Source: an uncultured Candidatus Saccharibacteria bacterium (GTDB lineage Bacteria; Patescibacteriota; Minisyncoccia; UBA6257; 2-01-FULL-56-20). Taken from it: a stretch of DNA of 64,000 nt. The notes under the pieces were generated by a model. The model was given only the letters and a program-made list of their open reading frames with translations. It was not told the DNA's origin and searched no databases. The stretch is taken from the NCBI GenBank assembly GCA_964568535.1, contig CAZMPQ010000001.1, positions 6,183 through 70,182 on the forward strand, read 5' to 3'. Positions within the stretch are counted from its first letter, which is position 1; each line of letters opens with the position of its first letter. Below, in pieces: positions 1-64,000 of this stretch. A program made the position numbers and the translations under genes.

Positions 1-934
1 ACAGGTTATTCTGTCTTGCGACCGCGGCGAGCGCTTTTTTGATGGCTGCATGTTTCTCGGTCGGCGCAAAGAACATCACGCACCCTCCCCCGCCGGCCCC
101 AAGAACCTTGCCGCCCCATGCGCCATTGGCCATTCCCGCGTTGTAATACTCGTCGATGACGGAATTTGATGCGTTGGTCGTCAGGCTCTTCTTCTTGAGC
201 CATCCGTCGTGCAGCATCTCGCCCATGCCTTTCAGATCGCCCTTCACGAGCCGCGCTTCAAATTCCGGCACGAGGTCGGCCATCGCCTTGAGCGTCTCCA
301 TCTTCTTTGCAATATTCGCTTTTTGCTGCGTCAGGACGCTTGATGCATCCCGCGTAAGCCCCATGAAGAACACCAACATGTTTTGCTCAAGCGTTGAACG
401 CACTTTATAGTCGATCAACACCGGCCTCGCATCCACCGTGCCGTTCATATTGAACTGGAATACATTGAACCCGCCGAACGCAGCTGCATATTGGTCTTGT
501 TTTCCGATAGGTTCTCCGACAAGGTCTATTTCAAGCCGGCTCGCCGCCTCCGCGGCCTCTCCTTTGCCGATCTTCTTCCCCTGGTAGGCATGGAGCGCTT
601 TGACGAGCGCCACAGAAAAACTCGACGAAGAGCCCAGCCCGGTCTTTGATGGAAGCGGCGCGAATGATGCGATCTCAATGTTGCGCTCGATGCCCATGTC
701 CACGAGCGCGGCCTTGATCCTCGTATGACGGAGATCCTTGGCATAATCCACCGTTTCCGAAGAGCTGTAGCGCGCCGAAACTTTGTCCACCAATGGGGTC
801 CGATTTAAAACCACATAGACATATTTATCGATAGCTGCGGAAATAACGCGCCCGGGCGAGCGGCGATAAAAATCGGGGAGGTCCGTTCCCCCACCGACAA
901 AGCTGATGCGCATAGGCGCACGGGCAACGATCAT
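1..934 (-). CDS. GHMP-family sugar kinase, HddA/WcbL-like D-glycero-alpha-D-manno-heptose-7-phosphate kinase; partial, the 3' end runs off the window
   Basis: Manual reverse-strand translation. The ORF track does not list it because no stop codon lies in the window. It begins MIVARAPMRISFVGGGTDLPDFY (the GHMP motif I signature), then GLGSSSSF (the phosphate-binding loop), and ends ...GAGGGGCVMFF. Confidence 0.6.
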   Translation of the reverse strand, partial: MIVARAPMRISFVGGGTDLPDFYRRSPGRVISAAIDKYVYVVLNRTPLVDKVSARYSSSETVDYAKDLRHTRIKAALVDMGIERNIEIASFAPLPSKTGLGSSSSFSVALVKALHAYQGKKIGKGEAAEAASRLEIDLVGEPIGKQDQYAAAFGGFNVFQFNMNGTVDARPVLIDYKVRSTLEQNMLVFFMGLTRDASSVLTQQKANIAKKMETLKAMADLVPEFEARLVKGDLKGMGEMLHDGWLKKKSLTTNASNSVIDEYYNAGMANGAWGGKVLGAGGGGCVMFFAPTEKHAAIKKALAAVARQNNL

Positions 935-969
935 AACATCACTAATCTAACGGAAAAGTCCTGCTTTCG

Positions 970-1839
970 TCAATCTGAACGCCGCACCTCGCCAGATAAG
1001 AACTTCTTTACCGGCCACAGGAGCGCATGTACACGCCTGCGGATGCCGAACGGAATGACCGCATAACACAGTTGCAATAGATGAATGAAAAAGCCGTGCA
1101 AAAATCCCGGATACTTTTCGCGATACCGCCAGAGGACCCGAAATGCTTTTACCGTATGCGGCAACATATCTTTCGCAGAACGATTCAGCCCGGTCGAGGT
1201 GTAATACGAAAAATATGCCGGGAAGTTATAGAGTTTTCCCGCAAGACCCATCTTCAGCGAGAAGTCCCAGTCCTCGTTGAAATTCAGCTCACGATCAAAT
1301 CCGCCGACGCGGCGCAACACGTCCGCGCGATAGATGCCGGTGGAAGACGCGATGGGGTTCGTGACGAGCGCCGTGCGATGAATTGCTTCGTTCGTCTCTT
1401 CTTTGAAATAACGATAGATTTCCTTGCCGTCCGGGTCCACAACGATCATTCCCCCGCCGGCACCCACATAGTCCGGATGCTCGTCCAAGAACGCAACCTG
1501 CCGTGCAAGCTTATCGTTGCCGATCCAGGCGTCGTCCGAGTCCACGCGGGCGATATACTTCCCCCGCGCGACCTCCACGCCGCGATTGAACGTATAAGGA
1601 ATGCCGCTGTTTCTGTCGTTCTCCAGATAAACGATGCGCGGATCTTGTTTTGCGTACTCCGCGACCACTTCGCGCGTATTATCTGTTGAACCGTCGTTCA
1701 CCACGATAAGCTCGAGCTCGCGAAGCGTCTGTCCCAAGACGCTCGAAATAGACTTGCCGACAAATCGCGCCTGATTCCATGTCGGCATGATGACCGACAC
1801 AACCGGCATGACGGAGTTTTCCTTTGGCGCTGTGTTCAT
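970..1839 (-). CDS. family 2 glycosyltransferase
   Basis: Carries VSVIMPTWNQ...VVNDGSTDNT...DSDD (GT-A fold, DxD). I chose the start at M37 (MNTAPKEN) because it gives an ATGA overlap with the upstream gene; alternative starts are at 1809 and 1947. Confidence 0.7.
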   Translation of the reverse strand: MNTAPKENSVMPVVSVIMPTWNQARFVGKSISSVLGQTLRELELIVVNDGSTDNTREVVAEYAKQDPRIVYLENDRNSGIPYTFNRGVEVARGKYIARVDSDDAWIGNDKLARQVAFLDEHPDYVGAGGGMIVVDPDGKEIYRYFKEETNEAIHRTALVTNPIASSTGIYRADVLRRVGGFDRELNFNEDWDFSLKMGLAGKLYNFPAYFSYYTSTGLNRSAKDMLPHTVKAFRVLWRYREKYPGFLHGFFIHLLQLCYAVIPFGIRRRVHALLWPVKKFLSGEVRRSD

Positions 1840-2810
1840 TCGTCGAGTTCGGAAAGCCTGAGTTCGCGGCGGCGGTAGTATACCTTCACCAGGATCTTTT
1901 GCACGAATCCCGCAGGCAAGATAGCGAGCGGCAGCCATACGAGCCATCCGAGCATTACGCCAAGCGGATATTCCGCGAATGCGCTCGTGATGTGGGGCTT
2001 CGCCTCAGCTCTTCGCGCGTTCATCAGATATGCAAGGCCGAGATTCAACCGATAGCGCCTTCTCTGCCGACGCATATCAACGCGCATGCGTTCCTCTGGG
2101 GTCATTTTCGCATTGAGCCGTTCTAGAACTTCTAACATCGTCTCTTTCACTTTTGGCTGGCTTTCTACTCCCTGCAGATTTGCGGTCTTCCGCATGCGCA
2201 ATTTCGCCAGGCGCTTCGACAGGAACTCAAAACGCGCGCCGCCGTGCGCAAGGCGCAGCCAGAATTCAAGATCTTCAGAACGCTTGAGGTTCTCATCGAA
2301 CATGCCGAACCGCTCGATTACCGAGCGCCGGAGCACGACCGACAGCGGCGCGATGAAATTCATGGCCAAGAGATGCGGCAGGACCTCTTCGCCGGAATAA
2401 TACTCGTAGTTCAAGCGCAATAGTGTCGATTCACCGTCCCAAAAGTGGTAGAGGTTGCAGTACGAAACATCGCACGATGGGTGCGCTGTGAGATATGCGA
2501 TCTGCTCGGCTATCTTTTCGGGCAGAAATACGTCGTCGGAATCCAAAAGCGCGATGAATTCGCCCTTACTTGCCTTGATGCCGGTGTTACGCGCGCTAGA
2601 GAGCCCTGCGTTCGCTTGGTAGATGTACGTTATCTTTTTCGCGTTGATATACGGCTCCAACACTGCCTTCGTGTCGTCGGTGGAACCATCGTCAACCACG
2701 ATAATTTCACAGTTCGGATAGATTTGCGCGAGCGCAGAGTCCACCGCTTCGCGGACATAGCGCGCTGTGTTCCACGACGGGATGATAATGGAGACAAGGG
2801 GCTGCGACAT
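1836..2810 (-). CDS. family 2 glycosyltransferase
   Basis: Carries VSIIIPSWNTARYV...IIVVDDGSTDDT...LDSDD. Confidence 0.8.
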   Translation of the reverse strand: MSQPLVSIIIPSWNTARYVREAVDSALAQIYPNCEIIVVDDGSTDDTKAVLEPYINAKKITYIYQANAGLSSARNTGIKASKGEFIALLDSDDVFLPEKIAEQIAYLTAHPSCDVSYCNLYHFWDGESTLLRLNYEYYSGEEVLPHLLAMNFIAPLSVVLRRSVIERFGMFDENLKRSEDLEFWLRLAHGGARFEFLSKRLAKLRMRKTANLQGVESQPKVKETMLEVLERLNAKMTPEERMRVDMRRQRRRYRLNLGLAYLMNARRAEAKPHITSAFAEYPLGVMLGWLVWLPLAILPAGFVQKILVKVYYRRRELRLSELDE

Positions 2811-2817
2811 GGCTCAC

Positions 2818-3873
2818 TTACCGCAAGGGTAATTCGTTCATGATGGCGCGGAAGCGTTCTTCGTAGGTATGTTCGCGCAGTGTTCGTTCATACGCGGCTC
2901 GCGCCATACGCTCGCGCTCTTCCGGACGTTCGAGATAATAGCGAACTTTTTCCACCAATTCTGCATGCGTGCGGAAGAACGCCATTTCGCGGTCGGGCTC
3001 GTAGTATTGCTCCACGCCAGCGGTGTATCCGGAAACGACGCACGCGCCGCACGCCGCGAGCTCAAAAATACGTGCGTGAATATGCGACTCAGCGAAATGC
3101 CACCACGCCTGCGCGTTCCGCACGATGTGGCGGTCCGGCACGATGCGGTTCCGCGATTTCATGAAGAATAGTCGCCCGAGCACCCATGGATCAAACCGCG
3201 ACGGACGGTCGTTCAGGTTGAGCATCATCTTGCTGCGACCGATGATGTCCATCATCTGCTTGGGCGATATGCGGCCCGATGGCCAGCCGAGCCCGAACGC
3301 CTCCACGCGAAATCCTGCGCTGCGCAACGCTCGCACCGCCTCTTCTCGCGGCCGTTTCCACTGCCCGATAAACGCCACGTCGATATCGCGTTCACCGGTC
3401 GTTTCAACCGGCCAGTAGGCGTTCGGATTCGCCGCCCATTGCGAGAGAAAAATATTCTGTATGCCAGCATTCTTGTACCATGCGACCGCCTGCGGCGCCG
3501 TCGTCACCGCGAGCGTAAAATATGGGGCCCAGATGCGCGAATAGTTCCAAAATCGCCAGTAATCGTCCGCAAACCATGCAACGGTCTTCGTTGTTGTTTC
3601 CTTGCGAATACGCTCCAGAACTGCCGGCTCGCATTCATCGGTATACATGAACACGAAAAGCATCTCCGGCTGTTCACGCTTTACCAAGTGCCACAATTCT
3701 TCGTTCCACATACGCTTGCCCATCGCGAGGATGCGGTCGAACGGGTGCGCAAGAACAGAAACGCCTGGCATACGCGCAAGCGTTCCCAGAAAATTCACTT
3801 GCTCAAAGCTCGGCGACCGCTTCGGGTCGTAGTTCTCCGCTTCGATACCGGCATAGAGGACCTTCATGCGCAC
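2818..3873 (-). CDS. CgeB-like glycosyltransferase (DUF3880 / Glyco_trans_1_2)
   Basis: The C-terminal region FELAACGACVVS...YYLERPEERERMARAAYERTLREHTYEERF is typical of the CgeB family. It is a paralog of the 23153..24202 gene. Confidence 0.6.
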   Translation of the reverse strand: MRMKVLYAGIEAENYDPKRSPSFEQVNFLGTLARMPGVSVLAHPFDRILAMGKRMWNEELWHLVKREQPEMLFVFMYTDECEPAVLERIRKETTTKTVAWFADDYWRFWNYSRIWAPYFTLAVTTAPQAVAWYKNAGIQNIFLSQWAANPNAYWPVETTGERDIDVAFIGQWKRPREEAVRALRSAGFRVEAFGLGWPSGRISPKQMMDIIGRSKMMLNLNDRPSRFDPWVLGRLFFMKSRNRIVPDRHIVRNAQAWWHFAESHIHARIFELAACGACVVSGYTAGVEQYYEPDREMAFFRTHAELVEKVRYYLERPEERERMARAAYERTLREHTYEERFRAIMNELPLR

Positions 3874-5135
3874 ATCCCAAATAGCCCTACGGAGGGTGGC
3901 GGATTTTGTCGGACGCGCGATAACAAACGTGAAAGTTGCTTTTCAACCATAGGCACTGAAATTGCAGCGATGCATGGCGATGGTTCGTTTGGCGGCAAAT
4001 CGCGGCCACATCGCCAATTATCACCGTAACACGGAGACAGCGCAGCAACCCACACATTCGTATCCGGATAGCCATAGTCCTGAAACATACCGTACTGCCC
4101 ACCTCCCGTAACGCAGATGGAGGGGTGCTTGATTGCTACTGCAATGTGTATGCTCGCAGTGTCGTTCGTAAGAAGCACTATTGATCCTCGCATAAGCTCA
4201 ACGAGCTCCCCAAGGGATGTTTTTCCCGTGATATCCATGTGTTTTTCTTGAATAAGACGCGTGACCGCCGCAGATGCCTCCGCATCGGCAAATGCACCCA
4301 CAAATACCGGCGTAATCTTTCGTGCTGAAAGAATCCTCGCCATCGCCGCAAATCGATCCTTAGGCCACCGCTTATAGGCAACGCTTGCACCAACGTTCAC
4401 TAAGGCGTAGTCCTCACCAACAAGCCCGAACTTCTCACGCGCCGCAACCGTATCGCCGAGGCGTGGCAATTCGGTTGCGTAATCTTGTTCTGCAAAACCT
4501 GTTGCTCCTTCATAGATGATGATGTAGTGACTGATGACGTGTGGTAAGCGCCCACTGGGGTCACTATTATCCGAAATCGCGGGGATGACTTTCGTGTATC
4601 TGGGTAGATACTGGTCACGGACGATACGTAGGTTGCGCGACTGCTGAAAGTCAAAGGGATTTCGATATTCGAACTTCATACCCTCATACCCGACAACCTC
4701 ATTTGCTCGGAGCGATGTGGCAATTATCTTGCCCATAATTTCTGAAGCGCTGAAATCATGATTGATGACTCGCGAAAATCCACGGCGACGGAGATCGCTG
4801 ATTATGCGCAGACCAATCAGTGGGTTCATCGCAAATGAGGAGTATGGAACAAGCACGATGTCGTCTACATAATATCCCGCAGCAAATACCTCAAAACCCG
4901 TACCCTGTTTGATGAGCAATGTGATATGTGTGTCGGGAAAACGCCGCTTATAGTGCTTGAGGACCGATGTAAACAACACGAGGTCGCCGAGCGCCTCCAG
5001 ATTGATGATGAGCAGCCGCTTATCCCAGCCAACGCGGTTCGGCGCCGGAGCAAAAAGCGCCACGAGCGCCGCTCGGAGTGGCGTTACGAGCTTTGTTTTG
5101 ATGATGAATTTCAAAACGCTGCCGAGCATCCTCAT
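3864..5135 (-). CDS. GT9 ADP-heptose:acceptor heptosyltransferase (RfaF/RfaC-like)
   Basis: Carries LLIINLEALGDLVLFTSVLKHYKRRFPDTHITLL (N-terminal) and LLTNDTASIHIAVAIKHPSICVTGGG (GT9 C-terminal). It sits next to the heptose-nucleotide biosynthesis genes. Confidence 0.7.
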   Translation of the reverse strand: MRMLGSVLKFIIKTKLVTPLRAALVALFAPAPNRVGWDKRLLIINLEALGDLVLFTSVLKHYKRRFPDTHITLLIKQGTGFEVFAAGYYVDDIVLVPYSSFAMNPLIGLRIISDLRRRGFSRVINHDFSASEIMGKIIATSLRANEVVGYEGMKFEYRNPFDFQQSRNLRIVRDQYLPRYTKVIPAISDNSDPSGRLPHVISHYIIIYEGATGFAEQDYATELPRLGDTVAAREKFGLVGEDYALVNVGASVAYKRWPKDRFAAMARILSARKITPVFVGAFADAEASAAVTRLIQEKHMDITGKTSLGELVELMRGSIVLLTNDTASIHIAVAIKHPSICVTGGGQYGMFQDYGYPDTNVWVAALSPCYGDNWRCGRDLPPNEPSPCIAAISVPMVEKQLSRLLSRVRQNPPPSVGLFGMCA

Positions 5136-6101
5136 TTACGCAGGCCGCGCCAGCGCGCGTTTTAGTTCGCCGGCAGTGAGCGCCGTCGTTCCCTCGCGGC
5201 TCACTACGAGACCCGCGGCAGTGTTCGCGAGACGCGCTGCAACAAGGAGCGGCTCGCCCGAGGCGAGCGCAAGCGCAAGTACTGCGGCGACCGTATCGCC
5301 CGCACCCGTCACGTCGAACACCTCACGCGCGTTCGACGGAATATGCACCGCTCCCTTGCGAGCGATATCGCCCACGGTCATGCCATGCTCACCCCGCGTG
5401 AGCACTACGGACGCATTGAATTTCTTCCGAAGTGCCTCTGCTGCCTCACGGGCGGTTTGTGCCGTCGTCGCGTTTATCCCCACGAGCGCTCGTGTTTCAA
5501 CAATGTTCGGGGTGACTGCTGCGATGCCGCGGAAGAACGTGGCATGTTGGGGCTTACAATCGGCAATGATACGCTTTCCTCCAAATCGCTTGCGGAGCGC
5601 GGAAACCACACGCGGGGTCACTACTCCTTTTGCGTAGTCGGATACAACAATGAAATCAACTGGGTCGAGCCGGGCGATCTCTTTAAGCACTGCGGTCTCC
5701 GCTCCTCGAGTAAGACCCCCCGGTGTTTCATGGTCCAAGCGAAGTAATTGGTGCCTCCGCGCAGCTATGCGCGTCTTGACGGTCGTCACGCGGTGCGGGT
5801 CGCGAACTAAGTGCGTTGCGATGTTCATCGCCTTCGCGAGTCGACCGAGCTCCGTTCCAGCAGTATCATTCCCGACAACCCCAAGTAAGATTGCCTTTCC
5901 ACCGAGAGAAGCGACGTTTGCCGCCGTGTTTCCCGCGCCGCCCAGGTGTCCACTTCGCTCGCGTTCCACCACTACCGGCACTGGTGCTTCTGGTGAGATA
6001 CGCTCCACATCGCCACGCACGAACGCATCAAGCATCACATCACCAACTACAAGAATGGTTTTTTTTGTAAACTGATCGATTATGGACGTTTTTGTGCTCA
6101 T
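5136..6101 (-). CDS. hldE: D-glycero-beta-D-manno-heptose-7-phosphate kinase (pfkB/ribokinase family; equivalent to HldE domain I, i.e. HldA)
   Basis: Carries ILVVGDVMLDAFVRGDVERISPEAPVPVVV and GGAGNTAANVASLGG, with the C-terminal pfkB signature DVTGAGDT. Confidence 0.75.
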   Translation of the reverse strand: MSTKTSIIDQFTKKTILVVGDVMLDAFVRGDVERISPEAPVPVVVERERSGHLGGAGNTAANVASLGGKAILLGVVGNDTAGTELGRLAKAMNIATHLVRDPHRVTTVKTRIAARRHQLLRLDHETPGGLTRGAETAVLKEIARLDPVDFIVVSDYAKGVVTPRVVSALRKRFGGKRIIADCKPQHATFFRGIAAVTPNIVETRALVGINATTAQTAREAAEALRKKFNASVVLTRGEHGMTVGDIARKGAVHIPSNAREVFDVTGAGDTVAAVLALALASGEPLLVAARLANTAAGLVVSREGTTALTAGELKRALARPA

Positions 6102-6463
6102 GTATGTAATTGCGAATCCCCATTCGCGAGGCGATACGTATCATCTTCACGATGCTCTGTAGAGAATTCAAATACCTCGCTCTGCTCCACGCCAGTGAAC
6201 TGGTGCGGCAACCCAGGTGGGATGTGTATGGACTCCCCGGCGCGCATCATGCGGCGAATCGGCTCCGCGGGATATCCAAACGGGTAGGTATCCATCTGCA
6301 CGGCGCCGCTCTGCACATAGAACGTCTCATCCTTCAGCTTGTGATAATGGACGCTGCACCGCTTCCCCTTATCGAGCAAAAGCTTTTTCCCGCAATACTG
6401 GGGGTTATTCGCTATCCATTGTTCCTCCCCCCAACCCTTGGGATGTCGTTCGGGAGCTTCCAT
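6098..6463 (-). CDS. cupin-domain protein (possible sugar isomerase/epimerase)
   Basis: Carries WGEEQWIANNPQYCGKKLLLDKGKRCSVHYHKLKDETFYVQSG (cupin_2). I moved the start to M86 at 6463 to avoid overlap with the divergent plus-strand gene. Confidence 0.45.
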   Translation of the reverse strand: MEAPERHPKGWGEEQWIANNPQYCGKKLLLDKGKRCSVHYHKLKDETFYVQSGAVQMDTYPFGYPAEPIRRMMRAGESIHIPPGLPHQFTGVEQSEVFEFSTEHREDDTYRLANGDSQLHT

Positions 6464-6506
6464 AACGATTGTAAGAATGTCATACCTTCCGTATGATGAC
6501 AATATC

Positions 6507-7007
6507 ATGACGCACATGGCCACAAAACGCATCGTCACGCTTACCGAAGCCGCACGCATCGCGCGGCGGGCTCGTTGGGCAGGCAAGCGCGTCGTTACGA
6601 CGAACGGCTGCTTCGACATCCTCCACGTCGGCCACATCCACAATCTGGAAGCCGCGCGAGCGCTTGGCGACCTCCTCATTGTCGGCGTAAACTCCGACGC
6701 ATCGGTAAGCTCGTTCAAAGGCCCAGGGCGGCCTATCGTGACCGCGCGCGAACGCGCCGAGGTTCTTGCCGCACTTCGGCCGGTCGATTATGTCCTCATT
6801 TTCTCTGAACCGACGCCGAACCGCTGGCTCGCGGCGGTCCGTCCGCACGTGCACGTGAAAGGCGGTGATCGACCGATGAGTCAGATCGTCGAACGTGACG
6901 TCGTTCGGCGTGCCGGCGGAAAGATCGTACTCCTCAAGACCATCGCCGGGAAATCGACGACGAACATCATCGGGCGTATCGCCCGGACGTTACGAAAGCG
7001 CTCCTGA
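6507..7007 (+). CDS. hldE: D-beta-D-heptose-1-phosphate adenylyltransferase (cytidylyltransferase-like; equivalent to HldE domain II, i.e. HldC)
   Basis: Carries KRVVTTNGCFDILHVGHIHNLEAARALGDLLIVGVNSD (the HxGH nucleotidyltransferase motif). The start at 6507 is a choice; 6516 and 6438 are also possible. Confidence 0.75.
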   Translation: MTHMATKRIVTLTEAARIARRARWAGKRVVTTNGCFDILHVGHIHNLEAARALGDLLIVGVNSDASVSSFKGPGRPIVTARERAEVLAALRPVDYVLIFSEPTPNRWLAAVRPHVHVKGGDRPMSQIVERDVVRRAGGKIVLLKTIAGKSTTNIIGRIARTLRKRS

Positions 7008-7901
7008 CATAGCATAATCCGAGATGCCACGCTCTAGATCGTACTCCGGCACGAATTCGATGAGTTCTTTTGCACGTGTCATATCGCATTCGGTATATGT
7101 TTGATAGGTCGCAGCGTATGGGTTATCGATATAGACCGGTTTCCGCGTGGTGCCCATCACGCGATTCAGCGTCGCAATGACGTCGTTGAACGTCCGCGCT
7201 TTTCCGAATCCGCAATTCACAGTACCGCTCGCACCGGCTTGCGCAGCGAGGAGATTTGCGCGAACGGCGTCCTTTACGTAGATATAATCGCGCCTCTGCT
7301 CGCCATACTTAAAAATCTTTGGGTCTCCGACTTTCATTTGCCGGGCAAGCTGATATACCATACTTGCCATTTTGCCCTTATGGCTTTCCCCGGGTCCGTA
7401 TACATTGCAATATCGCAAACCGACAACAATTGTGTCTGGGTTTCCGCCTGCGAATCGCATCGCGAACTCGTCCAGCGCTTTTTTTGACTCGCCGTACGGA
7501 TTAAGCGGAGCAAGTGGGCCGTCCTCGCGATACGGCGCCGGAACGTTCCCGTAGACTGCGGTTGACGATGCATACACGATGCGTCGGCAGCCGGCATTGA
7601 CTGCACTGGCGAAAAGCGGCTTCACCGCCTCTACGTTCACGAAGAACATCTTTTCACGGTCGGTCACAAGGGTATCCGTAATGGCTGCTTGGTGGAATAG
7701 GACATCAATGGAGCCGATCTTTTCCCAATCGATATCGTGGAATGTCGGCTGGAGTATGGGACCTCGGAACCCAGACAGTTTTTGTTCTGCATCACTCCCA
7801 GTTACTATGACGTCCCATCCTTGCGCGTCCAGCGTACGCACGAGATTAGAGCCGATGAAACCGGTCCCGCCAGTTACTAACGCTTTTTTCTTTCTTAGCA
7901 T
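6990..7901 (-). CDS. hldD: ADP-L-glycero-D-manno-heptose-6-epimerase
   Basis: Carries ALVTGGTGFIGSNLV, YASSTAVYG, YGESK, LRYCNVYGPGESHKGKMASMVYQLARQ and DYIYVKD. It is collinear with E. coli HldD over its full ~300 aa length. Confidence 0.8.
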   Translation of the reverse strand: MLRKKKALVTGGTGFIGSNLVRTLDAQGWDVIVTGSDAEQKLSGFRGPILQPTFHDIDWEKIGSIDVLFHQAAITDTLVTDREKMFFVNVEAVKPLFASAVNAGCRRIVYASSTAVYGNVPAPYREDGPLAPLNPYGESKKALDEFAMRFAGGNPDTIVVGLRYCNVYGPGESHKGKMASMVYQLARQMKVGDPKIFKYGEQRRDYIYVKDAVRANLLAAQAGASGTVNCGFGKARTFNDVIATLNRVMGTTRKPVYIDNPYAATYQTYTECDMTRAKELIEFVPEYDLERGISDYAMSGALS

Positions 7902-7963
7902 TATCCCAAAGTATATAAGCGGCCCTACAATCGCACAACAATCATTTCATCTGATTGTGACGC

Positions 7964-9166
7964 TCAGATCATCGCGTCAACAATGCCCTGCGCGAATTTT
8001 TCCCAGGACATGTTTTCCTGCACGAACGTCTGACCCGCCGTGGCTATTTTTTTATAGAGCTCAGAGTCGTCCACAACCATCTTCACCTTGTCTGCTATCT
8101 GCTGCGGCGACATCGGGTCAACGGCGAGCGCGGTTTCGCCGTCCCGAAGCGCTTCCATCACGTCGTTCGTGCGGCAAACAATAAGCGGTAACCCTGCCGC
8201 GAGCGCCTCAAAAGCCGTCATCTGCCAGCCGAAACCGTTCCGCGGCGGCGGGAGGTGGATGGGCAATATGAATATGTGGCTCGTCGCGTAGAGTTTTTTG
8301 AGCTCGTCCTCGCTCGCCCCCTCGGGCATGAGCCGAACGTGCGGTTCAAGCTTCCGCTCGGCCACGAACCGTCGGAGTTCCGCAAGATATTCGTCCTGTC
8401 CCCAGATGTTCTTGCATACCACAACAAGACGCACGTTCCGACCCTCCTCGTGGAGGATACGAACGGCATCTATCGCGTCCTCAAACCGACGATATTTGTT
8501 GAGCGCACCGACCGTCATGAGCGTGACTTGCCCTTTGCCGTCCATATTCCGCACCGGCGCCGCGAATGCTTTGACATCAATGCCGGTCCACGCGATGGAC
8601 GTTCGCACGCCGCGCGCCTCAAGCCACACCTGATTTCGTTTCACGAGCGTCACTGCGGCGTCCAAACTTGCGAACGCCTTGCGTTCAGTCATGTCGGCAT
8701 ACATATTCCACGCCCGGCTTGCCCAATCGTAGAGCATGTTTGCTTTCGGTAAGTATTGGTATGGCGGGTCTGCCATGTACCACACAAGCTTCGCTCGCGA
8801 AACGCGCGGACGAACGTATGGTGCGACGCGATATGCAAAGTCGTGCAGGTTCACGAGGTCGGTATCGGCGTCTATCGCCGCAGCAATGCGGCGTGCAGCG
8901 TCGTCCAAACGGCGGACTTGCTCGCGTTTTTCTCGGATGCGCCCCCAAAGCCCCGCGCTTGCGTATTGCCACACGAGCGGACGCTCTGGACGCACGATGC
9001 GGATGTCTATCCCCCGCCGCAGTTCCGGATATACTTGCTCGTCAAACTCCGGCGCATATAACGCGACCGTATGCCCCAAGCGCGTGAGCGCATGCGCTTC
9101 CTCGTAGATAAGCCGCACGCCGCCGGCTTGCCAGCTCAGATTGAAACAAACAAGCGCAATTCTCAT
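7964..9166 (-). CDS. GT4 (group 1) glycosyltransferase
   Basis: Has the C-terminal GT-B signature EALAAGLPLIVCRTNDVMEALRDGETALAV. Confidence 0.75.
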   Translation of the reverse strand: MRIALVCFNLSWQAGGVRLIYEEAHALTRLGHTVALYAPEFDEQVYPELRRGIDIRIVRPERPLVWQYASAGLWGRIREKREQVRRLDDAARRIAAAIDADTDLVNLHDFAYRVAPYVRPRVSRAKLVWYMADPPYQYLPKANMLYDWASRAWNMYADMTERKAFASLDAAVTLVKRNQVWLEARGVRTSIAWTGIDVKAFAAPVRNMDGKGQVTLMTVGALNKYRRFEDAIDAVRILHEEGRNVRLVVVCKNIWGQDEYLAELRRFVAERKLEPHVRLMPEGASEDELKKLYATSHIFILPIHLPPPRNGFGWQMTAFEALAAGLPLIVCRTNDVMEALRDGETALAVDPMSPQQIADKVKMVVDDSELYKKIATAGQTFVQENMSWEKFAQGIVDAMI

Positions 9167-10026
9167 CCTTTTTTGAGCAACAGGTTGGTCATTCGCTCGT
9201 TCTCTCGTGGATAGCGCTCCAAAAGCTCGTCCGTTGTCACAGGACGATCGATGTCCACCTCAATGTCGTAGAACACAAATCCGAGTGCTGCCCATGCCGC
9301 AAGGAATTCCTGCGGATCCTCCCCCGCCTGTGCGAGGAGCATGGGGTAGAACTCCATGATCACCTTTACGTTTGGATTTTTCGCCAGCACATTCCGCATA
9401 CCGCGCAAGACCCGTCCTTCTGAACCTTCTACATCAATCTTCACGACAGCTATGCGCGGAGTTTGAGTGGAGAAAAATTCGTCTAACGGCAAAACTTCCA
9501 CCATGCGCGATGGTGCACCTTCCGCAAATCGGTCATAACCGAGGGAACTGTGCGGGCCGTTCTCGTAGAACGGCAACGAACCGCGTTTGTCGGAAAGCGC
9601 TTTCGGCACAAGGGTGACGTTCGCAAAGCCATTCGTTGCAATATTCTTCTCCAAGAACCCGAAGCTTCGCGGATTCGGCTCAAACGCAAAGACGCGTCCC
9701 GACGGACCGGCGAGTTTCGCCGCAAGGCACGCGTAGTAACCGATATCCGCGCCGATATCTAATACCGTGTCTCCTGTGCGGACCAATTTTCGCATGACGT
9801 CTGTCGTCCGCTCCTCAAACTTCGTAGCGTCTATGCCTTCGCGAACATCAACCTGGAGCGTGTATCCGTTCACCTCAACGACAGATGCCCGTGCCCTACC
9901 GGCGAGGAACTCTTGCAGGCGCGCCACCACGGGAAACCGCTTTTTGAGATGCAATCCGCCAAAAAGCGTTCGCCCCATGGCGTAGAGTACTCTCGATATC
10001 GGCTGGGTGATGCGGCGCATATGCAC
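9163..10026 (-). CDS. FkbM-family SAM-dependent methyltransferase
   Basis: Carries VLDIGADIGYYACLAAKLAGPSGRVFAFEPNPRSFGFLEKNIATNGFANVTLVPKAL. Confidence 0.75.
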   Translation of the reverse strand: MHMRRITQPISRVLYAMGRTLFGGLHLKKRFPVVARLQEFLAGRARASVVEVNGYTLQVDVREGIDATKFEERTTDVMRKLVRTGDTVLDIGADIGYYACLAAKLAGPSGRVFAFEPNPRSFGFLEKNIATNGFANVTLVPKALSDKRGSLPFYENGPHSSLGYDRFAEGAPSRMVEVLPLDEFFSTQTPRIAVVKIDVEGSEGRVLRGMRNVLAKNPNVKVIMEFYPMLLAQAGEDPQEFLAAWAALGFVFYDIEVDIDRPVTTDELLERYPRENERMTNLLLKKG

Positions 10027-10033
10027 CTATTGT

Positions 10034-10954
10034 CTATATCTTTCGTGAGAAGAACAAGCGCATCATCACCAAGATGTTCCACAGCTGTAATTTCAACCGC
10101 TCCCCGAATGACAGCCCCGGCGCACTCGCAATGTGACGCGCGACGTACCAGAAGTATGGCGAGGCAAAGATCTTTTCCAATCGGCGAGCGACCGTTACGG
10201 CAAGCCGCGGCAGGAACCATCGCGGCGGACGGTATTCATCCAGCACCCGCGAACGCCTAAAGAATCGTTTCTGCGGCACGAATCCCACCGGCCCGTTCGT
10301 GATACTTCGAAAGACGAGATAATTATCGAAACCCCAATAATAAGGATATCGATCGTCGCGCTCATGGGGACCAAAGAGCGGCTCACGGAGCACTGCGTTC
10401 CGGCGCCAGAGCCCGAAGATGAGTTGGAGCTTGCCATCGTCCATATAGAGCAGCATGTGCTGTTTGAGACGCTCGTAGAGCTCGTTTGCCGTCGGCATAT
10501 AGTCCCGCGGGTCGATGTGCTTGAATTCACGGCCATCCTTATCAATATCCACCATATCCGCGAAGACCAAGGATAACTCAGGGCGCGCGCGGAATGCCGC
10601 GAGGCAATCTTCTAAGAACTGCCTATCCCATAGATCATCATCGGAAGCCCAGATAAAATACTCCCCACGCGATTGCTGCACGATGAACTTGTAGCAACCG
10701 GGCGCGTTCAAGTTCTTTTTCTGCTGGAAATACCGCACGCGCGGATCCTTGCGCGCATATTCCTCGGCGATAGCGCGGGATTCCACGCCCTGCGGGTCGT
10801 CGTCGGAAATAATGAGCTCAAAATCCTTGAATGTCTGCGCAAGCCACGATTCTATCGTCCCGCGAAGGTAGTGCGGGCGTTTGTACGTCATGAGGCACAC
10901 GCTCACGAGCGGAGCTGCCGCGTTGAACGTTGCGGTGGTATTCTTCTCTTCCAT
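10034..10954 (-). CDS. family 2 glycosyltransferase
   Basis: Carries VSVCLMTYKRPHYLRGTIESWLAQTFKDFELIISDDDP. I moved the start to M49 (MEEKNTT...) to avoid overlap with the downstream deacetylase gene. Confidence 0.7.
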   Translation of the reverse strand: MEEKNTTATFNAAAPLVSVCLMTYKRPHYLRGTIESWLAQTFKDFELIISDDDPQGVESRAIAEEYARKDPRVRYFQQKKNLNAPGCYKFIVQQSRGEYFIWASDDDLWDRQFLEDCLAAFRARPELSLVFADMVDIDKDGREFKHIDPRDYMPTANELYERLKQHMLLYMDDGKLQLIFGLWRRNAVLREPLFGPHERDDRYPYYWGFDNYLVFRSITNGPVGFVPQKRFFRRSRVLDEYRPPRWFLPRLAVTVARRLEKIFASPYFWYVARHIASAPGLSFGERLKLQLWNILVMMRLFFSRKI

Positions 10955-10962
10955 GCGAGCGT

Positions 10963-11664
10963 TCAGAGCGTCGTCCGGAGCACGTGATACGCCTCTGCGA
11001 GCGTTCCGCCCATCTCCTTGCCATATATGCGCGCCAGGCGCTCCATATTCTCTACGCTCCGGGGAAACGGGTCTTTCCGCACCTGTGTCGTGTGGCAATG
11101 ATAAAGCTGTACTTTGAAATCCAACAAGTTGCCTTTTCCAAATTTTTCGCTCAGATCCAGATACGCGTTCGGCGTCCGCTGAGGACGGGAGCTCCAGGTA
11201 TACGGCTCAAAATATTCCAGCACGTGGTCCACGAAATGCCGCGCGGAGCGCGGAGTTGGCCGAAGTGCAGCTATGCATGCGTCGAACGTCGCGCGATGGT
11301 CCTGATTATAGCTGGACGACGCCGGCACAGCCATTATGGTGGGACGGAACTCCTCCAAGAGGTCGTCTAGGCGCTCCACGATGTCTTTCTGCGGGATAGC
11401 GTCGAGCTTTACATGGTCTTTCTGCACATACAGCACGCGCACATCCGCGCCCGTGAGCTTCTTTACCGCTTCAACCTCCTTCAAACGATCGGCTCCGCGC
11501 GTCTTCCCGGTAACAAGCTGACGGCTGTCGCCTACCCCCATGTAGAGGATAAGTACTTTTCCGCCCTCCTTCTTTACTTTGCCGATAAGCCCGCCGACGC
11601 CATCTGCTTCATCGTCAGGATGCGGAGCGACCACGAGAAGCCGCGCTGTGCGATCAATATGCAT
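10963..11664 (-). CDS. PIG-L/LmbE-family N-acetylglucosaminyl deacetylase
   Basis: Carries LLVVAPHPDDEADGVGG (the PIG-L zinc motif). I chose the start at M29; the longest ORF extends to 11748. Confidence 0.7.
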   Translation of the reverse strand: MHIDRTARLLVVAPHPDDEADGVGGLIGKVKKEGGKVLILYMGVGDSRQLVTGKTRGADRLKEVEAVKKLTGADVRVLYVQKDHVKLDAIPQKDIVERLDDLLEEFRPTIMAVPASSSYNQDHRATFDACIAALRPTPRSARHFVDHVLEYFEPYTWSSRPQRTPNAYLDLSEKFGKGNLLDFKVQLYHCHTTQVRKDPFPRSVENMERLARIYGKEMGGTLAEAYHVLRTTL

Positions 11665-11701
11665 ATGTTTTTGTATCGGGGGTGCACCCCCTGTATCTAT
11701 T

Positions 11702-12808
11702 CTACGCAAGATGCCCGAGTTTGCGAAGCTGCCGGGCAAGCGCGGCATGACTCAGCTTCTCCGCGTTCTCAGAACTATATACCTGCCCCGTAACAAGCGT
11801 TCCACCGGAGACATGATACTCGGCAAGTTGAGGCATGTGGTCCGCAAGGAATTTGTACGGTAACACGACAAAATGCCTGGGGAATTCCCATATCCGCCCC
11901 ATCTCATCCTGCGACACGAGCACTTCATGGAATTTCTCTCCCGGCCGCGCACCGATGCGCTCACGTTTCGTTCGCGCGTTTCCTAACTCCTTGATCATCA
12001 CTGTAGCAAGCGTTCCGACATCAACCGCGGCCATTTTCGGGATGAATATCTCGCCACCCCTTCCTTCCACGCCCATACGCAGCGCGAACGTCGCGAGGTC
12101 CTGAGGTATCTCCAAAAATCGCGTCATCCGTTCATCAGTTATCGTCACTTTGTTCCGACGCCTGATCTGTTCGCGGAACAGCGGCACAACGCTCCCGTGG
12201 CTTCCCGTGAGATTCCCGGAACGGACGCAGACGAATTTTGTCTCGGGCGAGTGCGCGTTCGCTGCGATGAACATCTTTTCGGCGATGGCTTTCGTATACC
12301 CATAATTATTAGACGGGTCGGCAGCTTTGTCGGATGAAATAAGAACCGCGCGGGGTACTCCGCTTGCCTTCGCTGCCTCGATCACATTCCGAGTCCCAAC
12401 CACGTTCGTCAGTACGAACTCCCAGATGTGCTGCTCGCCAACGGGCACATGTTTCAATGCCGCAAGGTGGAATACCACGTCCATCCCCCGCATGACCTCT
12501 GCTAAGCGTTCTCGGTCGCGTACGTCACCGATATAAAAGTGCAGGCGCGGATCCGCAAAATCACGCGCCATTTCCACTTGCGCGTTCTCGCCGCGGCTCA
12601 TAATGCGTACTTCGGCAGGGTCGTGCCTCAGGAGCTCTGCGGTCACTGCCTGGCCATACGAACCTGTGCCACCGGTGATGAGTATCCGCTTTCTCGCATA
12701 GAACGGCATCGGCTCTGCGGCTTTCGCTTTTGCGGCCCGGCGGCGTGACGGTGCGGCATGCTTCCGTTGGGCGATCACTCGGGGCCGTTTTGTAGCTTGT
12801 TTTTTCAT
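11702..12808 (-). CDS. polysaccharide biosynthesis protein, CapD/PseB/FlaA1-like UDP-GlcNAc 4,6-dehydratase
   Basis: Carries ILITGGTGSYG, LISSDKAADPSNNYGYTKAIAEK and RSGNLTGSHGSVVPLF. The first ~35 residues form a basic extension. Confidence 0.75.
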   Translation of the reverse strand: MKKQATKRPRVIAQRKHAAPSRRRAAKAKAAEPMPFYARKRILITGGTGSYGQAVTAELLRHDPAEVRIMSRGENAQVEMARDFADPRLHFYIGDVRDRERLAEVMRGMDVVFHLAALKHVPVGEQHIWEFVLTNVVGTRNVIEAAKASGVPRAVLISSDKAADPSNNYGYTKAIAEKMFIAANAHSPETKFVCVRSGNLTGSHGSVVPLFREQIRRRNKVTITDERMTRFLEIPQDLATFALRMGVEGRGGEIFIPKMAAVDVGTLATVMIKELGNARTKRERIGARPGEKFHEVLVSQDEMGRIWEFPRHFVVLPYKFLADHMPQLAEYHVSGGTLVTGQVYSSENAEKLSHAALARQLRKLGHLA

Positions 12809-12874
12809 GGTAGTGGTCCGAAAAATCCCACACAGAATACAACTTCTGGCGGCGTTACGTCAAGCGATTCTCAA

Positions 12875-13432
12875 TTACGAGAACAGATCTGATTCCGGAC
12901 GAGCAAGCCACTTTTTGAAGCTCTGCGCTGCCGCATCTTTTTCGGAGAGAATGGGGTCTTTGACCGGCCACGCAACACCGATATCTGGGTCGTTCCATCG
13001 GATGCTTGATTCCGCGTTCGCGTTCCGCAATGCGGTATAAAGATATTGCACATCGGCCGGCGCCTCAAGCGTGCAGAATCCGAACGCGAATCCCGGCGGA
13101 CAGTAGAGCGCCTTGCGGTTCTCCGCGCCTAACTCCAGGCCAAACCACTTGCCCAAGGTCGGCGATTTCTTGCGGATATCTACGCCGACGGCGAACGCCT
13201 TCCCGCCGATGACGCGCACAAATTTCCCGAGCGGCTTATCCCATTGGAAATGAAGCGCGCGAACAACACCTGCCTTGGATGACGAAAGGTTCTGCTGAAC
13301 GAATGCGATCGGCGCGCCGCGCTCCACGAGGCGATCCTGCCGGAAAAGCTCCATGAAATACCCTCGCTCGTCGGGAATCGCCTCGGGTGTTATGACGAGG
13401 AGTCCCGCAAGCCCAGTTTCTTCAATGATCAT
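12875..13432 (-). CDS. dTDP-4-dehydrorhamnose 3,5-epimerase-like cupin (RmlC family)
   Basis: Carries IPDERGYFMELF, RALHFQ and KFVRVIGGKAFAVGVDIRKKSPTLGKW. I chose the start at M9. Confidence 0.7.
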   Translation of the reverse strand: MIIEETGLAGLLVITPEAIPDERGYFMELFRQDRLVERGAPIAFVQQNLSSSKAGVVRALHFQWDKPLGKFVRVIGGKAFAVGVDIRKKSPTLGKWFGLELGAENRKALYCPPGFAFGFCTLEAPADVQYLYTALRNANAESSIRWNDPDIGVAWPVKDPILSEKDAAAQSFKKWLARPESDLFS

Positions 13433-13439
13433 GAAAAGC

Positions 13440-14672
13440 TCAACGGTAGCGCGCAAGGAACGCTCCGAAGACCTGTTTTATGCGCGCGATGTGCTTCGAA
13501 GTGATGCCCTGATGGCACCCGATGAGGAACGCGTTCTGCATCACGCGGTCTGCGACGGGATAACCGTCCGGGTTCTCGTGGCGAAGCGCATGCTCAAAGC
13601 CCGGCTGGCGCATAATGTTCCCGGTCATCACCGGACGCGTCTGAATGTTCTGTTCCTCCAGATATTTCGTTATCTCGAAGCGCGTGAACGGCGCTTCCTT
13701 CCGCACAATGAGCGGGAATGTAAGCCAGTTCACCTCGGCGTTCGCCGGCTCTTCCGCCAAGACGAAGTAGTGTTCATACTGCTTGAAATATTTGAGCAGC
13801 TCGTCGAAGTTCCGACGGCGGAGCGCGGCGAACTTCGGCAGACGCTTCAGTTGCTCAAGGCCGAACGCAGCCGACAGTTCAAGTGGCTGGAAGTTGTAGC
13901 CAATCTCCGTAAAGAGGAATTTTGCGTCATAGGGTTTACCGTTCAGCGTGCTCGTAAACCGCCGCTTGATCTCCTCGGACTTCTCGTAGAATCCGAAGAG
14001 TGTTGATTGTCGCCCCCAGTTCGCCAGGACTTTCGCTTTTTGCGCAAGCTTCGGGTCATGAAAACAGACCATTCCCCCGCCACCGGCGGCAGTCACAATA
14101 TGCGAAGCGTAGAAACTCGTTGTGGATACGTCGGAATACACACCGCTCCGTTTCCCGCGAAACTTCCCGCCGATCGTATCGCAGGAATCCTCAATGAACC
14201 ATAGCTTGTGTTTCTTCGCGATGCGCTGGAGTTTCGCGAGATCCGGGAAGTTCCCGATGAGCGACGGTATCATGAGCGCTTTTGTCTTTCGCGTTATTTT
14301 CCGTTCTATCTTCGCAGCGTCGATGTTATACGTGCGCAACTTGACGTCCACGAAGACCGGCTTCAACCCTTTCTGCAAAAGCGGTGCGACAGTCGTAGAG
14401 AACGTGAGCGCCGGCGTGATGACCTCTGCGCCGCGTGGGATATCCAACGCTTCAAGCGCGATGAGATTTGCCGAGGAGCCCGAGTTCGTCATCACCGCAT
14501 ACTTCTTGCCGAAGAGCTTCGCAGTCGCAAGCTCAAAATCGCGGACGTTCGGCCCAGCCACGATCTTCTCGGGATTGCTCAATACGCGGAGCACCGCATT
14601 CACCTCCTCCTTCCCATATACCGTCCGGGCGTAAGAAACCCGGAGTCCTTCCCGTGTGTGTTTTTGTCCCAT
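13440..14672 (-). CDS. DegT/DnrJ/EryC1-family PLP enzyme with His in place of the Schiff-base Lys; a ColD/RfbH(E1)-like sugar 3-dehydratase
   Basis: The aminotransferase fold carries SFYASHIVTAAGGGGMV where aminotransferases have SFxxxK. There is no C-terminal Cys cluster, so it resembles ColD more than E1. Confidence 0.7.
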   Translation of the reverse strand: MGQKHTREGLRVSYARTVYGKEEVNAVLRVLSNPEKIVAGPNVRDFELATAKLFGKKYAVMTNSGSSANLIALEALDIPRGAEVITPALTFSTTVAPLLQKGLKPVFVDVKLRTYNIDAAKIERKITRKTKALMIPSLIGNFPDLAKLQRIAKKHKLWFIEDSCDTIGGKFRGKRSGVYSDVSTTSFYASHIVTAAGGGGMVCFHDPKLAQKAKVLANWGRQSTLFGFYEKSEEIKRRFTSTLNGKPYDAKFLFTEIGYNFQPLELSAAFGLEQLKRLPKFAALRRRNFDELLKYFKQYEHYFVLAEEPANAEVNWLTFPLIVRKEAPFTRFEITKYLEEQNIQTRPVMTGNIMRQPGFEHALRHENPDGYPVADRVMQNAFLIGCHQGITSKHIARIKQVFGAFLARYR

Positions 14673-14700
14673 GAAAGTATCGTTCTCTTGTTAGTCCATT

Positions 14701-15636
14701 CTATCTCACCTTGAGCCATTCTGTCATCCGCTCAATGCCCATCCGCAGGTCGCATGCCGGCCGCCACGGGAGCGCGGCGAAGGTTTTTGTCATGTTCGCC
14801 TGCTGGCATCCTTTGTCGTACGCCACGGCCTTCGCGCCGCCCCACACCAGCTTGCTCCGCGAGCCGGTCAGCGTAAATGTAACGTCTACGAGCTCCTTGA
14901 GCGTCACTGCCTTACCGCACGCGGCATTCAACACTTCTCCCGCAAGCTTGCCGGCATGTTCCGCCGCCTGCATGTAGAGTTGAACGAGATCGTCTATAAA
15001 AATGAAGTCGCGGCTCACGTCGGGACTTGTGAGCGTAATGTCCTCGTTCCGCAACGCCTTGCGGACGACCGCTTCCACGAGGCGGCCCTCTTCCATCTGC
15101 GGTCCATACGGCGAGAAGATGCGAAGCGCGACCACGGGCTTTCCCGCGTTCCGCGCGACCGTTTGCCCGTAGAGCGTCATCGCGAGCTTGGTCAGTGCGT
15201 ATATTTCGAGCGGCTCGCATCGGTCGCTTTCCTTGAGCGGCGTCTCGTGCGTTCCATACTCTAAATAGCTCCCACTGTTCACGAAGAACGCGTAATCCAC
15301 GTGCTCCAACGCTTGGAACAAGCGGATAGTGTTTCCGATGTTCGCGCGAATAAGCTCATCCTCCGCCGCAGCAACGCCTTGCTTAATATTGGATGCCGCG
15401 CAGTGGAACACGCCCGACGGGTTCAGTTCGGTGAGAAGTTTTTTGAGCCGCGGGGCGTCCGTCATGTCGTCACGGACGACCGCGAGCTGCGGCAAGATGT
15501 CCGCGATGCGGTGCGTGTCCGTCGTCTCTCTTATGAGCACTGCCGCCGGCCGCCCGTCCCGCACGAGCCGATGCAGTAGATGGCTACCGATAAATCCTGC
15601 TCCGCCGGTCACGAGTACCGGCCGTTCATTCTTCAT
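14701..15636 (-). CDS. NAD-dependent epimerase/dehydratase (extended SDR)
   Basis: Carries VLVTGGAGFIGSHLLHRL and a YxxxK site (YALTK). Confidence 0.75.
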   Translation of the reverse strand: MKNERPVLVTGGAGFIGSHLLHRLVRDGRPAAVLIRETTDTHRIADILPQLAVVRDDMTDAPRLKKLLTELNPSGVFHCAASNIKQGVAAAEDELIRANIGNTIRLFQALEHVDYAFFVNSGSYLEYGTHETPLKESDRCEPLEIYALTKLAMTLYGQTVARNAGKPVVALRIFSPYGPQMEEGRLVEAVVRKALRNEDITLTSPDVSRDFIFIDDLVQLYMQAAEHAGKLAGEVLNAACGKAVTLKELVDVTFTLTGSRSKLVWGGAKAVAYDKGCQQANMTKTFAALPWRPACDLRMGIERMTEWLKVR

Positions 15637-15734
15637 AATGGGCCTAGTGTAGTACGGAAGTCAGAGCGAATCAATGAAAACGGCCTCGCGCGGAGCGTGT
15701 CCACGCGAGGCCGAATTACCGAAGCTGTTGATGG

Positions 15735-16064
15735 TCAGTTCATGAACCCCCAGCCCGGGGCTCTCAAGTTACGCCGGAGGAATTCCTTGACCTCGGCGTT
15801 CGCCGACGAGATCATGCGTGGCTTCTCCACGTGCATGAGACAGAGCACCTCTTGACGCTTTGGGAACAACCCCAACCGCTTCCCTGGCGGGCGCACGCGC
15901 ACGGCATATCCCCAGCACGCCTCCATCGGGTCGATGGCGACATCCCGGAAGAGCCACTCCACCGCCAGCTCCCCGCTCACTTTCGCGGCGAGGATGTTCA
16001 TCGCCTGTTCTGCCACGGACTTCGCCTCCAACGCTTCCGCCGACTCCCTGGTCGTTGCGAGCAT
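15735..16064 (-). CDS. hypothetical small protein
   Basis: A 109-aa ORF that does not overlap its neighbours. The alternative 195-aa ORF 15769..16356 overlaps the HD-domain gene out of frame. Confidence 0.3.
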   Translation of the reverse strand: MLATTRESAEALEAKSVAEQAMNILAAKVSGELAVEWLFRDVAIDPMEACWGYAVRVRPPGKRLGLFPKRQEVLCLMHVEKPRMISSANAEVKEFLRRNLRAPGWGFMN

Positions 16065-16102
16065 GCTTTTCTCCTTTCAGCTTATCTAACAGATTGTCAA
16101 CG

Positions 16103-16765
16103 CTAGAGCGTGATGCCGACGAGGCCGAGGTCGGCGTACTGCTTCTCCACGCCGGCGACGAAGACCGCGAGCTGCGCGGCGTAACGATTCGCGAGGTCGC
16201 GGCCTCGTGGGGTCCGCATCGGGTGGAGCATCTCGTAGCAAACGCGTACGCCGTCCAACGCCGAGCACGGCTCATCCCATGTCGTTCTGGGATTCCGTCT
16301 CCCAGCGAGGTACCCGAACTCCATGGCCGGCACTTCGGCATAGAGCTGTGCCGCACGGATCACAACCGAGAGCATGATGTTCGCAAGGCGGTCGGCGTCC
16401 ATCAGGACGCACTGGACGAGCGAGTCGTCGTCGCGCGGCTCTCGGTGTCGCATGACCGACTCAAAGATGTCGTCCAGCTCTTCCCGTGTGAAGTATCCGC
16501 TCGGCAGGTACTCCAGATGCGCCGCCACGATGTCTCGCACGTACGCCCCCTTCTCCACGATGCGATCCACCGAGTGGAGCAGGCCGGCGCAGAATGCGAG
16601 CTCCGCGGTCCGCGCGTCCGGCGCGAGCCAGATGGCGAGCGCAGCGACCGTCACGTCGTGATCCAGTCCGTGGCCGCGATGCGGCCGCTTGGACGTCTCG
16701 TGCAGACGCTTCACCGCATCGTAGAACTCCTGGAACCGTTCCCGATATTCCTCGAATGCGCTCAT
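16103..16765 (-). CDS. HD-domain phosphohydrolase-like protein
   Basis: Carries HRGHGLDHDVTVAALAIWLA (H...HD). Confidence 0.5.
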   Translation of the reverse strand: MSAFEEYRERFQEFYDAVKRLHETSKRPHRGHGLDHDVTVAALAIWLAPDARTAELAFCAGLLHSVDRIVEKGAYVRDIVAAHLEYLPSGYFTREELDDIFESVMRHREPRDDDSLVQCVLMDADRLANIMLSVVIRAAQLYAEVPAMEFGYLAGRRNPRTTWDEPCSALDGVRVCYEMLHPMRTPRGRDLANRYAAQLAVFVAGVEKQYADLGLVGITL

Positions 16766-16843
16766 CGGCGCACCTCCTCAAGCCTGCCGAACACCCGCCC
16801 GGCAGATAGCTGGGCAATATTATAGTAGAAAAATTCTACAAAG

Positions 16844-18388
16844 TCAATCTTCTGCGCCGGCTCCACCGCACTCGTACGCCGCGAAACCGTATCCCGGCAT
16901 GGTGTTCGTGAGTTGCACGCCGAGGATGCGCGGCACGCCGCGAGTCAGGTGGTCAACAATGAGCGCGCACCCCTCGGCCTCTTGCGGGATCGCAACTTCC
17001 GAACCATTCTCCCCGCGCAGATACGTGCGGTCCAGGACCATCAACCGACGTTCAGGCAACACGACTAATGGAAGAACGTCTCCCGAGTAGTGCATCCGGC
17101 TATATTCTTCTGAAATCACCCACAAGTTCCCCGCGACGAACACTTCATCACTGGGATATTGCGCCAAGATCGGAGCGAACTCCTCGCGCGCCTCGGCGAT
17201 GCCCATCCCCCGCTCCAGATATGCTGGGAACGCGAATACGGTCTTGAGTGAGATGAGCGCGAAGAGGACGAGAAACGCGAGCGCTCCGTATCGCGCCCAG
17301 CGCGGAAGCGCGCCTTGCGTCAGATATCTGACGATGAACGCGAACACGATGAGCGCAAAAAGTGTCGCGTAGTAGGTCTTCGTGCCCATGAAGACCATCT
17401 TCACCAAGAGTCCCGCGAGCGCCGCGGCAAAAAGCAGAAAGAGCGGCAGCGAACGGATCTCGCCGCGGATGCGCACAAAGAGCCGGAACGCCGCGAACGC
17501 GAGGAATACGCCAACGACGGCGTAGGAAAGCGCATACGTGCTCTTCAAGAATGCAGCAGCGTTCCGCAGTTCTATCTTCGCGACCTCAAGGTCCGCGTGG
17601 CGCGATACGCCCTGGAGCGTTTCCGCAATGCTGTACGGCGAGAACTGCATGACGAGGAGATACGTCATGAGCGCGATGCCCGCTACCATCGCAAGCTTCG
17701 TGAGCGCTTCGCGCCACGGATACCGGAACGAGATGTAGAGTCCCACGAGAAGCGGCGAGAACATCGCGCCGAACGGATGGATCGCGGGCATGAGACCAAC
17801 TGCGACACCGCACGCCGCAAGCACCGTCCGCTCGCGCTTCGCGGCGAGTACGATAAGACAAACAATGAGCAGCAAGACGGCTTCCAGGTTCTCCGGGCGC
17901 GCCATATTATTCCATACGGAACGCAAGATGATACAGAGCGATGCCGTGATGAGCAGAACGCCGTATCCCGTGAGCGGCGTGCCGCCGGACGTCGCGACGC
18001 GGAAGAAGAACGTGCCCGCGAGAAGCGCGACTGCTGCGGCGAAAAAACCCATCACCGTCATCGCCTGCTGCGGCAGCGGCATGGCGAACGAGGGCGAGAT
18101 GAGCGTCCCCACGACGAGCTGCAGGAGCGGCGGGAAATAGAGATACCGGTCCGCGCCCGTCGGGTCGCCCCAGGACGTGCGCGTGTCGGTCAGTGGGTTC
18201 ATGAGCCCGTCGCCCATCGCCCAGTTTATCGCCGGAGGGATGAAGAACGACGCGTCGTGATAGCCGTTCAGCGAGTGCCCCGTCGCGCCGAACGCCGCGG
18301 TCATCACCGCAAGCGCGAGCACGATGCCCGCGAGGACGTTCGGCCAGATGTTCCGGGTAGGTTCCATATTAGAAATCATAATAGCCAC
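16844..18388 (-). CDS. polytopic membrane protein, putative GT-C-fold glycosyltransferase/polymerase; paralog of the 34957..36432 gene
   Basis: About 11 predicted TM segments followed by a soluble C-terminal domain. The C-terminus GVQLTNTMPGYGFAAYEC is shared with the paralog (GVQLAHAVPGYGFAVYDC). It is adjacent to a Dpm1-like GT2. Confidence 0.55.
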   Translation of the reverse strand: MAIMISNMEPTRNIWPNVLAGIVLALAVMTAAFGATGHSLNGYHDASFFIPPAINWAMGDGLMNPLTDTRTSWGDPTGADRYLYFPPLLQLVVGTLISPSFAMPLPQQAMTVMGFFAAAVALLAGTFFFRVATSGGTPLTGYGVLLITASLCIILRSVWNNMARPENLEAVLLLIVCLIVLAAKRERTVLAACGVAVGLMPAIHPFGAMFSPLLVGLYISFRYPWREALTKLAMVAGIALMTYLLVMQFSPYSIAETLQGVSRHADLEVAKIELRNAAAFLKSTYALSYAVVGVFLAFAAFRLFVRIRGEIRSLPLFLLFAAALAGLLVKMVFMGTKTYYATLFALIVFAFIVRYLTQGALPRWARYGALAFLVLFALISLKTVFAFPAYLERGMGIAEAREEFAPILAQYPSDEVFVAGNLWVISEEYSRMHYSGDVLPLVVLPERRLMVLDRTYLRGENGSEVAIPQEAEGCALIVDHLTRGVPRILGVQLTNTMPGYGFAAYECGGAGAED

Positions 18389-19106
18389 GCAGATACCGCC
18401 ACATGATCTTCAAGATGTTCAAGCCGTACTGGATGGGCTTCAGGTGGCTCACTTCGTCCGCATAGCGGGTCGGAATGGGCAGTTCCGTAACGCCCAGCCC
18501 TTTCTTTGCGCCAACCAAAAGCATCTCGCCGTCAAAATGGAACGTGTCCGATAGCTTTATGAACGGAATGGTCTGCAGCGCCTTCCGCGAGTAGAGCATG
18601 TATCCCGAGTGGTACTCCGCAAAACGGAGCCCGTAGACCAGATTCTCCATTGTGCTCAGCACGATGTTCGCGATCCACTTATAGAGCGGCATCCCGCCGC
18701 GCAACGCGTCGCGTTTCCGCATCATGCGCGAGCCCTGGACGATATCAGCGCCCTCCTCGGCGAACGGCCGCAGCAGCGTCGGCAACATTTCCGGCGCATA
18801 CTGGCCGTCTGCATGGAGCAAGGCCACGATATCCGCGCCGCGCGCAACAGCTTCAGCGAACGCGCTTTTCTGCGCACGCGCGTAACCCTCGTTCTTCGGC
18901 TTGTCTAACATCGATATCCGGTCGCCCCATCGCGAGCGTATCTCGGCTATCTTCTGCCTTGTCCCGTCGGTGCTTCCGTCATTCACGATGATGACCGAAG
19001 TGCCTGCGTCCCACACCTCCTGTGGGATGCGCTCAAAGACCGAGACGAGCGTCTTCTCGGCGTTATACGCTGGTACGACGATCGTGATACGCTTGCCGTT
19101 CGTCAT
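18369..19106 (-). CDS. GT2 polyprenyl-phosphate sugar transferase (Dpm1/ArnC-like)
   Basis: Carries ITIVVPAYNAEKTL...VIIVNDGSTDGT...LHADGQY. Confidence 0.75.
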   Translation of the reverse strand: MTNGKRITIVVPAYNAEKTLVSVFERIPQEVWDAGTSVIIVNDGSTDGTRQKIAEIRSRWGDRISMLDKPKNEGYARAQKSAFAEAVARGADIVALLHADGQYAPEMLPTLLRPFAEEGADIVQGSRMMRKRDALRGGMPLYKWIANIVLSTMENLVYGLRFAEYHSGYMLYSRKALQTIPFIKLSDTFHFDGEMLLVGAKKGLGVTELPIPTRYADEVSHLKPIQYGLNILKIMWRYLRGYYDF

Positions 19107-19118
19107 GAAAGCGGCGCC

Positions 19119-20132
19119 CTAAAACAGCTTATCTTTCCACGTGCGCGGGGTCTTCGGACTCACGATCTCCAAGTCCAAGTGGTACCGAAAGGGTTTCACG
19201 CCGCGCGTCTGGATATAGACGATCATGTCGCGCAGGCCGTGCTCCAAGGTCGTTGTGGTCTTGTAGCCGAGCAACTTGCGCGCTTTTTCTGCGCTGCAGG
19301 TTGCGAGCTTCACTTCGTTCGGCCGGTCGGGCATATACACGGGCTTCAGCGGGAAATCCAGCAGCTTTGCGACGGTCTCGGCGAGCGTATTGATCGTGAT
19401 GAACTCTTCGTCCGGCCCGACGTTCACCACCTCCCCCACCACGCTCCGATCGAACGCCATTTTTTCCAGGGGGTCCACCACGTCCTGCACGAACGAAAAG
19501 CACCGTTTCTGCTCGCCGTCGCCATAGATCACCGGCTGACGGTTCTGCAACATAAGATTGATCATAATGGACGCGACGTTCCGATACGGATCGTCATACT
19601 TCTGTCGCGGGCCGATGATGTTATGGGGGACGGCGATAACATACTCGATGCCGTGCGTTTCGCAGAGGTTCCGTACCGTGAGTTCCGCAGCGTACTTCGC
19701 GATGCCGTAGGGGTCCTGCGGCTTCGGCGTCATGTCCTCCGTGAACGGAACGCGTTCCTGCGTGCCGTAACGCGCCATACTTGAACACAGCACGAACCGC
19801 TTGATCTTCTGGGCGATACCAGCGGAAAGCACCGATACGGTGATGTCGTACACATTGCGCGTCACGAGGTGCGGCGAAAAGACGCTCAATCCTTCGTATG
19901 CCGTCGCGGCGCAGTGGTAGACCACGTCAACGCCGTCCATGATGCGCGTCATCGCCGCGCGGTCGGCGCAATCCAGTGTATGGAACTCAACACCCGGCGG
20001 TACGTTGTCCAAATAGCCGCCCAAAAGATTGTCTACGCCGATCACCCGGTGCCCGCGCTCCAGGAACCGTTCAGCAAGATAACTGCCTAAAAAACCGGCC
20101 GCGCCGGTAATGAAGATGGTCTGTTTCGCCAT
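19119..20132 (-). CDS. NAD-dependent nucleotide-sugar epimerase/dehydratase (GalE/UXS-like SDR)
   Basis: Carries IFITGAAGFLGSYLAERF and YGIAK. Confidence 0.75.
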   Translation of the reverse strand: MAKQTIFITGAAGFLGSYLAERFLERGHRVIGVDNLLGGYLDNVPPGVEFHTLDCADRAAMTRIMDGVDVVYHCAATAYEGLSVFSPHLVTRNVYDITVSVLSAGIAQKIKRFVLCSSMARYGTQERVPFTEDMTPKPQDPYGIAKYAAELTVRNLCETHGIEYVIAVPHNIIGPRQKYDDPYRNVASIMINLMLQNRQPVIYGDGEQKRCFSFVQDVVDPLEKMAFDRSVVGEVVNVGPDEEFITINTLAETVAKLLDFPLKPVYMPDRPNEVKLATCSAEKARKLLGYKTTTTLEHGLRDMIVYIQTRGVKPFRYHLDLEIVSPKTPRTWKDKLF

Positions 20133-20178
20133 TCGCGCCTTTCATTGTAGTCGGCGGCGGCGCGAACGTCAAAGAAAT

Positions 20179-20997
20179 CTAGCTTTCCCGTATCGTCCTG
20201 CGAAGATCCTCGTTCACTTCCTCAAGCGTCTCCAGAAGCCGCACATCAACGCCCGCGGCTTTTGCGAACGCCGTGAGGGCACGCACATCCTTCGGTAGAC
20301 ACGCCCCCGCATATCCGCGATATCCCTCGTCAAAGACATCAAAGTGGCTCCCGCCGACGCGCGCATCCTGTGCAACGCCCTCTTTCACGGCTGTGTAATC
20401 GATATCCAGTGTTTTGCAGATGTCGTACATCTGGTTCGCGAAGACGACGCGCGCGGCGAGGAAGTTGTTGTTGAAATACTTCACCATCTCGGCCTCTCGC
20501 GCGCGCAGAACGCGCGCGTAGGGCGCTGGCGGGAGCATTGCAAGGACCGCTTCCGCAGCGCGCTTGCCCGCCTCGTTCGCATATCCGACGAGCTGCCGGT
20601 CGGGACGCAGAAAATCCTCATTCGCCGTTTTCGCGCGGAGAAATTCCGGATTGAACAGGATGGTCTTCCCGGGAAACTGCTTCTGATACCGTTCGGTGGA
20701 TGTCGGGAGCACTGTGGACTTCACGACCGCCACCTTGCCGTCGGCGACGGTGGTGAGCGACTCCACAACAGCCGAATCGTCGTATCCCTGTTTGCCGGAC
20801 GCAGGGTCCGTATGGAACGGCGTCGGCACGGCGATGAATACGGTGTCCGCGCGGTTCACTTCCGCAAGCGAACCGAGCCGTTTTGCCGTGTCGTAGAGAA
20901 ATACCTCGTACTCGTCGCGCTTCCCTTCGAACCAGTTCCGGAGCGCGCCGCCCACGTATCCCACCCCAATGATGCCGATCTTCTTCTTTGCGGGCAT
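20179..20997 (-). CDS. UDP-glucose/GDP-mannose 6-dehydrogenase-family protein lacking the C-terminal UDP-binding domain
   Basis: Carries KIGIIGVGYVGG, IAVPTP, FNPEFLRAKTANEDF and GYAGACLPKD (catalytic Cys). It stops after the central domain, about 273 aa from M51. Confidence 0.55.
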   Translation of the reverse strand: MPAKKKIGIIGVGYVGGALRNWFEGKRDEYEVFLYDTAKRLGSLAEVNRADTVFIAVPTPFHTDPASGKQGYDDSAVVESLTTVADGKVAVVKSTVLPTSTERYQKQFPGKTILFNPEFLRAKTANEDFLRPDRQLVGYANEAGKRAAEAVLAMLPPAPYARVLRAREAEMVKYFNNNFLAARVVFANQMYDICKTLDIDYTAVKEGVAQDARVGGSHFDVFDEGYRGYAGACLPKDVRALTAFAKAAGVDVRLLETLEEVNEDLRRTIRES

Positions 20998-21002
20998 CGT
21001 GC

Positions 21003-22058
21003 TCAATAATATTGGGCGCGCGACTGCACCTGGTAATGCTTCTGGAACGCCTGCGTTGCCTTGATCTTCCCCCACCAATCCGGATGCTTCACATACCACG
21101 ACACGAGGTCCGCCGCGGCGTTCTCCAGCGTGAACTGCGGCGCCCAACCAAGCTCGTTTTTTATTTTTGACGAATCAAGCGCATACCGCAGGTCCGCGCC
21201 CGGGCGATCGGCGACGTGCTGCCGGTGATGGGCGAGGTTTTTCCCCAAGTGATGCGCGAGCAGTTCCAGTACGCCCAAATTGGTCTTCTGCGCTCCGCCG
21301 GCGTTGTAGATGCTGTAATCAGACGCTTCGTGGGCAACAAGGTCTATCGCCGCGCAGAAGTCCTCCACGTGCACCCAACTCCGTGTGTGCTCGCCCGTTC
21401 CATGCACGGGTATCTTCTTCCCTTCTATCATGTTCGTGATAGCAAGCGGGATGAGCTTCTCGGGGTACTGATACGGCCCGAAATTATTTGACCCGCGGAC
21501 GATAAGCGCGGGTATCTGGTGTGTCTTTATCCATGCCTGCACCAAGAGGTCTGCGCCGGCTTTTGAGGACGAGTAGGGATTGGATGGGCGGAACGGCGTT
21601 TCTTCCGTCGCGAACCCTTCAGGAACCGACCCGTATATCTCGTCGGTTGATACCTGGATAAAGCGCGTCGTGCTGAATTTGCGCACTGCTTCAATGAGCG
21701 ACCGCACGCCTTCAATATTCGTCCGGATGAAGTCGTAGCCATTCACAATGGAACGGTCCACATGGCTCTCGGCGGCAAAGTTCACGACGAGATCAAATGC
21801 GTGTTCGGAGAAGATGCGCTCCAGGAGCTTCTCGTCGCAGATGTCCCCGTGGATGAACTGATAGCGGCGCTTCTCCGGGGGGAGCGCCCCGTCTTCCGCA
21901 GCAATGTCCGCTAAATTGTCCTGATTTCCCGCATACGTCAGGAGGTCCAAATTAAAAATACGCATCTGCGGATGCTTGCGGTATGCGTACCGGACGAAGT
22001 TAGATCCGATGAATCCCGAACCGCCGCATATGAGCGCGTTCTTAAAAGTCCGACGCAT
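21003..22058 (-). CDS. rmlB: dTDP-glucose 4,6-dehydratase
   Basis: Carries ALICGGSGFIGSNFVRY, STDEIYG and YSSSKAGADLLVQAW. It is collinear with RmlB. Confidence 0.8.
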   Translation of the reverse strand: MRRTFKNALICGGSGFIGSNFVRYAYRKHPQMRIFNLDLLTYAGNQDNLADIAAEDGALPPEKRRYQFIHGDICDEKLLERIFSEHAFDLVVNFAAESHVDRSIVNGYDFIRTNIEGVRSLIEAVRKFSTTRFIQVSTDEIYGSVPEGFATEETPFRPSNPYSSSKAGADLLVQAWIKTHQIPALIVRGSNNFGPYQYPEKLIPLAITNMIEGKKIPVHGTGEHTRSWVHVEDFCAAIDLVAHEASDYSIYNAGGAQKTNLGVLELLAHHLGKNLAHHRQHVADRPGADLRYALDSSKIKNELGWAPQFTLENAAADLVSWYVKHPDWWGKIKATQAFQKHYQVQSRAQYY

Positions 22059-22166
22059 GGTGGCTGGTGGTAAAAGCGGATGATATATGAAGAGCGCGGC
22101 GACCGCGCCGCGCGCGCAACCCTCTCATCCTACCGGCGAGCATCGCATTGTCAAGCGACGCTTTGG

Positions 22167-23156
22167 TCACCGCCCGCCGGTGCGGCGCTTTGCGAACACA
22201 TCAGTTGATCGATTGTCTTTGCATCGCACCATCAGCTCGCCCGGGGAGATCGGGGACATTGCGGTGGCGTGCTTTGTCAGTCGGAACGCATCCTCATTCG
22301 CATCGTAGAATGCAAACCCCATGCGCTCCAAGTCATACAGAAGCGCGGCCGGGTCCGTGCCGTAGAGGCGCATGCCGGCGGGCCACAGCTCAAAATGGAG
22401 CTTTATATCAGGATTTGCCTGCAAGAGCCCACGCATGCCGGCGATGACCGCCCCCTCCGAGCCCTGCACGTCTATCTTCACCAAGCTGACCGGACGCTTT
22501 TCGCCCTTCATGAATTCATCAAGCGACACCATCTGCACCTCAACAGACGGACGGAGGCCTGCTTGTTCAAGCACGAGCGATTTGTCTTCCTTGGTCAATG
22601 CCGTTGAGTGCGCAAGACGTTCCTGCGGATCGTAGCTTCGGTGGTCGCCCGGATTCGCTTCGGACATGTAGAGCCGCACCGTGCCGGCGCGTTCGCCAAC
22701 TGCTTTCGGAACGATGTCTACATTCGCGTAGTTGTTCATTGCAACATTTTTCCGCAGGAGAACGAGATTGTCCGGTCCCGGCTCAAAGGCGAATACCTTC
22801 CCCTCCGGGCCTACGCAGCGCGCGAAGGTCAGCGTGTGCATGCCGATGTTCGCACCGACATCCACGACCGCCGTGCCGCGGGGTATCTCGCGTTCAAAGA
22901 GGCGGCGCGTGTCGGCCTCGCGCTCGCCGCCGAACACGGCGAATGCGGCGCGGAATTGCCCGGGGACGGCGATGCGGTGCCCGTCTATCTCGTAAACCTC
23001 CGGCCACTCGTGGTGCTTCAGTGTCGCGTCTATTGTCCGGTAGAGGTAGCCGAACGGCCACACTTTCTGCAGACCTTTGCCGCGCAGATACGTCGTACCA
23101 ATGCGCCAAAAGAACGCTGCTCCCGCTATCTTTGCCTTCTCTAATATTCCCTTCAT
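22167..23156 (-). CDS. FkbM-family SAM-dependent methyltransferase
   Basis: Carries VVDVGANIGMHTLTFARCVGPEGKVFAFEPGPDNL. I chose the start at M47, which gives an ATGA overlap with the upstream gene. Confidence 0.7.
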   Translation of the reverse strand: MKGILEKAKIAGAAFFWRIGTTYLRGKGLQKVWPFGYLYRTIDATLKHHEWPEVYEIDGHRIAVPGQFRAAFAVFGGEREADTRRLFEREIPRGTAVVDVGANIGMHTLTFARCVGPEGKVFAFEPGPDNLVLLRKNVAMNNYANVDIVPKAVGERAGTVRLYMSEANPGDHRSYDPQERLAHSTALTKEDKSLVLEQAGLRPSVEVQMVSLDEFMKGEKRPVSLVKIDVQGSEGAVIAGMRGLLQANPDIKLHFELWPAGMRLYGTDPAALLYDLERMGFAFYDANEDAFRLTKHATAMSPISPGELMVRCKDNRSTDVFAKRRTGGR

Positions 23157-24202
23157 GCCGTGTGGTTCCCTGAAGATCGCAGGTGTCCGAGCATTTGCTG
23201 GGCACGATGGCGCCAGGTGTGGTGTTGCAGCACGTACTCGCGGACACGTGCCGCGCGCTTTGCACGCTCCGCGTCCATTCCCGGCGCGAGCCAATGGTCC
23301 AGAAGCGGATGTATCTCTTTTGCCGAGCTGAACGTCACGAGCGAATCCTTCGGGAAGAGGAGGTCGTGGTCCGCGCGATGGTCCACGAGCTGAAACAGCC
23401 CTGCAAGCGCGACCTCAAAGGTCCGCGCGGATACGGAGGTGAAGTGCCACGTCGAATGGATGTTGAGGAATAGTTTCGTCTTTGCATACAACTCGTTCAG
23501 CGCCGCCGTGCTCAACCGCCCGCTTTGGACAACGCGCTGTTTGAGCCCCGGGAAGTAGCGGTGCCAATACTCCAGCCCTGTGCCGCAGACGGCAACACGG
23601 TATTTTTCAGGAATGTCGGCGAGTATCTTTGCGCGCAGATAGCCGTCCCCGCTCTGCGGCGGCAAGCTGCCGGCGAAGACGATGTCGTATTCCTTTTTCG
23701 GCTCCGGCGAGAGCGGATGGAATACTTTGGGGTCGCCAGCAAGCGGGAGGTGCACCGCATCTTGCTCGCCGTAGAGGATGGTCATCCAGGACGGGAATCG
23801 GTCTATCGTGAACACCCGGTCCACGTACGCGAGCGCCGCGAGGGCGTCCTTTGCCTGCGCGCCTGCGGCGGGAGAATCCATCCAGTAGAAGATGGGTTTC
23901 TTGAGCTCTCGCGCTTCGCGGACCGCCTCGGGCAGGATGTTCGGCGCGTGTTCCAAAACAATGAGGTCCGGCTTCGCGTCGCGGACGCTCTGGAGCCAGT
24001 CGCGGCTCACTGCCCTGCGAAACACGTCTTCCGCGCCATACTGCACCTTCGGAATGCGCGTGCCGATACGCTGTATCCATCGCTGGGTCTTCGTGCCGTT
24101 ATCGTTGAAAAACGAGACGCTGTGCCCAAGCTCGCGCAGGGCATCGCCGAAGAACGCGCCGAATCCCCCATGCCAAACCGGCGTCGTATAGTGTATCTTC
24201 AT
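23153..24202 (-). CDS. CgeB-like glycosyltransferase (paralog of the 2818..3873 gene)
   Basis: Carries FEVALAGLFQLVDH...DAERAKRAARVREYVLQHHTWRHR. Confidence 0.6.
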   Translation of the reverse strand: MKIHYTTPVWHGGFGAFFGDALRELGHSVSFFNDNGTKTQRWIQRIGTRIPKVQYGAEDVFRRAVSRDWLQSVRDAKPDLIVLEHAPNILPEAVREARELKKPIFYWMDSPAAGAQAKDALAALAYVDRVFTIDRFPSWMTILYGEQDAVHLPLAGDPKVFHPLSPEPKKEYDIVFAGSLPPQSGDGYLRAKILADIPEKYRVAVCGTGLEYWHRYFPGLKQRVVQSGRLSTAALNELYAKTKLFLNIHSTWHFTSVSARTFEVALAGLFQLVDHRADHDLLFPKDSLVTFSSAKEIHPLLDHWLAPGMDAERAKRAARVREYVLQHHTWRHRAQQMLGHLRSSGNHTA

Positions 24203-24267
24203 GCACAGACAGGATAATCCAACTCTCGCCCGAATGGAACCCGTGCGCGAATTGCTGCGTGAATAGA

Positions 24268-24302
24268 CCCCGAGCGGCGTGCTACGAGCACGCCGCTCGG
24301 GG
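24268..24302. terminator. perfect 16-bp inverted repeat with a 3-nt loop (CCCCGAGCGGCGTGCT-ACG-AGCACGCCGCTCGGGG)
   Basis: Read directly from the sequence. It lies between the end of the surface-protein operon and the start of the CgeB-like gene. There is no strong T-tract, so it is either a stem-loop terminator or an RNA stability element. Confidence 0.4.
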
Positions 24303-24319
24303 CGTTTACCGTATCGCTC

Positions 24320-24397
24320 TTACTGGGACGTAGAACTCGGAGCTGGAGCCGAAGGAGTTGAGGTAACGTGGATGGGAGGTGGAAGGGGTGGTAGTCC
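24320..24397 (-). pseudogene. relic 3' end of a third small-partner gene (it encodes ...GLPPLPPPIHVTSTPSAPAPSSTSQ*)
   Basis: The minus-strand translation matches the C-terminal tail of the 26134..27117 protein (PPPPPPIHVTSTPPAPAQSSTSQ*). No corresponding N-terminal or central domain lies upstream of it. Confidence 0.55.
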
Positions 24398-24404
24398 CTC
24401 TTTA

Positions 24405-24752
24405 TTAGAATAAAGTCGGGTGAGCAAACATTTGAGAGGCACCATACATAAAAAAAGCTGTCGATACGAATACCCCCAAAGAAAAGAAGAGAAAAGAAAA
24501 GAAGAGAAAAGAAGAGCCCAATCTTCTTAGCTGTTCTCGAAATCGCTTTATGAAGAAGTTCACCAAGAAAAATGGTAAAGAAAAAACACTGATGATTTCC
24601 AAGATTAGTGAATAAATGTTTTCAAATGGAAAGAGCGCCTTTGGCAAGCTTGGGAATACATCTAACGAATAGGGAATCGTAAAAACTAACAATCCGACTA
24701 CTATGCCACCTAAAAGATTTCCGACATAAAACAAATTTAACTTTTTTTTCAT
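24405..24752 (-). CDS. hypothetical small Phe-rich membrane protein in a low-GC (~30%) patch
   Basis: A 115-aa ORF with three or four hydrophobic segments. It begins MKKKLNLFYVGNLLGGIVVGLL, similar to the partner-protein signal anchors. The local GC content is far below the window average. Confidence 0.35.
   Translation of the reverse strand: MKKKLNLFYVGNLLGGIVVGLLVFTIPYSLDVFPSLPKALFPFENIYSLILEIISVFSLPFFLVNFFIKRFREQLRRLGSSFLFFSFLFFSLGVFVSTAFFMYGASQMFAHPTLF
24481..24516. repeat. simple purine-rich repeat, roughly (GAAAAGAAGA)x3.5
   Basis: The sequence reads gaaaagaagagaaaagaaaagaagagaaaagaagag. Confidence 0.6.
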
Positions 24753-24781
24753 GAATTTTTGATATTATTAACAAGATTATA

Positions 24782-26137
24782 TCACCATTTGATTATCCCT
24801 TTAATTCTATAAGGGTCGAAGATGGGGTTTAGCTTAGAACTCCAAAGCATTTCAAAATCGCTTATATCTTGGGTACCCAAGTCAGTCTTGGGCGATACAA
24901 GACCGCAAGTGCTAGTGGAATTATCCATAATATTATTTCCTGTACTATGCGCCAGACCGAGTGCGTGCCCAAGCTCATGCGTAATAGTGCATTGTTTCAT
25001 TGAATTCGTATAAGGATCCATATAGTAAGTATTGAAAAGGATATGAGGTTGGTTTGGTGTGGTTGTAGGAACCCATAATCCTGCTTTTCCCATCCATTGA
25101 CCAACGGTCGAGCTGACGACGTCTACATATATATCCCAATCTGAACCAGATGTAGAGGTTGATTTCTTGAGATTCACATAGCTTGCAGTCGCGTCATTCC
25201 AAGTAATGATTGCGTTTAACATTTGCGCATCATATGGCGTAGAACTGCCTATTCTCATGATATATGGCGATGTGCTTGTATTGACGCCCGGCGGCGACCA
25301 CTCGGTATTGTCAGGACGTGACAAGAACGCCGTGTAATAATTGTCCGCATCAATATAGTCAGAAATCTTCGCACCTGTTCCTGAAGCGTTCTGCGTGGCA
25401 TGCCAGGGTCCGGCGTTCTCCGTAGAACTGTTGGCATCATCCAGCGGATACCACCCACCCCAGAAGTTCAATCTCATTGTGGAGGTCGGACTGCCAGTCT
25501 TCCAAGCACTGCTTGTGCTGTTGTTGTATATCGTGCTCGACGCCACCGTCACCGTCCCGCCGGTAATATACAGGCCGTAATCGTTATCGTGTATCGCTGA
25601 TTCCGTTACCGTCGTCGCGCCTCCCGTGCTGTATATCCCGTAGTCCGAAGCATAGGAGATGTCGGTATATCTCGTATTGAGCGTGCCGCCAGTAACGTAC
25701 ACGGTACTGCCTGCTGTGTTTCCGCCGTATCTCACGACGGTTCCTGCGAGAGTCGTGCTCGCGCCGGAGGTAATTTGAATATTTCCCCAATCCCCTGCGG
25801 CTCCCGTTGAAGTTCCATCTCCATTCAGATCCCCTCCCACGCTGTCGTCTTTGAAGGAGGTGAAATATACGAGGGTAGGGCTCAGTGCTCCTCCTTTCAC
25901 ATCAAGCTCTCCGTTCACGATGAGGGAGGTAGATGGTTTGAACTTGATGATGGTGCCGGGTTCAATGGTGATAGTCTTGCCTGCATTGATGGTGACGGTT
26001 GAGGAGACGATATATGGGCCTTCGGCTTTGGACCAGGTGGTGGAGGTTGCGATGGAGCCGGAGAGGGTGCTGGATGGCTTCGCCACGAGTGGTATGCATA
26101 CAAGCATACCACTTTGTTCTATGCGCTCACAGCTCAC
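24782..26137 (-). CDS. secreted parallel beta-helix plus metzincin zinc-metallopeptidase domain protein (a truncated paralog of the 1058-aa protein, lacking the LamG domains)
   Basis: It is about 85-95% identical to the C-terminal ~440 aa of the 27152..30328 gene product. It carries HELGHALGLAHS. An ATGA overlap couples it to the upstream partner gene. Confidence 0.6.
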   Translation of the reverse strand: MSCERIEQSGMLVCIPLVAKPSSTLSGSIATSTTWSKAEGPYIVSSTVTINAGKTITIEPGTIIKFKPSTSLIVNGELDVKGGALSPTLVYFTSFKDDSVGGDLNGDGTSTGAAGDWGNIQITSGASTTLAGTVVRYGGNTAGSTVYVTGGTLNTRYTDISYASDYGIYSTGGATTVTESAIHDNDYGLYITGGTVTVASSTIYNNSTSSAWKTGSPTSTMRLNFWGGWYPLDDANSSTENAGPWHATQNASGTGAKISDYIDADNYYTAFLSRPDNTEWSPPGVNTSTSPYIMRIGSSTPYDAQMLNAIITWNDATASYVNLKKSTSTSGSDWDIYVDVVSSTVGQWMGKAGLWVPTTTPNQPHILFNTYYMDPYTNSMKQCTITHELGHALGLAHSTGNNIMDNSTSTCGLVSPKTDLGTQDISDFEMLWSSKLNPIFDPYRIKGIIKW

Positions 26138-27117
26138 TGACTGGTTGATGACTGAGCAGGTGCTGGAGGCGTTGAGGTAACGTGGATAGGAGGCGGAGGG
26201 GGCGGAGTTGGTGGTTGGGGTGGAGGCGGATAAAATGGGGCGCAGTCGGGGTCTTGGGCGTCGGTGAGGTTGTCGAGGTCGTTGTCTTTGTTGTCACGAC
26301 AATTCACCTGATGGTCCTCTCGATAATATGGCCGGCAGTTGGGGTCGCCCTGATCGACAAGTCTATCTCCGTCATTATCTATGCCGTCGCGACAACTACT
26401 CCCTGAAGTTTCTGTTGTATCTTGTGGTAGTGGCGGTGGCGGCAATGTCTCTGGCACAGGACGGGGAGGTATGAGTTCAGCAAATTTATTGTGGACTGCC
26501 TGTTTCTCAGCTTGGGAGAGCGACTGGAATAAATTAGCGGCAGATTCGCCTGTTGTGCGTCCGTCAAATGGTATCTCATTCGGATACGCATTGAGTAGTT
26601 CGTATGTCCGCGCGTGTCGTAAAACGAGTTCTCTTAATTGCTCCTTACTCAAGTTGGCGTGCTCACTCACTACGGTCTTAGTCGCCGGATGAAAACCTAC
26701 AAAATACCATGGGCCAGCTTCATCGGGGAGATGAGTAGCTCCAAACAGATACGTTGTGCCGGGTGCAAGTTTATCCCCTTTTGTAGAATCCAAGCTCACA
26801 ACAATCCTATCCTCGGCAATACCTTTGATATTGTAAATAACCTCAACGTCATATTGTGTTCTTGATAAACCCAGTGAGTTATCGCTTCTTCCTGCTTCTG
26901 CAAGCACCTTGCCGGCAAATACATTTTGGTAATAACCAACCAACCTGCGGTTGTTATTGAAGTCAGTTGCCCACGTCGCGGCAATGCCGGATTCTCCCAT
27001 GTTCTTTACGCCTGAGTCAGTTGGTGTCTGAAAACCAACCTGCTGTACACCCCTCATCCCGAGATAGATTGCACCGAAAATCAAGATACTTCCAACGATA
27101 AATAGTCGTTTCTTCAT
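26134..27117 (-). CDS. secreted partner protein: signal anchor, a conserved domain of unknown function, two Cys-bracketed Asp-rich (TSP3-like calcium-binding) repeats, and a poly-proline C-terminal tail
   Basis: Starts MKKRLFIVGSILIFGAIYLG. Carries CRDGIDNDGDRLVDQGDPNC and CRDNKDNDLDNLTDAQDPDC, and ends PPPPQPPTPPPPPPIHVTSTPPAPAQSSTSQ. It is a paralog of the 38053..39054 gene. Confidence 0.6.
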   Translation of the reverse strand: MKKRLFIVGSILIFGAIYLGMRGVQQVGFQTPTDSGVKNMGESGIAATWATDFNNNRRLVGYYQNVFAGKVLAEAGRSDNSLGLSRTQYDVEVIYNIKGIAEDRIVVSLDSTKGDKLAPGTTYLFGATHLPDEAGPWYFVGFHPATKTVVSEHANLSKEQLRELVLRHARTYELLNAYPNEIPFDGRTTGESAANLFQSLSQAEKQAVHNKFAELIPPRPVPETLPPPPLPQDTTETSGSSCRDGIDNDGDRLVDQGDPNCRPYYREDHQVNCRDNKDNDLDNLTDAQDPDCAPFYPPPPQPPTPPPPPPIHVTSTPPAPAQSSTSQ

Positions 27118-27151
27118 GGTGATGGTTAATTATGTGATGACCCTATGGAAC

Positions 27152-30100
27152 TTATTGCCATTGAATGATGTTTTTCAATCGGTGCGGATCGAAAATAGGG
27201 TGCAGAGCGGGGGTCCAAAGCAATCGAAAATCGCTTATGTCTTGGGCACTTAGATTGGTCTGCGACGATCCTATCTGGCACGTCTGGTCCATTAAGTTGC
27301 CTTCCGGACTATGCGCCAATCCCAAAGCATGCCCGAGCTCGTGGGTGGTTACGCACTGCTTATTCATCTCGACGCCCATTCGCGCGGTATTGAAGTAAAT
27401 GTGAGCGATGCTAGTTGAAGACGGGATATAAAACCATGCCCAACCTCGAGGAACATAAAGCCCGGCCCAATCCAGTGTAGAACTCGTAATATCTGCCGCG
27501 GCCACATCCCACTGCGAGTTCGGGTACGAACTTGCCTTCTCTAAGTTAATATAACCTACGGTTGTATCATTCCAAGTATCAATGCCATCCTCCAATTGCG
27601 TCTGATATTGAGTAGAACTGCCCACCCGCATCACGTATGTTGATGTATTAGTGTAAACAGCTAACGGCGACCAAGTGTTAACATTAGGATGAGACAAATA
27701 CGCGGTGTAGTAATTGTCCGCGTCTATGTAATCGGATATTTTCGCTCCAGTCCCACTAGTATTCTGCGTAGCGTGCCACGGTCCAGCATTTTCCGTCGAG
27801 GTGTTCTTTTCGCTTGAGCCATCATAAGTATCGTCGAGCGGATACCATCCACCCCAGAAGTTCCATTTCATTGTGGAGGTCGGGCTGCCGGTTTTCCAAG
27901 CACTGCTTGTCGCGTTGTTATATATCGTGCTCGATGCCACCGTCACCGTCCCACCGGTAATATACAGACCGTAATCGTTGTCATGTATCGCTGATTCCGT
28001 TACCGTCGTTGCCCCTCCTGTGCTGTATATGCCGTAGTCCGAGGAGTAGGAGATATCGGTATATCGGGCGTTCAGCGTGCCTCCAGTCACGTAGATGGTA
28101 CTACTTGCAGTGCTTCCACCATAGCGGACAACGCTTCCTGCGATGGTAGTACTCGCCCCCGAGTTGATTTGGATATGCCCCCAATCCCCTGCCACCGGCG
28201 CTGTCGCTCCTCCGTCTCCATTCGTATCCCCACCCACACTGTCATCCTTGTATGACGTGAAATATACGAGCGTGGAGCTCAGTGCTCCTCCCTGCACATC
28301 AAGCTCTCCGTTCACGATGAGGGAGGTAGAGGGTTTGAACTTGATGATGGTGCCGGGTTCAATGGTGATAGTCTTGCCTGCATTGATGGTGACGGTTGAG
28401 GAGACGATATATGGGCCTTCGGCTTTGGACCAGGTGGTGCTGGTTGCGATGGTACCGGAGAGGAGGCCTCCGCAGCCGGAGGATTGGGCGCAGACGCGCC
28501 TGCCCTGACTACTGTTCCAGAGCTTCGTCACTTCGCCTGCGGTCAATGCGCGGTTCAGGACCACCACCTCGTCAATCATAGCAGAGATCTTTCCGTAACC
28601 GCCGCCTGAGGGGTAGCCGCCGTGGGCGCCGATGCCGGTGCCGGTGTCTACCGCCGAGGTGCCGTTCCCGGAGCCAGCGGCTGCCTCGGCCTTGAGGTCG
28701 TTCTGCACATAGAGGCGGAGGCTCGTGCCGTCGAAGGTGCAGGCGACGTGGTACCAGGTGGAAGTTGCGAGGCCGTTCCCGCCATTCGTCCAGGAGGCGG
28801 TCTCGTTCGCGGCGCCCCAGCGATTCCGTTGGCAATAAAGTGTCCTCGTGCTCCCGCCGGTATATTCAATGCCGTAGGCAACATCAGTGCCGCTGTCCAC
28901 GACGGAGACGATTTCCTGGTCTCCGGAGGCGATGCTGGCGAACTTGACCCAGGCCGCGAGAGACATGGCGCCCCCGGAGATACCGAGATTCTCCGACGCG
29001 TAAAGATACTTCGTCGTGTTGTCCGTCCCGAAGTCCGCGGCAGTGCCGAGCACGCCGGTTCCCGTTGCGGCGGGGCCGTAGTTCGTCAGGGTGTAGTGAT
29101 TGCCGCTCGCGTCGGCGGCGAAGTGATGGTCAGTATGGTAGAGCGCTCGGATCGCGCCGTCGGTGATCTGGAGATACGGCGATGGGTCCGTTTCCACCGT
29201 GAAATCAAATACATCCGCCGTCCCGAATTGCGTCCAGGAGGATGTGGCGAAAGTCACAGTGTCCTGCGCCCGCGCGCGCCAGTACCAGGACCCGGGCGTG
29301 ATAGAGGAAACGGTCGTTGACGCCTGTGCGCCAGGCGCGACTGGGGAGCTTGTCTGCGTCATTGGGCCGGCGAACGAGGTGCTCGTTGCGAGCTCCACCT
29401 GGACTATGAGCTGGTTCGTGGATGAGGAGTTCGGGATAGCCTTGAGCACGACGCTCGTCTCCGCCGTCGTTGCTCCTTCGGCGAGCGAGGTCGTACCGTT
29501 AGACTTGAACTGGAGGAGATCGCCGATGCTCGGCGGCGTGGACGACGTGCAGCCTACCGTAACGCAAATCGTATCCCCCGAACCGCTGTTCCAGAGCGCA
29601 TTGCGAGTAGAGGTGGAGATGCGGGTGTTCATGAAAAAGAGCTCATCGATATGGAAGTCACCGAGTGCAGCCGCGTTGCATACGGGATTCACGTTCGCCG
29701 AGCGGCCGTTCACGCAGATATCCGTCGTGAAGTTCGTCGTGTCACTGTCGCTCCCCGAGGTCACGATGGTGTTGTTCACATACCACTCTACCGAGCTTCC
29801 CGTACGGGTCAGGAGATGCCACTGCCAAGCGCCGACTGGCGGGCTGGAGGTGGTGTATTGCATCTCGCAGGGCGGCGTACCGTCCACGAACTCCAGGACG
29901 CCTGCGGCACAGGCCTGCGCACGGCTTATCTGTTCGATGCTGTCAGCTCCCGCACTACGGCGGCTGATCACGGCATCATCGTCCAGGGTCGCTTGTGCAT
30001 TAATCCAGAAACCGATGCTGAAATCACTGGAGAGGTCCATAGCGCTGGACGAGGCTCGGAACCAGCCGGTTCCCTGAGTGTCGCCGGCGTTGCCGAACCA

Positions 30101-30328
30101 ACCGGTCACGTAGGCGGTGCCGCTTGCGGTGAGGTTCCTACCGTTTCCTGAGGAATCGCTTGCATCCTCAAAGTGGTAGAGGGCGGTGACGGAGCTTGAG
30201 GGGATGTATACAGTGGCGGAGGCGGGGTGGGGGAAGAAAAACGCCGCCAAGATGGCGACGGTAGGGACGGCGAGGACAGCGGCGGACGTTATTCCACCGA
30301 ACGGAACGACCCTGGCGTTCCTGAACAT
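27152..30328 (-). CDS. very large secreted surface protein: signal peptide, two LamG_3 (concanavalin A-like) domains, an Ig/FN3-like region, a parallel beta-helix and a C-terminal metzincin (M10-like) catalytic domain
   Basis: Starts MFRNARVVP followed by a hydrophobic helix. The LamG_3 domain ends are ALYHFEDASDSSGNG...IDELFFMNTRISTSTRNALWNSG and ALYHTDHHFAADASGNH...IDEVVVLNRALTAGEVTKLWNSS. The beta-helix repeats include TGGATTVTESAIHDNDYGLYITGG. The zinc motif is THELGHALGLAHS, and the conserved C-terminus is FDPHRLKNIIQWQ. Confidence 0.75.
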   Translation of the reverse strand: MFRNARVVPFGGITSAAVLAVPTVAILAAFFFPHPASATVYIPSSSVTALYHFEDASDSSGNGRNLTASGTAYVTGWFGNAGDTQGTGWFRASSSAMDLSSDFSIGFWINAQATLDDDAVISRRSAGADSIEQISRAQACAAGVLEFVDGTPPCEMQYTTSSPPVGAWQWHLLTRTGSSVEWYVNNTIVTSGSDSDTTNFTTDICVNGRSANVNPVCNAAALGDFHIDELFFMNTRISTSTRNALWNSGSGDTICVTVGCTSSTPPSIGDLLQFKSNGTTSLAEGATTAETSVVLKAIPNSSSTNQLIVQVELATSTSFAGPMTQTSSPVAPGAQASTTVSSITPGSWYWRARAQDTVTFATSSWTQFGTADVFDFTVETDPSPYLQITDGAIRALYHTDHHFAADASGNHYTLTNYGPAATGTGVLGTAADFGTDNTTKYLYASENLGISGGAMSLAAWVKFASIASGDQEIVSVVDSGTDVAYGIEYTGGSTRTLYCQRNRWGAANETASWTNGGNGLATSTWYHVACTFDGTSLRLYVQNDLKAEAAAGSGNGTSAVDTGTGIGAHGGYPSGGGYGKISAMIDEVVVLNRALTAGEVTKLWNSSQGRRVCAQSSGCGGLLSGTIATSTTWSKAEGPYIVSSTVTINAGKTITIEPGTIIKFKPSTSLIVNGELDVQGGALSSTLVYFTSYKDDSVGGDTNGDGGATAPVAGDWGHIQINSGASTTIAGSVVRYGGSTASSTIYVTGGTLNARYTDISYSSDYGIYSTGGATTVTESAIHDNDYGLYITGGTVTVASSTIYNNATSSAWKTGSPTSTMKWNFWGGWYPLDDTYDGSSEKNTSTENAGPWHATQNTSGTGAKISDYIDADNYYTAYLSHPNVNTWSPLAVYTNTSTYVMRVGSSTQYQTQLEDGIDTWNDTTVGYINLEKASSYPNSQWDVAAADITSSTLDWAGLYVPRGWAWFYIPSSTSIAHIYFNTARMGVEMNKQCVTTHELGHALGLAHSPEGNLMDQTCQIGSSQTNLSAQDISDFRLLWTPALHPIFDPHRLKNIIQWQ

Positions 30329-30349
30329 GATTCGATTGTATCTCCAAAG

Positions 30350-30358
30350 CCCCCCCCC
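30350..30358. repeat. homopolymeric tract, C9 on the plus strand (G9 on the coding strand), 21 nt upstream of the ATG of the 1058-aa gene
   Basis: Read directly. On the coding strand the context is CTTGCCTCGGGGGGGGGCTTTGGAGATACAATCGAATCATG, i.e. TTGCCT, then 19 nt including G9, then TACAAT, then 6 nt, then ATG. Confidence 0.8.
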
Positions 30359-30380
30359 GAGGCAAGGAGGTTATGCACAG

Positions 30381-31655
30381 CTACTCGCCGATCACTTTGA
30401 ATTCCGGTAACGGCACAATGAACTTGCCGCCGCGGGCGAAGAATTCCTTCTCACGCTCTCTGAACTCCGGCAGAAAGTGCCACGGCAGGATGAGGAAGTA
30501 GTGCGGCGCGTCCGCGCGGGCCTGCTCTTCGGAAATGATGGGTACGCGGCTCCCAACGGTCTTCTTTCCCCACTTCTGCGGATTTCGCTCTGCGGCGAAC
30601 GGGATGTGTCCATGATCAAGCCCGTAATACTGGAGGAGTGTGTTCCCCTTTGTTGATGCGCCATATACATATACTTTCTCGCCGCGCTTTTTCGCATCTT
30701 TGATGAATTGCACCGTCTTTGCCTTCATCTCCTCAACGCGCTTTGCGAATGCGTCGTAGGCCTTCCGTTCTGAAAGCTCAAGTTTTTTCTCTTCCGCATG
30801 CAACGCTGCGATGCGCTCTTTCGCGCCTTCGGGAATATGGAGGTGCTTGCCTCCGCCTTCGTGCTTTATATACACGCGGAAGCTGCCGCCGTTCACATCG
30901 TTCAGCTCCACATCGCAAACCTCAAGCTTGTGGCGCTTCAAGAGGTGTTCCAGCGAGCGGAGTGAGTAATATTCCAGGTGTTCATGGCAGATGTTATCGA
31001 ACGCGTTCTGCGACAGCATGAGCGGCAGATAACTCATCTGGATGATGAAGATGCCATCCTCGTGCAGAAGTTTCGCCACATCGCGGACGAACGCATTCGG
31101 GTCCTCCAGGTCGTAGAACATCGCGATAGCCGTCACGATCTTCGCCTTCTTGCCCGGAAGCTCCTTGTGCCACGCGTCGTAGTTGAAGAAGTCATTGATG
31201 ACCTTGTCTGCGCTCAACTTCGTTACCGGAACGAGATTTCGCGCCGGTTCAAAGCCGACCTTCACGACCGGGTCTGTGGCGTATCCACGAAGGAGCGTCC
31301 CGTCGTTCGCGCCGATATCCAATACGTGGTCTCCCGCCTCAAGCGTCGCGAATTTTTTCGCCGAGCGTACGATGTCGTGCAGGGCGTTCGTCATCGTCTG
31401 ATTCGTACCCGACACATACCAATAGTTCCGGTACATGACCTCGTTCGGCACCGTGTGCCGGAGCTGAAGCAGTCCGCACCCGCCCTGCTTCTCGTCACAG
31501 AGAGCAAGGGTCAGCGGATATGGCTCAAGCTCTTCATGCTCCTTATCGTCCACGAACGCGGACACGTAGAGATCCCCGAGAGAGAGTATCTCTTCAAGGT
31601 TTGCACTGCCGCAGACGCGGCAGGCGGATATTTCTTTGACGCCGTTCGTGCTCAT
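30381..31655 (-). CDS. sugar C-methyltransferase (TylC3/TcaB9-like: N-terminal Zn-ribbon, class I SAM-dependent methyltransferase domain, C-terminal C-methyltransferase domain)
   Basis: Carries ACRVCGSANLEEILSLGDL, then VLDIGANDGTLL, then a C-terminal domain of about 150 aa. Confidence 0.65.
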   Translation of the reverse strand: MSTNGVKEISACRVCGSANLEEILSLGDLYVSAFVDDKEHEELEPYPLTLALCDEKQGGCGLLQLRHTVPNEVMYRNYWYVSGTNQTMTNALHDIVRSAKKFATLEAGDHVLDIGANDGTLLRGYATDPVVKVGFEPARNLVPVTKLSADKVINDFFNYDAWHKELPGKKAKIVTAIAMFYDLEDPNAFVRDVAKLLHEDGIFIIQMSYLPLMLSQNAFDNICHEHLEYYSLRSLEHLLKRHKLEVCDVELNDVNGGSFRVYIKHEGGGKHLHIPEGAKERIAALHAEEKKLELSERKAYDAFAKRVEEMKAKTVQFIKDAKKRGEKVYVYGASTKGNTLLQYYGLDHGHIPFAAERNPQKWGKKTVGSRVPIISEEQARADAPHYFLILPWHFLPEFREREKEFFARGGKFIVPLPEFKVIGE

Positions 31656-31667
31656 GGAATGCCAGGC

Positions 31668-32729
31668 TTAGCCCGCAATATCGCGGACGAGCGCTCGTAT
31701 ATCCCTCATCGTAGAACGGTCGCGCAGAAACCGCAAGATATTTTCTCGGTACCGGGCCATATCCGCCTCCGTGCGCGACGCAAGAAAGCGGTGCACGTCC
31801 GCGTCGCTGCTGAACGTTCGCCGGTCGATAAAGCAATCTTCTGGCACGATCGTCGCGATGTCCGGCGCGCCCAGATAGACCGGGACGCATCCTGCCGCAA
31901 GACAGTCAAAGATCTTTTCGCTCACATATCCCGGGTACGCGGAGTTCTCATAGCAGATGGCAAATCTATATGTACTCATGAGCGGCATTTTATATTCCAC
32001 TCCTCCCCGCCACGCGCGCGCAACGTACGTGCCGTAGTGCATATAGAATGGGTGGCGGGGAGCGTGCTCCCAGCCGTGACCGTAGAGGTCAAACCCCGAA
32101 ACCCCGCTCCAATAACGGATAGCGCGAAGCCGCTCGCCATAGAGCTCATGCCGCAACGAGTGCGGACGCACGTTCCCGTTCACCAGCACCACAAACTTAT
32201 CTTTTCTATCTCCGAAATAGGGGCTCACGATATCGCGGTTGCGATAGAAGAACGGGTTGTAATATATGATGTCGTCTCCCCATCCTCGTCCCATCACCAT
32301 CATTGCGTGATACGTACCCGACCGGCGTATCGCACCCAGACGGTCGTATACATACGGCATCACGAGCGGCGACTCGCCCTGCACAAGCACGCGCCGTTTG
32401 AAAAACTTGAAGTTGTCAGCGAGGAACTTCTGCCGGGCACGCAAGAACCCCCCGCCGGAGCGGGCGTGTTTTACGGCATAGAACACGCGCCAGATGAGCG
32501 TCTCGCCTGGATGGTTCTGCACGAGCAGCACATCGTCCGGCCCTGCCATTTCGCGCGACCAGGCGTCCGTGGTATGCACTTCTATTCCAAGCTTTCGCGC
32601 TTCATCGGGAAATCCCTCGCCGAAGAACGGGATGTCCCACATGCCGCCCTCATAAATGCGTTTTGGGTTGCCGAACACCTGACCGCGAAGGCCTTGTTCG
32701 CTCGTCGGCAGTACGAATATGCGCTTCAT
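31668..32729 (-). CDS. GT10-like (alpha-1,3-fucosyltransferase family) glycosyltransferase
   Basis: Carries FAICYENSAYPGYVSEKIFDCLAAGCVPVYLGAP, which matches the GT10 FxxxFENSxxxxYxTEK and C-terminal motifs. Confidence 0.5.
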   Translation of the reverse strand: MKRIFVLPTSEQGLRGQVFGNPKRIYEGGMWDIPFFGEGFPDEARKLGIEVHTTDAWSREMAGPDDVLLVQNHPGETLIWRVFYAVKHARSGGGFLRARQKFLADNFKFFKRRVLVQGESPLVMPYVYDRLGAIRRSGTYHAMMVMGRGWGDDIIYYNPFFYRNRDIVSPYFGDRKDKFVVLVNGNVRPHSLRHELYGERLRAIRYWSGVSGFDLYGHGWEHAPRHPFYMHYGTYVARAWRGGVEYKMPLMSTYRFAICYENSAYPGYVSEKIFDCLAAGCVPVYLGAPDIATIVPEDCFIDRRTFSSDADVHRFLASRTEADMARYRENILRFLRDRSTMRDIRALVRDIAG

Positions 32730-34123
32730 TTCCTCTCCAAAAGATACAACGTGCGTTTCGTGCCCGGAATGGCGTACCGCTCACGCACGAGGAACCGCTC
32801 GGCGAACGCCTGTTCAAACCGCTCCGCCGTGTAGTCCATGAAAATGTCGGCACGGTTCCGCAGGAGCCGCTCCGCTTGCGAGTCGTCCTTCGGCACGAAT
32901 TCAATGACGAGCGTCCGGCAGATGCCCGCGAAGAACTCCGCCATCATCGCGAACGGGACGTTATTCGTGATGGCGAGATGATGCACGAGCGCGAGGGCAA
33001 GCGCCATATCCGCCGGGCCGCGCTCCGCGAGCGACATGCGCTCCGCATTCGCCCACCCAAGCGCCGGGCTAGGGTTCGTGAGGTCCAAGACGAGCGGGAG
33101 GAGCCGTTCTTCTTTTTTCTCTTTCACCGTACGGTATCCGTGCTCCACCGCCGCCGGGTCAATATCAAATGCGACGGTCGGAATGCCGGCATCGCTCGCC
33201 ACGCGGCTGTACGTTCCGTCGTTTGCGCCAAGGTCCCATACTGTTCTCGGTTTCACCGTCGCGACGAACCGCGCAACGGCGCGCGCTTTTTCGTCTGCCG
33301 CAGATGCGGAATAGTTCGTATTGCCGTAATACTCGCCCCATTCGGTGCCTGTGGACTTCCACCGCAGCGAGCGCACGCCGGAGGCGAGATTCGCGACGAG
33401 GTCGTCCATCGCAGAGCGCGGGAACGAGCTTTTTCCTGCGCGCACCGTACGTTCGGCATTGCGACGCTGGCTCCGCGCGTGCATGTGGATATGAAAGAAC
33501 GTTCCTGCACTCAACCAACTTCGCCACGGCAAAAGCTTGCTCGCAAGATCCAGCGGAATGCCGTGCACCGACACGCGGAGCAACTGCCCCAGCCGGACTT
33601 CGGCGAAGCTCATGAGCGCAAGTGGTGCGAGGAAGTGTTCGCAGAACTGCTTGTATGCGACCCACGGCATGCCTTCCGCGTACGGCTCAAACGAAAGCGT
33701 ATCTATCAGGATGGGTTTTCCGTTGCGGAACTGAACATTGTATGCCGAAGCATCCTTCAGCGTCATGCCGAACTTCAGCGCAAGCTTCTGAACCCTGAGC
33801 GTGAGGAGCGCTGCGTCCTGCAGCTCGCTGAAACACCATTCGTAGGGATACGAGATGAACGGAATGCGCTCGGGTTTCAAGAGCTTATACGCGCCTGCTG
33901 CCGGCGGAACTTCCTCGTGCGGCACGAGATATCCTTTCTTCACCAGTTCATCGTAGAGCCCCGAACTCATGAGGGTGTCGTAGCTTTGTGCGTATGATCC
34001 GTTCACCTGCCGATAGAGCACGTCGTCTTTCGTGAACACAAAGCCGCTCGGATCGCGGAACGACGAGGCAACGCGCGCTTCTCCGCTCGCGTGCCGTACT
34101 GAACCATGCGTGCCGTGTTCCAT
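32726..34123 (-). CDS. class I SAM-dependent methyltransferase with a ~270-aa N-terminal domain of unknown function
   Basis: Carries VWDLGANDGTYSRVASDAGIPTVAFDIDPAAVE. Confidence 0.55.
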   Translation of the reverse strand: MEHGTHGSVRHASGEARVASSFRDPSGFVFTKDDVLYRQVNGSYAQSYDTLMSSGLYDELVKKGYLVPHEEVPPAAGAYKLLKPERIPFISYPYEWCFSELQDAALLTLRVQKLALKFGMTLKDASAYNVQFRNGKPILIDTLSFEPYAEGMPWVAYKQFCEHFLAPLALMSFAEVRLGQLLRVSVHGIPLDLASKLLPWRSWLSAGTFFHIHMHARSQRRNAERTVRAGKSSFPRSAMDDLVANLASGVRSLRWKSTGTEWGEYYGNTNYSASAADEKARAVARFVATVKPRTVWDLGANDGTYSRVASDAGIPTVAFDIDPAAVEHGYRTVKEKKEERLLPLVLDLTNPSPALGWANAERMSLAERGPADMALALALVHHLAITNNVPFAMMAEFFAGICRTLVIEFVPKDDSQAERLLRNRADIFMDYTAERFEQAFAERFLVRERYAIPGTKRTLYLLERK

Positions 34124-34177
34124 TGAACACCACCATCCTAGCCGAGAACCGCGCGTGCGGCAACCGGCGCACGCCGC

Positions 34178-34909
34178 TCACTTCGCGGCGTTCTTCGCGC
34201 GTTTACCCGTGCGGATGCGCTCCTTCCATATCATCACCGACATCATGAACCCAACCTTCGCCGAACGCGGGATATTGCCCGTTCCTTTTGACACGCCGAC
34301 CCGCGGCAAGTAGCGCACCGGCACCTCAACCGAGCGCAAACCATGCTGGATAACGCGAATCATGACCTCGGGAGAAAAGTGCAATCCTTTCACGGTAAGG
34401 TCGTTCTTGATGGCCTCGTATGTATGGCGTTTCAGCAATTTGAACGTGCAGCCAACCTCCGTAAAGGACGGCCCGTCAAAAAGAAAGCTCAGCATCTTCG
34501 CCACCGCCCAGTTGCCCATGCGGACCGGGCGTGGCATGAATGCGCCGGGGCTGATCAATGTGCGCGAGGTTCGCGTGGAGAATACGGCATCAAAATCGTC
34601 GCTGTATGCAAGCAACTTGTGGATGTCGGATGGCGCATAGGTGCCGTCGGAATCCGCGGTCACGATGATGTCTCCTGTCGCCTCGCGCATCCCCCGCTGT
34701 AGCGCAGAACCGTATCCGCGCTCGGGCTCCAACACATACCGCGCTCGCGTGCGTTTGATCTCTGCAGCGGTCGCGTCGGACGACGCGTTATCCACCGCAA
34801 CGACCTCATCCACTTCCGGCTGGGCGAAAAATCCTTCTATGGTATCGCGAATGCACCCTTCCTCATTGTAGGCCGGGAGCACCACGCTCACTTTCTGGTT
34901 CCGATACAT
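34178..34909 (-). CDS. GT2 polyprenyl-phosphate sugar transferase (Dpm1-like)
   Basis: Carries VSVVLPAYNEEGCI...VVAVDNASSDAT...VTADSDGTY. Confidence 0.75.
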   Translation of the reverse strand: MYRNQKVSVVLPAYNEEGCIRDTIEGFFAQPEVDEVVAVDNASSDATAAEIKRTRARYVLEPERGYGSALQRGMREATGDIIVTADSDGTYAPSDIHKLLAYSDDFDAVFSTRTSRTLISPGAFMPRPVRMGNWAVAKMLSFLFDGPSFTEVGCTFKLLKRHTYEAIKNDLTVKGLHFSPEVMIRVIQHGLRSVEVPVRYLPRVGVSKGTGNIPRSAKVGFMMSVMIWKERIRTGKRAKNAAK

Positions 34910-34956
34910 ATATATGGAGATGCGGTCCCATGCCGGGGCCGCGCATGGTCATTGTA

Positions 34957-36432
34957 TCACTTCACACCGGGGGCGCGGCAATCATATACCGCAAAACCAT
35001 ATCCGGGAACGGCGTGCGCAAGTTGGACGCCAAAGAGCTTTGGCGGACGCGACACATAGAACTCGCGCTCCAACGCGCAGCCGCTATAGTGCACCGAAAG
35101 ATCCGGCGATTCCCATTCTTCCGTAATGAGCAGATATTGCGAAGCGCCCGGATTCGCCGGAATTTCCGCAACGAACATCCGGTCGTAGGACTCGGAAAGC
35201 ATCCACATCCGCGAACCGCCAGGCATAAAGGGAGCGCCGGTATGTTTTGCGAGGACATCGGCGAACGCCGCGCGCGCCGCGGGGAGCGTGACGCCGTCAC
35301 GCAGGAAAAGCGGGAAGAGCGCTGCGGGAACGAGCGACAGCGCAGCAAGCATCCCGACGAACACAACAAGCGGATACATTACGCGCTTATCCCTCCGGAT
35401 GCCGGAAGCGGGGTGCAGCAGCGCGGCGAACGCGACGACCACGAATGGCGTGAGGTAGTAGAATCTGGCGTTCGCCGCGGCAAATGCGCCGTAGGCCGCG
35501 AACACGAGCGCTGAGAGCACGACGAGCGCGGGCGAGCCGATAGCGCCGGCACGCATCTTGCGCACGAACAGGCGCACGGCGAAGAATGCGAATATTCCGG
35601 CGAATACCACGAGCGGCGGGCGGCTGAAAAGCGCCGCGGCGATGCCCGCAGGCGTGAGGCGCGACACCATCGCCGAGCCATGGCGCAGCGTGCCGTTTAT
35701 CATCTCGCCGATGGGAAATGGGCTCAATTGCATCACCGCGACGAATGCGACGGCCGCAGTTGCCGCGATAATGGCGAGATACGTTGCGCTTGTGCGCATG
35801 TCGTACCGTATACCGAAGAACATCGCTCCAAGCGCGGCGAACGCGACGGGGATGACCACGTGCGTAGCTACGGTAAACCCGATGAGCGCACCAAGCGCGA
35901 GCGCGAGACGCCGCGGCTCACGAAAAGCGACCGCAGCGACGAGGCCGAGCGTCACAAAAAGGCGGGCGAGTATCTCTGGTCGCGTCCCGAACGTCCACGA
36001 AGCGCGGAAAACGAGGGCAATGCCAACGCAGATAAGAAGCGCGGTTAGCCAATCAAGCCGCGTTCCATCGCTTGACGCGATGCGCATGAGCGACCATGCA
36101 GAAAGCGCGAGCGCTGCGGCCGTGATGAGCGCCATGCCTTTCATCGCCTGGAGCGGCGCAGGTGTTGCAGCGTCCGGCGAGACGAACCAACTAACGACGA
36201 TAGGAAAGAGCGGCGGATACGACAGGAACGGACCGTTCCCGCCGATAAGTTTCGAGTCCAGCCATCGAATGGGGTTTTGCAGATCGCCCGAACGGGCACG
36301 TTCTATGCCCGGCGCCATGAACCACGCGCCGTCGTTCATGCCTGCAGGCGGATAGCCGAACGCGCCGAAGAGCAGCGCAAGCCCTGCGAAAAACGCCGTT
36401 ACGCCGATGACCGTTCCCCGTTGCGCCGTCAT
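34957..36432 (-). CDS. polytopic membrane protein, putative GT-C-fold glycosyltransferase; paralog of the 16844..18388 gene
   Basis: Many TM helices. The C-terminus GVQLAHAVPGYGFAVYDC is shared with the paralog. It is adjacent to a Dpm1-like GT2. Confidence 0.55.
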   Translation of the reverse strand: MTAQRGTVIGVTAFFAGLALLFGAFGYPPAGMNDGAWFMAPGIERARSGDLQNPIRWLDSKLIGGNGPFLSYPPLFPIVVSWFVSPDAATPAPLQAMKGMALITAAALALSAWSLMRIASSDGTRLDWLTALLICVGIALVFRASWTFGTRPEILARLFVTLGLVAAVAFREPRRLALALGALIGFTVATHVVIPVAFAALGAMFFGIRYDMRTSATYLAIIAATAAVAFVAVMQLSPFPIGEMINGTLRHGSAMVSRLTPAGIAAALFSRPPLVVFAGIFAFFAVRLFVRKMRAGAIGSPALVVLSALVFAAYGAFAAANARFYYLTPFVVVAFAALLHPASGIRRDKRVMYPLVVFVGMLAALSLVPAALFPLFLRDGVTLPAARAAFADVLAKHTGAPFMPGGSRMWMLSESYDRMFVAEIPANPGASQYLLITEEWESPDLSVHYSGCALEREFYVSRPPKLFGVQLAHAVPGYGFAVYDCRAPGVK

Positions 36433-37826
36433 GTCTGCACGGGCGATGATTCGCTCTGTTCCGGCATATTCGGAATGAACGGCACGAGTTGACGTTCCAA
36501 TCCATCCGCCACAGAACGCTTCGTGTCATACAAGTTCTCTTTTTCTCCTGCGTCGTCCAACGCGTACAGATGTTTTTGCCCCTTCCAGCGGAAGAATTTG
36601 TATCCGCCGGAGATCATTGCGATACCGGTGAATTTCCGATCGGTGAGGTCGCCTGCGCTCTCCGATGCCTGCACGATGACCGGCCGTTCGTCCACCTCCA
36701 ACAAGCTTTTTCCTTTATATGTATCCGGCAGCTGCACCCCCGCAAGCGCAAGGAGCGTTGGCGCAACGTCCACCAAGCTCACGGGGCGCTCAATACCGCC
36801 CGCGGGTGCCCGGCCCGGCGCGTGCATGATGAGCGGCACCTGCACGTTCACGTTATAAAGCTTCTGCGGATGACCGAACGAGCCATGTTCCAAAAATTCC
36901 TCGCCATGGTCTGCATGGATGACGACGACCGCGTCATCGTTCAGCACACCGCGCTCCTTGAGCGCGGCAAGAAGCTTTTGTATGCCTTCGTCCACATAGC
37001 GCAGTGAGTCGTCGTAGGTGCTTTGCTGAAGCGGCATGAAATATTTGAATACTGAAGGGAATTCGCCAAAGAGGAATGCGGATAGTTCTGTTGCGTGGAA
37101 TTTGAGTGCTTTGAAAAAGCCTTTTCCGCGGCGATAAAAAAGTCCGTAGGGCGCGTGTGCGTCAAGATAATGGAGCCACAGATAGACAGGACGGCCGGAT
37201 GCGCCATCCAGCGCTTTCAGCAGCTCGCGGTTCATTTCCTCCGCAGTAAAGAACGGCGGTTTGAATCCCAACATATCCTTCAGGATCTTCCGCAGGGTGA
37301 GCACGACCCGTTCCGCCGCCTTCACGAGCGATGCAAGGAGCCGCGAACGCCTGCGGAGCCACTCATGCCCCGCTGCGGTCTTTTTGAGGACTTTTGATTT
37401 CGTCGTTCCTTTCCGGAGACCGGGGCTCATCGGAGCCGATTGGCCGGTTGTCTTTTTAAAGTAGTTCAAATACTTGAACACATTCCAGCCACGGTTGTAG
37501 CCAAAGTAGTCCGAAAGATAGGGTGAAGAATGGATGCCGATGGTCGCGTAGCCCGCCCGCTGCAGCGCCTCGGGCAGAAGAACACGCGGCGTTTCAATAA
37601 AGCCATAGCCGCCATGATCCAGCGGATAGGTAGAGGTGAACATCCCGACGAACGACACTGAAGAGCCGGGGCCTGTTGCGTACGCATGCTTGAACCACGC
37701 GCTCTTCGCGGCGAGTGAATCCAAAAACGGCGTTGTCCCCTTGCCGTATCCGGCGAACCCCATGTGGTCCTGCCGGCCGCTATCAAAGGTAATATGGATG
37801 ATATTGGGTTTTTTCGCGGAATTCAT
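36429..37826 (-). CDS. sulfatase-like hydrolase/transferase (alkaline-phosphatase superfamily)
   Basis: Carries IIHITFDSGRQDHMGF...YATGPGSSVSFVGMFTS...HADHGEEF. It lacks the CxPxR formylglycine motif and has no N-terminal TM segment. Confidence 0.65.
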   Translation of the reverse strand: MNSAKKPNIIHITFDSGRQDHMGFAGYGKGTTPFLDSLAAKSAWFKHAYATGPGSSVSFVGMFTSTYPLDHGGYGFIETPRVLLPEALQRAGYATIGIHSSPYLSDYFGYNRGWNVFKYLNYFKKTTGQSAPMSPGLRKGTTKSKVLKKTAAGHEWLRRRSRLLASLVKAAERVVLTLRKILKDMLGFKPPFFTAEEMNRELLKALDGASGRPVYLWLHYLDAHAPYGLFYRRGKGFFKALKFHATELSAFLFGEFPSVFKYFMPLQQSTYDDSLRYVDEGIQKLLAALKERGVLNDDAVVVIHADHGEEFLEHGSFGHPQKLYNVNVQVPLIMHAPGRAPAGGIERPVSLVDVAPTLLALAGVQLPDTYKGKSLLEVDERPVIVQASESAGDLTDRKFTGIAMISGGYKFFRWKGQKHLYALDDAGEKENLYDTKRSVADGLERQLVPFIPNMPEQSESSPVQT

Positions 37827-38052
37827 CTATTCCCCTTCTTCAGGCCCAGAGCCGCCGAAGAGCTTGCGAACGCCGGCAGTGAGCCGGAAAAAACGCGCGA
37901 GCGCCATCTGCCACAGCGAACTCCCCGCGCCGGGGTCAATGTACCCCAGGGCTTTCAATTGCTCTACAACTTCGTCACGTGAGGGATCTTGTTCGTCAGC
38001 CACGCGATGATGGTAGCAGAGGAAATGGAGGGTGTAAACGCTGACACGCCAA

Positions 38053-39054
38053 TTACTGCCCGGTTGAGGTCGGAGCCGGTGCCGGAGGCGTTGAAGTGGG
38101 CGCAGTAGGAGATGGCGCGAAGTTCTCCGGTGGGAGTGGAGCGGAAGGCGGAGGAGGTGGGGGTTGTGGCGGATAGAATTGGGCGCAGTCGGGGTCGGCG
38201 GAGTCGGTGAAACCGTCGCGATCGTTGTCGATGTTGTCTCCACAAAGGGCTGGGAGGTCTTCTCGGAGAGCCCCACCACAGTCGGGATCTGCTTTATCAA
38301 TTAGCCCATCTTTGTCGTTATCTTCTTTATCACCGCAACGACTCCAAGAATTCTCAGGTATACTATCGCGGCTTGTAGAAATGGGAGGCAAAATCTCCGG
38401 CACCGGGCGTGGAGGTATCAACTCCTGGAATTTGTCGTACACTGCTCGCTTGTTCGCTTCAAAAAGGGATTGGAAAGAGTTTATCGTCCGGCCCTTTTGA
38501 ATATCAATATCTCTCAATATCTCGTTCGGATATGCGTTGAGTAATTCATACGTCCTTGAGTGTTTTTTTACAATGTCGGTCAGTTCTTCGTTTGTAAGAC
38601 GCGAACTCTGGCTTATGGACACATGGAAGGCGTTCGGGGAACCAACGTAATACCACGGTTCTGTTTCGGCCCAGTGACGAGCGGCAAGGATATACGTGTT
38701 GCCCGGGACAAGTCGAGCGCCCTCAAATGCTTCTATATCAACTTGTATCCTACCACTCGCAGTGCCTTTGATGTTGTAAAGAACTTCTACTTCGTACTGA
38801 TAATGTGCAAGCTGACTACCTCCAGGGAGTGTTTGAGGATTGTTTCCTCTCTCTGCGAGGACTTTCGCCGCAAAGACCTCTTGGGCGTAGCCCACTAAGA
38901 CGCGCGGATTGTCGTAGTTGATTGCGTATGAAGCTGCGGGGCTAGAATTTTCTTCGTTTTGCCCATTATCAAGGGGTAATTCAGAGTTCACGGCGACATA
39001 GAAACCAACGATAACTGCTACACTGCTTACGATGATGGCTAGTTGCCTTTTCAT
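38053..39054 (-). CDS. secreted partner protein (paralog of the 26134..27117 gene): signal anchor, a conserved domain, two Cys-bracketed Asp-rich repeats and a poly-proline tail
   Basis: Starts MKRQLAIIVSSVAVIVGFYVA. Carries RTYELLNAYPNEI, CGDKEDNDKDGLIDKADPDC and CGDNIDNDRDGFTDSADPDC, and ends PPQPPPPPPSAPLPP...TPPAPAPTSTGQ. Confidence 0.6.
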   Translation of the reverse strand: MKRQLAIIVSSVAVIVGFYVAVNSELPLDNGQNEENSSPAASYAINYDNPRVLVGYAQEVFAAKVLAERGNNPQTLPGGSQLAHYQYEVEVLYNIKGTASGRIQVDIEAFEGARLVPGNTYILAARHWAETEPWYYVGSPNAFHVSISQSSRLTNEELTDIVKKHSRTYELLNAYPNEILRDIDIQKGRTINSFQSLFEANKRAVYDKFQELIPPRPVPEILPPISTSRDSIPENSWSRCGDKEDNDKDGLIDKADPDCGGALREDLPALCGDNIDNDRDGFTDSADPDCAQFYPPQPPPPPPSAPLPPENFAPSPTAPTSTPPAPAPTSTGQ

Positions 39055-39079
39055 TGCATTGTTTAATGTGTTAGGGACC

Positions 39080-42000
39080 TTACCATTGAATGACGTGCTT
39101 CATCCGGTGTGGGTCAAAGAAGTAAGACGGGCTCCAGAGAAGATTGAAATTGAATAAATCTAAAATGCCTAATGTTGTTTGGGGCTCAAGAATTCCTGGG
39201 AAGTAATCGCATGAATGACGCGCCATAATACTATCCCCGTATTCAGTGTGCGATAAACCTAACGCATGACCAATCTCATGGGTTGCAACACATTGTTGCG
39301 AGTCTGAGTAAGAATTCATTCCATTTGTGTTGAATATAATGTGAGCGGTACTCGTAACAAATGGATACCACAATCCCGCCCACGATGAGGTGTCTACTGT
39401 GATATCAGCCACGTATATATCCCAGGTATCACTCGATGACGCACTTGCATTGACGACCATCACATAGCCCGATGACGAAGCGTTCCATGTGCTCATACCA
39501 TCAATAAGTTCTGATTGGTATTGCGTAGAGCTTCCCACTCTCATTTTCAGAGTACTAGAATTCACTCCAGGCGGAGACCATGTTGACTCACTAGGACTCG
39601 CAATAAATGCACTCATGTATGGACTAATGTCAATGTAATCCGATACGTCATCACCTGCTCCTGATGGGTTTTGACCAGAATGGTAAGGTCCTGCGTTGTC
39701 GGTAGATGTAGAGATATCATCAAGCGGAAACCATCCTCCCCAGAAGTTGTTGGTCATCGTAGATGTCGGCCCCGATGCATCGTGGAGCGCACCGTAGCCT
39801 GCAGTCGCATTGCTGAAGACGGTACTTGAAGACATCGTCACATTGTTGCCGCTCGTAACTCTTACGCCGTTGTAGTTGTCGTGTATTGAGGCGTATATGA
39901 TAGTCGTTGTTCCGGCCGTAAGGTACAAACCGTGCGTTTCTGCATAGGAGACATCGCTGTTTCTGATGTTCAGCACTCCCCCGTTGTTGTAGATATTTGC
40001 ATCACTTGCCGCATCTCCTCCGCCATATCTGACAACGCTTCCCACAAGCGTACTGCTCGCACCTGTATTGAACTTGATATGTCCCCAGTCACCTACCGCC
40101 GGCTGCGTCGTACTGTTGTTTGTGTCCCCTCCTACCGCATCATCGTGATACGACGTGAAATATACCAAGGTTGAGCTCAGGGCTCCTCCCTTCACATCAA
40201 GCTCTCCGTTCACGATGAGGGAGGTATTGGGTTTGAACTTGATGACGGTGCCGGACGCTACGGTGATTTTCACGCCGGAGGCGATGGTAGCGGTACTTGT
40301 GACGATGTATGGGGAGAGGTTGTGGGTCCAGGTGGTGCTTGCGGTGATAGTGCCGGAGAGGAGGTTCGCCGTGCCGCACCCTGCCGTCGTACACACTTCC
40401 GCACCGCTTCCGCTGTTCCAGAGCGCATTCCGAGTACTCGTGGATATCCGCGACGTGGACAGGAATAGTTCGTCAATATGCCAGCTGTGCTTGTAGTCGG
40501 CGTTCAAGCCGTTCACCTGGAGATCGGTGGAGTAGTTCGTGGTTGCGCTGTCGGTGAACGAATGTTGGCGCACGTTGTCCACGTAATAATCAACGATCGA
40601 GCCGCTGCGAAGCACTGTTACCCAGTACCACGTGGATGTCGCGAGAGAATAGGAGAAGTTCCCCTTGCAAGTCCCGTTGTGCCTGAACTCAAAGTTGTTT
40701 CCCGCGCACTGGGCGCCATACATCACCGCGTCATTGCTTGTTCCGCCCGTCGTCCTGCCGACAAGGGAAGTGTCGTTCAGGGCTTCCATCGGCTTCATCC
40801 AGAACCCAATAGAGAAGTCCCCCGAAAGGTCCATAGCGGATGAGGACACTGTCCAATATCCGGAACCCTGCGTAATGCCTGCGGTTGATAGCTTGCCCTC
40901 GGTAGATCCTGTCCCCCACGACGTGAGGTGGCGCGCGTTCCCCGAGGCGTCGGACGTGTCCTCAAAATGATACAGGCCGACAACGTTTGAAACCTCTACC
41001 CGCGGATTGGGAACGGTCTCCACCACGACGTCCACCACATTGTCTGTGCCGAATTGTCGCCAAGAGGATGTGGCGTTCGTCGCGGTATCCAGCGCTCTCC
41101 CTCGCCAATACCAGAATCCATCGGGGATGGCCGAGATGGTTGTTGTGGCATACGAGCTCGGAGTCACTGCGGTGCTTGTGCCGTGAAGTGCGTTCGTGAA
41201 CGACGTGCTCGTAGAAAGCTCAACTTGAAGCATGAGGTTGTTTGACGATGAGGAGTTCAAAAAAGCTTTGAAGAATACCGTGCTCTCCGCCGTGGTCGCG
41301 CCCTCGCTCAATGGGGTCGTGCCATCAGCTTTGAACTGCGTTGTTGAGGAGATGACGGGGATAGAGGAGGTCGCACATCCTAGTGTAGCGCATATCTCCG
41401 CCCCACTACCACTTGCCCAGAGCGCATCTTTCGTGCTCGTCGTGATGCGAGCGTTCATGAAAAAGAGTTCGTCCATAAGATAGGCGTGGTTGTACGATGA
41501 GCAACCGCCACCCGAGAGACCAAGGGCGCCGATACAGAGGTCGCTGCTGATATTTCCCGTCTCGCTGTCGGTGAACGGGAATACTACGCTGTTGTTCACA
41601 TAATAATCGGTGTTCGTTCCCGTTCGGGCGATGAGGAACCAGTACCAGGTGTTCGTCGAGAGCGTGTATGCCGAAGTATGGCACGTGTTGTTGTGCTTGA
41701 ACTCAACGTGGCTCCCCGCGCATGTATTCCCATAATACACGCCTTCGCGGGAAGAACCGGATATCCGATCAATGAACGGCGTGTCGTTCAGAGATACCTG
41801 TGGGTATATCCAGAATCCGATAGTGAAGTCGCCCGACAGATCCATAACTGATGACGATGCCCGGAGGAATGCGCCGCTCGCGAAGTTTGCCGCATTGGAC
41901 AGCGTACCAGTTGTGAACGTGGTCCCGGAAGCGTTTACGAGGTCGTGTCGGTTCGCCGATGACGTAACGGAGTCTGTCAGGTTCTCCATGTGGTAGAGGG

Positions 42001-42139
42001 CGGTGATGTTGGGGACGTACACGGCGGCGGAGGCGAAGCTTGGAAACAAAAACGCCACCAGAGTGGCGGCGAGGAACGCGGTGGAGAGAGCAACAAGCGT
42101 TGTTCTTTGTGACGGAACGACCCTGGCGTTCCTGAACAT
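39080..42139 (-). CDS. very large secreted surface protein with the same LamG, LamG, Ig/FN3-like, beta-helix and metzincin architecture (paralog of the 27152..30328 gene)
   Basis: I chose the start at the conserved MFRNARVVP; the ORF extends to 42199 across the poly-G tract. Carries ALYHMENLTDSVTSSANRHDL...MDELFFMNARITTSTKDALWASG, ATHEIGHALGLSH, DSIMARH (the Met-turn) and FDPHRMKHVIQW. Confidence 0.75.
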   Translation of the reverse strand: MFRNARVVPSQRTTLVALSTAFLAATLVAFLFPSFASAAVYVPNITALYHMENLTDSVTSSANRHDLVNASGTTFTTGTLSNAANFASGAFLRASSSVMDLSGDFTIGFWIYPQVSLNDTPFIDRISGSSREGVYYGNTCAGSHVEFKHNNTCHTSAYTLSTNTWYWFLIARTGTNTDYYVNNSVVFPFTDSETGNISSDLCIGALGLSGGGCSSYNHAYLMDELFFMNARITTSTKDALWASGSGAEICATLGCATSSIPVISSTTQFKADGTTPLSEGATTAESTVFFKAFLNSSSSNNLMLQVELSTSTSFTNALHGTSTAVTPSSYATTTISAIPDGFWYWRGRALDTATNATSSWRQFGTDNVVDVVVETVPNPRVEVSNVVGLYHFEDTSDASGNARHLTSWGTGSTEGKLSTAGITQGSGYWTVSSSAMDLSGDFSIGFWMKPMEALNDTSLVGRTTGGTSNDAVMYGAQCAGNNFEFRHNGTCKGNFSYSLATSTWYWVTVLRSGSIVDYYVDNVRQHSFTDSATTNYSTDLQVNGLNADYKHSWHIDELFLSTSRISTSTRNALWNSGSGAEVCTTAGCGTANLLSGTITASTTWTHNLSPYIVTSTATIASGVKITVASGTVIKFKPNTSLIVNGELDVKGGALSSTLVYFTSYHDDAVGGDTNNSTTQPAVGDWGHIKFNTGASSTLVGSVVRYGGGDAASDANIYNNGGVLNIRNSDVSYAETHGLYLTAGTTTIIYASIHDNYNGVRVTSGNNVTMSSSTVFSNATAGYGALHDASGPTSTMTNNFWGGWFPLDDISTSTDNAGPYHSGQNPSGAGDDVSDYIDISPYMSAFIASPSESTWSPPGVNSSTLKMRVGSSTQYQSELIDGMSTWNASSSGYVMVVNASASSSDTWDIYVADITVDTSSWAGLWYPFVTSTAHIIFNTNGMNSYSDSQQCVATHEIGHALGLSHTEYGDSIMARHSCDYFPGILEPQTTLGILDLFNFNLLWSPSYFFDPHRMKHVIQW

Positions 42140-42165
42140 GATGATTGAACGATACCACGGAGGAA

Positions 42166-42177
42166 CCCCCCCCCCCC
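42166..42177. repeat. homopolymeric tract, C12 on the plus strand (G12 on the coding strand), 26 nt upstream of the conserved start of the 1039-aa gene
   Basis: Read directly. On the coding strand the context is GTGCGGGGGGGGGGGGTTCCTCCGTGGTATCGTTCAATCATCATG. With 12 G the tract is in frame with an upstream ATG at 42199. Confidence 0.8.
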
Positions 42178-42199
42178 GCACAAGCGGGGATGTGCACAA

Positions 42200-43138
42200 C
42201 TATCCGCTGCTTTTCAAATACCACTCAATCGTCTTCTTCAGCCCTTCCTCAAAATCTGTCTTCGCCTTGAATCCGAATTCTTTTTCCGCGCGCGTGGTGT
42301 CCAACATTCGGCGCGGCTGGCCGTCGGGCTTTTCTGCATTCCACTTAATATCGCCTGCGTAGTCCGTAAGCCGCGCGATAAGTTCCGCAAGATTCTTGAT
42401 AGAAATTTCCATCCCTGAGCCGAGGTTCACGGGATCCGACGTATCATATTTCTCTAATGCACTTACGATGCCTTCCGCGGCGTCTTCAACATATAAGAAC
42501 TCGCGCGTCGGCCGGCCGGTACCCCATGCTTCCACGGATTTCGCGCCACTTTGCTTTGCTTCCGCAAATTTCCTGATGAGCGCAGGGACGACGTGTGAGG
42601 ATTTCGGATCGAAGTTATCTCCCGGGCCGTACAGATTCACCGGCAGGAGAAAAACAACATTCATTCCGTACTGTGTGCGATATGCGCGGGCTGCGGTGAG
42701 GAACGATTTTTTTGCGAGCCCGTAAGGCGCGTTCGTTTCTTCTGGATATCCGTTCCAGAGGTCTTCTTCATTGAACGGCACGCGTGTGTACTTCGGATAG
42801 GCGCAGATGGTGCCGAGCAGAATTATCTTTTGCACATTCGCCTTCCGCGCGGCTTCCAAAAGCCGCGCGCCCATGATCGCGTTGTCGTAAAAAAGCTCGC
42901 CGGGTTTTTCCTGGTTGTACCCGATGCCGCCCACTTTCGCGGCCAAATGGATAACCAAGTCCATCCCTTGGACGGCACGCTCGCAATCCTCGGCTTTCCG
43001 TAGGTCGTAGTCCCCCATCTGCGGGACGCGAATATCCTCGTCGCGTACGCCGCGCGCGCGGAGAACGTTCAAAATATGCGCGCCTAAAAATCCGGCGCCG
43101 CCGGTCACGAGAATTTTTTTGTTCTTCAAATCAAGCAT
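42200..43138 (-). CDS. fcl: GDP-L-fucose synthase-like (GDP-4-keto-6-deoxy-D-mannose 3,5-epimerase/4-reductase)
   Basis: Carries MLDLKNKKILVTGGAGFLGAHI, YGLAKK and NLYGPGDNFDPKSSHVVPALIRKF. I chose the start at M29. Confidence 0.75.
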   Translation of the reverse strand: MLDLKNKKILVTGGAGFLGAHILNVLRARGVRDEDIRVPQMGDYDLRKAEDCERAVQGMDLVIHLAAKVGGIGYNQEKPGELFYDNAIMGARLLEAARKANVQKIILLGTICAYPKYTRVPFNEEDLWNGYPEETNAPYGLAKKSFLTAARAYRTQYGMNVVFLLPVNLYGPGDNFDPKSSHVVPALIRKFAEAKQSGAKSVEAWGTGRPTREFLYVEDAAEGIVSALEKYDTSDPVNLGSGMEISIKNLAELIARLTDYAGDIKWNAEKPDGQPRRMLDTTRAEKEFGFKAKTDFEEGLKKTIEWYLKSSG

Positions 43139-44075
43139 GGTTCGTAAAATCGTTTTCGTTCCACGCGATGGTCTCGCGCAGGCCGTTCTCAAGTGACGTC
43201 GTTGCGCGGAAACCGAATTCACGCTCCGCGCGGCCCGGGTCTAGAATGCGGCGCATTTGGCCGTCGGGCTTCATGCTATCCCACTGCACCTCGCCGCGGA
43301 AATCCATGAGCTTTGCAATGGTCTCTGCAAGCTCGCGAATGGAAATCTCCCATCCCGAGCCGATATTGACCGGTTCCGGCTTGCTGTACCGCTCTGCCGC
43401 AGAGACGAACGCCTCGGCGGCGTCCTTCACGAAAACGAAGTCGCGTGTCGGCGAGCCCGTTCCCCACAATGTGATGGACGATGCGCCGTCGCGCTTCGCC
43501 TCAAGTATTTTGCGGATGATGTTCGTGATAACGAATCCGCGCACCGCTTCCTTGCCGGGACCGTACATGTTGGTCATCAAAAGATGCACCGCATCAAAGC
43601 CGTACTGCGCGCGATATGCCTGCGCTTGCACAAGAAGCATCGTCTTCGCCACGGAATATGCCTCGTGGAGCTCCTCGACCGGCCCGGCCCAGATATCTTC
43701 CTCGCGGAACGGCATTGGCGCTCGCGCGGGATATTCGGTGATGCTTCCGGCGGTGACGAATTTTTTGACGCCGTTTTGCCGCGCGGCCTCCATAAGCTCC
43801 ACGCCCATCACCAGATTGTCGTGGAAAATTTCCGCAGGATGTTCGCGGTGGAACTGCCCGTCGCCCGTGATGCCGGCCAAATGGATAACCACGTCCACGC
43901 CCTTCGTCACCTCGCGGCATGCAGACGCGTTCCGTAGGTCGTGCGTTTCACGCGTCGGAACGACGATGTTCTTCTCCGGCGCGCCGCGGTCTTTCAATGC
44001 CTGGACCACGTGCGTGCCGAGAAAGCCGCTCCCGCCAGACACCAGGATTTTTTTATCGCGGAGGTCAAGCATCAA
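43131..44075 (-). CDS. second Fcl-like GDP-sugar epimerase/reductase (a tandem paralog; it may act on a 3,6-dideoxy intermediate, i.e. ColC-like)
   Basis: Starts MMLDLRDKKILVSGGSGFLGTHV. It shares the same SDR fold, is about 40-45% identical to the downstream paralog, and lies 2 nt before that gene's start. Confidence 0.7.
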   Translation of the reverse strand: MMLDLRDKKILVSGGSGFLGTHVVQALKDRGAPEKNIVVPTRETHDLRNASACREVTKGVDVVIHLAGITGDGQFHREHPAEIFHDNLVMGVELMEAARQNGVKKFVTAGSITEYPARAPMPFREEDIWAGPVEELHEAYSVAKTMLLVQAQAYRAQYGFDAVHLLMTNMYGPGKEAVRGFVITNIIRKILEAKRDGASSITLWGTGSPTRDFVFVKDAAEAFVSAAERYSKPEPVNIGSGWEISIRELAETIAKLMDFRGEVQWDSMKPDGQMRRILDPGRAEREFGFRATTSLENGLRETIAWNENDFTNHA

Positions 44076-44127
44076 TGCTTTGATACTACCCCACCGAATG
44101 ATGAAAAAACAACCGTAAAAGTACGTC

Positions 44128-44162
44128 GGCCCCGGACGCGCAACAGGTGCGCAGCCGGGGCC
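44128..44162 (-). terminator. GC-rich hairpin (8-bp and 5-bp stems) followed on the minus strand by TTTTACGGTTGTTTTTT
   Basis: The sequence is GGCCCCGG-ac-GCGCA-acagg-TGCGC-ag-CCGGGGCC. A T-rich run follows in the direction of transcription of the 44169..44777 gene. Confidence 0.5.
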
Positions 44163-44168
44163 AAGTCA

Positions 44169-44777
44169 CTACTTGACGAGCTCCACGTCGTCGATGTCAA
44201 CGAGAGATGCGAACGTCTCGGTGATGAACTGCCGATGGACCTCCGGCATCGGGTCGGGAAGCCGGTCCGCTCGGAAGAACCGGCGGTGCGGCGTTTCCTG
44301 CACGGGTGCCCGCGGAACGCACTTCACGAAGAGCGATAGCGGGTTGCCGAAGGGATGCGCCGCTGCGGGGTCCGTCTCGCGCGACGGCCAGAGCATCGGA
44401 TTGGGATACGAGCTCATATAGACCACATCCACGCCGACCTCCCGCAACGCGATCGTGGAACAGGCCTCCTGGAGCGTGCCCATCACCGGCTTGTACCACG
44501 CGCCCGGGATGACCCAGTGGTCACGGAACGCCTCGGTCGCGCCGTCGTAGAACGTGAGGAGTATCTCGCGGATGTGCGGTTCGTTCGGTGTGGGCCGGTC
44601 TAGTACGAGCTCCGGCGCCCACGTGGAACGTCCCGCTTCGGCGATGCGCCAGCAGCGCTCGCTTGGAAGCAGCCCCTTGTCTCGCGCTACCTTACCGAGC
44701 AGATGGTAGAGCGCCGCCTCCTCGCCGGTCGTGAACGAACTCTTCGGATGGATCTTCTGCAGACCTTCGTCGTTCAA
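44169..44777 (-). CDS. hypothetical protein; possibly a degenerate Nudix-fold hydrolase (GDP-mannose mannosyl hydrolase-like, by context)
   Basis: Carries PGAWYKPVMGTLQEACSTIALREVGV, which loosely resembles a Nudix box. It lies between the gmd and fcl genes. Confidence 0.35.
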   Translation of the reverse strand: MNDEGLQKIHPKSSFTTGEEAALYHLLGKVARDKGLLPSERCWRIAEAGRSTWAPELVLDRPTPNEPHIREILLTFYDGATEAFRDHWVIPGAWYKPVMGTLQEACSTIALREVGVDVVYMSSYPNPMLWPSRETDPAAAHPFGNPLSLFVKCVPRAPVQETPHRRFFRADRLPDPMPEVHRQFITETFASLVDIDDVELVK

Positions 44778-44793
44778 GACGTCCTCCTTCCTC

Positions 44794-45159
44794 TCAATTC
44801 AGATGCGCCGACTCGCCAGGATGGCGGACTGCACCGTCTTCCGTTCCTTCCTGCGACACCCACCGAACGGGCCGGCGACGCCGGATCGCATCGTCAGCGA
44901 GATCCATCTTCACGATGAAGCGGACCTTTCCGCTTCCGCGCTCGGTCTCCACATCGGCCTCGAACAGCTGACCGGAGACGCTGCCGATGCAGGTATGTGC
45001 GAACTGCGTTGTGATGCGGCCATCCATCTCGTCCGTCTTCACGCGCCGAGCCGCCTTGTACTGCCGCGCCATCTCACATGCGTTCAGCATGAGGCGCTCG
45101 GCAATGCTCGGGGTGACGCACACCTCCGCCCGCAACACGAAAAACCTCTGCCAGTGCAT
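44794..45159 (-). CDS. hypothetical protein
   Basis: A 121-aa ORF with no recognisable motif. Confidence 0.3.
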   Translation of the reverse strand: MHWQRFFVLRAEVCVTPSIAERLMLNACEMARQYKAARRVKTDEMDGRITTQFAHTCIGSVSGQLFEADVETERGSGKVRFIVKMDLADDAIRRRRPVRWVSQEGTEDGAVRHPGESAHLN

Positions 45160-45211
45160 ACCTCCACCTTCCCTTCCGTAAAAAGCCGGCAGTATATTAC
45201 GATAAAAAAAT

Positions 45212-46228
45212 CTACTTTGTCAATTTTCCTCCAACTGCCTTCAATTCCGCGCGGACCATGAGCTTCACCAGGTCTTTGAACTTCGTCTTTGCTTTCCAGC
45301 CAAGCTTCGTCCGTGCTTTGCGCGTATCAGCGACAAGATGCTCAACTTCGGACGGACGGTAGTAGCGCGGGTCTATCGCCACGTACTTTTTCCAATTCTT
45401 GATACCGGCTTCGGCGAACGCGAGCTCCACGAACTCGCGGACCGTGTGCGATTCACCCGTGCCGATAACATAATCGTCCGGTTTCGGTTGCTGGAGCATC
45501 TTCCACATCGCTTCCACATACTCCGGTGCATATCCCCAATCGCGGCGCGCGTTCAGATTTCCTAGATAGAGCTTTTTGTCCAAGCCCGCTTTGATGCGCG
45601 CAACGCCTCGCGCGATTTTCCGCGTCACAAAGGTCTCGCCGCGCCGTTCGGATTCATGATTAAAGAGAATGCCGTTCACGGCATAGATGCCGTACGCTTC
45701 GCGATAGTTCACGGTGGTCCAATAAGAGAACACTTTGGCAACGCCGTAAGGGCTCCGCGGATGGAATGAGGTCGTCTCCGACTGCGGCGGCTTCGCCGAA
45801 CCAAACATCTCTGATGAAGATGCCTGATAGAACCTCACTTTCCGGCCCGTTTCCTCCTCGTAATCCTTCACCGCTTCCAAAACGCGCAGGGTGCCGATAC
45901 CCGTGATGTTCGCGGTGTATTCCGGAATGTCGAAGGACACGCGGACGTGCGACTGCGCGCCGAGATTGTAGATTTCCGTCGGACGAACTTGATGGATGAG
46001 CTTCCGGACCGTGTTCGCGTCTGAAAGGTCGCCGAAGTGCAGGTGAAATCGTGACCCAGCTGCGTGGACGTCGCGGTAGAGATGCTCAATGCGCCCCGTG
46101 TTAAAGGTGGAAGCGCGACGGATGACCCCGTGCACGTCGTATTTTTTCTTCAACAAGAACTCGGCGAGGTAGGAACCATCCTGGCCCGTGATACCGAAGA
46201 TGAGAGCGGTGCGCGAGCGGGGTGTCAT
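45212..46228 (-). CDS. gmd: GDP-mannose 4,6-dehydratase
   Basis: Carries [50 protein letters not shown] and [21 protein letters not shown]. Confidence 0.85.
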
Positions 46229-46230
46229 GC

Positions 46231-46902
46231 TTATTGCTGTGCTTGGCCGGGTAGTTGAACGGGGCCGTTTATGCGTTCGAATTCGTCCAGTCGGCGCAGA
46301 AATTCGTCGGTTGCCGGAGCCACGCGATCATCATCCGGCCAGTTCTCTACTATCTTCTCCTGCATCTCCAGAACCCCTGCCCGGTCGCCGAGCATCCGAT
46401 ACACATCAAAGAGACCGTACAAGAATTGCGGCCGCTTCGGCGCAAGCGCGATGCCGCGAAGATAGTTTTGCTTTGCCGCTTCGAGATATCGGACATCGCC
46501 TGTCCGAACGAACGCGGTCTGATACATCGTCGCGAGCACGAAGATGTTCTGTGTGAAGCTCATGCCGGTCCCCCGGTCCATAATGCTCCGGTAGTTCTCT
46601 TCGGCAAATTGCACGATGGCGGGGAGCACTTCTTTGTTCTTTTCGTTGCTCAAATATGGCGTAATACTACTCACGAGATGCCGCACCAGCTCCTCTTGCC
46701 CAATCGGAGAAGGGATAGCAAGAACGCCCGTGAATACCTCTCGAAAGCTTCCGATGGTCGTCGTTGGAGCGTTCACTGTTCGCATCCCCTTAATGAACTC
46801 CTGCGACTTGCGCATCGGCAGATAACTTCCATAGTACGCCACACCGATGACGGCCACGGAGGCGGCGAGCGCAACGAGGCGTTTTACAGCAGAGCTCATC
46901 AT
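46231..46902 (-). CDS. hypothetical membrane-anchored protein
   Basis: An N-terminal TM segment ([17 protein letters not shown]) followed by a soluble helical domain. Confidence 0.4.
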
Positions 46903-48284
46903 GATATGCGGTGGCGGTCAAAAAGGAATCCGGCGAATGCAAGGAAAAGAAACACGTTTAGGTAGATGGGTAACACATCAAAAAGGATCATCCCCTGTAC
47001 CAGATATGCAGTGGGCAGCGCCGCAAGGAGCGCGGCTTCGGCGGGCGAAAGGTGCCGCTCACCGTTCGGCAGTATGACCGCAGCACCGTCACGTATGCGG
47101 CGATAGAGCGCGTTCGCAAAGACAGCGAACATGGCGATGAACGTTCCGAACCCTACAATGCCGGTCGTCGCGAGGTAGTCAAAAACGATGCTGTGGGCGC
47201 GGTCGAACCAAGTTTCGCCGCCCGACAGCGGATCAAAGTGCCGCGAATCAAAATGTTTGTCGAACGCCATACTAAAATTCTCCGGGCCCCAACCAAATGC
47301 CGGACGCTCCAAGAAGCCGCGCCACGCTGAGCCCCAGGTCCACAAGCGCGTTTGCGCCGACTGTGCCGAGAAGGTTGTTGTGAGAAGCCGCCCAGCGGGA
47401 AGCGCCGAGATATCGTCCCGACCGGCGAAAAGTTGATGCACAATAAGGATGAGTAGGACCAGTCCCGCAATGCCGCCGAATATCCTGTTCCGCCACCGAC
47501 GGTCCAGAAGCGCATATACGATAAGGAACACAAATATGGCGGCGAGCAGTCCCAAAAACGCTCCGCGTGTCTGGCTCATAATAAAGAACACGAAAAAGAA
47601 CGCGGCGAGCGTGCCGTAGATCGCATGTCGATTGCGCTGCTTCGGCTCGGTGAGCCACAGCCATCCGACATAGAAAAGTGTGAAGAGGAGATAGGGAGCT
47701 ACGAATGCGGGGTTTCCCAGCGAGCCCTGGAACCGGCTGGATGAGAATATCGTTTTTAACACGTTCCCTGCGTTCGGATCGCTCGGAGCGTACGGTCCCA
47801 CAAATCCGGGCACAAGCGCGGCGGCGAGCAGACCATACGCAATCATGAGCACAGCAGCCACAATGGACGCGCGGAGCGCCAAACGCCAGTCCGACCATCG
47901 GTCAAAGAGCACAGACAACAGTACAAAGAACAGATAGTAATGCAGCATTTGGAACCCGCCTTCGCCGCGTTCGTAGTTTGACCAGAACGCGCCATATGGG
48001 TCGTATGCGAACACGGTCGCGAGCAGGTACGCGAGCACGAACGCCGACACCGCAATGAAGAGCGGACGGCGCGACACAGCCCGCAGCCGCTCGCCGAGCT
48101 CTCCATCCTTTGCCTCGAACGCCCACCAGAGAAGCAGGAACACCAAGCCCAGCTCGGTCATCACGCGGAAGAAGTAGTACTTCCCGCCGATGAATGGGAA
48201 GAATGTCGTGCTCATCACAACCACTACGCTGAAGAGTGCGGCGGCGGTGAAGAACTTCGCGAGGTGACGGAGCGTGATGACCAT
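46899..48284 (-). CDS. O-antigen ligase/polymerase-like membrane protein (Wzy_C family)
   Basis: About 10 TM helices with a large loop near the C-terminus; carries LWTWGSAWRGFLERPAFGWGPENF. Confidence 0.6.
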   Translation of the reverse strand: MVITLRHLAKFFTAAALFSVVVVMSTTFFPFIGGKYYFFRVMTELGLVFLLLWWAFEAKDGELGERLRAVSRRPLFIAVSAFVLAYLLATVFAYDPYGAFWSNYERGEGGFQMLHYYLFFVLLSVLFDRWSDWRLALRASIVAAVLMIAYGLLAAALVPGFVGPYAPSDPNAGNVLKTIFSSSRFQGSLGNPAFVAPYLLFTLFYVGWLWLTEPKQRNRHAIYGTLAAFFFVFFIMSQTRGAFLGLLAAIFVFLIVYALLDRRWRNRIFGGIAGLVLLILIVHQLFAGRDDISALPAGRLLTTTFSAQSAQTRLWTWGSAWRGFLERPAFGWGPENFSMAFDKHFDSRHFDPLSGGETWFDRAHSIVFDYLATTGIVGFGTFIAMFAVFANALYRRIRDGAAVILPNGERHLSPAEAALLAALPTAYLVQGMILFDVLPIYLNVFLFLAFAGFLFDRHRIS

Positions 48285-48304
48285 AGGGGTGCTTCTATTG
48301 TACC

Positions 48305-49831
48305 TTATCGGGCCACTTCCACCGCGCGCATTTCACGGATGACCACCACCCGTATCTCGCCCGGATATTTGAGCTCCGATTGCACGCGGTTCGCCACTTC
48401 GCGGGCAAGCTCCAGCGCACGGAAGTCGTCCACCTTTTCCGGCGTGACAAAGATGCGCAGTTCACGCCCAGCCGAGATGGCGTACGCCTGTTTCACACCC
48501 GGAAAATCCATCGCGATCTTCTCCAGGTCCGCAAGCCGCTTGATGTAGTGCTCCAGCGTGTCGCGCCGCGCACCTGGCCGGGCGGCGGAGAGCACGTCCG
48601 CCGCGGTTACGATGTGCGCTTCGGCGTTCCCGTACGGATAGTCCTCGTGGTGCGATTGCATCGCCGTGATAACGGCCTCGTCCACGTTGTATTTTTTGAG
48701 AATCTTCATCCCGAGATCCACATGCGTTCCCTCCACATCGTGGTCGATGGCTTTGCCGATGTCGTGGAGGAGCGCTCCCTTTTTGGCCACCTCAACGTTC
48801 AATCCGAGCTCGCCCGCCATCGCGGCAGCAATGTAGGCCATCTCCATGGAGTGCGTGAGGACGTTCTGGCCATAGCTCGTACGGAAGTGGAGCCGCCCCA
48901 AAAGCTGCAAGAGCTCCTTTGGCAGGTCGTACACGCCAACCTCCATCGCGGCGGCTTCTCCGATCTCCAGGATGCGTTTCTGCAACTCCTGTTTCGCCTC
49001 CTCAACCTTCTCTTCTATCTTCGCCGGCTGGATCCGCCCGTCCTTGATGAGCTTCTGGAGCGCGATCCGCGCAGTCTCGCGACGATACGGGTCAAAGGAC
49101 GAAATGATGATGGTGTCCGGCGCTTCGTCAACGATGAGCTCCACGCCAGTTGCGCGTTCCAATGCGCGAATATTCCTTCCCTCGCGGCCGATGATCTTGC
49201 CTTTCAGGTCGTCGTCGCCACCCAGCGGGAACGCGCTCGTCGTGAGCTCCGAAACGTGCGAGCGAGCGTACCGCTGTAACGCGACGGTGATGATGCCGAG
49301 CGCGCGCTTTTCCACCTCGTCAACTTTTTCTTTCTCAAATTTCTGCAGGACCTGCGCAAGCTCCTGTTCATGCATCCGCTGCATGGTGTGCACGAGCTCC
49401 TCTTTCGCCGCCTGCACGGAGAGTCCTGCGACTTGCTCCAGCTTCCGGCTCATTTCCTCTTCGCCGGATGCAAGGCGCGTTTCGCGAGCTTTCAACTCCT
49501 CTGCTTTCTGCTTGAGCTTCGCATCATCCGCGTCCATCGCTGCGCGACGCTTATCAAGCGTCTCTTCGCGTTGGAGCAGCCGCTCCTCTAAAGCGGTTAT
49601 CTTCGATTTCCGTTCGCGCTCATCGTTCTGCGCGTCGAGCAAAAGCGCCGCCGCTTTTTCCTTCGCGTCGGCAGTTATCTTCTTCGCCTCCGCTTCTGCG
49701 GCGTCCTGGCGAACTTTTATCTGCTGCTCAGCGGACTGCGAATCGCGGAGTGCCTGCGCCCGCCGGATGAGATATCCAGCGATGCAACCAACCACAAGCG
49801 CGCCAGCTCCTACAAGGAGTGTTGTCGTCAT
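48305..49831 (-). CDS. rny: ribonuclease Y
   Basis: An N-terminal TM segment, a coiled-coil region, a KH domain (GKIIGREGRNIRALE) and an HD domain (LLHDIGKAIDHDVEGTHVDLG). Confidence 0.85.
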   Translation of the reverse strand: MTTTLLVGAGALVVGCIAGYLIRRAQALRDSQSAEQQIKVRQDAAEAEAKKITADAKEKAAALLLDAQNDERERKSKITALEERLLQREETLDKRRAAMDADDAKLKQKAEELKARETRLASGEEEMSRKLEQVAGLSVQAAKEELVHTMQRMHEQELAQVLQKFEKEKVDEVEKRALGIITVALQRYARSHVSELTTSAFPLGGDDDLKGKIIGREGRNIRALERATGVELIVDEAPDTIIISSFDPYRRETARIALQKLIKDGRIQPAKIEEKVEEAKQELQKRILEIGEAAAMEVGVYDLPKELLQLLGRLHFRTSYGQNVLTHSMEMAYIAAAMAGELGLNVEVAKKGALLHDIGKAIDHDVEGTHVDLGMKILKKYNVDEAVITAMQSHHEDYPYGNAEAHIVTAADVLSAARPGARRDTLEHYIKRLADLEKIAMDFPGVKQAYAISAGRELRIFVTPEKVDDFRALELAREVANRVQSELKYPGEIRVVVIREMRAVEVAR

Positions 49832-50044
49832 GAGTAAGGAAGATCCCCCGATCCGTTCTCAGGTATATGGCTGATGTCATAGTTCCGAACACGTGAACAA
49901 AGGGACCCCAATGGGTGAATGACTCTTTGGTAATATCGTAGGTTCAGTATATCTCCCGCCGCGACGTTCGTCAATCGTCCAAAGCCGAAAATCCCCCCTC
50001 CGAACGTTCACGAACGCCCCCGGATGGCGTACAATGGTCACTGT

Positions 50045-51583
50045 ATGACCAAGCGACCCGTTGTGCTCATCATCTTCGATGGTTTCGGCATCGGCGCGCA
50101 GAACGAATCGAATCCCGTCCATGTCGCGAACCCCCAGAACCTGAAGTGGCTCGGGGAAAATTATCCACTCACGTCGCTCCAGGCCTCCGGCATCTCCGTG
50201 GGACTCCCGTGGGGCGAGGTCGGGAACAGCGAAGTGGGACACCTGACCCTTGGCGCCGGTAAAGTGGTCTACCAATACTATCCCAAGATCACGATGGCCA
50301 TTGAGGATGGGAGCTTCTATCAGAACGAGGTCTTGAAGGCTGCGTGCGACCATGCGAAAAAGAACAACGGCTCCGTGAACTTCGCTGGCCTGCTTTCTAA
50401 GGCGAACGTGCACGCATCGCTCCAACACCTCCAGAAGCTCGTCCAGATGGCGGAGCAAGAGGGCGTCCCGCGCGTGAAGCTCCACATCTTCTGCGACGGC
50501 AAAGACAGTCCGCCGCACACGGTCTTTGAATTTCTAAAGCAGATACCGATGGACAAGGTGGCAAGCATCATGGGGCGGCACTACGGCATGAATCGCAGCG
50601 ACCATTGGGAACTGACGGAACGCGCCTACCAGTGCATGACCGGCCAGCTCGGCGACATCACGACCGATCCTGTGCCGCTCATCCAAGAGATGTATCCGAA
50701 GAACCTGTCCGAAGAGTTCCTGCCGCCGCACCGCATGGGCGACGGCACAGGCGTCACGGACGGCGACGCGCTCGTGTTCTTCAACTTTCGTGAAGACAGC
50801 ATCCTGCAGATCGCTGAATCTTTCGCTATGCCCGGCTTCGATAAGTTCAAGACGCTGCCATTCCAGAACCTTTATGTCGCGACCTTCACACGGTACAGCG
50901 AAAAACTCGCGTGTCCGGTCGCCTTTCCCGCGGACACGGTCGAAAAGCCGCTTGGGCAGGTCCTCGCGGAGAACGGATTCACGCAGCTGCGGCTCGCGGA
51001 ATCCTACAAGCATGCGCATGTCACTTTTTTCTTCAACGGCCATCGCGAGGAGCCCTTCCCCGCCGAGTACCGCGTGCTCATCCCCTCCCTCCCCACGACG
51101 CATCCCGAAGAACATCCGGAGCTCATGGCGGGGCCCATCACCGACCGGCTTTTGGAGGCCATTCAGAACCGCGGTTTTGATTTCATGCTCGTGAACTATT
51201 CAAATTCCGACACCATCGCGCACACCGGCAATTACGACGCGTGTCTCACCGCCGTGAAGGTTCTGGACGAACAGCTCGGCCGCATCCTCAAGGTAGTCCT
51301 CGCCACCGATACCATCCTCATCCTTACGTCCGACCATGGGAACATGGAAGAGGTCATTAGCCCCGTGACCGGTGAATTCGAGACCCAGCATGACGCGAAT
51401 CCCGTGCCATTCTATATGGTCGCGAAAGAGTTCAAGGGGCGGAAGTTCTTCAATTATTCGAACCTTCTGCACGAAACGACCGGTGTCCTTGCGGATGTCG
51501 CACCAACCATTCTCGAGCTCCTTGGCATCCCGAAACCTCCGGAAATGGGCGGCCGGAGCCTACTCAAGGACCTGCTCCCCTAG
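50045..51583 (+). CDS. gpmI: 2,3-bisphosphoglycerate-independent phosphoglycerate mutase
   Basis: Carries KRPVVLIIFDGFG, SGISVGLPWGEVGNSEVGHLTLGAGKVVYQ and TSDHGNMEE. I chose the start at MTKRP (50045); the ORF opens at 50024. Confidence 0.85.
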   Translation: MTKRPVVLIIFDGFGIGAQNESNPVHVANPQNLKWLGENYPLTSLQASGISVGLPWGEVGNSEVGHLTLGAGKVVYQYYPKITMAIEDGSFYQNEVLKAACDHAKKNNGSVNFAGLLSKANVHASLQHLQKLVQMAEQEGVPRVKLHIFCDGKDSPPHTVFEFLKQIPMDKVASIMGRHYGMNRSDHWELTERAYQCMTGQLGDITTDPVPLIQEMYPKNLSEEFLPPHRMGDGTGVTDGDALVFFNFREDSILQIAESFAMPGFDKFKTLPFQNLYVATFTRYSEKLACPVAFPADTVEKPLGQVLAENGFTQLRLAESYKHAHVTFFFNGHREEPFPAEYRVLIPSLPTTHPEEHPELMAGPITDRLLEAIQNRGFDFMLVNYSNSDTIAHTGNYDACLTAVKVLDEQLGRILKVVLATDTILILTSDHGNMEEVISPVTGEFETQHDANPVPFYMVAKEFKGRKFFNYSNLLHETTGVLADVAPTILELLGIPKPPEMGGRSLLKDLLP

Positions 51584-51632
51584 TCAGGGCAATTGCAACA
51601 CCCTCATATATACCGACATACCGAAGGTACCT

Positions 51633-51989
51633 ATGCGACTTCTTGCACGGCTCATCGTCACGGTCATCGGGAACAGCGTCGCGCTCTTTGCCGCGGAGCG
51701 CTTCGTGCCGGGATTTTCAGTCGTCACAGAACCGCTCTGGGATCTGCTCGCGCTCGCGCTTGTGCTTACCGCGCTCAACATCTTTGTGAAACCGGTCTTG
51801 AAGCTCCTCATCGGGCCCATCATCGTGCTCACGCTCGGCCTCGCGCTCATCGCGGTGAATGCCCTCGTGCTTGCGTTGCTTGACTTTCTCTCGGGAGACC
51901 TTACCATTCAGAATATCCAGGCATTGTTCTTCGCATCGCTCATCGTCGGCGCGGTGAACACGCTTTTCCATCTTGCTCGCAAGTCCTGA
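51633..51989 (+). CDS. phage_holin_4 (PF04020) family small membrane protein
   Basis: Starts MRLLARLIVTVIGNSVALFAAERFVPGFSVV and carries LKLLIGPIIVLTLGLALIAVNALVLALL. It is a four-TM protein of 118 aa. Confidence 0.55.
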   Translation: MRLLARLIVTVIGNSVALFAAERFVPGFSVVTEPLWDLLALALVLTALNIFVKPVLKLLIGPIIVLTLGLALIAVNALVLALLDFLSGDLTIQNIQALFFASLIVGAVNTLFHLARKS

Positions 51990-51996
51990 GATCGCC

Positions 51997-52215
51997 ATGC
52001 AAAACTACCTCCCCATCATTCAGATCATCGTATCGGTCCTCATCGTCGGGCTTATTCTCCTTCAGGAACGCTCCGCAGGGCTTTCAGGCCTCATGGGCGG
52101 CGAGGGTGGCGGATTCTATCAGACCCGGCGCGGCCTTGAGCGGGTCATCTTCATCGCCACCATTTGCCTCATCGTGGTCTTTGTCGCGCTCGCGGTCCTG
52201 CAACTCGTGATCTGA
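51997..52215 (+). CDS. secG: preprotein translocase subunit SecG
   Basis: Carries MQNYLPIIQIIVSVLIVGLILLQ and a glycine-rich loop (GLMGGEGGGFYQ), followed by a second TM helix. Confidence 0.7.
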   Translation: MQNYLPIIQIIVSVLIVGLILLQERSAGLSGLMGGEGGGFYQTRRGLERVIFIATICLIVVFVALAVLQLVI

Positions 52216-52232
52216 ACTTTCCGGTCAACGTG

Positions 52233-53858
52233 ATGATCGTCAAACGCATCATCGCCGTCCTCACGCGCGCAGAGCGCAATATTTTCATCGCCGCCCTTGT
52301 GGCTGCTGGCGCTTCGGCGGCAGCGCTCGGCATCTTCACCTTTCAGGCGCTCACGCTCCCCGTTCCCGCTCGCGGCGGCACGTTCACGGAAGGCGTCGTC
52401 GGCCAGCCGACGTATGTGAATCCCATTCTTGCCGAGAATCCTGCCGACAAAGCGCTCGCGCGGCTACTTTTTGCGAACCTTCCCGTCCTCGTCGAAAAAA
52501 TGGCCCCGGACGAGACCGGACGCGTGTGGAACGTGCGGCTCAAGGAGAACGTGCGCTGGTCGGATGGCAGAAAGATAACCTCCGACGACCTGCTTTTTAC
52601 GATCGGCGCCATCCAGGACCCGGATACCGCTTCGCCCCTTTTCGTGAGTTGGCAAGGCATCGCCGGCCAGCGGCTTTCCGAACTGGAGATACAACTCACG
52701 CTTGGCGGTCCGTATCCGTTCTTCCGCCGGACATTGGAGATGCTTTCGCCCGTGCCGAAACACATCTTCGCGGACACGCCCGGCAAGAACTGGCGCCTGT
52801 CCGATTACAACCTCGCGCCAATCGGCAGCGGCCCGTATGCGTTCATGTCCTATGAACGGCGTGCGGACGGATTCATCGAGACCTACTCCGTCACGCGCAA
52901 TGCGACCTATGCAGGCAATGTTCCGTTCATAGATACCATCCTCTTCCGTTTCTTCACGCAAGAGGACGACCTCCTCCGCGCGTTCAACGGCGGGCGAATA
53001 GACGGGTTCGGCAAGTTGGATCCGGCTCTCCTATCAAAACTTTCGCGCAGCTACACAGTGACGCCATTCTCGCTCGCCGGCTATTATGCGGTGTTCATCA
53101 ACCAAGGAGAGCATCCTGCGCTGAAGGAAGTTGCGGTGCGGCGCGCGCTTGCATCCGCCATCCGCCGCGACGAGCTTGTAACGGGCGCGCTTGGCGGATA
53201 TGGCCGCGCGGTACTCGGACCGACCGAAGTTGCACCGGCAGGAGACCCTCCGGCGCCGGCCGATGCCCCAGATATCACGCTCGCCGCGGCCGGCTGGAAT
53301 CCGGGAGCGGACGGTGTCCGCGAAAAAAGTATCAGTGGGCAGACCGTGCGGCTTGCCTTTGAGCTCGTCGTACCGGATGTGCCATTCCTCGTACAAGCGG
53401 CGAACGAGCTTGCCGAGATGTGGCGACCGCTTGGCGTCGCATTGACCGTTCGGGCGCTGAATTCCCAAGACATCGCCGCCGCGCTCAGGAATCGACAGTA
53501 TCAGACCATCCTCTTCGGCAATTTCTTGGACCCCGCCGACGACCTCCATCCGTTCTGGCATTCCGATGAACGATTTTCGCCGGGACTGAACCTTGCGCTC
53601 TGGAACAGTTCGCGCGGCGATACGCTTTTAGAACAGGTACGGCGGGAGCTGAACGATGGGAAGCGTACGGAACTGCTCGCCGAACTTGAAGCGCTCATCC
53701 GGCGCGATATGCCGGCGCTCTTCCTCTTCGCTCCTGATTATCTCTATGTGACGAGCCGCAACGTGCGCGGCGTGAATGGCGAACGGGTCGCCGACCCTGC
53801 CGGGCGGTTCGCCCGTGTTGCCGACTGGTACCTCCACATGACCCGCGCGTTCCGCTAG
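52233..53858 (+). CDS. ABC transporter substrate-binding protein, family 5 (oligopeptide/nickel type)
   Basis: A signal anchor followed by an SBP_bac_5-like region (RLKENVRWSDGRKITSDDLLFTI). Confidence 0.65.
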   Translation: MIVKRIIAVLTRAERNIFIAALVAAGASAAALGIFTFQALTLPVPARGGTFTEGVVGQPTYVNPILAENPADKALARLLFANLPVLVEKMAPDETGRVWNVRLKENVRWSDGRKITSDDLLFTIGAIQDPDTASPLFVSWQGIAGQRLSELEIQLTLGGPYPFFRRTLEMLSPVPKHIFADTPGKNWRLSDYNLAPIGSGPYAFMSYERRADGFIETYSVTRNATYAGNVPFIDTILFRFFTQEDDLLRAFNGGRIDGFGKLDPALLSKLSRSYTVTPFSLAGYYAVFINQGEHPALKEVAVRRALASAIRRDELVTGALGGYGRAVLGPTEVAPAGDPPAPADAPDITLAAAGWNPGADGVREKSISGQTVRLAFELVVPDVPFLVQAANELAEMWRPLGVALTVRALNSQDIAAALRNRQYQTILFGNFLDPADDLHPFWHSDERFSPGLNLALWNSSRGDTLLEQVRRELNDGKRTELLAELEALIRRDMPALFLFAPDYLYVTSRNVRGVNGERVADPAGRFARVADWYLHMTRAFR

Positions 53859-53901
53859 GACGCCACCCCGGATTACACACGCCGATTTTCAAGGTACACT
53901 T

Positions 53902-54909
53902 ATGAGCGTGGAGCCATATCTCAAACATATTGAACGATTCAATGAACAGCTCACGCGCCGCGGCCTTGTGAGCGTCGGCTTGGACGGCCTGAGGCGCCGC
54001 GCGTCGGACACGGTCATTTTAGCAGGCATGGGCGGCTCGGCATTGCCGGGCGAGATCGTGAACGCCGTTGCGGAAGAACTCGGCCTGCGGCACACGGTCA
54101 TCATCTGGAAAGAATATGGACTTCCCCGCGTGTCGCACCACCACCGTTCGCCCCTCTACATCTTCACTTCATTCTCAGGCAACACCGAAGAAACGCTTTC
54201 GGGGCTCCGCGAGTTCTTAAAGACGTCACGCGCACGGTCTGGAGCACGCGCGGCGGTCATCACGACCGGCGGCGAACTCTTGCGCATCGCGAAGGCGAAC
54301 CGCATCCCTTACATCACATTCCCCGCCGGGGACTTGACACCGCGCCAGGCATCGGGTAAGATGTTCTATGCCATCAGTGAACTCCTCTTCGCCGCCCGGC
54401 TCATCGCCCGGAGGCCTCCGGAATTCACTCACCTTCGACCTCTGCTATGGAAACGGCGTGGCTACGAACTCGCCCGCCGCTTGAATCGAAAGCTCATTGT
54501 TATCTACACCGGAACCGCCGACCACTATTTGGGTTATTTCTGGAAGATCAAGTTCAATGAGTCCGCGAAAGTGCCGGCGTTCAACAACGTTATCCCCGAA
54601 ATGAACCACAATGAGCTCGTCGGGTTCACCAGGCCGAACTCGCCTGCTGCGGCGCTTCTCCTTGAACATCCGAACGCCCATGTACGAGTAAAGAAGCGGT
54701 TCCGCGTTTCCGCTCGACTGCTCTCCCGTCAAGGGGTCACGGCGCTCCTCATGCCCTTCGTCGGGAAAAGCAAGCTTGAAGAGACCTGGAACACTATTAT
54801 GTTCGCTGACTGGACCACCTACGCGCTCGCGAAATTGCGGCGAGTCGACCCTCGGGAGACCGAGATCATCGATGGACCGCAGGGGCTCAAAGCTGCGATG
54901 CGGAAGTAG
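53902..54909 (+). CDS. bifunctional phosphoglucose/phosphomannose isomerase (SIS domain, archaeal-type PGI/PMI)
   Basis: Carries VILAGMGGSALPGEIV and IFTSFSGNTEETL, and is about 330 aa long. Confidence 0.65.
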   Translation: MSVEPYLKHIERFNEQLTRRGLVSVGLDGLRRRASDTVILAGMGGSALPGEIVNAVAEELGLRHTVIIWKEYGLPRVSHHHRSPLYIFTSFSGNTEETLSGLREFLKTSRARSGARAAVITTGGELLRIAKANRIPYITFPAGDLTPRQASGKMFYAISELLFAARLIARRPPEFTHLRPLLWKRRGYELARRLNRKLIVIYTGTADHYLGYFWKIKFNESAKVPAFNNVIPEMNHNELVGFTRPNSPAAALLLEHPNAHVRVKKRFRVSARLLSRQGVTALLMPFVGKSKLEETWNTIMFADWTTYALAKLRRVDPRETEIIDGPQGLKAAMRK

Positions 54910-54959
54910 GTCTGGTTCGCACGGAGTGAATATATCGGGTATCGTTCATACGGCAATTC

Positions 54960-55041
54960 GGGGATGTGGCGGAACTGGCATACGCGTACGCTTCAGGAGC
55001 GTATGGAGCAATCCTTGAGGGTTCAAATCCCTCCATCCCCA
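54960..55041 (+). tRNA. tRNA-Leu (anticodon CAG), a type II tRNA with a long variable arm
   Basis: Hand-folded. The acceptor stem pairs GGGGATG with CATCCCC. The anticodon stem TACGC/GCGTA carries the loop TTCAGGA. The T-arm is GAGGG-TTCAAAT-CCCTC. CCA is not encoded. Confidence 0.7.
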
Positions 55042-55222
55042 CGAGCAGTAAATAAAAAGTCGTTATTGCCACACACCACAACACAAGAGAAATTTGTCGC
55101 TCGGGATTTGAACGGGAAAGGGGTCGGGGAAACGGGAGTTTCCCCGTGGAGGAAAACAGCCCCGCCAAATGGCGGGGCGCTAGAAACCGAGAGGTGTCTA
55201 GGGAGCGAATGAAATGAGCGAC

Positions 55223-55251
55223 GTTCAAATCCCTCCATCCCCACGAGCAGT
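55223..55251 (+). repeat. exact 29-bp direct repeat of the tRNA-Leu 3' end plus 8 flanking nt (GTTCAAATCCCTCCATCCCCACGAGCAGT); the first copy is at 55021..55049
   Basis: Read directly. The second copy has no matching 5' acceptor strand, so it is not a second tRNA. This is an attL/attR-like arrangement. Confidence 0.7.
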
Positions 55252-55342
55252 CATAAACTCTCAATAATCATTCATCAAATCTAACGTCGAGCGTTTTCCC
55301 TCTCGCCAGATCGCGAACAGGCGAAACGCAACAATTCATCAC

Positions 55343-57256
55343 ATGATGATACAAAAACCAAAACAGCCGCTCCGGCGCCCCGGAGCGCAGAAGCGCGGTA
55401 GCGCGCACGGAGCGCAAAAACCAACGGGTCCTCATCAACAAGACCGCGGTCCTCGCCGCGGCCCACGCCGCGACCGCGGCCGGCACGCTCCCCCAGAAGG
55501 CCCGCGGAGCTTCGGCCAGATACGGAAAACCAAGCATTATCGCGACCTTCCGCCGGATGTGAACGGCGAGCAAAAACCAGCCGGCCCGCGCGACCAAAAC
55601 GCAGTGCGGTTCGTACCGCTCGGCGGCCTTGAAGAGATCGGCCGCAACTGTTCGTTCTTTGAATACCAGAACGAGATCGTTGTCGTTGACGTCGGCATCC
55701 AATTCCCCGAAGAGGAGACGCCGGGCATTGACTACATCATCCCGAACGTCGCGTATCTCGAGGGGCGGAAGCAGCACGTCAAAGCGCTCTTGCTCACGCA
55801 CGGCCACTACGACCATATCGCCGCCATCCACTACCTCATTGAAAAGCTGGGCAATCCCATCATCTACACGTCCAAGTTCACGAAGGCCATCGTGGAAAAG
55901 CGGCACGAAGAGTTCCCGAACGCGCCGAAGCTGAAGTTCGTCGCGGTAGACAGCGGCACTCGCGTGAAACTGTCCGAACATTTCACGGCGGAATTCTTCG
56001 AAGTAGAACACACCATTCCCGAAGCGTACGGATTCGCTCTTGAAACGCCCGTCGGGAACATGGTGAACTTCGGTGACTTCCGCCTGGATTACAACAAGAG
56101 CGGCGAGCCCCGACAGCTTGAGATATTTGACCGGCTTGGGGCAAAGGGCATCCACTCGCTCTTTATGGATTCCACGAACGCGGACATCACCGGCAGGGGC
56201 GCATCCGAAGAAACGGTGAAAGAGAACTTGGAGGCGCTCATCAAAGCCGCGCCAGGACGCATCATCATCACGTGCTTCGCCTCGCTCGTAGACCGCATCA
56301 TTGAGATAACGGATGTGGCCCAGCGTCTCGGCAGGAAGGTGGCGGTCATCGGCCGCTCCATGACGAGCAACTTGGAAATTGCCCGTCAGCTCGGATACCT
56401 CAAAGAGAAAAAGGACCTTTTCATCCCCATTGAGGAGGCACAGAAATACAAGGACGACAAAATCCTCATCCTCACGACCGGGAGCCAGGGTGAACCGAAC
56501 GCACAATTCATGCGCATCGTGAACGGCGAGCATCGCATCGTGCGATTGAAACCTTCGGACACCGTCGTTTTCTCGTCGTCCGTCATTCCTGGAAACGAAC
56601 GGAGCATTCAGGCCTTGCAAGACAATATCTCTCGCCAGGTGGATGAGCTCTATAACTCTAAATTACTGGACATCCACGCGTCCGGACATTGTCACAAGGA
56701 AGATCTTGCGCTCGTGCTCTCGCGTGTGAAACCGAAATTCGTCGTACCTATCCACGGGTACTACTTCAAACGGAAGTCTGTCATCAAGACCGCGGGTTCG
56801 GTCGGTATCGACCGAGATCGCGTTGTTCTCATGGACAACGGCCAGGTCGCCGAGCTCACGCCTGATAAGTTCACCGTGACGAACGAGAACGTTCCCGCGT
56901 TCTATGTGATGGTAGACGGCCTCGGCGTCGGCGATGTGGAGGAGGTGGTCATTCGCGACCGGCGTTCCCTCGCGCAGGAGGGCATGATCGTCACCATCAT
57001 TACTGTGGACCGACACAACGGCCGGCTCCTGAAGAATCCCGACATTATCTCGCGCGGGTTCATCCTCATGAAGGACAACCAGGAGATCCTGGACGAGATA
57101 CGAAAGCGCGTACGGAACGTCATGGCGGGGCTCCCAGCGTACCGTGAAGTTGAGCCGGACTACCTGAAGACCCTTATCCGCGACCAATTGGGCACGTTCC
57201 TGTACAATAAGACCAAGCGGCGGCCGATGATTCTCCCTGTTATCATAGAAATATAG
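55343..57256 (+). CDS. rnj: ribonuclease J (beta-CASP metallo-beta-lactamase), with an Arg/Pro/Gly-rich N-terminal extension of about 70 aa
   Basis: Carries HGHYDHIAAIHYL, the beta-CASP region and the C-terminal domain. The N-terminus reads RRPGAQKRGSAHGAQKPTGPHQQDRGPRRGPRRDRGRH. Confidence 0.85.
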   Translation: MMIQKPKQPLRRPGAQKRGSAHGAQKPTGPHQQDRGPRRGPRRDRGRHAPPEGPRSFGQIRKTKHYRDLPPDVNGEQKPAGPRDQNAVRFVPLGGLEEIGRNCSFFEYQNEIVVVDVGIQFPEEETPGIDYIIPNVAYLEGRKQHVKALLLTHGHYDHIAAIHYLIEKLGNPIIYTSKFTKAIVEKRHEEFPNAPKLKFVAVDSGTRVKLSEHFTAEFFEVEHTIPEAYGFALETPVGNMVNFGDFRLDYNKSGEPRQLEIFDRLGAKGIHSLFMDSTNADITGRGASEETVKENLEALIKAAPGRIIITCFASLVDRIIEITDVAQRLGRKVAVIGRSMTSNLEIARQLGYLKEKKDLFIPIEEAQKYKDDKILILTTGSQGEPNAQFMRIVNGEHRIVRLKPSDTVVFSSSVIPGNERSIQALQDNISRQVDELYNSKLLDIHASGHCHKEDLALVLSRVKPKFVVPIHGYYFKRKSVIKTAGSVGIDRDRVVLMDNGQVAELTPDKFTVTNENVPAFYVMVDGLGVGDVEEVVIRDRRSLAQEGMIVTIITVDRHNGRLLKNPDIISRGFILMKDNQEILDEIRKRVRNVMAGLPAYREVEPDYLKTLIRDQLGTFLYNKTKRRPMILPVIIEI

Positions 57257-57280
57257 TCCGGTTCGGCTGGCTGCTAATTC

Positions 57281-57610
57281 ATGGAAACGCCAGGAAAATC
57301 GCCTGAAGGAGTGCGCGAGAAATTCACCCGCACCATACATGACGCACCCGACAGCATCACGGCGGAAATGGCCCGAACTCCGAACGACTGGTTTTCCTGC
57401 TTCGGCAGTGTAGTATTCACGCTAGAGAACCGGCTCTTCGTTATGATACATAACGAAGAACTGACCATTGACGAAGGTAAAGCGAAAACCGAAACATTGG
57501 AGCGCATTAAGGCTCGACTCCACGAACTCGGTGAGCAATATGGCGAGACTAAGAACCCTCCGGGGTCGGTAACCACAGAACTCCTCGGAATGTTGCAGGA
57601 ACTCCTGTAA
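57281..57610 (+). CDS. hypothetical protein
   Basis: A 109-aa ORF lying between the rnj and trpS genes. Confidence 0.4.
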   Translation: METPGKSPEGVREKFTRTIHDAPDSITAEMARTPNDWFSCFGSVVFTLENRLFVMIHNEELTIDEGKAKTETLERIKARLHELGEQYGETKNPPGSVTTELLGMLQELL

Positions 57611-57622
57611 AATACTAGCGAG

Positions 57623-58612
57623 ATGCCCGAACCAATTCTTGTATCAGGAATCCAGCCCTCCGGCCGTCTCCATATCGGGAACTACTTGGGCGCGCTCAAA
57701 AACTTCGTTGACCTGCAGAACTCGCGGAAATATTCCTGCTACTTCTTCCTCGCGGACCTGCACTCGCTCACCGAGTATCCCGCAGGCGCTACGGAGCAGA
57801 AAAAGCGTATTCTAGAACTCACCGCTGATTTTCTCGCGGCTGGTTTGGACCCGAAGAAATCACTCATCTACCAACACTCGCAGATCCCCGCGCATAGCGA
57901 AATGGCGTGGATTTTGAACACCATCACGCCGATGGGCGAACTGGAACGAATGACGCAGTACAAGGACAAGTCCGTGCGCCAACATGAGGTGAACGCTGGC
58001 CTCCTCACCTATCCGACGCTTATGGCCGCGGACATTTTGCTCTACGATGCGAAGTATGTCCCTGTCGGGAACGACCAGGACCAGCACCTTGAGCTCACAC
58101 GCACGCTCGCGCGAAAGTTCAATAAAAAATTTGGGAAGACGTTCGTTGAACCGGAAGGACTCCACACCGCGACTCCGCGTGTGATGTCTTTGAAAGACCC
58201 GTCAAAGAAGATGTCTAAATCTCAGCCGGAGACGTGCCTTTTTCTGGATGAATCCCCCGTTGAGCTAGAGAAGAAGATAAAAAGTGCAACGACCGACTCC
58301 GGAAGCGATGTGCGGTACGATGCGAAGGAAAAGCCGGGCATCTCGAACTTACTTGATATCTACTGCGGCGTAACCGGAAAAACTGTTCCGCAGGCGGTCA
58401 AAGAATTCCGCGGCAAGCAATACGGCGCCTTCAAGCAAAAAGTTGCGGAGGCGGTTGTGAAACATCTCGCGCCGTTCCGCACGAAAAAGGCAGCGCTCAT
58501 GAAAAAACCGACGGTGCTCGCGAAAGTGCTCGCAACCGGCTCGGCAAAAGCGGCGAAAGTCGCAGACGCGAAGATCGCAGGAGTGAAGGAGAAGGTCGGG
58601 CTTGCGCTCTAG
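57623..58612 (+). CDS. trpS: tryptophanyl-tRNA synthetase
   Basis: Carries the HIGH-class motif GRLHIGNYLG, plus KMSKS and GNDQDQHLELTR. Confidence 0.85.
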   Translation: MPEPILVSGIQPSGRLHIGNYLGALKNFVDLQNSRKYSCYFFLADLHSLTEYPAGATEQKKRILELTADFLAAGLDPKKSLIYQHSQIPAHSEMAWILNTITPMGELERMTQYKDKSVRQHEVNAGLLTYPTLMAADILLYDAKYVPVGNDQDQHLELTRTLARKFNKKFGKTFVEPEGLHTATPRVMSLKDPSKKMSKSQPETCLFLDESPVELEKKIKSATTDSGSDVRYDAKEKPGISNLLDIYCGVTGKTVPQAVKEFRGKQYGAFKQKVAEAVVKHLAPFRTKKAALMKKPTVLAKVLATGSAKAAKVADAKIAGVKEKVGLAL

Positions 58613-61600
58613 ACCTTTCGCACGCCGAGCCAGATATCAACGCCGTCCAGTTTTGCCTGGATCTCGGCGGTAAACTTCCCTTTCTTATACTCTATTGTCT
58701 TTGCGCCTACCTCGGTTTTGAGGAATTTTTCGTTCTCCTGAACGATCGCGCCGACGCTCGGCGCTTCTACCATCAGCACAATGGCGTCCTTCGCCTGAAG
58801 CCCGGCATTCTGCCGCAACTCCTGTACCATCCGCACGAGGTCGCGCAACGTTCCCTCGGCTTTGAGCTCCGGTGTAATGGTTGTATCGAAAACAACCTCG
58901 TCGTTCTTTGTCGCATCATCCCATACAATTTCCTTCACGTTTATCTCGTCTTTCAGGATACTGATGAGTTCTTTGTTGCTCTTGACACCTGATACCTGAT
59001 ACCTGACACGAACGGATGCGAGCGGCTGACGAACCTTAATACCAAGTTCCGCGCGCTTCGCGAGCGCTACGCTTGCAATGCGCCGTATTTCGCCCATTGC
59101 GGCAACCAGTTTCGCATCCATTTGTTTTTTGTCTAACGCGGGCCAGGTATCCAGATGCACCGACTCCTTTTCGCCCAATCCGTGATAGATGCTTTCCGCA
59201 AAGAACGGCGTGAATGGGGCCATCAGTTTCGCGGTCTCGCGCAATACATGCGCAAGCATTGCGGACGCGGCTTCGTAATCGGCTTTTGAATCGGGCTTCT
59301 GCAAACGCCGGCGCGAGCGGCGGATGAACCAGCGCGAAAGGTCGTCCACAAGCGTCTCTATCGCGAGTGCCGCCTCGCGTATCTCGTACTGCTCTAATTG
59401 TTTCGTCGCTTCGGCTATCGTCTCGTTCAACCGCGCTAGTATCCAACTATCCAACACATTTCCTGATACCTGATACTTGACACCTGACACCTTGGCGGCA
59501 TATGTCCGCCAAAAGATCAGCGAGTTGTAGACGATGAGGTGCACGCGCCGGAACGTTTTTTGGATGTCCACTTCGTCGAAGTTTTTCGGTTCGCCGAGCG
59601 GCGAATTCGTATAGAGATACCAGCGCACGGCGTCCACGCCATATTTTTCGATGACCGCGAACGGCTCCACGATATTCCCCTTGGACTTGCTCATCTTCTG
59701 CCCGTTCTTATCGTTCACAAGCCCGAGGCAGACGACGTTCTTGAACGGCGCGGGGTATCCGAGCGCGGTCGCGATTGCAACGAGCGTATAGAACCAGCCA
59801 CGCGTCTGGTCGATGCCTTCAGAAATATAGTCCGCAGGAAATGCTGACGGGCGCTTCCCGCGCTTCACGAACGGGAAGTGCTCTTGTGCGTATGGCATTG
59901 CACCCGAGTCGTACCATACGTCTGCGACCTCCGGCACACGACGCATCTCTCCCTTGCATTTCTTGCATGGGAGCGTGAGTTCGTCCGCGAACGGCCGATG
60001 GAGATCTACTTCGCCGGTATCGTTCCGCGGGATAGTTTTGAGCTCCAATGGGACCACTTCTCCGGTGCGCATGAACACATCGTTATGCAGCGATTTCTTC
60101 TCGGCTGTTTCTTTCTCCGTCCATCCATTCGCGATCTGCGAGAGCATCCAGATGGTATCTTCATGGCTCACCAAAAGTATCCGTTTCCCGGCATACGCCT
60201 TCTCGGTCCCTTGCAAGAAGTCCCATGCGCGCGTACGAACATCGCGAAGCGACTCGGCGCGTGGCACGGCATGTTCGCTGAATCGCATCTCCTGCTCGGG
60301 AATTTTTTTCTGATACTCCCCCACTGGCCGCCCAGACAGTTCCGCAAGTTGTATTTCACGAAGTCGCTTATCGAACAGAACTTTTTTAATGCCGAGCTCT
60401 TTTGCAACAATGGCCGCGGTTTCTTTCGTTCGAAGGATGTCAGATGCGATGATGACGTCTATCTTTTCCTTTTTGAGCCTCTTCGCGGCTTGCTTCACCT
60501 GATCTTTTCCGAGCGTTGAGAGGTGAAATCGCTGATTGCCCGAGTCAATGATGTGTTTGATGTTTCCTTCTGCCTCTCCGTGCCGAAGTGCGAAATAGGC
60601 ATTTTTTGCCCTCTTCCCGCGCGCGGAAAGTTCGTGCAAGCTTCCGATCACTTCGCGCGTATCGCACTTCTTGCACTCCCAAATTGGAAGCGGTACGCCC
60701 CAGTAGCGTTCGCGAGACAGGTTCCAGTCCTTCGCTTCGCGGAGCCACTCACCAAAACGGCCTTCTTTGATATGATCCGGCACCCACGTGATGCCCTTAT
60801 TGTTCGCGAGCAGTTCTTTCCGAAGCTTGGACATCGCGATGAACCACGACGTCCGCGCGTAGTACAAGACCGGCGTTCCGCATCGCCAGCAAAATGGATA
60901 TTCGTGCTTATACTTCTCTATGCGCAGGAGGTTCTTGTTCTTTGTAAGATGTGCGAATATCTTATCCTCGGTTTCTTTCGCCTTTGCGGACATGCCCGCA
61001 AGCCCGCCGGGAACTTCTTTCTTAAATATGCCCTCTTCCGTTACGGTGTGATGTTGCGGCAAGCCCACCTTCACGCCAAGTTGGTAGTCGTCCTCGCCGT
61101 ACATTACAGCGGTATGCACCACGCCCGTGCCATCCGTTGTTGTCACGAAGCTTGCAGGATATACCTTGTATGCCGCCTCGTTCTTCAGTGCCAAGATTTT
61201 GAACAGCGGTTCGTATTCCAGGCCAACAAGGTCTTCGCCGCTCACTTTGCCGATAACATCGTATTCGGTTTTGCCAAGCACCGCGGGCGCCAATTCTTCC
61301 GCTACCACATATGTTTCTTTCGCGCTCTTCGGCCGCACGAGCGCATATTTCACTTTTTCGCCCACTGCAAGCGCGACATTTCCCGGCAGCGTCCACGGCG
61401 TCGTCGTCCACGACAGAATAAAGAGCGGACCGTCTGTTTTAAAATGCGGCCTTGATAGTACTTTGAACTTCAGATAGACCGATTGGTCCTCTACTTCCGC
61501 ATATCCTTGGGCCAATTCGTGCGATGAAAGCGCCGTTCCGCACCGCGAGCACCACGGCACGACTTTGTGGCCTTTGTAGAGCAATTTCTTCTTCGCGATC

Positions 61601-62112
61601 TCCGAGAGCGTCCACCAGATGCTTTCAATATAGTCGGCGGAGTACGTGACATAGGCGTTCTTCAAGTCCAGCCAGTAGCCGATGCGCTCCGTGAGCCGCT
61701 CCCATTCGTCCTTGTAGAGCCAGACGGCTTTTTTCGCCTCTTCGTTGAACTTTTGAACGCCGAACTTTTCTATGTCGGCTTTGGACTTCAATCCGAGCGC
61801 CTTTTCTGCCGCAATCTCCACGGGCAATCCGTGCGTGTCCCACCCAGCTTTGCGCGGCACGCGATATCCCTGCATCGTTTTAAAGCGCAGGATGATGTCT
61901 TTCACGACGCGCGCGAGCACGTGGTGAATGCCCGGCTTCCCGTTCGCGTACGGCGGCCCCTCGTAGAAAACAAATATCTTTTTTCGTTTCGGATCGAGCG
62001 TCTTCTCGAATATCCGATTCGTTTTCCAAAATTCCAGTACTTTTTCCTCCACTTTTGGGAGGTCGAATCCATCGCTCAAAAAGTCACGGCGCGTAGCTGC
62101 CCTCTTTTGCAT
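58609..62112 (-). CDS. ileS: isoleucyl-tRNA synthetase carrying an inserted histidine-phosphatase (PGAM-like) domain
   Basis: Carries PYANGKPGIHHVLARVVKDI, the editing domain, KMSKSKGN and the anticodon-binding region. An insert of about 190 aa (residues ~500-690) carries ALRHGEAEGN...IIASDILRTKETA...ILLVSHEDTI. Confidence 0.85.
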   Translation of the reverse strand: MQKRAATRRDFLSDGFDLPKVEEKVLEFWKTNRIFEKTLDPKRKKIFVFYEGPPYANGKPGIHHVLARVVKDIILRFKTMQGYRVPRKAGWDTHGLPVEIAAEKALGLKSKADIEKFGVQKFNEEAKKAVWLYKDEWERLTERIGYWLDLKNAYVTYSADYIESIWWTLSEIAKKKLLYKGHKVVPWCSRCGTALSSHELAQGYAEVEDQSVYLKFKVLSRPHFKTDGPLFILSWTTTPWTLPGNVALAVGEKVKYALVRPKSAKETYVVAEELAPAVLGKTEYDVIGKVSGEDLVGLEYEPLFKILALKNEAAYKVYPASFVTTTDGTGVVHTAVMYGEDDYQLGVKVGLPQHHTVTEEGIFKKEVPGGLAGMSAKAKETEDKIFAHLTKNKNLLRIEKYKHEYPFCWRCGTPVLYYARTSWFIAMSKLRKELLANNKGITWVPDHIKEGRFGEWLREAKDWNLSRERYWGVPLPIWECKKCDTREVIGSLHELSARGKRAKNAYFALRHGEAEGNIKHIIDSGNQRFHLSTLGKDQVKQAAKRLKKEKIDVIIASDILRTKETAAIVAKELGIKKVLFDKRLREIQLAELSGRPVGEYQKKIPEQEMRFSEHAVPRAESLRDVRTRAWDFLQGTEKAYAGKRILLVSHEDTIWMLSQIANGWTEKETAEKKSLHNDVFMRTGEVVPLELKTIPRNDTGEVDLHRPFADELTLPCKKCKGEMRRVPEVADVWYDSGAMPYAQEHFPFVKRGKRPSAFPADYISEGIDQTRGWFYTLVAIATALGYPAPFKNVVCLGLVNDKNGQKMSKSKGNIVEPFAVIEKYGVDAVRWYLYTNSPLGEPKNFDEVDIQKTFRRVHLIVYNSLIFWRTYAAKVSGVKYQVSGNVLDSWILARLNETIAEATKQLEQYEIREAALAIETLVDDLSRWFIRRSRRRLQKPDSKADYEAASAMLAHVLRETAKLMAPFTPFFAESIYHGLGEKESVHLDTWPALDKKQMDAKLVAAMGEIRRIASVALAKRAELGIKVRQPLASVRVRYQVSGVKSNKELISILKDEINVKEIVWDDATKNDEVVFDTTITPELKAEGTLRDLVRMVQELRQNAGLQAKDAIVLMVEAPSVGAIVQENEKFLKTEVGAKTIEYKKGKFTAEIQAKLDGVDIWLGVRKV

Positions 62113-62168
62113 ACCCGCGTAGAATAGCCCAAAATCCCTTGAAAATCAAAGGTTTTTAGCCGCCTCAG

Positions 62169-63857
62169 CTAGATCTTCTCTAGCACCCTGATACCCAAAA
62201 GACCAAGCCCCCACTTCAGCACGTCTGCAATAGTTGCGACGAGGAGGAGCCGCGCGTTGCGGCGGTTTTCGTTTTCGTCTTTCAGAATTGGCGTGGATTC
62301 ATAATAGCGGTTCGCGATATCGGCGAGTTCGTAGAGATATGTCGCGATAACATGCGGCGCAATGTCCCCCGCCGCGCGTGATACGGCATCCGGAAATTCT
62401 GAAACTTTTCGCATAAGATCAAGCTCTCCACTTGTTTCGAGATTTTTTGCATCACCTTCTGGAGCGGGTGATTTTGCGAGAATGCTCTTCATGCGCGCAT
62501 AGGTATATTGCAGATATGGACCGGAGTCACCATGGAAGGCGATGGAGTGTTCCATATCAAAAATGATGTCTCCGCCGATGCTTTGCTTCAAAATGGAATA
62601 GCGAATCGCGGCGATGGCAACGGTTTCCTGTATCTCCTCGCGCTCCGCATCGGTCAGTTCGCGTTCATTTATCTTTTCGTGAACGGCACGTTTCACATCG
62701 TCAATAAGCGATTCTGCGGTAATCACATCGCCGGTGCGCGAGGACATCTTTCCGGTTGGAAGACGCAACATTCCGTGGCCGATATGCTTCGTTTTTGCCG
62801 CTACTTCAGGCACAACAAGCTCCATCGCTTTCAGCAATACGCGGAAGTAGTCGTTCACCTCGTTTCCGGTCACGATGAGCGAACTGTCGGGATGATGCGT
62901 GTCGAATTTCTTCTTGTTCAAGCCCAATTCTTTCGCCTCGTAGGTCGGCAAGCCTTGCGCGGTCACAAAGACACGATTGTGGAGGCCGTGCTCCTCGCCC
63001 CGAAAGATGGTTGCGCCCTCGCTCTGCACGAAGATATCGGGGTGCGCCTTTACGATAGCAAGCCCGTCCGGCCCCGCTTCGCTTTCAAAGTAATACTGGT
63101 TGAACTTCGTGCCGAGCCGCGCGTAGAGCGTTTCAAAGTAGTCCAAGCTCCATTTCCGTCCGGCATCATAGAGCTCATTTACTTTCGCATCGCTCCGGTC
63201 GTATATCTTCTTGTTGAGTCCGTCCATCTCCCCTTTCGTCCCCGGGTCGTCATATGCTTTCGCGCCCGTTGCGTACGCCTCGCCGAGGAACGCAACTTTC
63301 TCTCCAAGTGACGCGTCAGTTTTCGGCATCTTTTCGCTCAGCCGCATCATCCCCCAAATGCTTTTTGCAACATGAAGGCCAACGTCGCCCTGATAATTCG
63401 CGCGCAGAACTTCGGCGCCCGATGCTTCATAGAGCCGCGCGATGGATTCGCCGATGACATTCGTCATGAGGTGGCCGATGTGAAACTGCTTGAATGGATT
63501 TGGGTCGGTATATTCCACCATCACGCGCTTCCCCTTCCCTACTTGCGGTACGCCGAACTTCTCGTCCTTTGCAAGCCGCGTAAATTCTGCCCGAAGCGTC
63601 TCATCCGTCAGCCAAAAGTTCACGAATCCCGGCGGAGCGGCTTCTACTTTCGTGAAAAATCCCGGCGGGGCGGCTTCTCCTATCTTCTTCGCAAGGTCTT
63701 GCGCGATTTCCATCGGCGGCTTTCCCGCCGCCTTCGCAAGCCGGAGCGCAACGCTCGTAGAATAATGTCCCATCTCCGCTCGCGGCGGAATTTCAATGAT
63801 CGCAACGGTCCCTGACGGAACCGCTTTCTGGAACAGCTCTGCAATGCGTTCTTTCAT
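62169..63857 (-). CDS. argS: arginyl-tRNA synthetase
   Basis: Carries FHIGHLMTNVIGESIARL (HIGH), the core catalytic domain and the DALR anticodon-binding domain. I chose the start at M40 (MKERIAELF). Confidence 0.85.
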   Translation of the reverse strand: MKERIAELFQKAVPSGTVAIIEIPPRAEMGHYSTSVALRLAKAAGKPPMEIAQDLAKKIGEAAPPGFFTKVEAAPPGFVNFWLTDETLRAEFTRLAKDEKFGVPQVGKGKRVMVEYTDPNPFKQFHIGHLMTNVIGESIARLYEASGAEVLRANYQGDVGLHVAKSIWGMMRLSEKMPKTDASLGEKVAFLGEAYATGAKAYDDPGTKGEMDGLNKKIYDRSDAKVNELYDAGRKWSLDYFETLYARLGTKFNQYYFESEAGPDGLAIVKAHPDIFVQSEGATIFRGEEHGLHNRVFVTAQGLPTYEAKELGLNKKKFDTHHPDSSLIVTGNEVNDYFRVLLKAMELVVPEVAAKTKHIGHGMLRLPTGKMSSRTGDVITAESLIDDVKRAVHEKINERELTDAEREEIQETVAIAAIRYSILKQSIGGDIIFDMEHSIAFHGDSGPYLQYTYARMKSILAKSPAPEGDAKNLETSGELDLMRKVSEFPDAVSRAAGDIAPHVIATYLYELADIANRYYESTPILKDENENRRNARLLLVATIADVLKWGLGLLGIRVLEKI

Positions 63858-64000
63858 GCGAATATTGACGGTGTCTTTCAGTGTGTTTGAATACCGTATA
63901 GTAAGCGAGGTGCGGCCCCCGTAAAATCGGGAATACCGTTCTGGGCGGCACGTGGGCCCGGAATCCCGCCTCAACGACGGTGGAACACGACCCCGCCAGA

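Follow-up and report, generated by a model that had tools for sequence, protein, structure and literature searches.

Among the closest described systems is the Mtz-Tim pair of Listeria monocytogenes, a secreted metzincin and a TIMP-like lipoprotein that act on the cell wall, with Mtz cleaving Tim (PMC8235301). Precedents for the pairing of a protease with its inhibitor are also found in AprA-AprI of Pseudomonas, Inh of Erwinia and Serratia, and snapalysin-sermetstatin of Streptomyces, in which AprI and Inh are eight-stranded barrels and sermetstatin is SSI-like. In animals, TIMP and NTR modules occur in TIMP-1 to -4, agrin NtA, PCOLCE and complement C345C; an N-terminal Cys and disulfides define the inhibitory TIMPs, and many NTR modules bind rather than inhibit. 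Variable surface-glycan loci (O-antigen, capsule, slg) form another point of reference, clustering nucleotide-sugar genes, glycosyltransferases (GTs), methyltransferases and a Wzy_C protein between a conserved flank and a variable interior, and they may adjoin genes for glycosylated surface proteins, as exemplified by the slg clusters of Geobacillus stearothermophilus, Paenibacillus alvei and Tannerella forsythia (see also PMC6120980). The 64,000-nucleotide stretch of DNA analysed here (the window) contains the following parts:

1..48284, minus: co-oriented glycan-biosynthesis island, 45 minus-strand ORFs
1..7901, minus: heptose block with HddA-like GHMP kinase (cut by the edge), two GT2, CgeB-like GT, GT9 heptosyltransferase, HldA-like kinase, cupin and HldD-like epimerase
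6507-7007, plus: hldC (rfaE domain II, 183.4 bits against an NCBIfam cutoff of 181.5)
10963..15636, minus: amino/deoxy-sugar block with PIG-L deacetylase, PseB-like 4,6-dehydratase, RmlC, RfbH/DegT-like enzyme and epimerase
15681..15713, minus: strong hairpin resembling an intrinsic terminator (14-bp stem with 11 GC pairs, T-tail)
16844..19106, minus: first GT2 (245 aa, E=4e-27) and multi-pass GT-C-like membrane protein (514 aa; weak GT87 match, E=9e-4)
19119..24202, minus: epimerase, truncated UDP-glucose dehydrogenase, RmlB (above cutoff), FkbM methyltransferase and CgeB-like GT_b
24340..24752, minus: degraded end of a partial tandem duplication, with a 115-aa membrane ORF of low GC (0.35) and a partner-gene relic
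24782..26137, minus: short-form metzincin paralogue (451 or 441 aa), beta-helix and metzincin domains only
26134..27117, minus: partner 1 (327 aa, GC3 0.45)
27152..30328, minus: long metzincin 1 (1058 aa)
30350..30358, minus: G9 tract (coding strand), ~21 nt upstream of the long metzincin 1 ATG
30381..34123, minus: sugar C-methyltransferase, GT10 fucosyltransferase-like protein and 465-aa methyltransferase-like protein
34178..36432, minus: second GT2 (243 aa) and multi-pass membrane protein TM491
36429..38003, minus: sulfatase-family enzyme (465 aa), preceded by a conserved 58-aa ORF
38053..39054, minus: partner 2 (333 aa, GC3 0.49), built like partner 1, at 48% identity
39080..42139, minus: long metzincin 2 (1019 aa), sharing 45% identity with its 1058-aa paralogue
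42166..42177, minus: G12 tract (coding strand), ~26 nt upstream of the long metzincin 2 ATG
42200..48284, minus: conserved core adjoining rny, with Wzy_C ligase/polymerase-like protein (461 aa), 223-aa membrane protein, Gmd, two unknown ORFs and two Fcl-like reductases
48305..49831, minus: RNase Y (rny), conserved housekeeping boundary

An earlier note on this DNA had described more than 40 consecutive minus-strand genes, interrupted only by hldC, nearly all of them glycan-related and mostly tightly spaced or overlapping. The ORF listing and the Pfam and NCBIfam scans agree, with about 33 of the 45 minus-strand ORFs carrying glycan-biosynthesis domains, hldC as the sole plus-strand gene, and the majority of junctions shorter than 60 bp or overlapping. 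These ORFs include five GT2, GT4, GT9, GT10, the two CgeB-like GTs, and FkbM and C-methyltransferases; nucleotide-sugar enzymes (Gmd, two Fcl-like, RmlB, RmlC, DegT/RfbH-like, PseB-like, HldA/HldD-like); and membrane proteins, namely two GT-C-like proteins and the Wzy_C protein at 46899-48284. Gmd passes its NCBIfam cutoff, while the HldA-like and HldD-like proteins fall below theirs (316 against 345 and 247 against 275, respectively). While the glycan content of the ~48-kb island was thus confirmed, that figure is a minimum, since the leftmost gene is cut by the window's edge and the island extends beyond it. Similarly, the sharp switch proposed at RNase Y holds for gene content alone, since rny shares the strand of the Wzy_C gene and is found 20 bp upstream of it, and the strand actually changes beyond rny, at 49832-50023. 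GC skew keeps one sign across the window, housekeeping part included, except in the intervals over each of the two cassettes, so that the island's co-orientation may reflect leading-strand bias.

Within the island, the GT2/GT-C-like pair at 16844..19106 probably forms a polyprenyl-P-sugar that it then uses in extracytoplasmic glycosylation. TM491, for which no match was found in the PDB or Pfam, may also be a GT-C; its pair with GT2 is common to L001, L002, CAZWBU and L017, and an invariant N-D follows its first helix. Orthologues in L017 share 68% identity with CgeB-like GT_b, 60% with the C-methyltransferase and 52% with the methyltransferase-like protein. In contrast to known surface-glycan loci, no initiating phosphoglycosyltransferase, flippase or ABC exporter was found in the window, and what lies embedded here is not an S-layer gene but protease/partner pairs.

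The suggestion that the whole island is co-transcribed was weakened by internal regulatory signals. All six minus-strand promoter-like matches scoring at least 10/12 fall in intergenic gaps, a promoter-like sequence at 38010-38038 (TTTACA-17-TACCAT) is kept in L001, and the terminator-like hairpin sits 3' of a 109-aa ORF (15735-16064) and is followed by a promoter-like sequence. Given these sites a single transcript is unlikely, and the island is probably arranged as several co-oriented operons starting directly downstream of rny.

The two cassettes occupy exactly the positions first reported for them, cassette 1 (24405-30328) between the C-methyltransferase and the CgeB-like GT, and cassette 2 (38053-42139) between the Fcl-like and the sulfatase-family genes. 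Their long proteins, previously called giant, are large but not giant at 1058 and 1019 aa. Long metzincin 1 is composed of a signal peptide, LamG, linker, LamG, right-handed beta-helix and a snapalysin/MMP-like catalytic domain. HExxHxxGxxH is invariant in the metzincins, with a Met 7 residues past the third His; Pfam Peptidase_M10 scores are 30.3 and 28.8 bits (cutoff 24), a profile of the module recovers MMP catalytic domains among PDB entries, and the protease AF2 model has a pLDDT of 81. The short form has no signal peptide, yet its HELGHALGLAHS motif is intact, and it shares 71% identity with the C-terminal part of the 1058-aa protein. Beyond it, 24340-24391 is what remains of the 3' end of another partner gene, with 83% identity to 26154-26205.

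Directly 3' of the protease gene lies the partner gene, and the same order is seen for all pairs compared (two in the window, three in CAZWBU, and those of L008, L016, L017, L018 and L019/L020); the pair was found at every relative locus examined, with profile E-values of 3e-100 to 7e-33. Partner 1 comprises an N-terminal membrane anchor, an NTR/TIMP-fold domain (~aa 55-180; AF2 core pLDDT of the partners 80-88), two Cys-bounded DNDxDG Ca-binding knots matching the teneurin Ca-binding C-rich domain, and a Pro/Thr-rich (PT) tail, the latter present in island-linked partners and absent from those outside the island. The partner did not match the Pfam NTR or TIMP models, and it differs from the animal modules in lacking Cys1 and the disulfides of inhibitory TIMPs; furthermore, because its fold domain follows a membrane anchor and variable linker, it would have no free N-terminus unless cleaved. 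By analogy, the partner may be a cognate binding partner of the protease, either inhibitor or regulator. As in Mtz-Tim, a metzincin gene is followed by that of a membrane-tethered TIMP/NTR-like partner, in a conserved unit with a secreted or surface location. However, sequence similarity to Mtz-Tim went undetected, a tblastn search with the partner as query giving no match in 50,697 phage records. The window pair also differs in sitting outside any phage or mobile-element context, in lacking a cI/cro switch, in a protease of ~1000 aa with LamG and beta-helix modules, in a partner with a signal-anchor instead of a lipobox, with Cys knots and a PT-rich tail, and in its embedding in a glycan locus. 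Unlike the serralysin-type systems it has neither RTX repeats nor type I secretion genes, its partner is NTR/OB-like, and inhibition would here be a predicted property.

Identities of the C-terminal module and of the partner are correlated (Mantel r=0.68, p=0.001), whereas the N-terminal protease parts point to different nearest relatives than the C-terminal part, revealing a mosaic ancestry. GC3 is 0.65-0.83 ahead of the C-terminal module, falls to 0.37-0.55 where that module begins and remains low across the partner genes. Sequence comparison thus indicates that the catalytic domain and its partner evolve and move as one unit, whose low GC3 is compatible with recent import, so that the island could be a tolerant insertion zone.

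Poly-G tracts (G8, G9 and G12) closely precede paralogous and orthologous surface-protein genes; these loci have no other long G/C runs, and the tracts differ in length between copies, suggesting that cassette expression may be phase-variable. Homopolymer tracts are similarly placed in the contingency loci of Neisseria, Haemophilus and Campylobacter; in the present case the tract lengths compared are those of different gene copies. To our knowledge, slipped-strand switching has not been described in CPR bacteria.

The nearest relatives of the cassettes come from four other assemblies (CAZWBU010000010.1, L008, L016 and L017), and in all four the cassette lies within or immediately next to an orthologous glycan module (Wzy_C, the 223-aa protein, gmd, fcl, C-methyltransferase, small ORF and sulfatase, CgeB-like GT, methyltransferase-like protein, TM491 and GT2) of shuffled gene order. 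This supports a link between cassette and glycan that is not coincidental. The earlier note had held that islands without linked cassettes, and cassettes elsewhere, would make the link a coincidence, and among the nearest relatives this was not the case. More distant pair members, on the other hand, reside among housekeeping genes, outside glycan loci. In the two closest relatives (rny 90-92% identical) cassette 2 is absent from its site; in L001 a clean 4.2-kb indel replaces 38019-42214 by 55 bp, leaving the flanking glycan genes otherwise intact, so the glycan pathway does not need cassette 2. The linkage is therefore real but dispensable, while its functional meaning is an inference.

Could the glycan and the large proteins instead form a single glycosylated S-layer or adhesin coat, as the earlier note proposed, with the island as a dedicated, slg-like glycosylation cluster? 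The recurrent linkage is in keeping with this, as are the Wzy_C protein, whose domain family is that of O-oligosaccharyltransferases, the two GT2/GT-C-like pairs, the Ser+Thr content of the long proteins (24-26%) and the PT tails confined to island-linked partners. Nevertheless, the cassette proteins carry no S-layer-type or cell-wall-anchor domains, and the conserved core is an intact protease site with its NTR/TIMP-fold partner. A pair that also occurs outside glycan loci and is cleanly missing from the closest relatives, with short, signal-less and decaying copies, is a poor fit for an essential structural coat, and this explanation appears improbable. Still more doubtful is the notion that the long proteins are glycan-processing enzymes, the beta-helix trimming or releasing the polymer in the manner of a depolymerase, lyase or epimerase, and the protease domain and partner serving maturation or anchoring only. 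The beta-helix does resemble capsule depolymerases, alginate lyases/epimerases and VexL, and it accompanies lectin-like LamG domains in genes set among sugar genes. However, lyase or hydrolase catalytic residues were not found in it, conservation is strongest at positions of the metzincin site, close relatives can do without the cassette, and fusion of the same beta-helix to M23 peptidases elsewhere suggests a targeting role.

That sister architecture, in which the M23 enzyme is a peptidoglycan peptidase, is also consistent with a module bearing no functional link to the glycan, an independent accessory effector (e.g. against the host cell wall) residing in a hypervariable, recombination-tolerant zone, whose lectin and beta-helix recognise host glycans rather than its own. 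The clean indel in L001, island content that varies between close relatives, the foreign-looking GC3 and mosaic ancestry of the catalytic-partner unit, the distant members among housekeeping genes, and the action of Listeria Mtz-Tim on cell walls (PMC8235301) all agree with this. Against it, in the five nearest assemblies each of the six cassette sites falls within two genes of the orthologous glycan set despite shuffling; for an island that takes up a small share of a small genome, such capture of every site would rarely arise by chance. The comparison covers only six contexts, which are not phylogenetically independent. Moreover, the window and CAZWBU carry cassettes at the same two positions even though their Wzy_C proteins are only 50% identical, and partner architecture tracks location. 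Independence from the glycan is accordingly judged unlikely, if less so than the two other alternatives.

A glycan locus with embedded, accessory protease/partner modules linked to a fucose-type glycan is the explanation that we favour, at slightly better than even confidence. As part of this explanation the island is taken to be the main cell-envelope glycan locus of an uncultured groundwater bacterium of Parcubacteria type (CPR/Patescibacteria), the rny cluster at 90% identity or more including a protein from a Candidatus Parcubacteria MAG. CPR bacteria presumably lack an outer membrane. The island's operons would make GDP-6-deoxyhexose (fucose type), dTDP-6-deoxyhexose, ADP-heptose and an amino-dideoxy sugar, methylate the sugars and link them together by means of roughly a dozen glycosyltransferases, leaving extracytoplasmic steps to the two GT2/GT-C-like pairs and the Wzy_C protein. 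In the two paralogous two-gene modules, lectin-like LamG domains and a polysaccharide-type beta-helix would direct the C-terminal zinc protease to a glycan-covered surface, while the membrane-anchored NTR/TIMP-fold partner may protect or tune the producing cell as inhibitor or regulator. The module is all the same accessory, being open to clean loss and to tandem duplication and decay, and poly-G tracts probably switch its expression. Its retention by the sub-clade within a fucose-type glycan gene set would most likely reflect recognition of the glycan by the carbohydrate-binding parts, glycosylation of the partner's Pro/Thr-rich tail by the same pathway, or both.

Both cassettes lie on the minus strand, and in each a long metzincin gene is followed by the gene for a membrane-anchored partner protein.

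24405-30328, minus strand: cassette 1 (1058-aa protease, 327-aa partner)
38053-42139, minus strand: cassette 2 (1019-aa protease, 333-aa partner)
27152-28400 and 39080-40200: stretches of low GC3 in the long genes
26134-27117 and 38053-39054: stretches of low GC3 over the partner genes
30350-30358 and 42166-42177: poly-G tracts G9 and G12, on the coding strand

The two long proteins share a domain order of a predicted Sec-type signal peptide (…PASA/TV and …FASA/AV, read from the sequence), two LamG_3 domains, a right-handed beta-helix, and a C-terminal zinc-protease domain carrying HELGHALGLAHS; in the 1058-aa protein the catalytic domain spans aa 830-1058. The extended zinc motif HExxHxxGxxH occurs in all three window copies, as HELGHALGLAHS or HEIGHALGLSHT; H358, E359, H362 and H368 are invariant over 36 sequences (alignment A5), and G365 is nearly so in that set and invariant among seven close homologs (alignment A3), as is the Met-turn residue M375 (motif G-N-x-M) seven residues past the third histidine. 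The protease domain has the metzincin catalytic fold. An initial appearance of the 1058-aa protein as an orphan (four matches in a full-length search) was rejected when a profile of the C-terminal module returned at least 190 relatives, low-complexity words having lowered the sensitivity of the search. Proteins with only beta-helix or LamG parts in common (P0003 of locus L006, and P0004) were excluded; P0003, a beta-helix/dockerin protein, is encoded beside a 4075-aa protein containing Big_2, He_PIG and CARDB repeats (L006 8311-18285), which has no relation to the window cassettes. In a sister architecture the same N-terminal beta-helix module is combined with Peptidase_M23, a peptidoglycan endopeptidase, in place of the metzincin (P0041-P0044, P0047, P0055, P0058, P0066, P0071, P0074, P0076, P0082, P0084, P0085, P0091-P0093), which points to cell envelopes as targets.

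The two partners gave no Pfam match even at E up to 1, TIMP and NTR models included. Ten family members align well. All have a membrane anchor at the N-terminus, from which a variable linker leads to a conserved domain (~125 aa) and the helices behind it; a Pro-rich linker then connects to a pair of Cys-bounded knots (C-x-D-G-x-D-N-D-x-D-G-x-x-D-x-x-D-P-x-C), and the Pro/Thr/Ser-rich tail ends in S-T-G-Q or similar. The NTR domain of the partner (aa 55-215) folds as an OB barrel and helices in NTR topology. In a fold comparison its matches include TIMP-1, meteorin and complement C345C, and generic OB folds have lower scores and fewer aligned residues. In all ten members the cysteines are confined to the C-terminal knots, with none in the NTR-like domain, and neither the N-terminal Cys1 that serves as zinc ligand nor the conserved disulfides of inhibitory TIMPs were found in these sequences. 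Lacking this N-terminal cysteine, and without sequence similarity to phage-borne proteins, the partner would act like a TIMP by analogy at most and does not belong to the TIMP family. A PDB profile search of the partner matched the knots only, which resemble the teneurin Ca-binding C-rich domain (7plp, E=1e-4). The Cys-bounded DNDxDG knot is also a widespread repeat of very large proteins (e.g., P0143-P0148, 900-3400 aa, up to 30 repeats); such proteins dominate the matches of the partner profile against 1.84 billion representatives, and because only ~35 of the best 150 cover the NTR-like domain, the size of the partner family is known only roughly. Loci L011-L015, matching the knot motif only, were excluded.

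A profile search with the partner alignment placed the partner gene directly behind a protease gene at every locus examined, the gaps in the window being 34 and 25 bp.

Protease/partner pairs by locus
Window: two pairs
CAZWBU010000010.1 (CAZWBU, contig of a relative): three pairs
L008, L016 and L017 (loci of relatives): paired
L018 and L019/L020 (distant loci): paired

At L017 the adjacent partner (376 aa) is accompanied by a second partner-like ORF (284 aa) downstream. Over nine pairs, identities of the C-terminal module correlate with those of the partner (Mantel r=0.68, p=0.001). The nearest relatives differ between the N- and C-terminal halves of the long genes; the 1019-aa protein, for example, is 59% identical at its N-terminus to the CAZWBU protein in the same post-fcl position, and 41% at its C-terminus, where that protein is not the closest. 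In both long genes GC3 declines from 0.65-0.83 to 0.37-0.55 around aa 650-800, and it is low also across the partner genes. By these compositional and identity patterns the genes look mosaic and may be a recent import from lower-GC relatives (GC 0.48-0.52). Taken together, the correlated identities, mosaic ancestry and GC3 drop indicate that catalytic domain and partner behave as a co-evolving, exchangeable unit, which fits a protease with its cognate binding protein. In a distant relative (L019 6279-14342), proteases and partners alternate in tandem (a protease of 914 aa, a partner of 316 aa, a protease of 692 aa and, at some distance, a partner of 246 aa) beside DsbD/thioredoxin and CAP-domain genes, outside any glycan locus.

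The surroundings of the cassettes are largely as the earlier note had described them, a ~48-kb run of minus-strand genes with hldC as sole exception and with both cassettes between sugar genes. By a six-frame ORF list and scans against Pfam and NCBIfam, the minus strand has 45 ORFs from 1 to 48284, hldC (6507-7007, plus strand; NCBIfam rfaE-domain-II cutoff passed with 183.4 vs 181.5) is the only gene on the other strand, and both cassettes lie exactly where they had been put. As the window edge truncates the leftmost gene, which encodes an HddA-like kinase, the island exceeds 48 kb. About 33 of its ORFs carry glycan-biosynthesis domains (Pfam, NCBIfam). Nucleotide-sugar synthesis genes are clustered, a feature of surface-glycan loci, with Gmd (516 bits vs cutoff 415, NCBIfam/curated), RmlB (398 vs 365) and RmlC (189 vs 156) passing their cutoffs, and two Fcl-like, PseB-like, RfbH/DegT-like and HldA/HldD-like enzymes falling below theirs. 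Also present are glycosyltransferases (five GT2, GT4, GT9, GT10 and two CgeB-like), modifying enzymes (two FkbM methyltransferases, one sugar C-methyltransferase, one sulfatase-family enzyme), two instances of a small GT2 paired with a multi-pass membrane protein, and a Wzy_C protein (46899-48284; PF04932, 67.1 bits vs cutoff 31.7) that is a candidate polymerase, ligase or O-OTase. PDB and Pfam searches gave no assignment for TM491, a multi-pass membrane protein paired with GT2, or for a 514-aa membrane protein. No window ORF contains a Bac_transf, Glycos_transf_4, Polysacc_synt or ABC domain, as would be expected of an initiating phosphoglycosyltransferase, Wzx flippase or ABC exporter; since the island runs past the left window edge, the genes for initiating transferase and flippase/exporter may lie outside.

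Several smaller features of the island were recorded. Within 6098-7007 the longest cupin ORF (minus strand) is overlapped by plus-strand hldC, an overlap abolished by a cupin start at 6463, and the end of hldC converges on the HldD-like gene with an 18-nt overlap. A UDP-glucose dehydrogenase-like ORF (20179-21147, minus strand) has N-terminal and central domains without the C-terminal UDP-binding domain and overlaps its neighbor's ORF by 145 nt, and may therefore be truncated or decaying. The minus-strand stretch 15735-16765 encodes an HD-domain protein of 220 aa (GC3 0.83) and includes a 109-aa ORF whose RBS is strong; a terminator and then a promoter-like site follow.

Co-transcription of the island, which the earlier note suggested from tight gene spacing (junctions mostly overlap or are shorter than 60 bp), is weakened by its likely regulatory sites. 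All six minus-strand promoter-like matches of at least 10/12 fall between genes, in the ~4% of the sequence that is intergenic (the total numbers of promoter-like and of terminator-like sites equal or come close to shuffle expectation, so that only this placement is informative), and one strong terminator-like site with a 14-bp stem lies at 15681-15713; several operons are therefore likelier than one. Predicted promoter-like sites, candidate transcription starts, lie around 49950, 45200, 44090, 38010, 22130, 20150, 16820, 15650 and 14700. GC skew has one sign throughout the window, housekeeping part included, except in windows over the two cassettes, so that leading-strand bias by itself could account for the co-orientation. 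The sharp switch reported at RNase Y is real for gene content and does not extend to strand, as rny lies on the same strand 20 bp from the Wzy_C gene; the strand changes in the divergent rny/gpmI region (49832-50023). The only RNA gene found in the window with Rfam, tRNA-Leu(CAG) at about 54960-55042 (plus strand), is in the housekeeping part and not at the island border. In isoleucyl-tRNA synthetase (58609-62112, minus strand, 1167 aa) the catalytic domain is interrupted midway, at aa 509-668, by a histidine-phosphatase (His_Phos_1) domain, and LeuRS in L018 has a weak Ser_hydrolase insertion.

At ≥90% identity the product of rny falls into one cluster with a Candidatus Parcubacteria MAG protein. 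Contigs with those rny variants are L001 (JGI 3300043432) and L002 (GCA_964367535.1); L003-L005 are from Hainich groundwater. The housekeeping flank is common to all five, as is the series rny, Wzy_C and 223-aa protein, joined by gmd in L003, and beyond the fcl genes their gene content differs, a conserved flank adjoining a variable interior. In L001 the two fcl-like genes are followed directly by a small ORF, sulfatase, TM491 homolog and GT2, and 55 bp stand where the window has 38019-42214 (cassette 2 and its leader); a promoter-like TTTACA-17-TACCAT before the small ORF is kept. L002 likewise has no cassette after fcl. Cassette 2, absent from both, is thus dispensable. A transposon-like insertion was rejected, as no direct repeats flank either cassette. 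The small ORF, of 57-59 aa (…EQLKALGYI…), directly precedes the sulfatase-family gene and is conserved in three genomes.

Window 37827-38003, minus strand: 57-59-aa ORF
L001 15618-15797: 57-59-aa ORF
L017 4258-4431: 57-59-aa ORF

Cassette 1 includes a tandem partial duplication, whose short copy has beta-helix and metzincin only, lacks a signal peptide, and is 71% (protein) and 80% (DNA) identical to the long gene. Beyond it, 24340-24752 (minus strand) comprises a 115-aa membrane ORF (GC 0.35, GC3 0.39) and then a relic of a second partner's 3' end, which would encode …PPIHVTSTPSAPAPSSTSQ up to the stop, and is the decayed end of the duplication. The pattern recurs in CAZWBU as long gene, partner, short gene, partner and fragment. 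G9 and G12, the only G/C runs of at least 9 in the 64-kb window, each lie just upstream of a long metzincin gene start; a G8 occurs in the homologous CAZWBU leader (L007 6777-6784), and a C10 upstream of the L018 gene (L018 9981-9990). These tracts are candidate slipped-strand, phase-variation switches. Hairpins around them were dropped, folding being no better than that of shuffled sequence.

Four other assemblies supply the nearest relatives of the cassettes, defined by a C-terminal module at least 40% identical, and in these assemblies the cassettes are kept near glycan genes. CAZWBU has the order unk223 (a 223-aa membrane protein), Wzy_C, unk223, gmd and fcl, then long protease, partner, short protease, partner and LamG fragment, and thereafter epimerase, TM491-like, GT2 and C-methyltransferase followed by long protease and partner, so that its cassettes occupy both window positions despite a Wzy_C identity of only 50%. 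The cassette lies directly upstream of the C-methyltransferase and a sugar-nucleotide block in L008, and of Wzy_C, unk223, gmd, NUDIX, fcl and C-methyltransferase in L016. In L017 the neighbors of the two window cassettes have clear orthologs (fcl 70%, C-methyltransferase 60%, sulfatase 51%, CgeB-like glycosyltransferase 68%, 465-aa methyltransferase-like protein 52%, TM491 37%), arranged in an order unlike that of the window, and the L017 cassette follows the methyltransferase-like gene. Distant members in L018 (31-40% identical) and L019/L020 (34%) sit among housekeeping genes, and their partners lack Cys knots and PT tail. The link between cassettes and glycan genes drawn in the earlier note is accordingly retained within one sub-clade and given up for the distant members. 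A pure hot-spot, bringing cassettes and glycan genes together by location only, would accommodate this housekeeping context and the missing cassette 2 of L001 and L002, but the sub-clade linkage has survived extensive reshuffling, which speaks against coincidence; we consider this explanation doubtful. The evidence, from a small and phylogenetically non-independent sample, argues that the linkage in this sub-clade is not coincidental.

We judge most likely, with moderate confidence, a mechanism in which the island builds one or more surface glycans, and a secreted protease would be guided to a glycan-bearing surface by its lectin-like and beta-helix modules, where a membrane-anchored NTR-fold partner would bind the protease and inhibit it, regulate it or be processed by it. 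The module would be kept in the glycan locus because its carbohydrate-binding parts match that glycan, and/or because the PT-rich tails are glycosylated, possibly by the adjacent GT2/GT-C-like pairs or the Wzy_C protein. The glycosylated S-layer or adhesin coat proposed in the earlier note did not withstand the Pfam scans, in which LamG_3, Beta_helix and metzincin were the only models to match the cassette proteins, with no SLH or other anchor domain, and a glycosylated S-layer now appears improbable. That the long proteins are glycan-processing enzymes is more improbable still. A broader extension of the favored mechanism, for which we have low confidence, is that of a widespread, undescribed Patescibacteria counterpart of MMP-TIMP, a glycan-addressed metzincin checked by, or processing, an anchored NTR-fold partner; in one sub-clade it would be coupled to surface-glycan type, switched by poly-G tracts and diversified by recombination with adjacent silent C-terminal copies, acting as a programmable surface weapon and immunity module for episymbiotic life.

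The animal-TIMP fold has so far been reported in bacteria only for Listeria, where the secreted metzincin Mtz acts on the cell wall together with Tim, a TIMP-like lipoprotein encoded immediately downstream and cleaved by Mtz (PMC8235301). The window pair resembles this system in that a metzincin gene is followed at once by one for a membrane-tethered TIMP-fold protein, and differs in having neither sequence homology to it nor a phage or mobile-element association. The window contains no integrase or phage genes, and in a tblastn search of a phage collection the partner had no match, and the single match of the protease was weak, to a Lactobacillus phage Zn-protease (E=1e-3); a BFVD fold search returned generic OB folds only. 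No description of this protease/partner system in CPR was found in the literature. Variable loci for surface glycans are familiar, and there is a single precedent for metzincin/TIMP-like pairs. What is new is the unannotated NTR-fold partner family, moderately widespread in Patescibacteria, its fusion to Ca-binding knots and a PT tail, its recurrent embedding in a glycan module, and the poly-G tracts and mosaic structure of the cassettes.

An attached life on other microbes is generally assumed for CPR/Patescibacteria, and to our knowledge very little is known of their surface molecules. The locus offers a concrete picture of such a surface, a variable glycan island with a conserved protease/partner pair traveling along, and even a sober reading revises the notion of a glycosylated S-layer system and makes the link one of evolution and not of chance. 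Should the partner prove to inhibit or regulate the protease, the logic of MMP and TIMP would be older or more convergent than assumed. The poly-G tracts would bring phase variation to a lineage without prior description of it, and if the island's own glycan is what the lectin and beta-helix parts recognize, they would represent a new way of addressing enzymes to the surface in bacteria without classical anchors.

Follow-up and report, generated by a model that had tools for sequence, protein, structure and literature searches.

The window analyzed here, a 64,000-nucleotide stretch of DNA from an uncultured Candidatus Saccharibacteria bacterium, carries two gene pairs, each joining a GT2 glycosyltransferase that resembles polyprenyl-phosphate sugar synthases to a polytopic membrane protein of the GT-C type. 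Based on the gene pairing and on the outward-facing conserved residues of the membrane proteins, we predict that the pairs form two separate cognate extracytoplasmic glycosylation modules of the Gtr/Arn/Scc type, which would use polyprenyl-phosphate sugars as donors and transfer them on the outer face of the membrane. We consider such a lipid-phosphate-sugar relay quite likely. For the acceptor, decoration of a glycan with side chains is slightly favored over direct O-glycosylation of proteins. The mechanism as such is unsurprising, since extracytoplasmic glycosylation by a lipid-phosphate-sugar synthase and a GT-C enzyme is a well-established theme.

Two paralogous gene pairs

The original prediction of two paralogous pairs was borne out, and all four open reading frames are present on the minus strand:

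16844..18388, minus strand: MP1, membrane protein of GT-C fold with 11 TM helices and a C-terminal domain on the extracytoplasmic side, 514 aa from a GTG start
18369..19106, minus strand: GT2-1, soluble glycosyltransferase of the GT-A type with 245 aa, predicted to synthesize the polyprenyl-phosphate monosaccharide of module 1
34178..34909, minus strand: GT2-2, soluble glycosyltransferase of the GT-A type with 243 aa, predicted to synthesize the polyprenyl-phosphate monosaccharide of module 2
34957..36432, minus strand: MP2, GT-C-fold membrane protein paralogous to MP1, 491 aa

The sizes of MP1 and MP2 agree with the predicted length of about 500 aa; an alternative ATG start of MP1 at 18379 gives 511 aa, the form in public record P0001. 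MP1 and MP2 align end to end with 29% identity (E 4e-49), while GT2-1 and GT2-2 share 25% identity (E 4e-14), and the pairs are therefore genuine but old and distant paralogues. The GT2 gene had been expected immediately upstream of the membrane protein gene in each pair. This holds for pair 1, where GT2-1 overlaps the start of MP1 by 11-20 nt, but not for pair 2, where the order is reversed, with MP2 first and GT2-2 downstream across a 47-nt gap.

The membrane proteins belong to a GT-C family

Hydropathy analysis gave ~10 hydrophobic segments for each membrane protein, and the AF2 model of MP1, built from a 7-sequence alignment, contains 11 TM helices, in agreement with the 10 or more that had been predicted. 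The modelled N-terminus lies inside and the C-terminus outside, and the loop charges obey the positive-inside rule. The original prediction had proposed a comparison with GT-C folds; in Foldseek the best 14 matches of the model were all GT-C proteins (probability 0.98-1.00), and its TM core, with a helix number inside the 8-13 range of the superfamily, superposes on those of solved GT-C enzymes. Matches beyond the top 14 mostly had probabilities of ~0.1, the exception being a GT-C-like GPI-transamidase subunit (0.85). A transporter role was rejected, as transporter folds scored a probability of ~0.1 and a TM-score of ~0.1. The following elements were located in the two proteins:

18254..18256, minus strand: Asp45 codon of MP1; the residue follows TM1 by 9 positions in the first outer loop, is a candidate catalytic base and is present in 97% of 93 family members
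17897..17899, minus strand: Arg164 codon of MP1, in an R-P-E motif of the outer loop that joins TM3 to TM4; the residue is a candidate ligand of the donor phosphate
16847..17221, minus strand: C-terminal extracytoplasmic alpha/beta domain of MP1, residues 390-514, ~125 aa, bearing the PGYxFAxY motif
36331..36333 and 35980..35982, minus strand: Asp34 and Arg151 codons of MP2, counterparts of Asp45 and Arg164 of MP1, both conserved in the alignment

The first outer loop of MP1 (residues 37-104) has the juxtamembrane helices typical of GT-C enzymes (47-57 and 87-96) and a conserved acid soon after TM1, within H-D45-A in MP1 and N-D34-G in MP2. Asp45 is placed like the catalytic Asp that has been described for solved GT-C enzymes (PMC11127046). 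Two findings had been named as speaking against the proposed function, a confident match to a non-glycosyltransferase family and the lack of a conserved acidic loop; neither was encountered, given the conservation of Asp45 in the first outer loop. Asp75 is conserved in 78% and Glu166 in 88% of the sequences, and Arg164, which may bind the donor phosphate, is the sole invariant column in both the 108- and the 93-sequence alignments. Among the 77 positions conserved at >= 60%, 72 are located on the outer side, whether in loops, at helix ends or in the C-terminal domain, and these include Asp45 (97%) and Arg164 (100%). The predicted C-terminal motif was recovered as ILGVQLTNTMPGYGFAAYECGGAG in MP1 and LFGVQLAHAVPGYGFAVYDCRAPG in MP2; its core, G..L....PGY.FA.Y, is kept across the 93 family members, with Tyr500 at 95% and Tyr505 at 97%. 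The domain that bears it is not recognizable as a carbohydrate-binding module.

The family comprises ~377 cluster representatives at 50% identity, with members in Parcubacteria and Saccharibacteria MAGs as well as on other contigs. Word-indexed homologue searches retrieved 3-5 relatives per query, and a third, profile-based search added nothing useful. No passing family was found for MP1 or MP2 in Pfam or NCBIfam, and neither MP1 nor the 108-sequence profile gave a meaningful sequence match against all PDB chains. MP1 scored 19.5 bits with GT87 (Pfam PF09594, PimE-like), below the gathering threshold of 25 bits, and MP2 had no GT87 match; weak matches to this model (E < 0.01, best E 1.4e-6) occur in only 4 of the 93 members, with none in the other 89. 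Neither MP1, MP2 nor the 93 relatives matched Pfam PMT or PMT_2 (GT39, GT83), and the likeness to PMT and ArnT is structural only, a single Asp standing in loop 1 in place of the Asp-Glu motif of PMT. No YfhO match was found at E <= 1 in MP1 and MP2 or at E <= 0.01 in the 93 relatives. STT3/PglB/AglB (GT66) gave no Pfam match, the WWD tripeptide was not found in MP1 or MP2, and the C-terminal domain of MP1 has ~125 aa as against the large one of those enzymes. These proteins thus constitute a defined GT-C family without a passing Pfam model, NCBIfam model or sequence-detectable solved relative, for which we propose the candidate catalytic set D45, R164, E166, H204 and H264 along with a distinctive PGYxFAxY C-terminal domain. 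Characterization would probably make it the founder of a new CAZy family. The cell envelopes of the Parcubacteria and Saccharibacteria in which it occurs are almost uncharacterized.

The GT2 proteins resemble polyprenyl-phosphate sugar synthases

The assignment of the GT2 proteins to the Dpm1/ArnC type is upheld by their best sequence matches, which are ArnC, DPMS, AglJ, Dol-P-hexose transferase and PpgS. GT2-1 matches Pfam PF00535 (E 4e-27); in NCBIfam it scores best with AglJ, Dol-P-hexose transferase, PpgS, PgfS and ArnC without reaching any of their cut-offs, and its best PDB matches are DPMS 5mlz (3e-12) and ArnC. For GT2-2, the best PDB match is ArnC 9hwj (E 2.4e-10, residues 5-203), spanning the DSD metal motif and the TEVGCTFKLLKRH segment, with NCBIfam matches to AglJ (1.6e-22) and Dol-P-hexose transferase (2.5e-20), also below cut-off. 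The Dol-P-hexose transferase and PpgS models of NCBIfam are covered almost completely by the alignments. GtrB (PDB 5ekp) matches weakly (2e-5 to 4e-4). Both proteins have the features of polyprenyl-phosphate GT2 enzymes, i.e., a GT-A domain, a DxD motif and an ArnC/DPMS-like acceptor-side segment, except that GT2-1 has H-A-D and not DxD. Asp47, Asp100 and Arg127 are invariant in 9 orthologues.

The best GT2 scores, 66-80 bits, fall below every curated equivalog cut-off (325-529), so the two proteins are group-like, with no assignable named enzyme or sugar. No hydrophobic segment that could serve as a C-terminal TM anchor was found in GT2-1 or GT2-2. Polyprenyl-phosphate GT2 proteins lacking TM helices exist, e.g., human DPM1 and the proteins described by the 226-position PpgS model, and the absence of TM helices is therefore still compatible with a synthase function.

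The pairing is kept in related loci

Such gene pairs had been proposed as the genetic signature of GT-C-dependent transfer, and this view gained support from other genomes, in which the pairing is kept and is subtype-specific. A search with a narrow alignment yielded only 2 genomic loci and 2 short metagenomic ones. Across 14 independent related loci (designated by L numbers), a Dpm1-like GT2 gene lies within 2 genes of the family member in 9. MP1-type genes are invariably accompanied by GT2-1-type genes (L001, L008), and in L001, L005 and L008 the gene immediately preceding the MP1-type gene encodes a GT2-1 orthologue. MP2-type orthologues occur in L002, L004, L005, L007 and L014, and the MP2 type is invariably found with the GT2-2 type (L002, L004, L007, L014). 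The gene order in L008 is GtrA-GT2-MP, and in L004 and L007 a 126-aa EamA/SMR-like 4-TM protein, a candidate flippase, is encoded between GT2 and MP. In L009, UbiA, SDR and HAD genes flank the membrane protein gene in place of GT2; this combination corresponds to a donor route of the decaprenyl-P-arabinose / PPPRS type (PMC11127046). Two cognate pairs within one window offer a clean test bed for donor specificity.

Genomic context of the modules

Four further genes adjoin or lie close to the modules:

19119..20132, minus strand: SDR epimerase/dehydratase (Pfam), directly upstream of GT2-1
20179..21147, minus strand: short UDP-glucose-dehydrogenase-like (UGDH-like) protein (Pfam), upstream of the SDR gene
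32726..34123, minus strand: 465-aa protein with a weak methyltransferase-like signal (Pfam Methyltransf_23, E 1.3e-4 only)
36429..37826, minus strand: sulfatase / alkaline-phosphatase superfamily protein, 465 aa, no TM helix, stop overlapping the MP2 start (ATGA); Pfam PF00884, E 1e-41

The SDR and UGDH-like genes stand in the same order upstream of GT2-1 orthologues in L001 and L005, and based on this conserved placement they are candidate makers of the module 1 nucleotide sugar; their NCBIfam matches are generic and gave no specific donor sugar. The sulfatase-like protein, with weak NCBIfam matches to arylsulfatase, LtaS and EptA, is a conserved neighbor of module 2, being encoded at the same position in L002/L003 and present in L014. 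Homologues of the 32726..34123 protein recur near MP2-type/GT2-2-type pairs in L002, L003, L004, L005, L014 and L017.

Both modules lie inside a ~47-kb sugar island encoding ~12 cytoplasmic glycosyltransferases, many sugar-nucleotide enzymes, one Wzy_C protein and a PIG-L-family deacetylase (10963..11748). Tblastn with the GtrA and EamA-like proteins of the relatives and a listing of all multi-TM ORFs revealed no GtrA, SMR/EamA, MATE or Wzx flippase in the window, and no initiating phosphoglycosyltransferase or polysaccharide exporter was found there. A small 3-TM ORF (24405..24752) had no family match.

Comparison with known systems

The closest parallel is the SCC cluster of S. mutans, in which two GT-A synthases and two GT-C proteins form the cognate pairs SccN/SccM and SccP/SccQ within one glycan cluster (PMC11754754). 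No flippase has been identified there either, nor in the related GacI/GacL system of S. pyogenes, and an alkaline-phosphatase-superfamily enzyme is encoded alongside in both settings, SccH/GacH there and the sulfatase-like protein here. However, the SCC GT-C proteins have no detectable sequence relation to MP1 and MP2, and in the window, which stems from what is probably a CPR bacterium of Parcubacteria type, the synthases lack TM helices and the sulfatase-like protein lacks a membrane domain. Enterobacterial and phage Gtr systems (GtrA flippase, GtrB Und-P-Glc synthase and a serotype-specific GT-C Gtr*) follow the same relay logic, and L008 reproduces it in the exact order GtrA-GT2-MP. The window differs in having no GtrA and in its GT2 proteins, as GtrB has two C-terminal TM helices and they have none. 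The likeness to ArnC/ArnT (Und-P-Ara4FN synthase and GT83 lipid A transferase) is in logic only; the window contains no ArnA/B/D-specific matches, ArnE/F or Pfam PMT_2/GT83 match, and lipid A is absent from CPR cells of this Gram-positive-like kind.

The GT136 system, compared by its described architecture only, consists of PPPRS, a MATE protein and the GT-C protein ORF12 (Kelly et al. 2024, PMC11127046). ORF12 of C. youngae is described as an 11-TM protein in which TM1 is closely followed by the catalytic Asp and by a small helical domain on the outer side, while the C-terminal domain, also on the outer side, contains beta structure; its residues D31, E34, H106 and R349 are essential (PMC11127046). 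Judged from this description, MP1 has the same layout. The UbiA, SDR and HAD genes that flank the L009 family member resemble those of the GT136 and mycobacterial decaprenyl-P-arabinose routes, whereas the modules of the window use GT2 synthases and not UbiA, and the C-terminal domain of MP1 is alpha/beta in contrast to an Ig-like CBM. PimE (GT87, PF09594) differs in lacking a C-terminal outer domain.

Ppm1/Pmt (GT39), GtrB/PgtC2 and PgfS/PgfM1/PgfM2 (YfhO family) likewise combine a GT-A lipid-P-sugar synthase with a GT-C enzyme (PMC12041528). MP1 and MP2 differ from the PMT and Pgf enzymes in the missing Pfam matches and from PMT also in the single loop 1 Asp.

Proposed mechanism and acceptor

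We propose that, at the inner membrane face, GT2-1 or GT2-2 would load polyprenyl phosphate with a single sugar taken from a nucleotide sugar, that the lipid-P-sugar would be flipped by a flippase encoded outside the window, and that the partner 11-TM GT-C enzyme (MP1 or MP2) would pass the sugar to an acceptor positioned close to the outer C-terminal domain of this enzyme. Asp45 would be the likely base, with Arg164, Glu166, His204 and His264 lining the donor site. Most likely, each module serves a sugar or linkage of its own.

Among the candidate acceptors, we slightly favor a cell-surface glycan made by the surrounding island. The modules would then attach side chains to this glycan once it has been exported. 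GacI/GacL and GtrB/Gtr* are likewise side-chain modules. SccN/SccM and SccP/SccQ have the same role, and in S. mutans two GT-A/GT-C pairs of one cluster decorate a single polysaccharide (PMC11754754). The location of the modules among glycosyltransferase, sugar-nucleotide and Wzy_C genes argues for a glycan, as does L005, from a Parcubacteria MAG, in which the modules lie at the two ends of a compact sugar cluster that is free of surface-protein genes. Counting against this explanation are the TM-less GT2 proteins, the H-A-D of GT2-1, the GT2 scores far below cut-off, the missing flippase, exporter and initiating enzyme, the small alignment behind the MP1 model, a C-terminal domain unlike known carbohydrate-binding modules and the LamG genes that recur beside the module in L014. 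Taken as a whole, the relay together with a glycan acceptor has about an even chance of being correct.

The same donors could instead serve protein acceptors, a possible though less probable reading in which MP1, MP2 or both would O-glycosylate Ser/Thr of the companion tails (26134..27117, 38053..39054) or of the LamG/zincin stretches. The genes concerned are:

38053..39054, minus strand: membrane-anchored companion with a C-terminal Pro/Ser/Thr-rich (PST-rich) tail, residues 298-333, directly upstream of sulfatase-MP2-GT2-2
39080..42199, minus strand: LamG/zincin surface protein (Pfam), upstream of sulfatase-MP2-GT2-2; with 38053..39054, possible acceptors or glycan-binding proteins
24782..26137, 26134..27117 and 27152..30328, minus strand: second, paralogous surface-protein set inserted inside the sugar cluster; likewise possible acceptors or glycan-binding proteins

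The proteins of the two sets share 70% and 45% identity. Their description as beta-helix proteins had to be revised; the large ones combine LamG with a C-terminal zincin peptidase, and only a 451-aa protein has a Pfam beta-helix match. The predicted richness in Ser/Thr was confirmed (24-26%), while N-x-S/T sequons do not exceed the expectation from composition (observed/expected 6/6.3, 15/12.4 and 22/16.7). N-glycosylation, which needs an OST, was rejected on these counts together with the absence of OST features (STT3/PglB/AglB Pfam match, WWD) from the membrane proteins.

Direct O-glycosylation of proteins is carried out by Ppm1/Pmt in actinobacteria. Streptococcal GtrB/PgtC2 and PgfS/PgfM1 also act directly on proteins, their acceptors being the Ser/Thr-rich disordered tails of membrane-anchored proteins, and the pgf cluster of S. 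mutans joins a GT-A enzyme, two GT-C enzymes and the adhesin substrates (PMC12041528). Both companions in the window share this architecture, with an N-terminal TM anchor and a C-terminal PST-rich tail, and the genes for surface proteins lie intermingled with those of the modules. In L014, a LamG homologue (54% identity over 390 aa) and a small anchored protein are again encoded immediately upstream of an MP2-type/GT2-2-type pair, in a gene order that differs from the window; this recurrence fits a protein acceptor equally well. On the other hand, the L014 companion has no PST-rich segment by the criterion used for the window companions, and the surface-protein genes are missing from the corresponding clusters of 3 of the 4 related genomes readable at that part (L002/L003, L005), the orthologous cluster of L005 being contiguous without the 24782..30328 set. 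In the window, these genes form stretches of lower GC (0.49 at 38053..42199, 0.48-0.50 at 24782..30328). Pfam links MP1 and MP2 to no PMT, PMT_2 or YfhO family, and GT-C enzymes acting on proteins are structurally no nearer than those acting on glycans or lipids. LamG has a lectin-like fold, and the co-location could therefore mean that the LamG proteins bind the glycan and do not carry it. Rather unlikely is the stricter form of this idea, that the family is a dedicated protein O-glycosyltransferase placing single polyprenyl-P-derived sugars on the PST-rich tails of the LamG/zincin companions; if true, the PMT and YfhO/Pgf systems would have an equivalent of CPR type that relies on an unrelated GT-C family and TM-less synthases. 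The recurring LamG neighborhood gives a testable starting point for learning how surface proteins or glycans are decorated in these episymbiont-type bacteria.

A membrane lipid or lipoglycan as acceptor, as for PimE on phosphatidylinositol mannosides or ArnT on lipid A, is improbable. The only sequence-level family signal of the membrane proteins is the weak GT87 match, ArnT and PimE are among the structural matches, and PIG-L-family deacetylase genes occur in the island and adjacent to the family member in L008; but that GT87 signal is below its gathering score and lacking in most members, no genes for lipid-anchor biosynthesis lie near the modules, and nucleotide-sugar and repeat-unit type enzymes dominate the context.

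The least probable reading dispenses with the relay, the GT2 proteins being ordinary Leloir enzymes acting on a lipid-PP-oligosaccharide and the membrane proteins non-catalytic or otherwise employed (PIG-U-like scaffold, polymerase or transporter): the TM-less GT2 proteins with scores far under every curated cut-off and the chance adjacency expected among the many other glycosyltransferases of the island agree with it, but no transporter fold rises above noise, MP/GT2 subtype co-occurrence survives rearrangement of the loci, relatives carry GtrA or EamA-like genes within the pair, L009 substitutes a UbiA/SDR/HAD lipid-P-pentose route for GT2, and the conserved residues, including the Asp right after TM1, cluster on the outer face.

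Two paralogous gene pairs

Two pairs of a GT2 enzyme and a large membrane protein had been predicted, and all four open reading frames were found on the minus strand at exactly the predicted positions:

16844..18388, minus strand: MP1, membrane protein with predicted GT-C fold, 514 aa counted from GTG
18369..19106, minus strand: GT2-1, predicted polyprenyl-phosphate sugar synthase, 245 aa
34178..34909, minus strand: GT2-2, predicted polyprenyl-phosphate sugar synthase, 243 aa
34957..36432, minus strand: MP2, membrane protein with predicted GT-C fold, 491 aa

The public record of MP1 (P0001) places the start 3 codons later, giving 511 aa. The original prediction had the GT2 gene upstream of the membrane-protein gene in both pairs; this holds for pair 1, in which GT2-1 extends 11-20 nt past the MP1 start, but not for pair 2, in which GT2-2 lies 47 nt downstream of MP2. 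MP1 and MP2 share 29% identity across their full length (E 4e-49), and GT2-1 and GT2-2 share 25% (E 4e-14); the two pairs are old paralogues rather than recent duplicates. The predicted C-terminal motif is present in both membrane proteins, and its core, G..L....PGY.FA.Y, is kept family-wide, with Y500 and Y505 (MP1 numbering, as for the other membrane-protein residues below) conserved at 95% and 97%.

Membrane proteins as a GT-C family

Comparison with Pfam GT87 gave a sub-threshold score for MP1 (19.5 bits; gathering score 25) and no match for MP2. NCBIfam returned noise for both, and no PDB chains were found by phmmer or by a 108-sequence profile. When 1.84 billion cluster representatives were searched exhaustively with a profile, 377 relatives were recovered at E <= 1e-3, and 119 of these reached E <= 1e-30. 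Almost all have lengths of 480-530 aa and end-to-end matches, and they constitute a discrete family of modest size. When 93 family members were scanned, four touched GT87 (best E 1.4e-6) and none matched PMT, PMT_2, YfhO or STT3.

An AlphaFold2 model of MP1, built from 7 sequences (pLDDT 79.2, pTM 0.83), contains 11 TM helices and an alpha/beta domain at the C-terminus, and its first outer loop includes two short helices. GT-C structures matched to this model, with their values, were ALG9 (14.4), ArnT (14.2), ALG3 (13.7), GPI mannosyltransferase I (13.5), AftB (13.4), Pmt4 (13.3) and AglB (12.2), next AftA, STT3B, Pmt1/2 and AftD (no values), PimE (11.1) and PglB (10.6), and then ALG6, DPY19 and EmbA (no values). 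Loop charges in MP1 are consistent with an N-in, C-out topology, which puts 72 of 77 positions with >= 60% conservation on the outer side, in loops, helix ends or the C-terminal domain. D45, nine residues past TM1 and 97% conserved, sits at the place occupied by the catalytic Asp of solved GT-C enzymes (summarised in PMC11127046). R164, within the R-P-E motif of the next outer loop, is invariant, and E166, H204 and H264 are conserved at 88%, 61% and 80%, respectively. With D45, the membrane proteins have the conserved acidic outer loop that was looked for; a non-glycosyltransferase family matching them with confidence, also looked for, did not appear. The system fell outside GT87, GT39/83, GT66 and YfhO when membership was tested. 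Its GT-C family is without a curated model in the libraries searched, GT136 being compared by description only. No publication on GT-C enzymes of the Candidate Phyla Radiation came up in a literature search.

GT2 enzymes

GT2-1 and GT2-2 each contain a full PF00535 domain, and neither has a hydrophobic segment. Their best NCBIfam matches were AglJ, haloarchaeal dolichyl-phosphate hexose transferase, PpgS (a polyprenyl-phospho-GalNAc synthase), PgfS and ArnC, all with scores far under the curated cut-offs; the alignments cover almost the entire short Dol-P-hexose transferase and PpgS models. Among solved structures, GT2-1 was closest to Pyrococcus DPMS (3e-12), then ArnC. The best structure for GT2-2 was ArnC (2.4e-10, residues 5-203 aligned), in an alignment that takes in the DSD motif and GT2-2 TEVGCTFKLLKRH facing ArnC GDYGCMLRAYRRH. 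GT2-1 has HAD where DxD is expected. Judged from their sequences, both enzymes are Dpm1/ArnC-like, though TM-less and, for GT2-1, without DxD.

Conservation of the pairing

Neighbourhoods of family members were compared at 14 independent loci, a small sample, using HMMs made from the window proteins. A Dpm1-like GT2 lies at most two genes from the family member in 9 of the 14, and the types correspond: MP1-type proteins accompany GT2-1-type enzymes (loci L001 and L008), and MP2-type proteins accompany GT2-2-type enzymes (L002, L004, L007 and L014). A Candidatus Parcubacteria MAG (L005) carries both pairs, as does the window. The order in L008 is GtrA (PF04138, 5e-20), GT2, membrane protein, which is the textbook three-component order. 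In L004 and L007, the latter a Saccharibacteria MAG, GT2 and membrane protein are separated by a 126-aa, 4-TM EamA/SMR-like protein with weak Pfam scores.

At another locus (L009, 6079..10110), UbiA, SDR and HAD phosphatase genes flank the family member in place of the GT2, with radical-SAM and methyltransferase genes nearby. UbiA-type routes yield decaprenyl-P-arabinose in mycobacteria and Und-P-ribofuranose for GT136 (PMC11127046), and L009 looks like a donor route of the polyprenyl-P-pentofuranose type tied to the window's GT-C family. The family thus accompanies two different polyprenyl-monophosphate-sugar routes and is therefore very likely a lipid-P-sugar-dependent transferase. We consider with good confidence that each pair in the window is a lipid-P-sugar relay, with a working logic akin to that of the Gtr, Arn, Gac/Scc, Pgf and GT136 systems. 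Sequence-unrelated GT-C proteins are normal across such systems, and the window system is therefore filed under a known kind of system.

The sugar island and neighbours of the modules

Both modules lie within one minus-strand run of sugar genes of about 47 kb (about 970 to 48284), bounded by RNase Y at 48305. The island encodes several GT2, GT4, GT9 and GT10 enzymes, GDP-mannose dehydratase with two GDP-fucose-synthase-like SDRs, dTDP-glucose dehydratase, a PglF/CapD-like dehydratase, a DegT aminotransferase, a PIG-L deacetylase, C- and O-methyltransferases, a sugar kinase and a Wzy_C-domain membrane protein. Features beside the modules and the other multi-TM ORFs are:

20179..21147, minus strand: UDP-glucose-dehydrogenase (UGDH)-family protein
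32726..34123, minus strand: 465-aa protein
36429..37826, minus strand: sulfatase/alkaline-phosphatase superfamily protein
46899..48284, minus strand: Wzy_C protein, 11-TM
24405..24752: unassigned multi-TM ORF, 115 aa
51372..51989: holin-like multi-TM ORF

MP1, MP2, the Wzy_C protein and the last two are the only multi-TM ORFs in the whole window, and no Wzx, ABC exporter, initiating phosphoglycosyltransferase or recognisable lipid-sugar flippase was found in 1..64000. The S. mutans system is likewise without an identified flippase (PMC11754754).

Upstream of GT2-1, the UGDH-like gene and an SDR gene are kept in L001 and L005. Encoded upstream of the SDR at this conserved position, the UGDH-like protein matches a 413-position model from position 73 to 300 and appears to be without the C-terminal UDP-binding domain; its orthologues are annotated with a length of 270 aa. 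Module 2 has the sulfatase-superfamily gene coupled to MP2 and the 465-aa protein gene downstream of GT2-2, a set kept across L002/3, L005, L014 and L017. The sulfatase-superfamily gene is translationally coupled to MP2 through overlapping stop and start (ATGA) and holds the same position in L002/L003. No TM segment, signal peptide or visible C-x-P-x-R formylglycine motif was found in its product, which is possibly a phospho- or sulfo-transferase that modifies the same glycoconjugate; such a role would loosely recall GacH/SccH, although those are membrane proteins. For the 465-aa protein, a faint methyltransferase signal was all that emerged, with nothing from NCBIfam; at six other loci it recurs beside MP2-type/GT2-2-type pairs and GT10 genes. 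Candidate roles of the Wzy_C protein (PF04932, E 2e-18), which weakly matches a model for a putative O-glycosylation ligase, are polymerase, ligase and PglL/WsfB-type protein O-oligosaccharyltransferase; in the last case, the island would hold an alternative path to glycoproteins.

Surface proteins near the modules

The neighbouring surface proteins had been described as beta-helix proteins rich in N-x-S/T. A beta-helix match was found in one only, and they are instead LamG proteins with a C-terminal zincin-peptidase, forming a group of paralogues 45-70% identical:

24782..30328, minus strand: LamG/zincin paralogues
38053..42199, minus strand: LamG/zincin paralogues
L014, 3404..7902: LamG/zincin paralogues at a related locus

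Their N-x-S/T counts (6, 15 and 22) are those expected from Ser/Thr- and Asn-rich composition (6.3, 12.4 and 16.7). After each large member comes the gene of a membrane-anchored companion, with Cys-flanked DxDxDG-like repeats and, in the window, a tail rich in Pro/Ser/Thr. The companions at 26134..27117 and 38053..39054, which share about 46% identity, carry their anchor at the N-terminus and the tail at the C-terminus. The surface-protein genes lie in stretches with a GC content of 0.48-0.50, versus 0.55-0.61 elsewhere in the window. The LamG/zincin genes are missing from the orthologous clusters of L002/L003/L005 and found beside the MP2-type pair in L014. Since LamG is a lectin-like fold, this co-location could mean that the LamG proteins bind glycan.

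Candidate acceptors

If the pairs act as relays, we lean, at slightly better than an even chance, towards a glycan acceptor, either free or protein-linked via the Wzy_C protein. Counted for it were the embedding of the modules in a large glycan island, the L005 modules that bracket a compact sugar cluster without a surface-protein gene, the absence from L002/L003 of the LamG genes found ahead of the sulfatase gene in the window, and the location of the surface-protein genes in the window's lower-GC stretches. In S. mutans, two GT-A/GT-C pairs put two different side chains on one polysaccharide (PMC11754754), an exact precedent.

Direct protein O-glycosylation we regard as possible but rather doubtful. 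In its favour, a LamG protein in L014 (54% identity over 390 aa to 27152..30328) and a small anchored protein are encoded immediately upstream of an MP2-type/GT2-2-type pair, in a gene order that differs from the window. Furthermore, the two companions share acceptor architecture with the streptococcal GtrB/PgtC2 and Pgf systems, and the adhesin substrates of Pgf are encoded in the pgf cluster as well (PMC12041528). A lipid or other acceptor takes the small share of probability that is left by the glycan and protein readings. N-glycosylation is excluded as a role of these enzymes, with no OST features and sequon counts at expectation.

Additional observation

Elsewhere in the window, one continuous ORF encodes an IleRS-like class I tRNA synthetase:

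58609..62112, minus strand: IleRS-like protein, 1167 aa, with tRNA-synt_1, Anticodon_1 and DUF5915

A His_Phos_1 histidine-phosphatase domain (residues 509-668, E 6.8e-33) is set between the synthetase segments and is an unusual insertion or fusion.

Follow-up and report, generated by a model that had tools for sequence, protein, structure and literature searches.

A predicted intact gene for a rare small membrane protein lies between a putative orphan metzincin cassette and the remnant tail of a partner gene

We provide evidence that the AT-rich segment at 24400-24780 of the window (the whole 64-kb stretch of DNA that was analysed) carries a 115-aa open reading frame (ORF) that is intact and complete and belongs to a rare, conserved family of small membrane proteins. 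The short partner-like reading frame next to it, here called the relic tail, is a genuine remnant of a gene of the 330-aa partner type. The original prediction saw here a third partner gene disrupted by foreign AT-rich DNA: the tail indeed reads as a true partner remnant, but the low-GC DNA turned out to be an intact family gene and not foreign or degraded filler. Leaving the functional step aside, we regard the structural and evolutionary account of the locus given below as probably correct.

Results

Layout and base composition of the locus

Every gene of the locus is on the minus strand, and the order is metzincin B, partner B, metzincin C, the 115-aa ORF, the relic tail and a hairpin (Table 1). 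Pfam recognizes Laminin_G_3 and peptidase M10/M43 domains in metzincins A and B, the latter being composed of a signal anchor, two LamG_3 modules, a beta-helix and a metzincin domain. Partners A and B, which are 51% identical, gave no Pfam match. Their family is characterized by an anchor, a core with QYDVEVIYN and TYELLNAYPNE, two acidic double-disulfide repeats and a Pro/Ser/Thr-rich tail (...TSTPxAPAxSST(S/G)Q, then stop). The AF2 model of partner A+B has a pLDDT of 38, too low to be of use. A 330-aa partner follows metzincin homologues in L001 and L012 as well, and probably also in L013.

The Cys-rich acidic repeats of the partners (CxDxxDNDxDxxxDxxDPxC; 26134-26400 and 38053-38330) match NF033662 of NCBIfam (E 1e-12 for the two repeats of partner B) and, weakly, the teneurin Cys-rich domain in PDB (E 3e-4).

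Table 1. Positions of the features at the two metzincin loci of the window
Feature	Position	Strand	Description
Metzincin A (pair A)	39080-42199	minus	1039 aa
Partner A (pair A)	38053-39054	minus	333 aa
Metzincin B	27152-30328	minus	1058 aa; main gene of the locus; full-length
Partner B	26134-27117	minus	327 aa; intact reference for the relic tail
Hairpin after partner B stop	26087-26114	minus	11-pair stem (consensus scan); 10 pairs, z -3.8 (RNA fold)
Metzincin C	24782-26137	minus	451-aa ORF, directly after partner B; putative orphan 3' cassette
Spacer between metzincin C and small gene	24753-24784	minus	29-nt, AT-rich
Small membrane protein gene (predicted)	24405-24752	minus	115 aa, complete
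Relic tail	24320-24391	minus	72 nt; frame differs from that of the 115-aa ORF
Hairpin 3' of relic tail	24267-24303	minus	17-bp perfect GC-rich stem

The mean GC content of the window is 56.5%, and not above 60% as first stated, but the claim of a low-GC stretch of ~380 bp was borne out: 24400-24780 has 33.1% GC, the window minimum, and the proposed sliding-window check finds 381-nt windows below 40% at this sole place in the 64 kb. GC at third codon positions (GC3) is 0.39 in the small ORF, close to the values of the metzincin C 3' part (0.42) and of the partners (0.45-0.49); housekeeping genes have 0.65-0.78. The low GC of the 115-aa gene is the sum of its Phe/Leu-rich composition and a low GC3 common to the local cassette genes; the extra drop is due to codon positions 1 and 2 (22 Phe, 19 Leu).

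GC3 is 0.42-0.49 in the two partner genes and in the catalytic domains of the metzincins (24782-27800 and 38053-39700), whereas the sugar-metabolism and glycosyltransferase genes around them have 0.65-0.78. By composition the two metzincin loci are thus atypical inserts in a cluster of cell-envelope genes. A 157-aa ORF at 37827-38300, containing DEVVEQLKALGYIDPG, overlaps the tail of partner A in another frame and runs into the spacer before a sulfatase-like gene. It has no similarity to the metzincin cassettes in blastn and may be a fragment of something else.

The hairpin 3' of the relic tail has a folding energy of -41 kcal/mol (RNA fold, z -6.1), and none of 200 shuffles was as stable. No T-run follows it. 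The structure probably served the lost partner gene as terminator and now does so for the small gene.

The relic tail

On the minus strand, 24320-24391 encodes PPLPPPIHVTSTPSAPAPSSTSQ (23 codons and a TAA stop); the translation of 24320-24445 ends in GLPPLPPPIHVTSTPSAPAPSSTSQ, followed by a stop. A C-terminal tail of partner type without its body had been predicted, and this is what the proposed alignment to both intact partners returned. Within 24150-24850, tblastn aligned the tail with the end of partner B (its final 23 residues, 87% identity, E 5e-11) and, at E 4e-6, with the tail of partner A. Nothing else matched in this interval: with both partners as query the anchor, the QYDVEVIYN/TYELLNAYPNE core and the NF033662 repeats were absent. 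At the nucleotide level the tail is a direct repeat of 26133-26205 (74% identity), and the degenerate back-translation of PIHVTSTP has two matches in the window (24354 and 26168) against 0.03 expected.

Compared with the tail of partner B, 18 of the 69 nucleotides differ, at the cost of just three amino-acid changes (pN/pS 0.28) and including two complete switches of Ser codon family. When 18 changes were placed at random, 10.9 amino acids changed on average, and three or fewer changes were seen in none of the 20000 simulations (P < 1/20000). Given 18 nucleotide against three amino-acid differences, the tail therefore diverged while it was translated in its frame. The pattern points to protein-level selection on the tail until recently, and the gene body would have been lost recently relative to the divergence of the tail.

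The 115-aa gene

Both the Phe-rich ORF and the purine-rich simple repeats of the original prediction are present. The ORF ends in HPTLF and a double in-frame stop (TAATAA), ~10 nt before the relic. It is complete and not fused to the tail, because its homologues share the C-terminal HPxFF stop. The repeat (24478-24513, purine-rich on the plus strand) consists of 2.4 copies of a 15-nt unit with 100% match or, alternatively, of 7.2 copies with period 5 (TRF). It is in frame, lies inside the third helix, encodes FLFFSFLFFS and, in the alignment, needs no indels to pair with the FxxFFSxG region of the homologues. The AF2 model, built from a six-sequence alignment, has three long helices (pLDDT 77). 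Foldseek found no match for this model in PDB (best E 5.6), and searches of the protein against Pfam, NCBIfam, PADLOC and PHROGs returned nothing meaningful.

A word-indexed protein search with the ORF gave no match, and its relatives came to light only when 1.84 billion representative proteins were searched exhaustively with HMMER. There were five, 94-119 aa long, with E-values from 2.5e-14 to 3e-5, and the closest of them (P0001) is 52% identical. A profile search of the family recovered four of the five (P0002-P0005) and no additional members, so the family is very rare. With the family profile a metagenome scan re-found, among the matches listed, only the L005 contig; scans of viral contigs with the small-family and metzincin profiles found nothing. 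The alignment has nine invariant columns (F24, P60, F61, F62, N65, F66, F71, F90 and G93), and the shared motifs are LPFFxxNF...FR and a C-terminal HP(T/N)(L/F)F right before the stop. GC is lower in the family gene than in its flanks on each of the contigs (0.36-0.42 against 0.40-0.57).

We also considered an insertion sequence or MITE as the origin of the low-GC segment. This candidate was rejected: the segment has neither terminal inverted repeats nor target duplications at its edges, it is present as a single copy in the window, and blastn gave no match in plasmids or phages.

The AT-rich spacer in front of the small gene contains an extended -10-like TGATATAAT at 24776-24784, which overlaps the TGA stop of metzincin C. 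For TGNTANAAT there are 4 matches in the window against 3.3 expected, a single site being not significant alone. Its distance to the ATG downstream is 6-23 nt when the window, L002, L003 and L005 are taken together, and 6-12 nt for the homologues in these three contigs. A promoter scan of the region did not rise above chance. We infer that TGATATAAT may be the promoter element of the small gene.

Relatives of the small gene and their neighbours

The genes of the family were seen in four independent contexts, mostly short contigs. L002 is too short to show what lies upstream, and P0001, from a 2293-bp contig (ENA ERZ27296333), comes without retrievable DNA. Upstream of P0003 (L003), at a distance of 32 nt, is the gene of a 1349-aa protein that combines Laminin_G_3 with an LCAT-type lipase domain; P0005 (L005-L010) starts 33 nt behind the gene of a LamG and lipase protein of at least 1071 aa. 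In these independent contigs the start-to-end offset is 31-33 nt (32 in L003, 33 in L005-L009), against the 29-nt spacer of the window. The soil metagenome contig L004 (1-3115) has, in this order, the end of an NHL-repeat gene, a 126-aa TM protein, a relic reading TPMMPTPTSTEEF and a stop, P0004 (20 nt after the relic), a 161-aa orphan and a 132-aa TM protein. The orphan is a fragment with 71% identity to the C-terminus of the upstream gene. Comparison of the small family with the other two TM proteins of this contig gave weak values in hhalign (E 0.057 and 0.09), so that kinship is suggestive at most.

The N-terminal 620 aa of metzincin B are homologous to the LamG-lipase exoprotein of L003 (E 8e-43), and both trunks contain, in the same order, an anchor, a LamG module, an Ig-like module, a second LamG module and Cys-containing linkers. 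Metzincins and LamG-lipases thus belong to one trunk family with different enzyme ends. As far as the contigs show, the usual slot of the small family lies directly behind the enzyme domain at the C-terminus of homologous modular exoproteins. P0003 and P0005 are 41% identical and their lipase exoproteins 68%, so the small protein evolves faster than the neighbouring exoprotein.

The original prediction had taken full-length homologues linked to metzincin genes elsewhere as the sign of a divergent third partner. Full-length homologues were found directly behind homologous LamG exoproteins, but these carry lipase or NHL ends and not metzincins. Outside the window, none of the homologues found follows a metzincin domain; the pairing with metzincin C is seen only here and could be a mismatch. 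A search with the catalytic domain of metzincin C did not recover the upstream neighbour of P0001, a 134-aa fragment. Since its product is also unrelated to the 330-aa partner, the small gene is an alternative occupant of the partner slot, and not a divergent third partner.

In L003 (1-11219) the exoprotein and small gene are flanked by genes for Replic_Relax (twice), HTH and DUF87/TrwB-like ATPase proteins, which suggests that the pair is carried on a plasmid-like or conjugative element.

Metzincin C as an orphan cassette

Metzincin C matches Peptidase_M43, M10 and Beta_helix in Pfam. Its HELGHALGLAHS catalytic domain is intact, as are the catalytic motif and the invariant Met, and the protein is without signal anchor, signal peptide and LamG trunk. 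Homology to metzincin B starts abruptly (26067 in C, 28464 in B), just after the GCGG linker of the trunk. At the protein level their beta-helix parts are 90% identical and their catalytic parts 59%. Synonymous differences follow the same gradient: pS is 0.03 over the first 40 codons, 0.35-0.64 over the rest of the beta-helix and 0.78-0.89 (saturated) over the catalytic domain, where the synonymous divergence between C and B is as large as that between A and B, while pN between C and B stays at 0.26.

These values fit an orphan 3' cassette, that is, an old paralogue whose 5' end would have been homogenised with the main gene. The idea of a recent tandem duplicate that subsequently decayed was discarded, given the saturated synonymous sites of the catalytic domain and the nearly identical 5' end. 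The GTG of metzincin C overlaps the stop of partner B (GTGA). This 'start' at 26137 is probably fortuitous, because the first 23 codons of the ORF are non-homologous and run through the hairpin that follows partner B.

A linker of the form ...STSTRxxLWNSGSGxxxCxxxGCG recurs after each LamG module in the metzincins of the window and in the L003 lipase protein; metzincin B has copies at 28465-28530 and 29540-29620 (residues ~238-262 and ~596-620 of the protein). Since the orphan metzincin C begins a few residues after the linker, it may mark module boundaries for recombination.

Discussion

How the tail lost its gene

Two histories would account for the relic, and we consider them about equally likely. 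In one, a small-gene unit of ~385 nt (from the stop of metzincin C to its own stop) would have displaced the body of a partner C. In the other, the small gene would be native behind metzincin C, and one deletion would have reached from just behind its stop into the partner tail of a further downstream cassette. The latter needs a single event and has a precedent in L001, a Candidatus Saccharibacteria MAG with a partner at 56% identity. After the stop of this partner, a scar at 11024-11082 consists of 39 nt of beta-helix region and 16 nt identical to the end of the partner A tail, and it reads LIVNGELDVRGTSSTGQ up to a stop. The 39-nt stretch is 82% identical to the genes of the window and has no match in L001's own gene. 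The scar looks like an orphan cassette that was almost wholly deleted; orphan cassettes that end in a partner gene, and deletions that end in its tail, therefore occur in the lineage. A single deletion of a further downstream cassette explains the tail as well as the 'replacement' of the original prediction. The same prediction called the locus a hotspot of rearrangement, and such proneness is supported by the orphan cassette, the mosaic identity and the deletion scar in a relative.

Other explanations of the junction

The strongest competitor is the originally predicted one, namely that the core of a third partner gene was overwritten or degraded by foreign AT-rich DNA, the ORF being incidental or a newly imported passenger. 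It has in its favour that the segment has the lowest GC in the window, that GC climbs sharply at the right junction, that no partner body lies upstream of the tail and that the segment has no other copy in the window. Nevertheless we deem it improbable: the ORF is intact with a start and stop typical of its family, family members occupy the same slot behind homologous exoproteins, and the low GC is intrinsic to the family, with a GC3 like that of the neighbouring cassette genes. Moreover, the search for a donor or other copies of 24400-24780 came back empty for the window, plasmids and phages (blastn) and viral contigs (small-family scan), and inverted repeats or target duplications do not flank the segment. 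An assembly chimera, in which a low-GC fragment of another organism was spliced into the contig, would likewise produce the abrupt GC change at ~24400, and the window probably comes from a metagenome-assembled genome, given that its only genomic relative is a MAG. A chimera is nevertheless hardly credible for a segment that is bounded within a few nucleotides by the stop of metzincin C and its own stop codon. Its 29-nt spacer resembles the spacing in independent contigs, and GC3 is continuous across the left junction.

A fusion of the three-helix protein to the tail, through a sequencing error or a programmed +1 shift at the T7 run (24450-24456), is very unlikely. The open stretch of the tail frame is 68 codons long and shares 41 nt with the end of the ORF, with the homopolymer inside this overlap, and the purifying selection on the tail would be in line with a fused product. 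However, the homologues and the unshifted ORF all end at the HPxFF position, the ORF being followed by the double stop; the shift required is +1, while the T TTT TTT site favours -1 and hence a different frame; and the 27 codons that precede the relic in the tail frame have no counterpart in the partners. Finally, the small ORF might be a strongly diverged and shortened homologue of the 330-aa partner and as such the true third partner. It has the same position after a metzincin gene, and both proteins begin with MKK and a hydrophobic stretch, which the original prediction took for a resemblance to the partner signal anchors. This resemblance did not hold up: the starts are merely generic, and blastp against both partners yields E-values of at least 3. 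With three membrane helices, as against one anchor, an ectodomain and Cys repeats, and with proteins of 113-119 aa as real relatives, we give this explanation next to no chance.

Likeness to polymorphic toxin loci

Orphan cdiA-CT/cdiI and rhs-CT/rhsI modules are known from polymorphic toxin loci (Poole et al. 2011, PMC3150448; Koskiniemi et al. 2014, PMC3967940), and orphan cdiA-CT and rhs-CT modules show a similar mosaic, with the 5' end homogenised with the main gene (PMC3150448). By analogy, the array described here would behave like such orphan C-terminal/immunity modules. In both, a full-length secreted protein and a small downstream gene are followed by a 3' fragment without the secretion part or credible start signals. 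High identity between the fragment (here metzincin C) and the main gene is confined to the region before the variable enzyme domain. A small ORF of its own follows the fragment, and relics and deletion scars lie nearby. The C-terminal domains also vary on a shared trunk, being metzincin in the window and lipase in L003 and L005. Recombination in the 5' end of the orphan, kept near-identical to the main gene, would swap the enzyme end together with the downstream gene.

The differences are substantial too. Pfam searches, in which Laminin_G_3, Beta_helix and peptidase domains were the sole matches, and inspection of the translations revealed no CdiB, no Rhs/YD repeats and no VENN or DPxGL motifs; because of this the locus is not a member of the CDI/Rhs class, and may only work alike. 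Its trunk consists of a signal anchor and LamG_3 modules, and a Cys linker (...SGSGxxxCxxxGCG) marks the junctions. The 'toxins' are predicted extracellular hydrolases whose toxicity is putative, and in place of a small cytoplasmic immunity protein the main partner is a 330-aa anchored protein.

Small multi-pass membrane immunity proteins protect against membrane-acting bacteriocins and effectors. The 115-aa protein resembles them in its size (~115 aa), its three hydrophobic helices, its position immediately downstream of a secreted effector domain and a faster evolution than that of the effector. Unlike them, it has no sequence or fold similarity to described families (Pfam, NCBIfam, PADLOC, PHROGs and PDB), and its family is tied to three unrelated enzyme types. 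Tentatively, and with low confidence, we suggest that the small protein, expressed from its own extended -10 promoter, might act as an immunity-like or accessory factor in the membrane of the producer for the secreted enzyme. The three enzyme types (lipase, NHL relic and metzincin) fit poorly with an immunity protein of specific binding and argue against a simple model of specific immunity.

The locus might belong to an undescribed polymorphic effector system of Saccharibacteria-like bacteria, with a LamG trunk and exchangeable ends; we hold this to be doubtful. The ends would be a metzincin, an LCAT-type lipase and possibly an NHL propeller, each then followed by a membrane partner, and orphan cassettes would be retained as material for recombination. 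In this system an immunity-like unit of ~385 nt, compact and self-promoted, would move between slots in the form of the 115-aa gene, and the relic tail would record one such displacement.

Conclusions

By itself, the junction of the relic and the small gene is a modest evolutionary footnote. If the orphan-cassette reading is true, tiny host-dependent bacteria would vary the secreted enzymes that they use on hosts or competitors, and polymorphic effector biology would extend to a little-known bacterial group. It would also provide a first context-based handle on an unannotated family of small membrane proteins.
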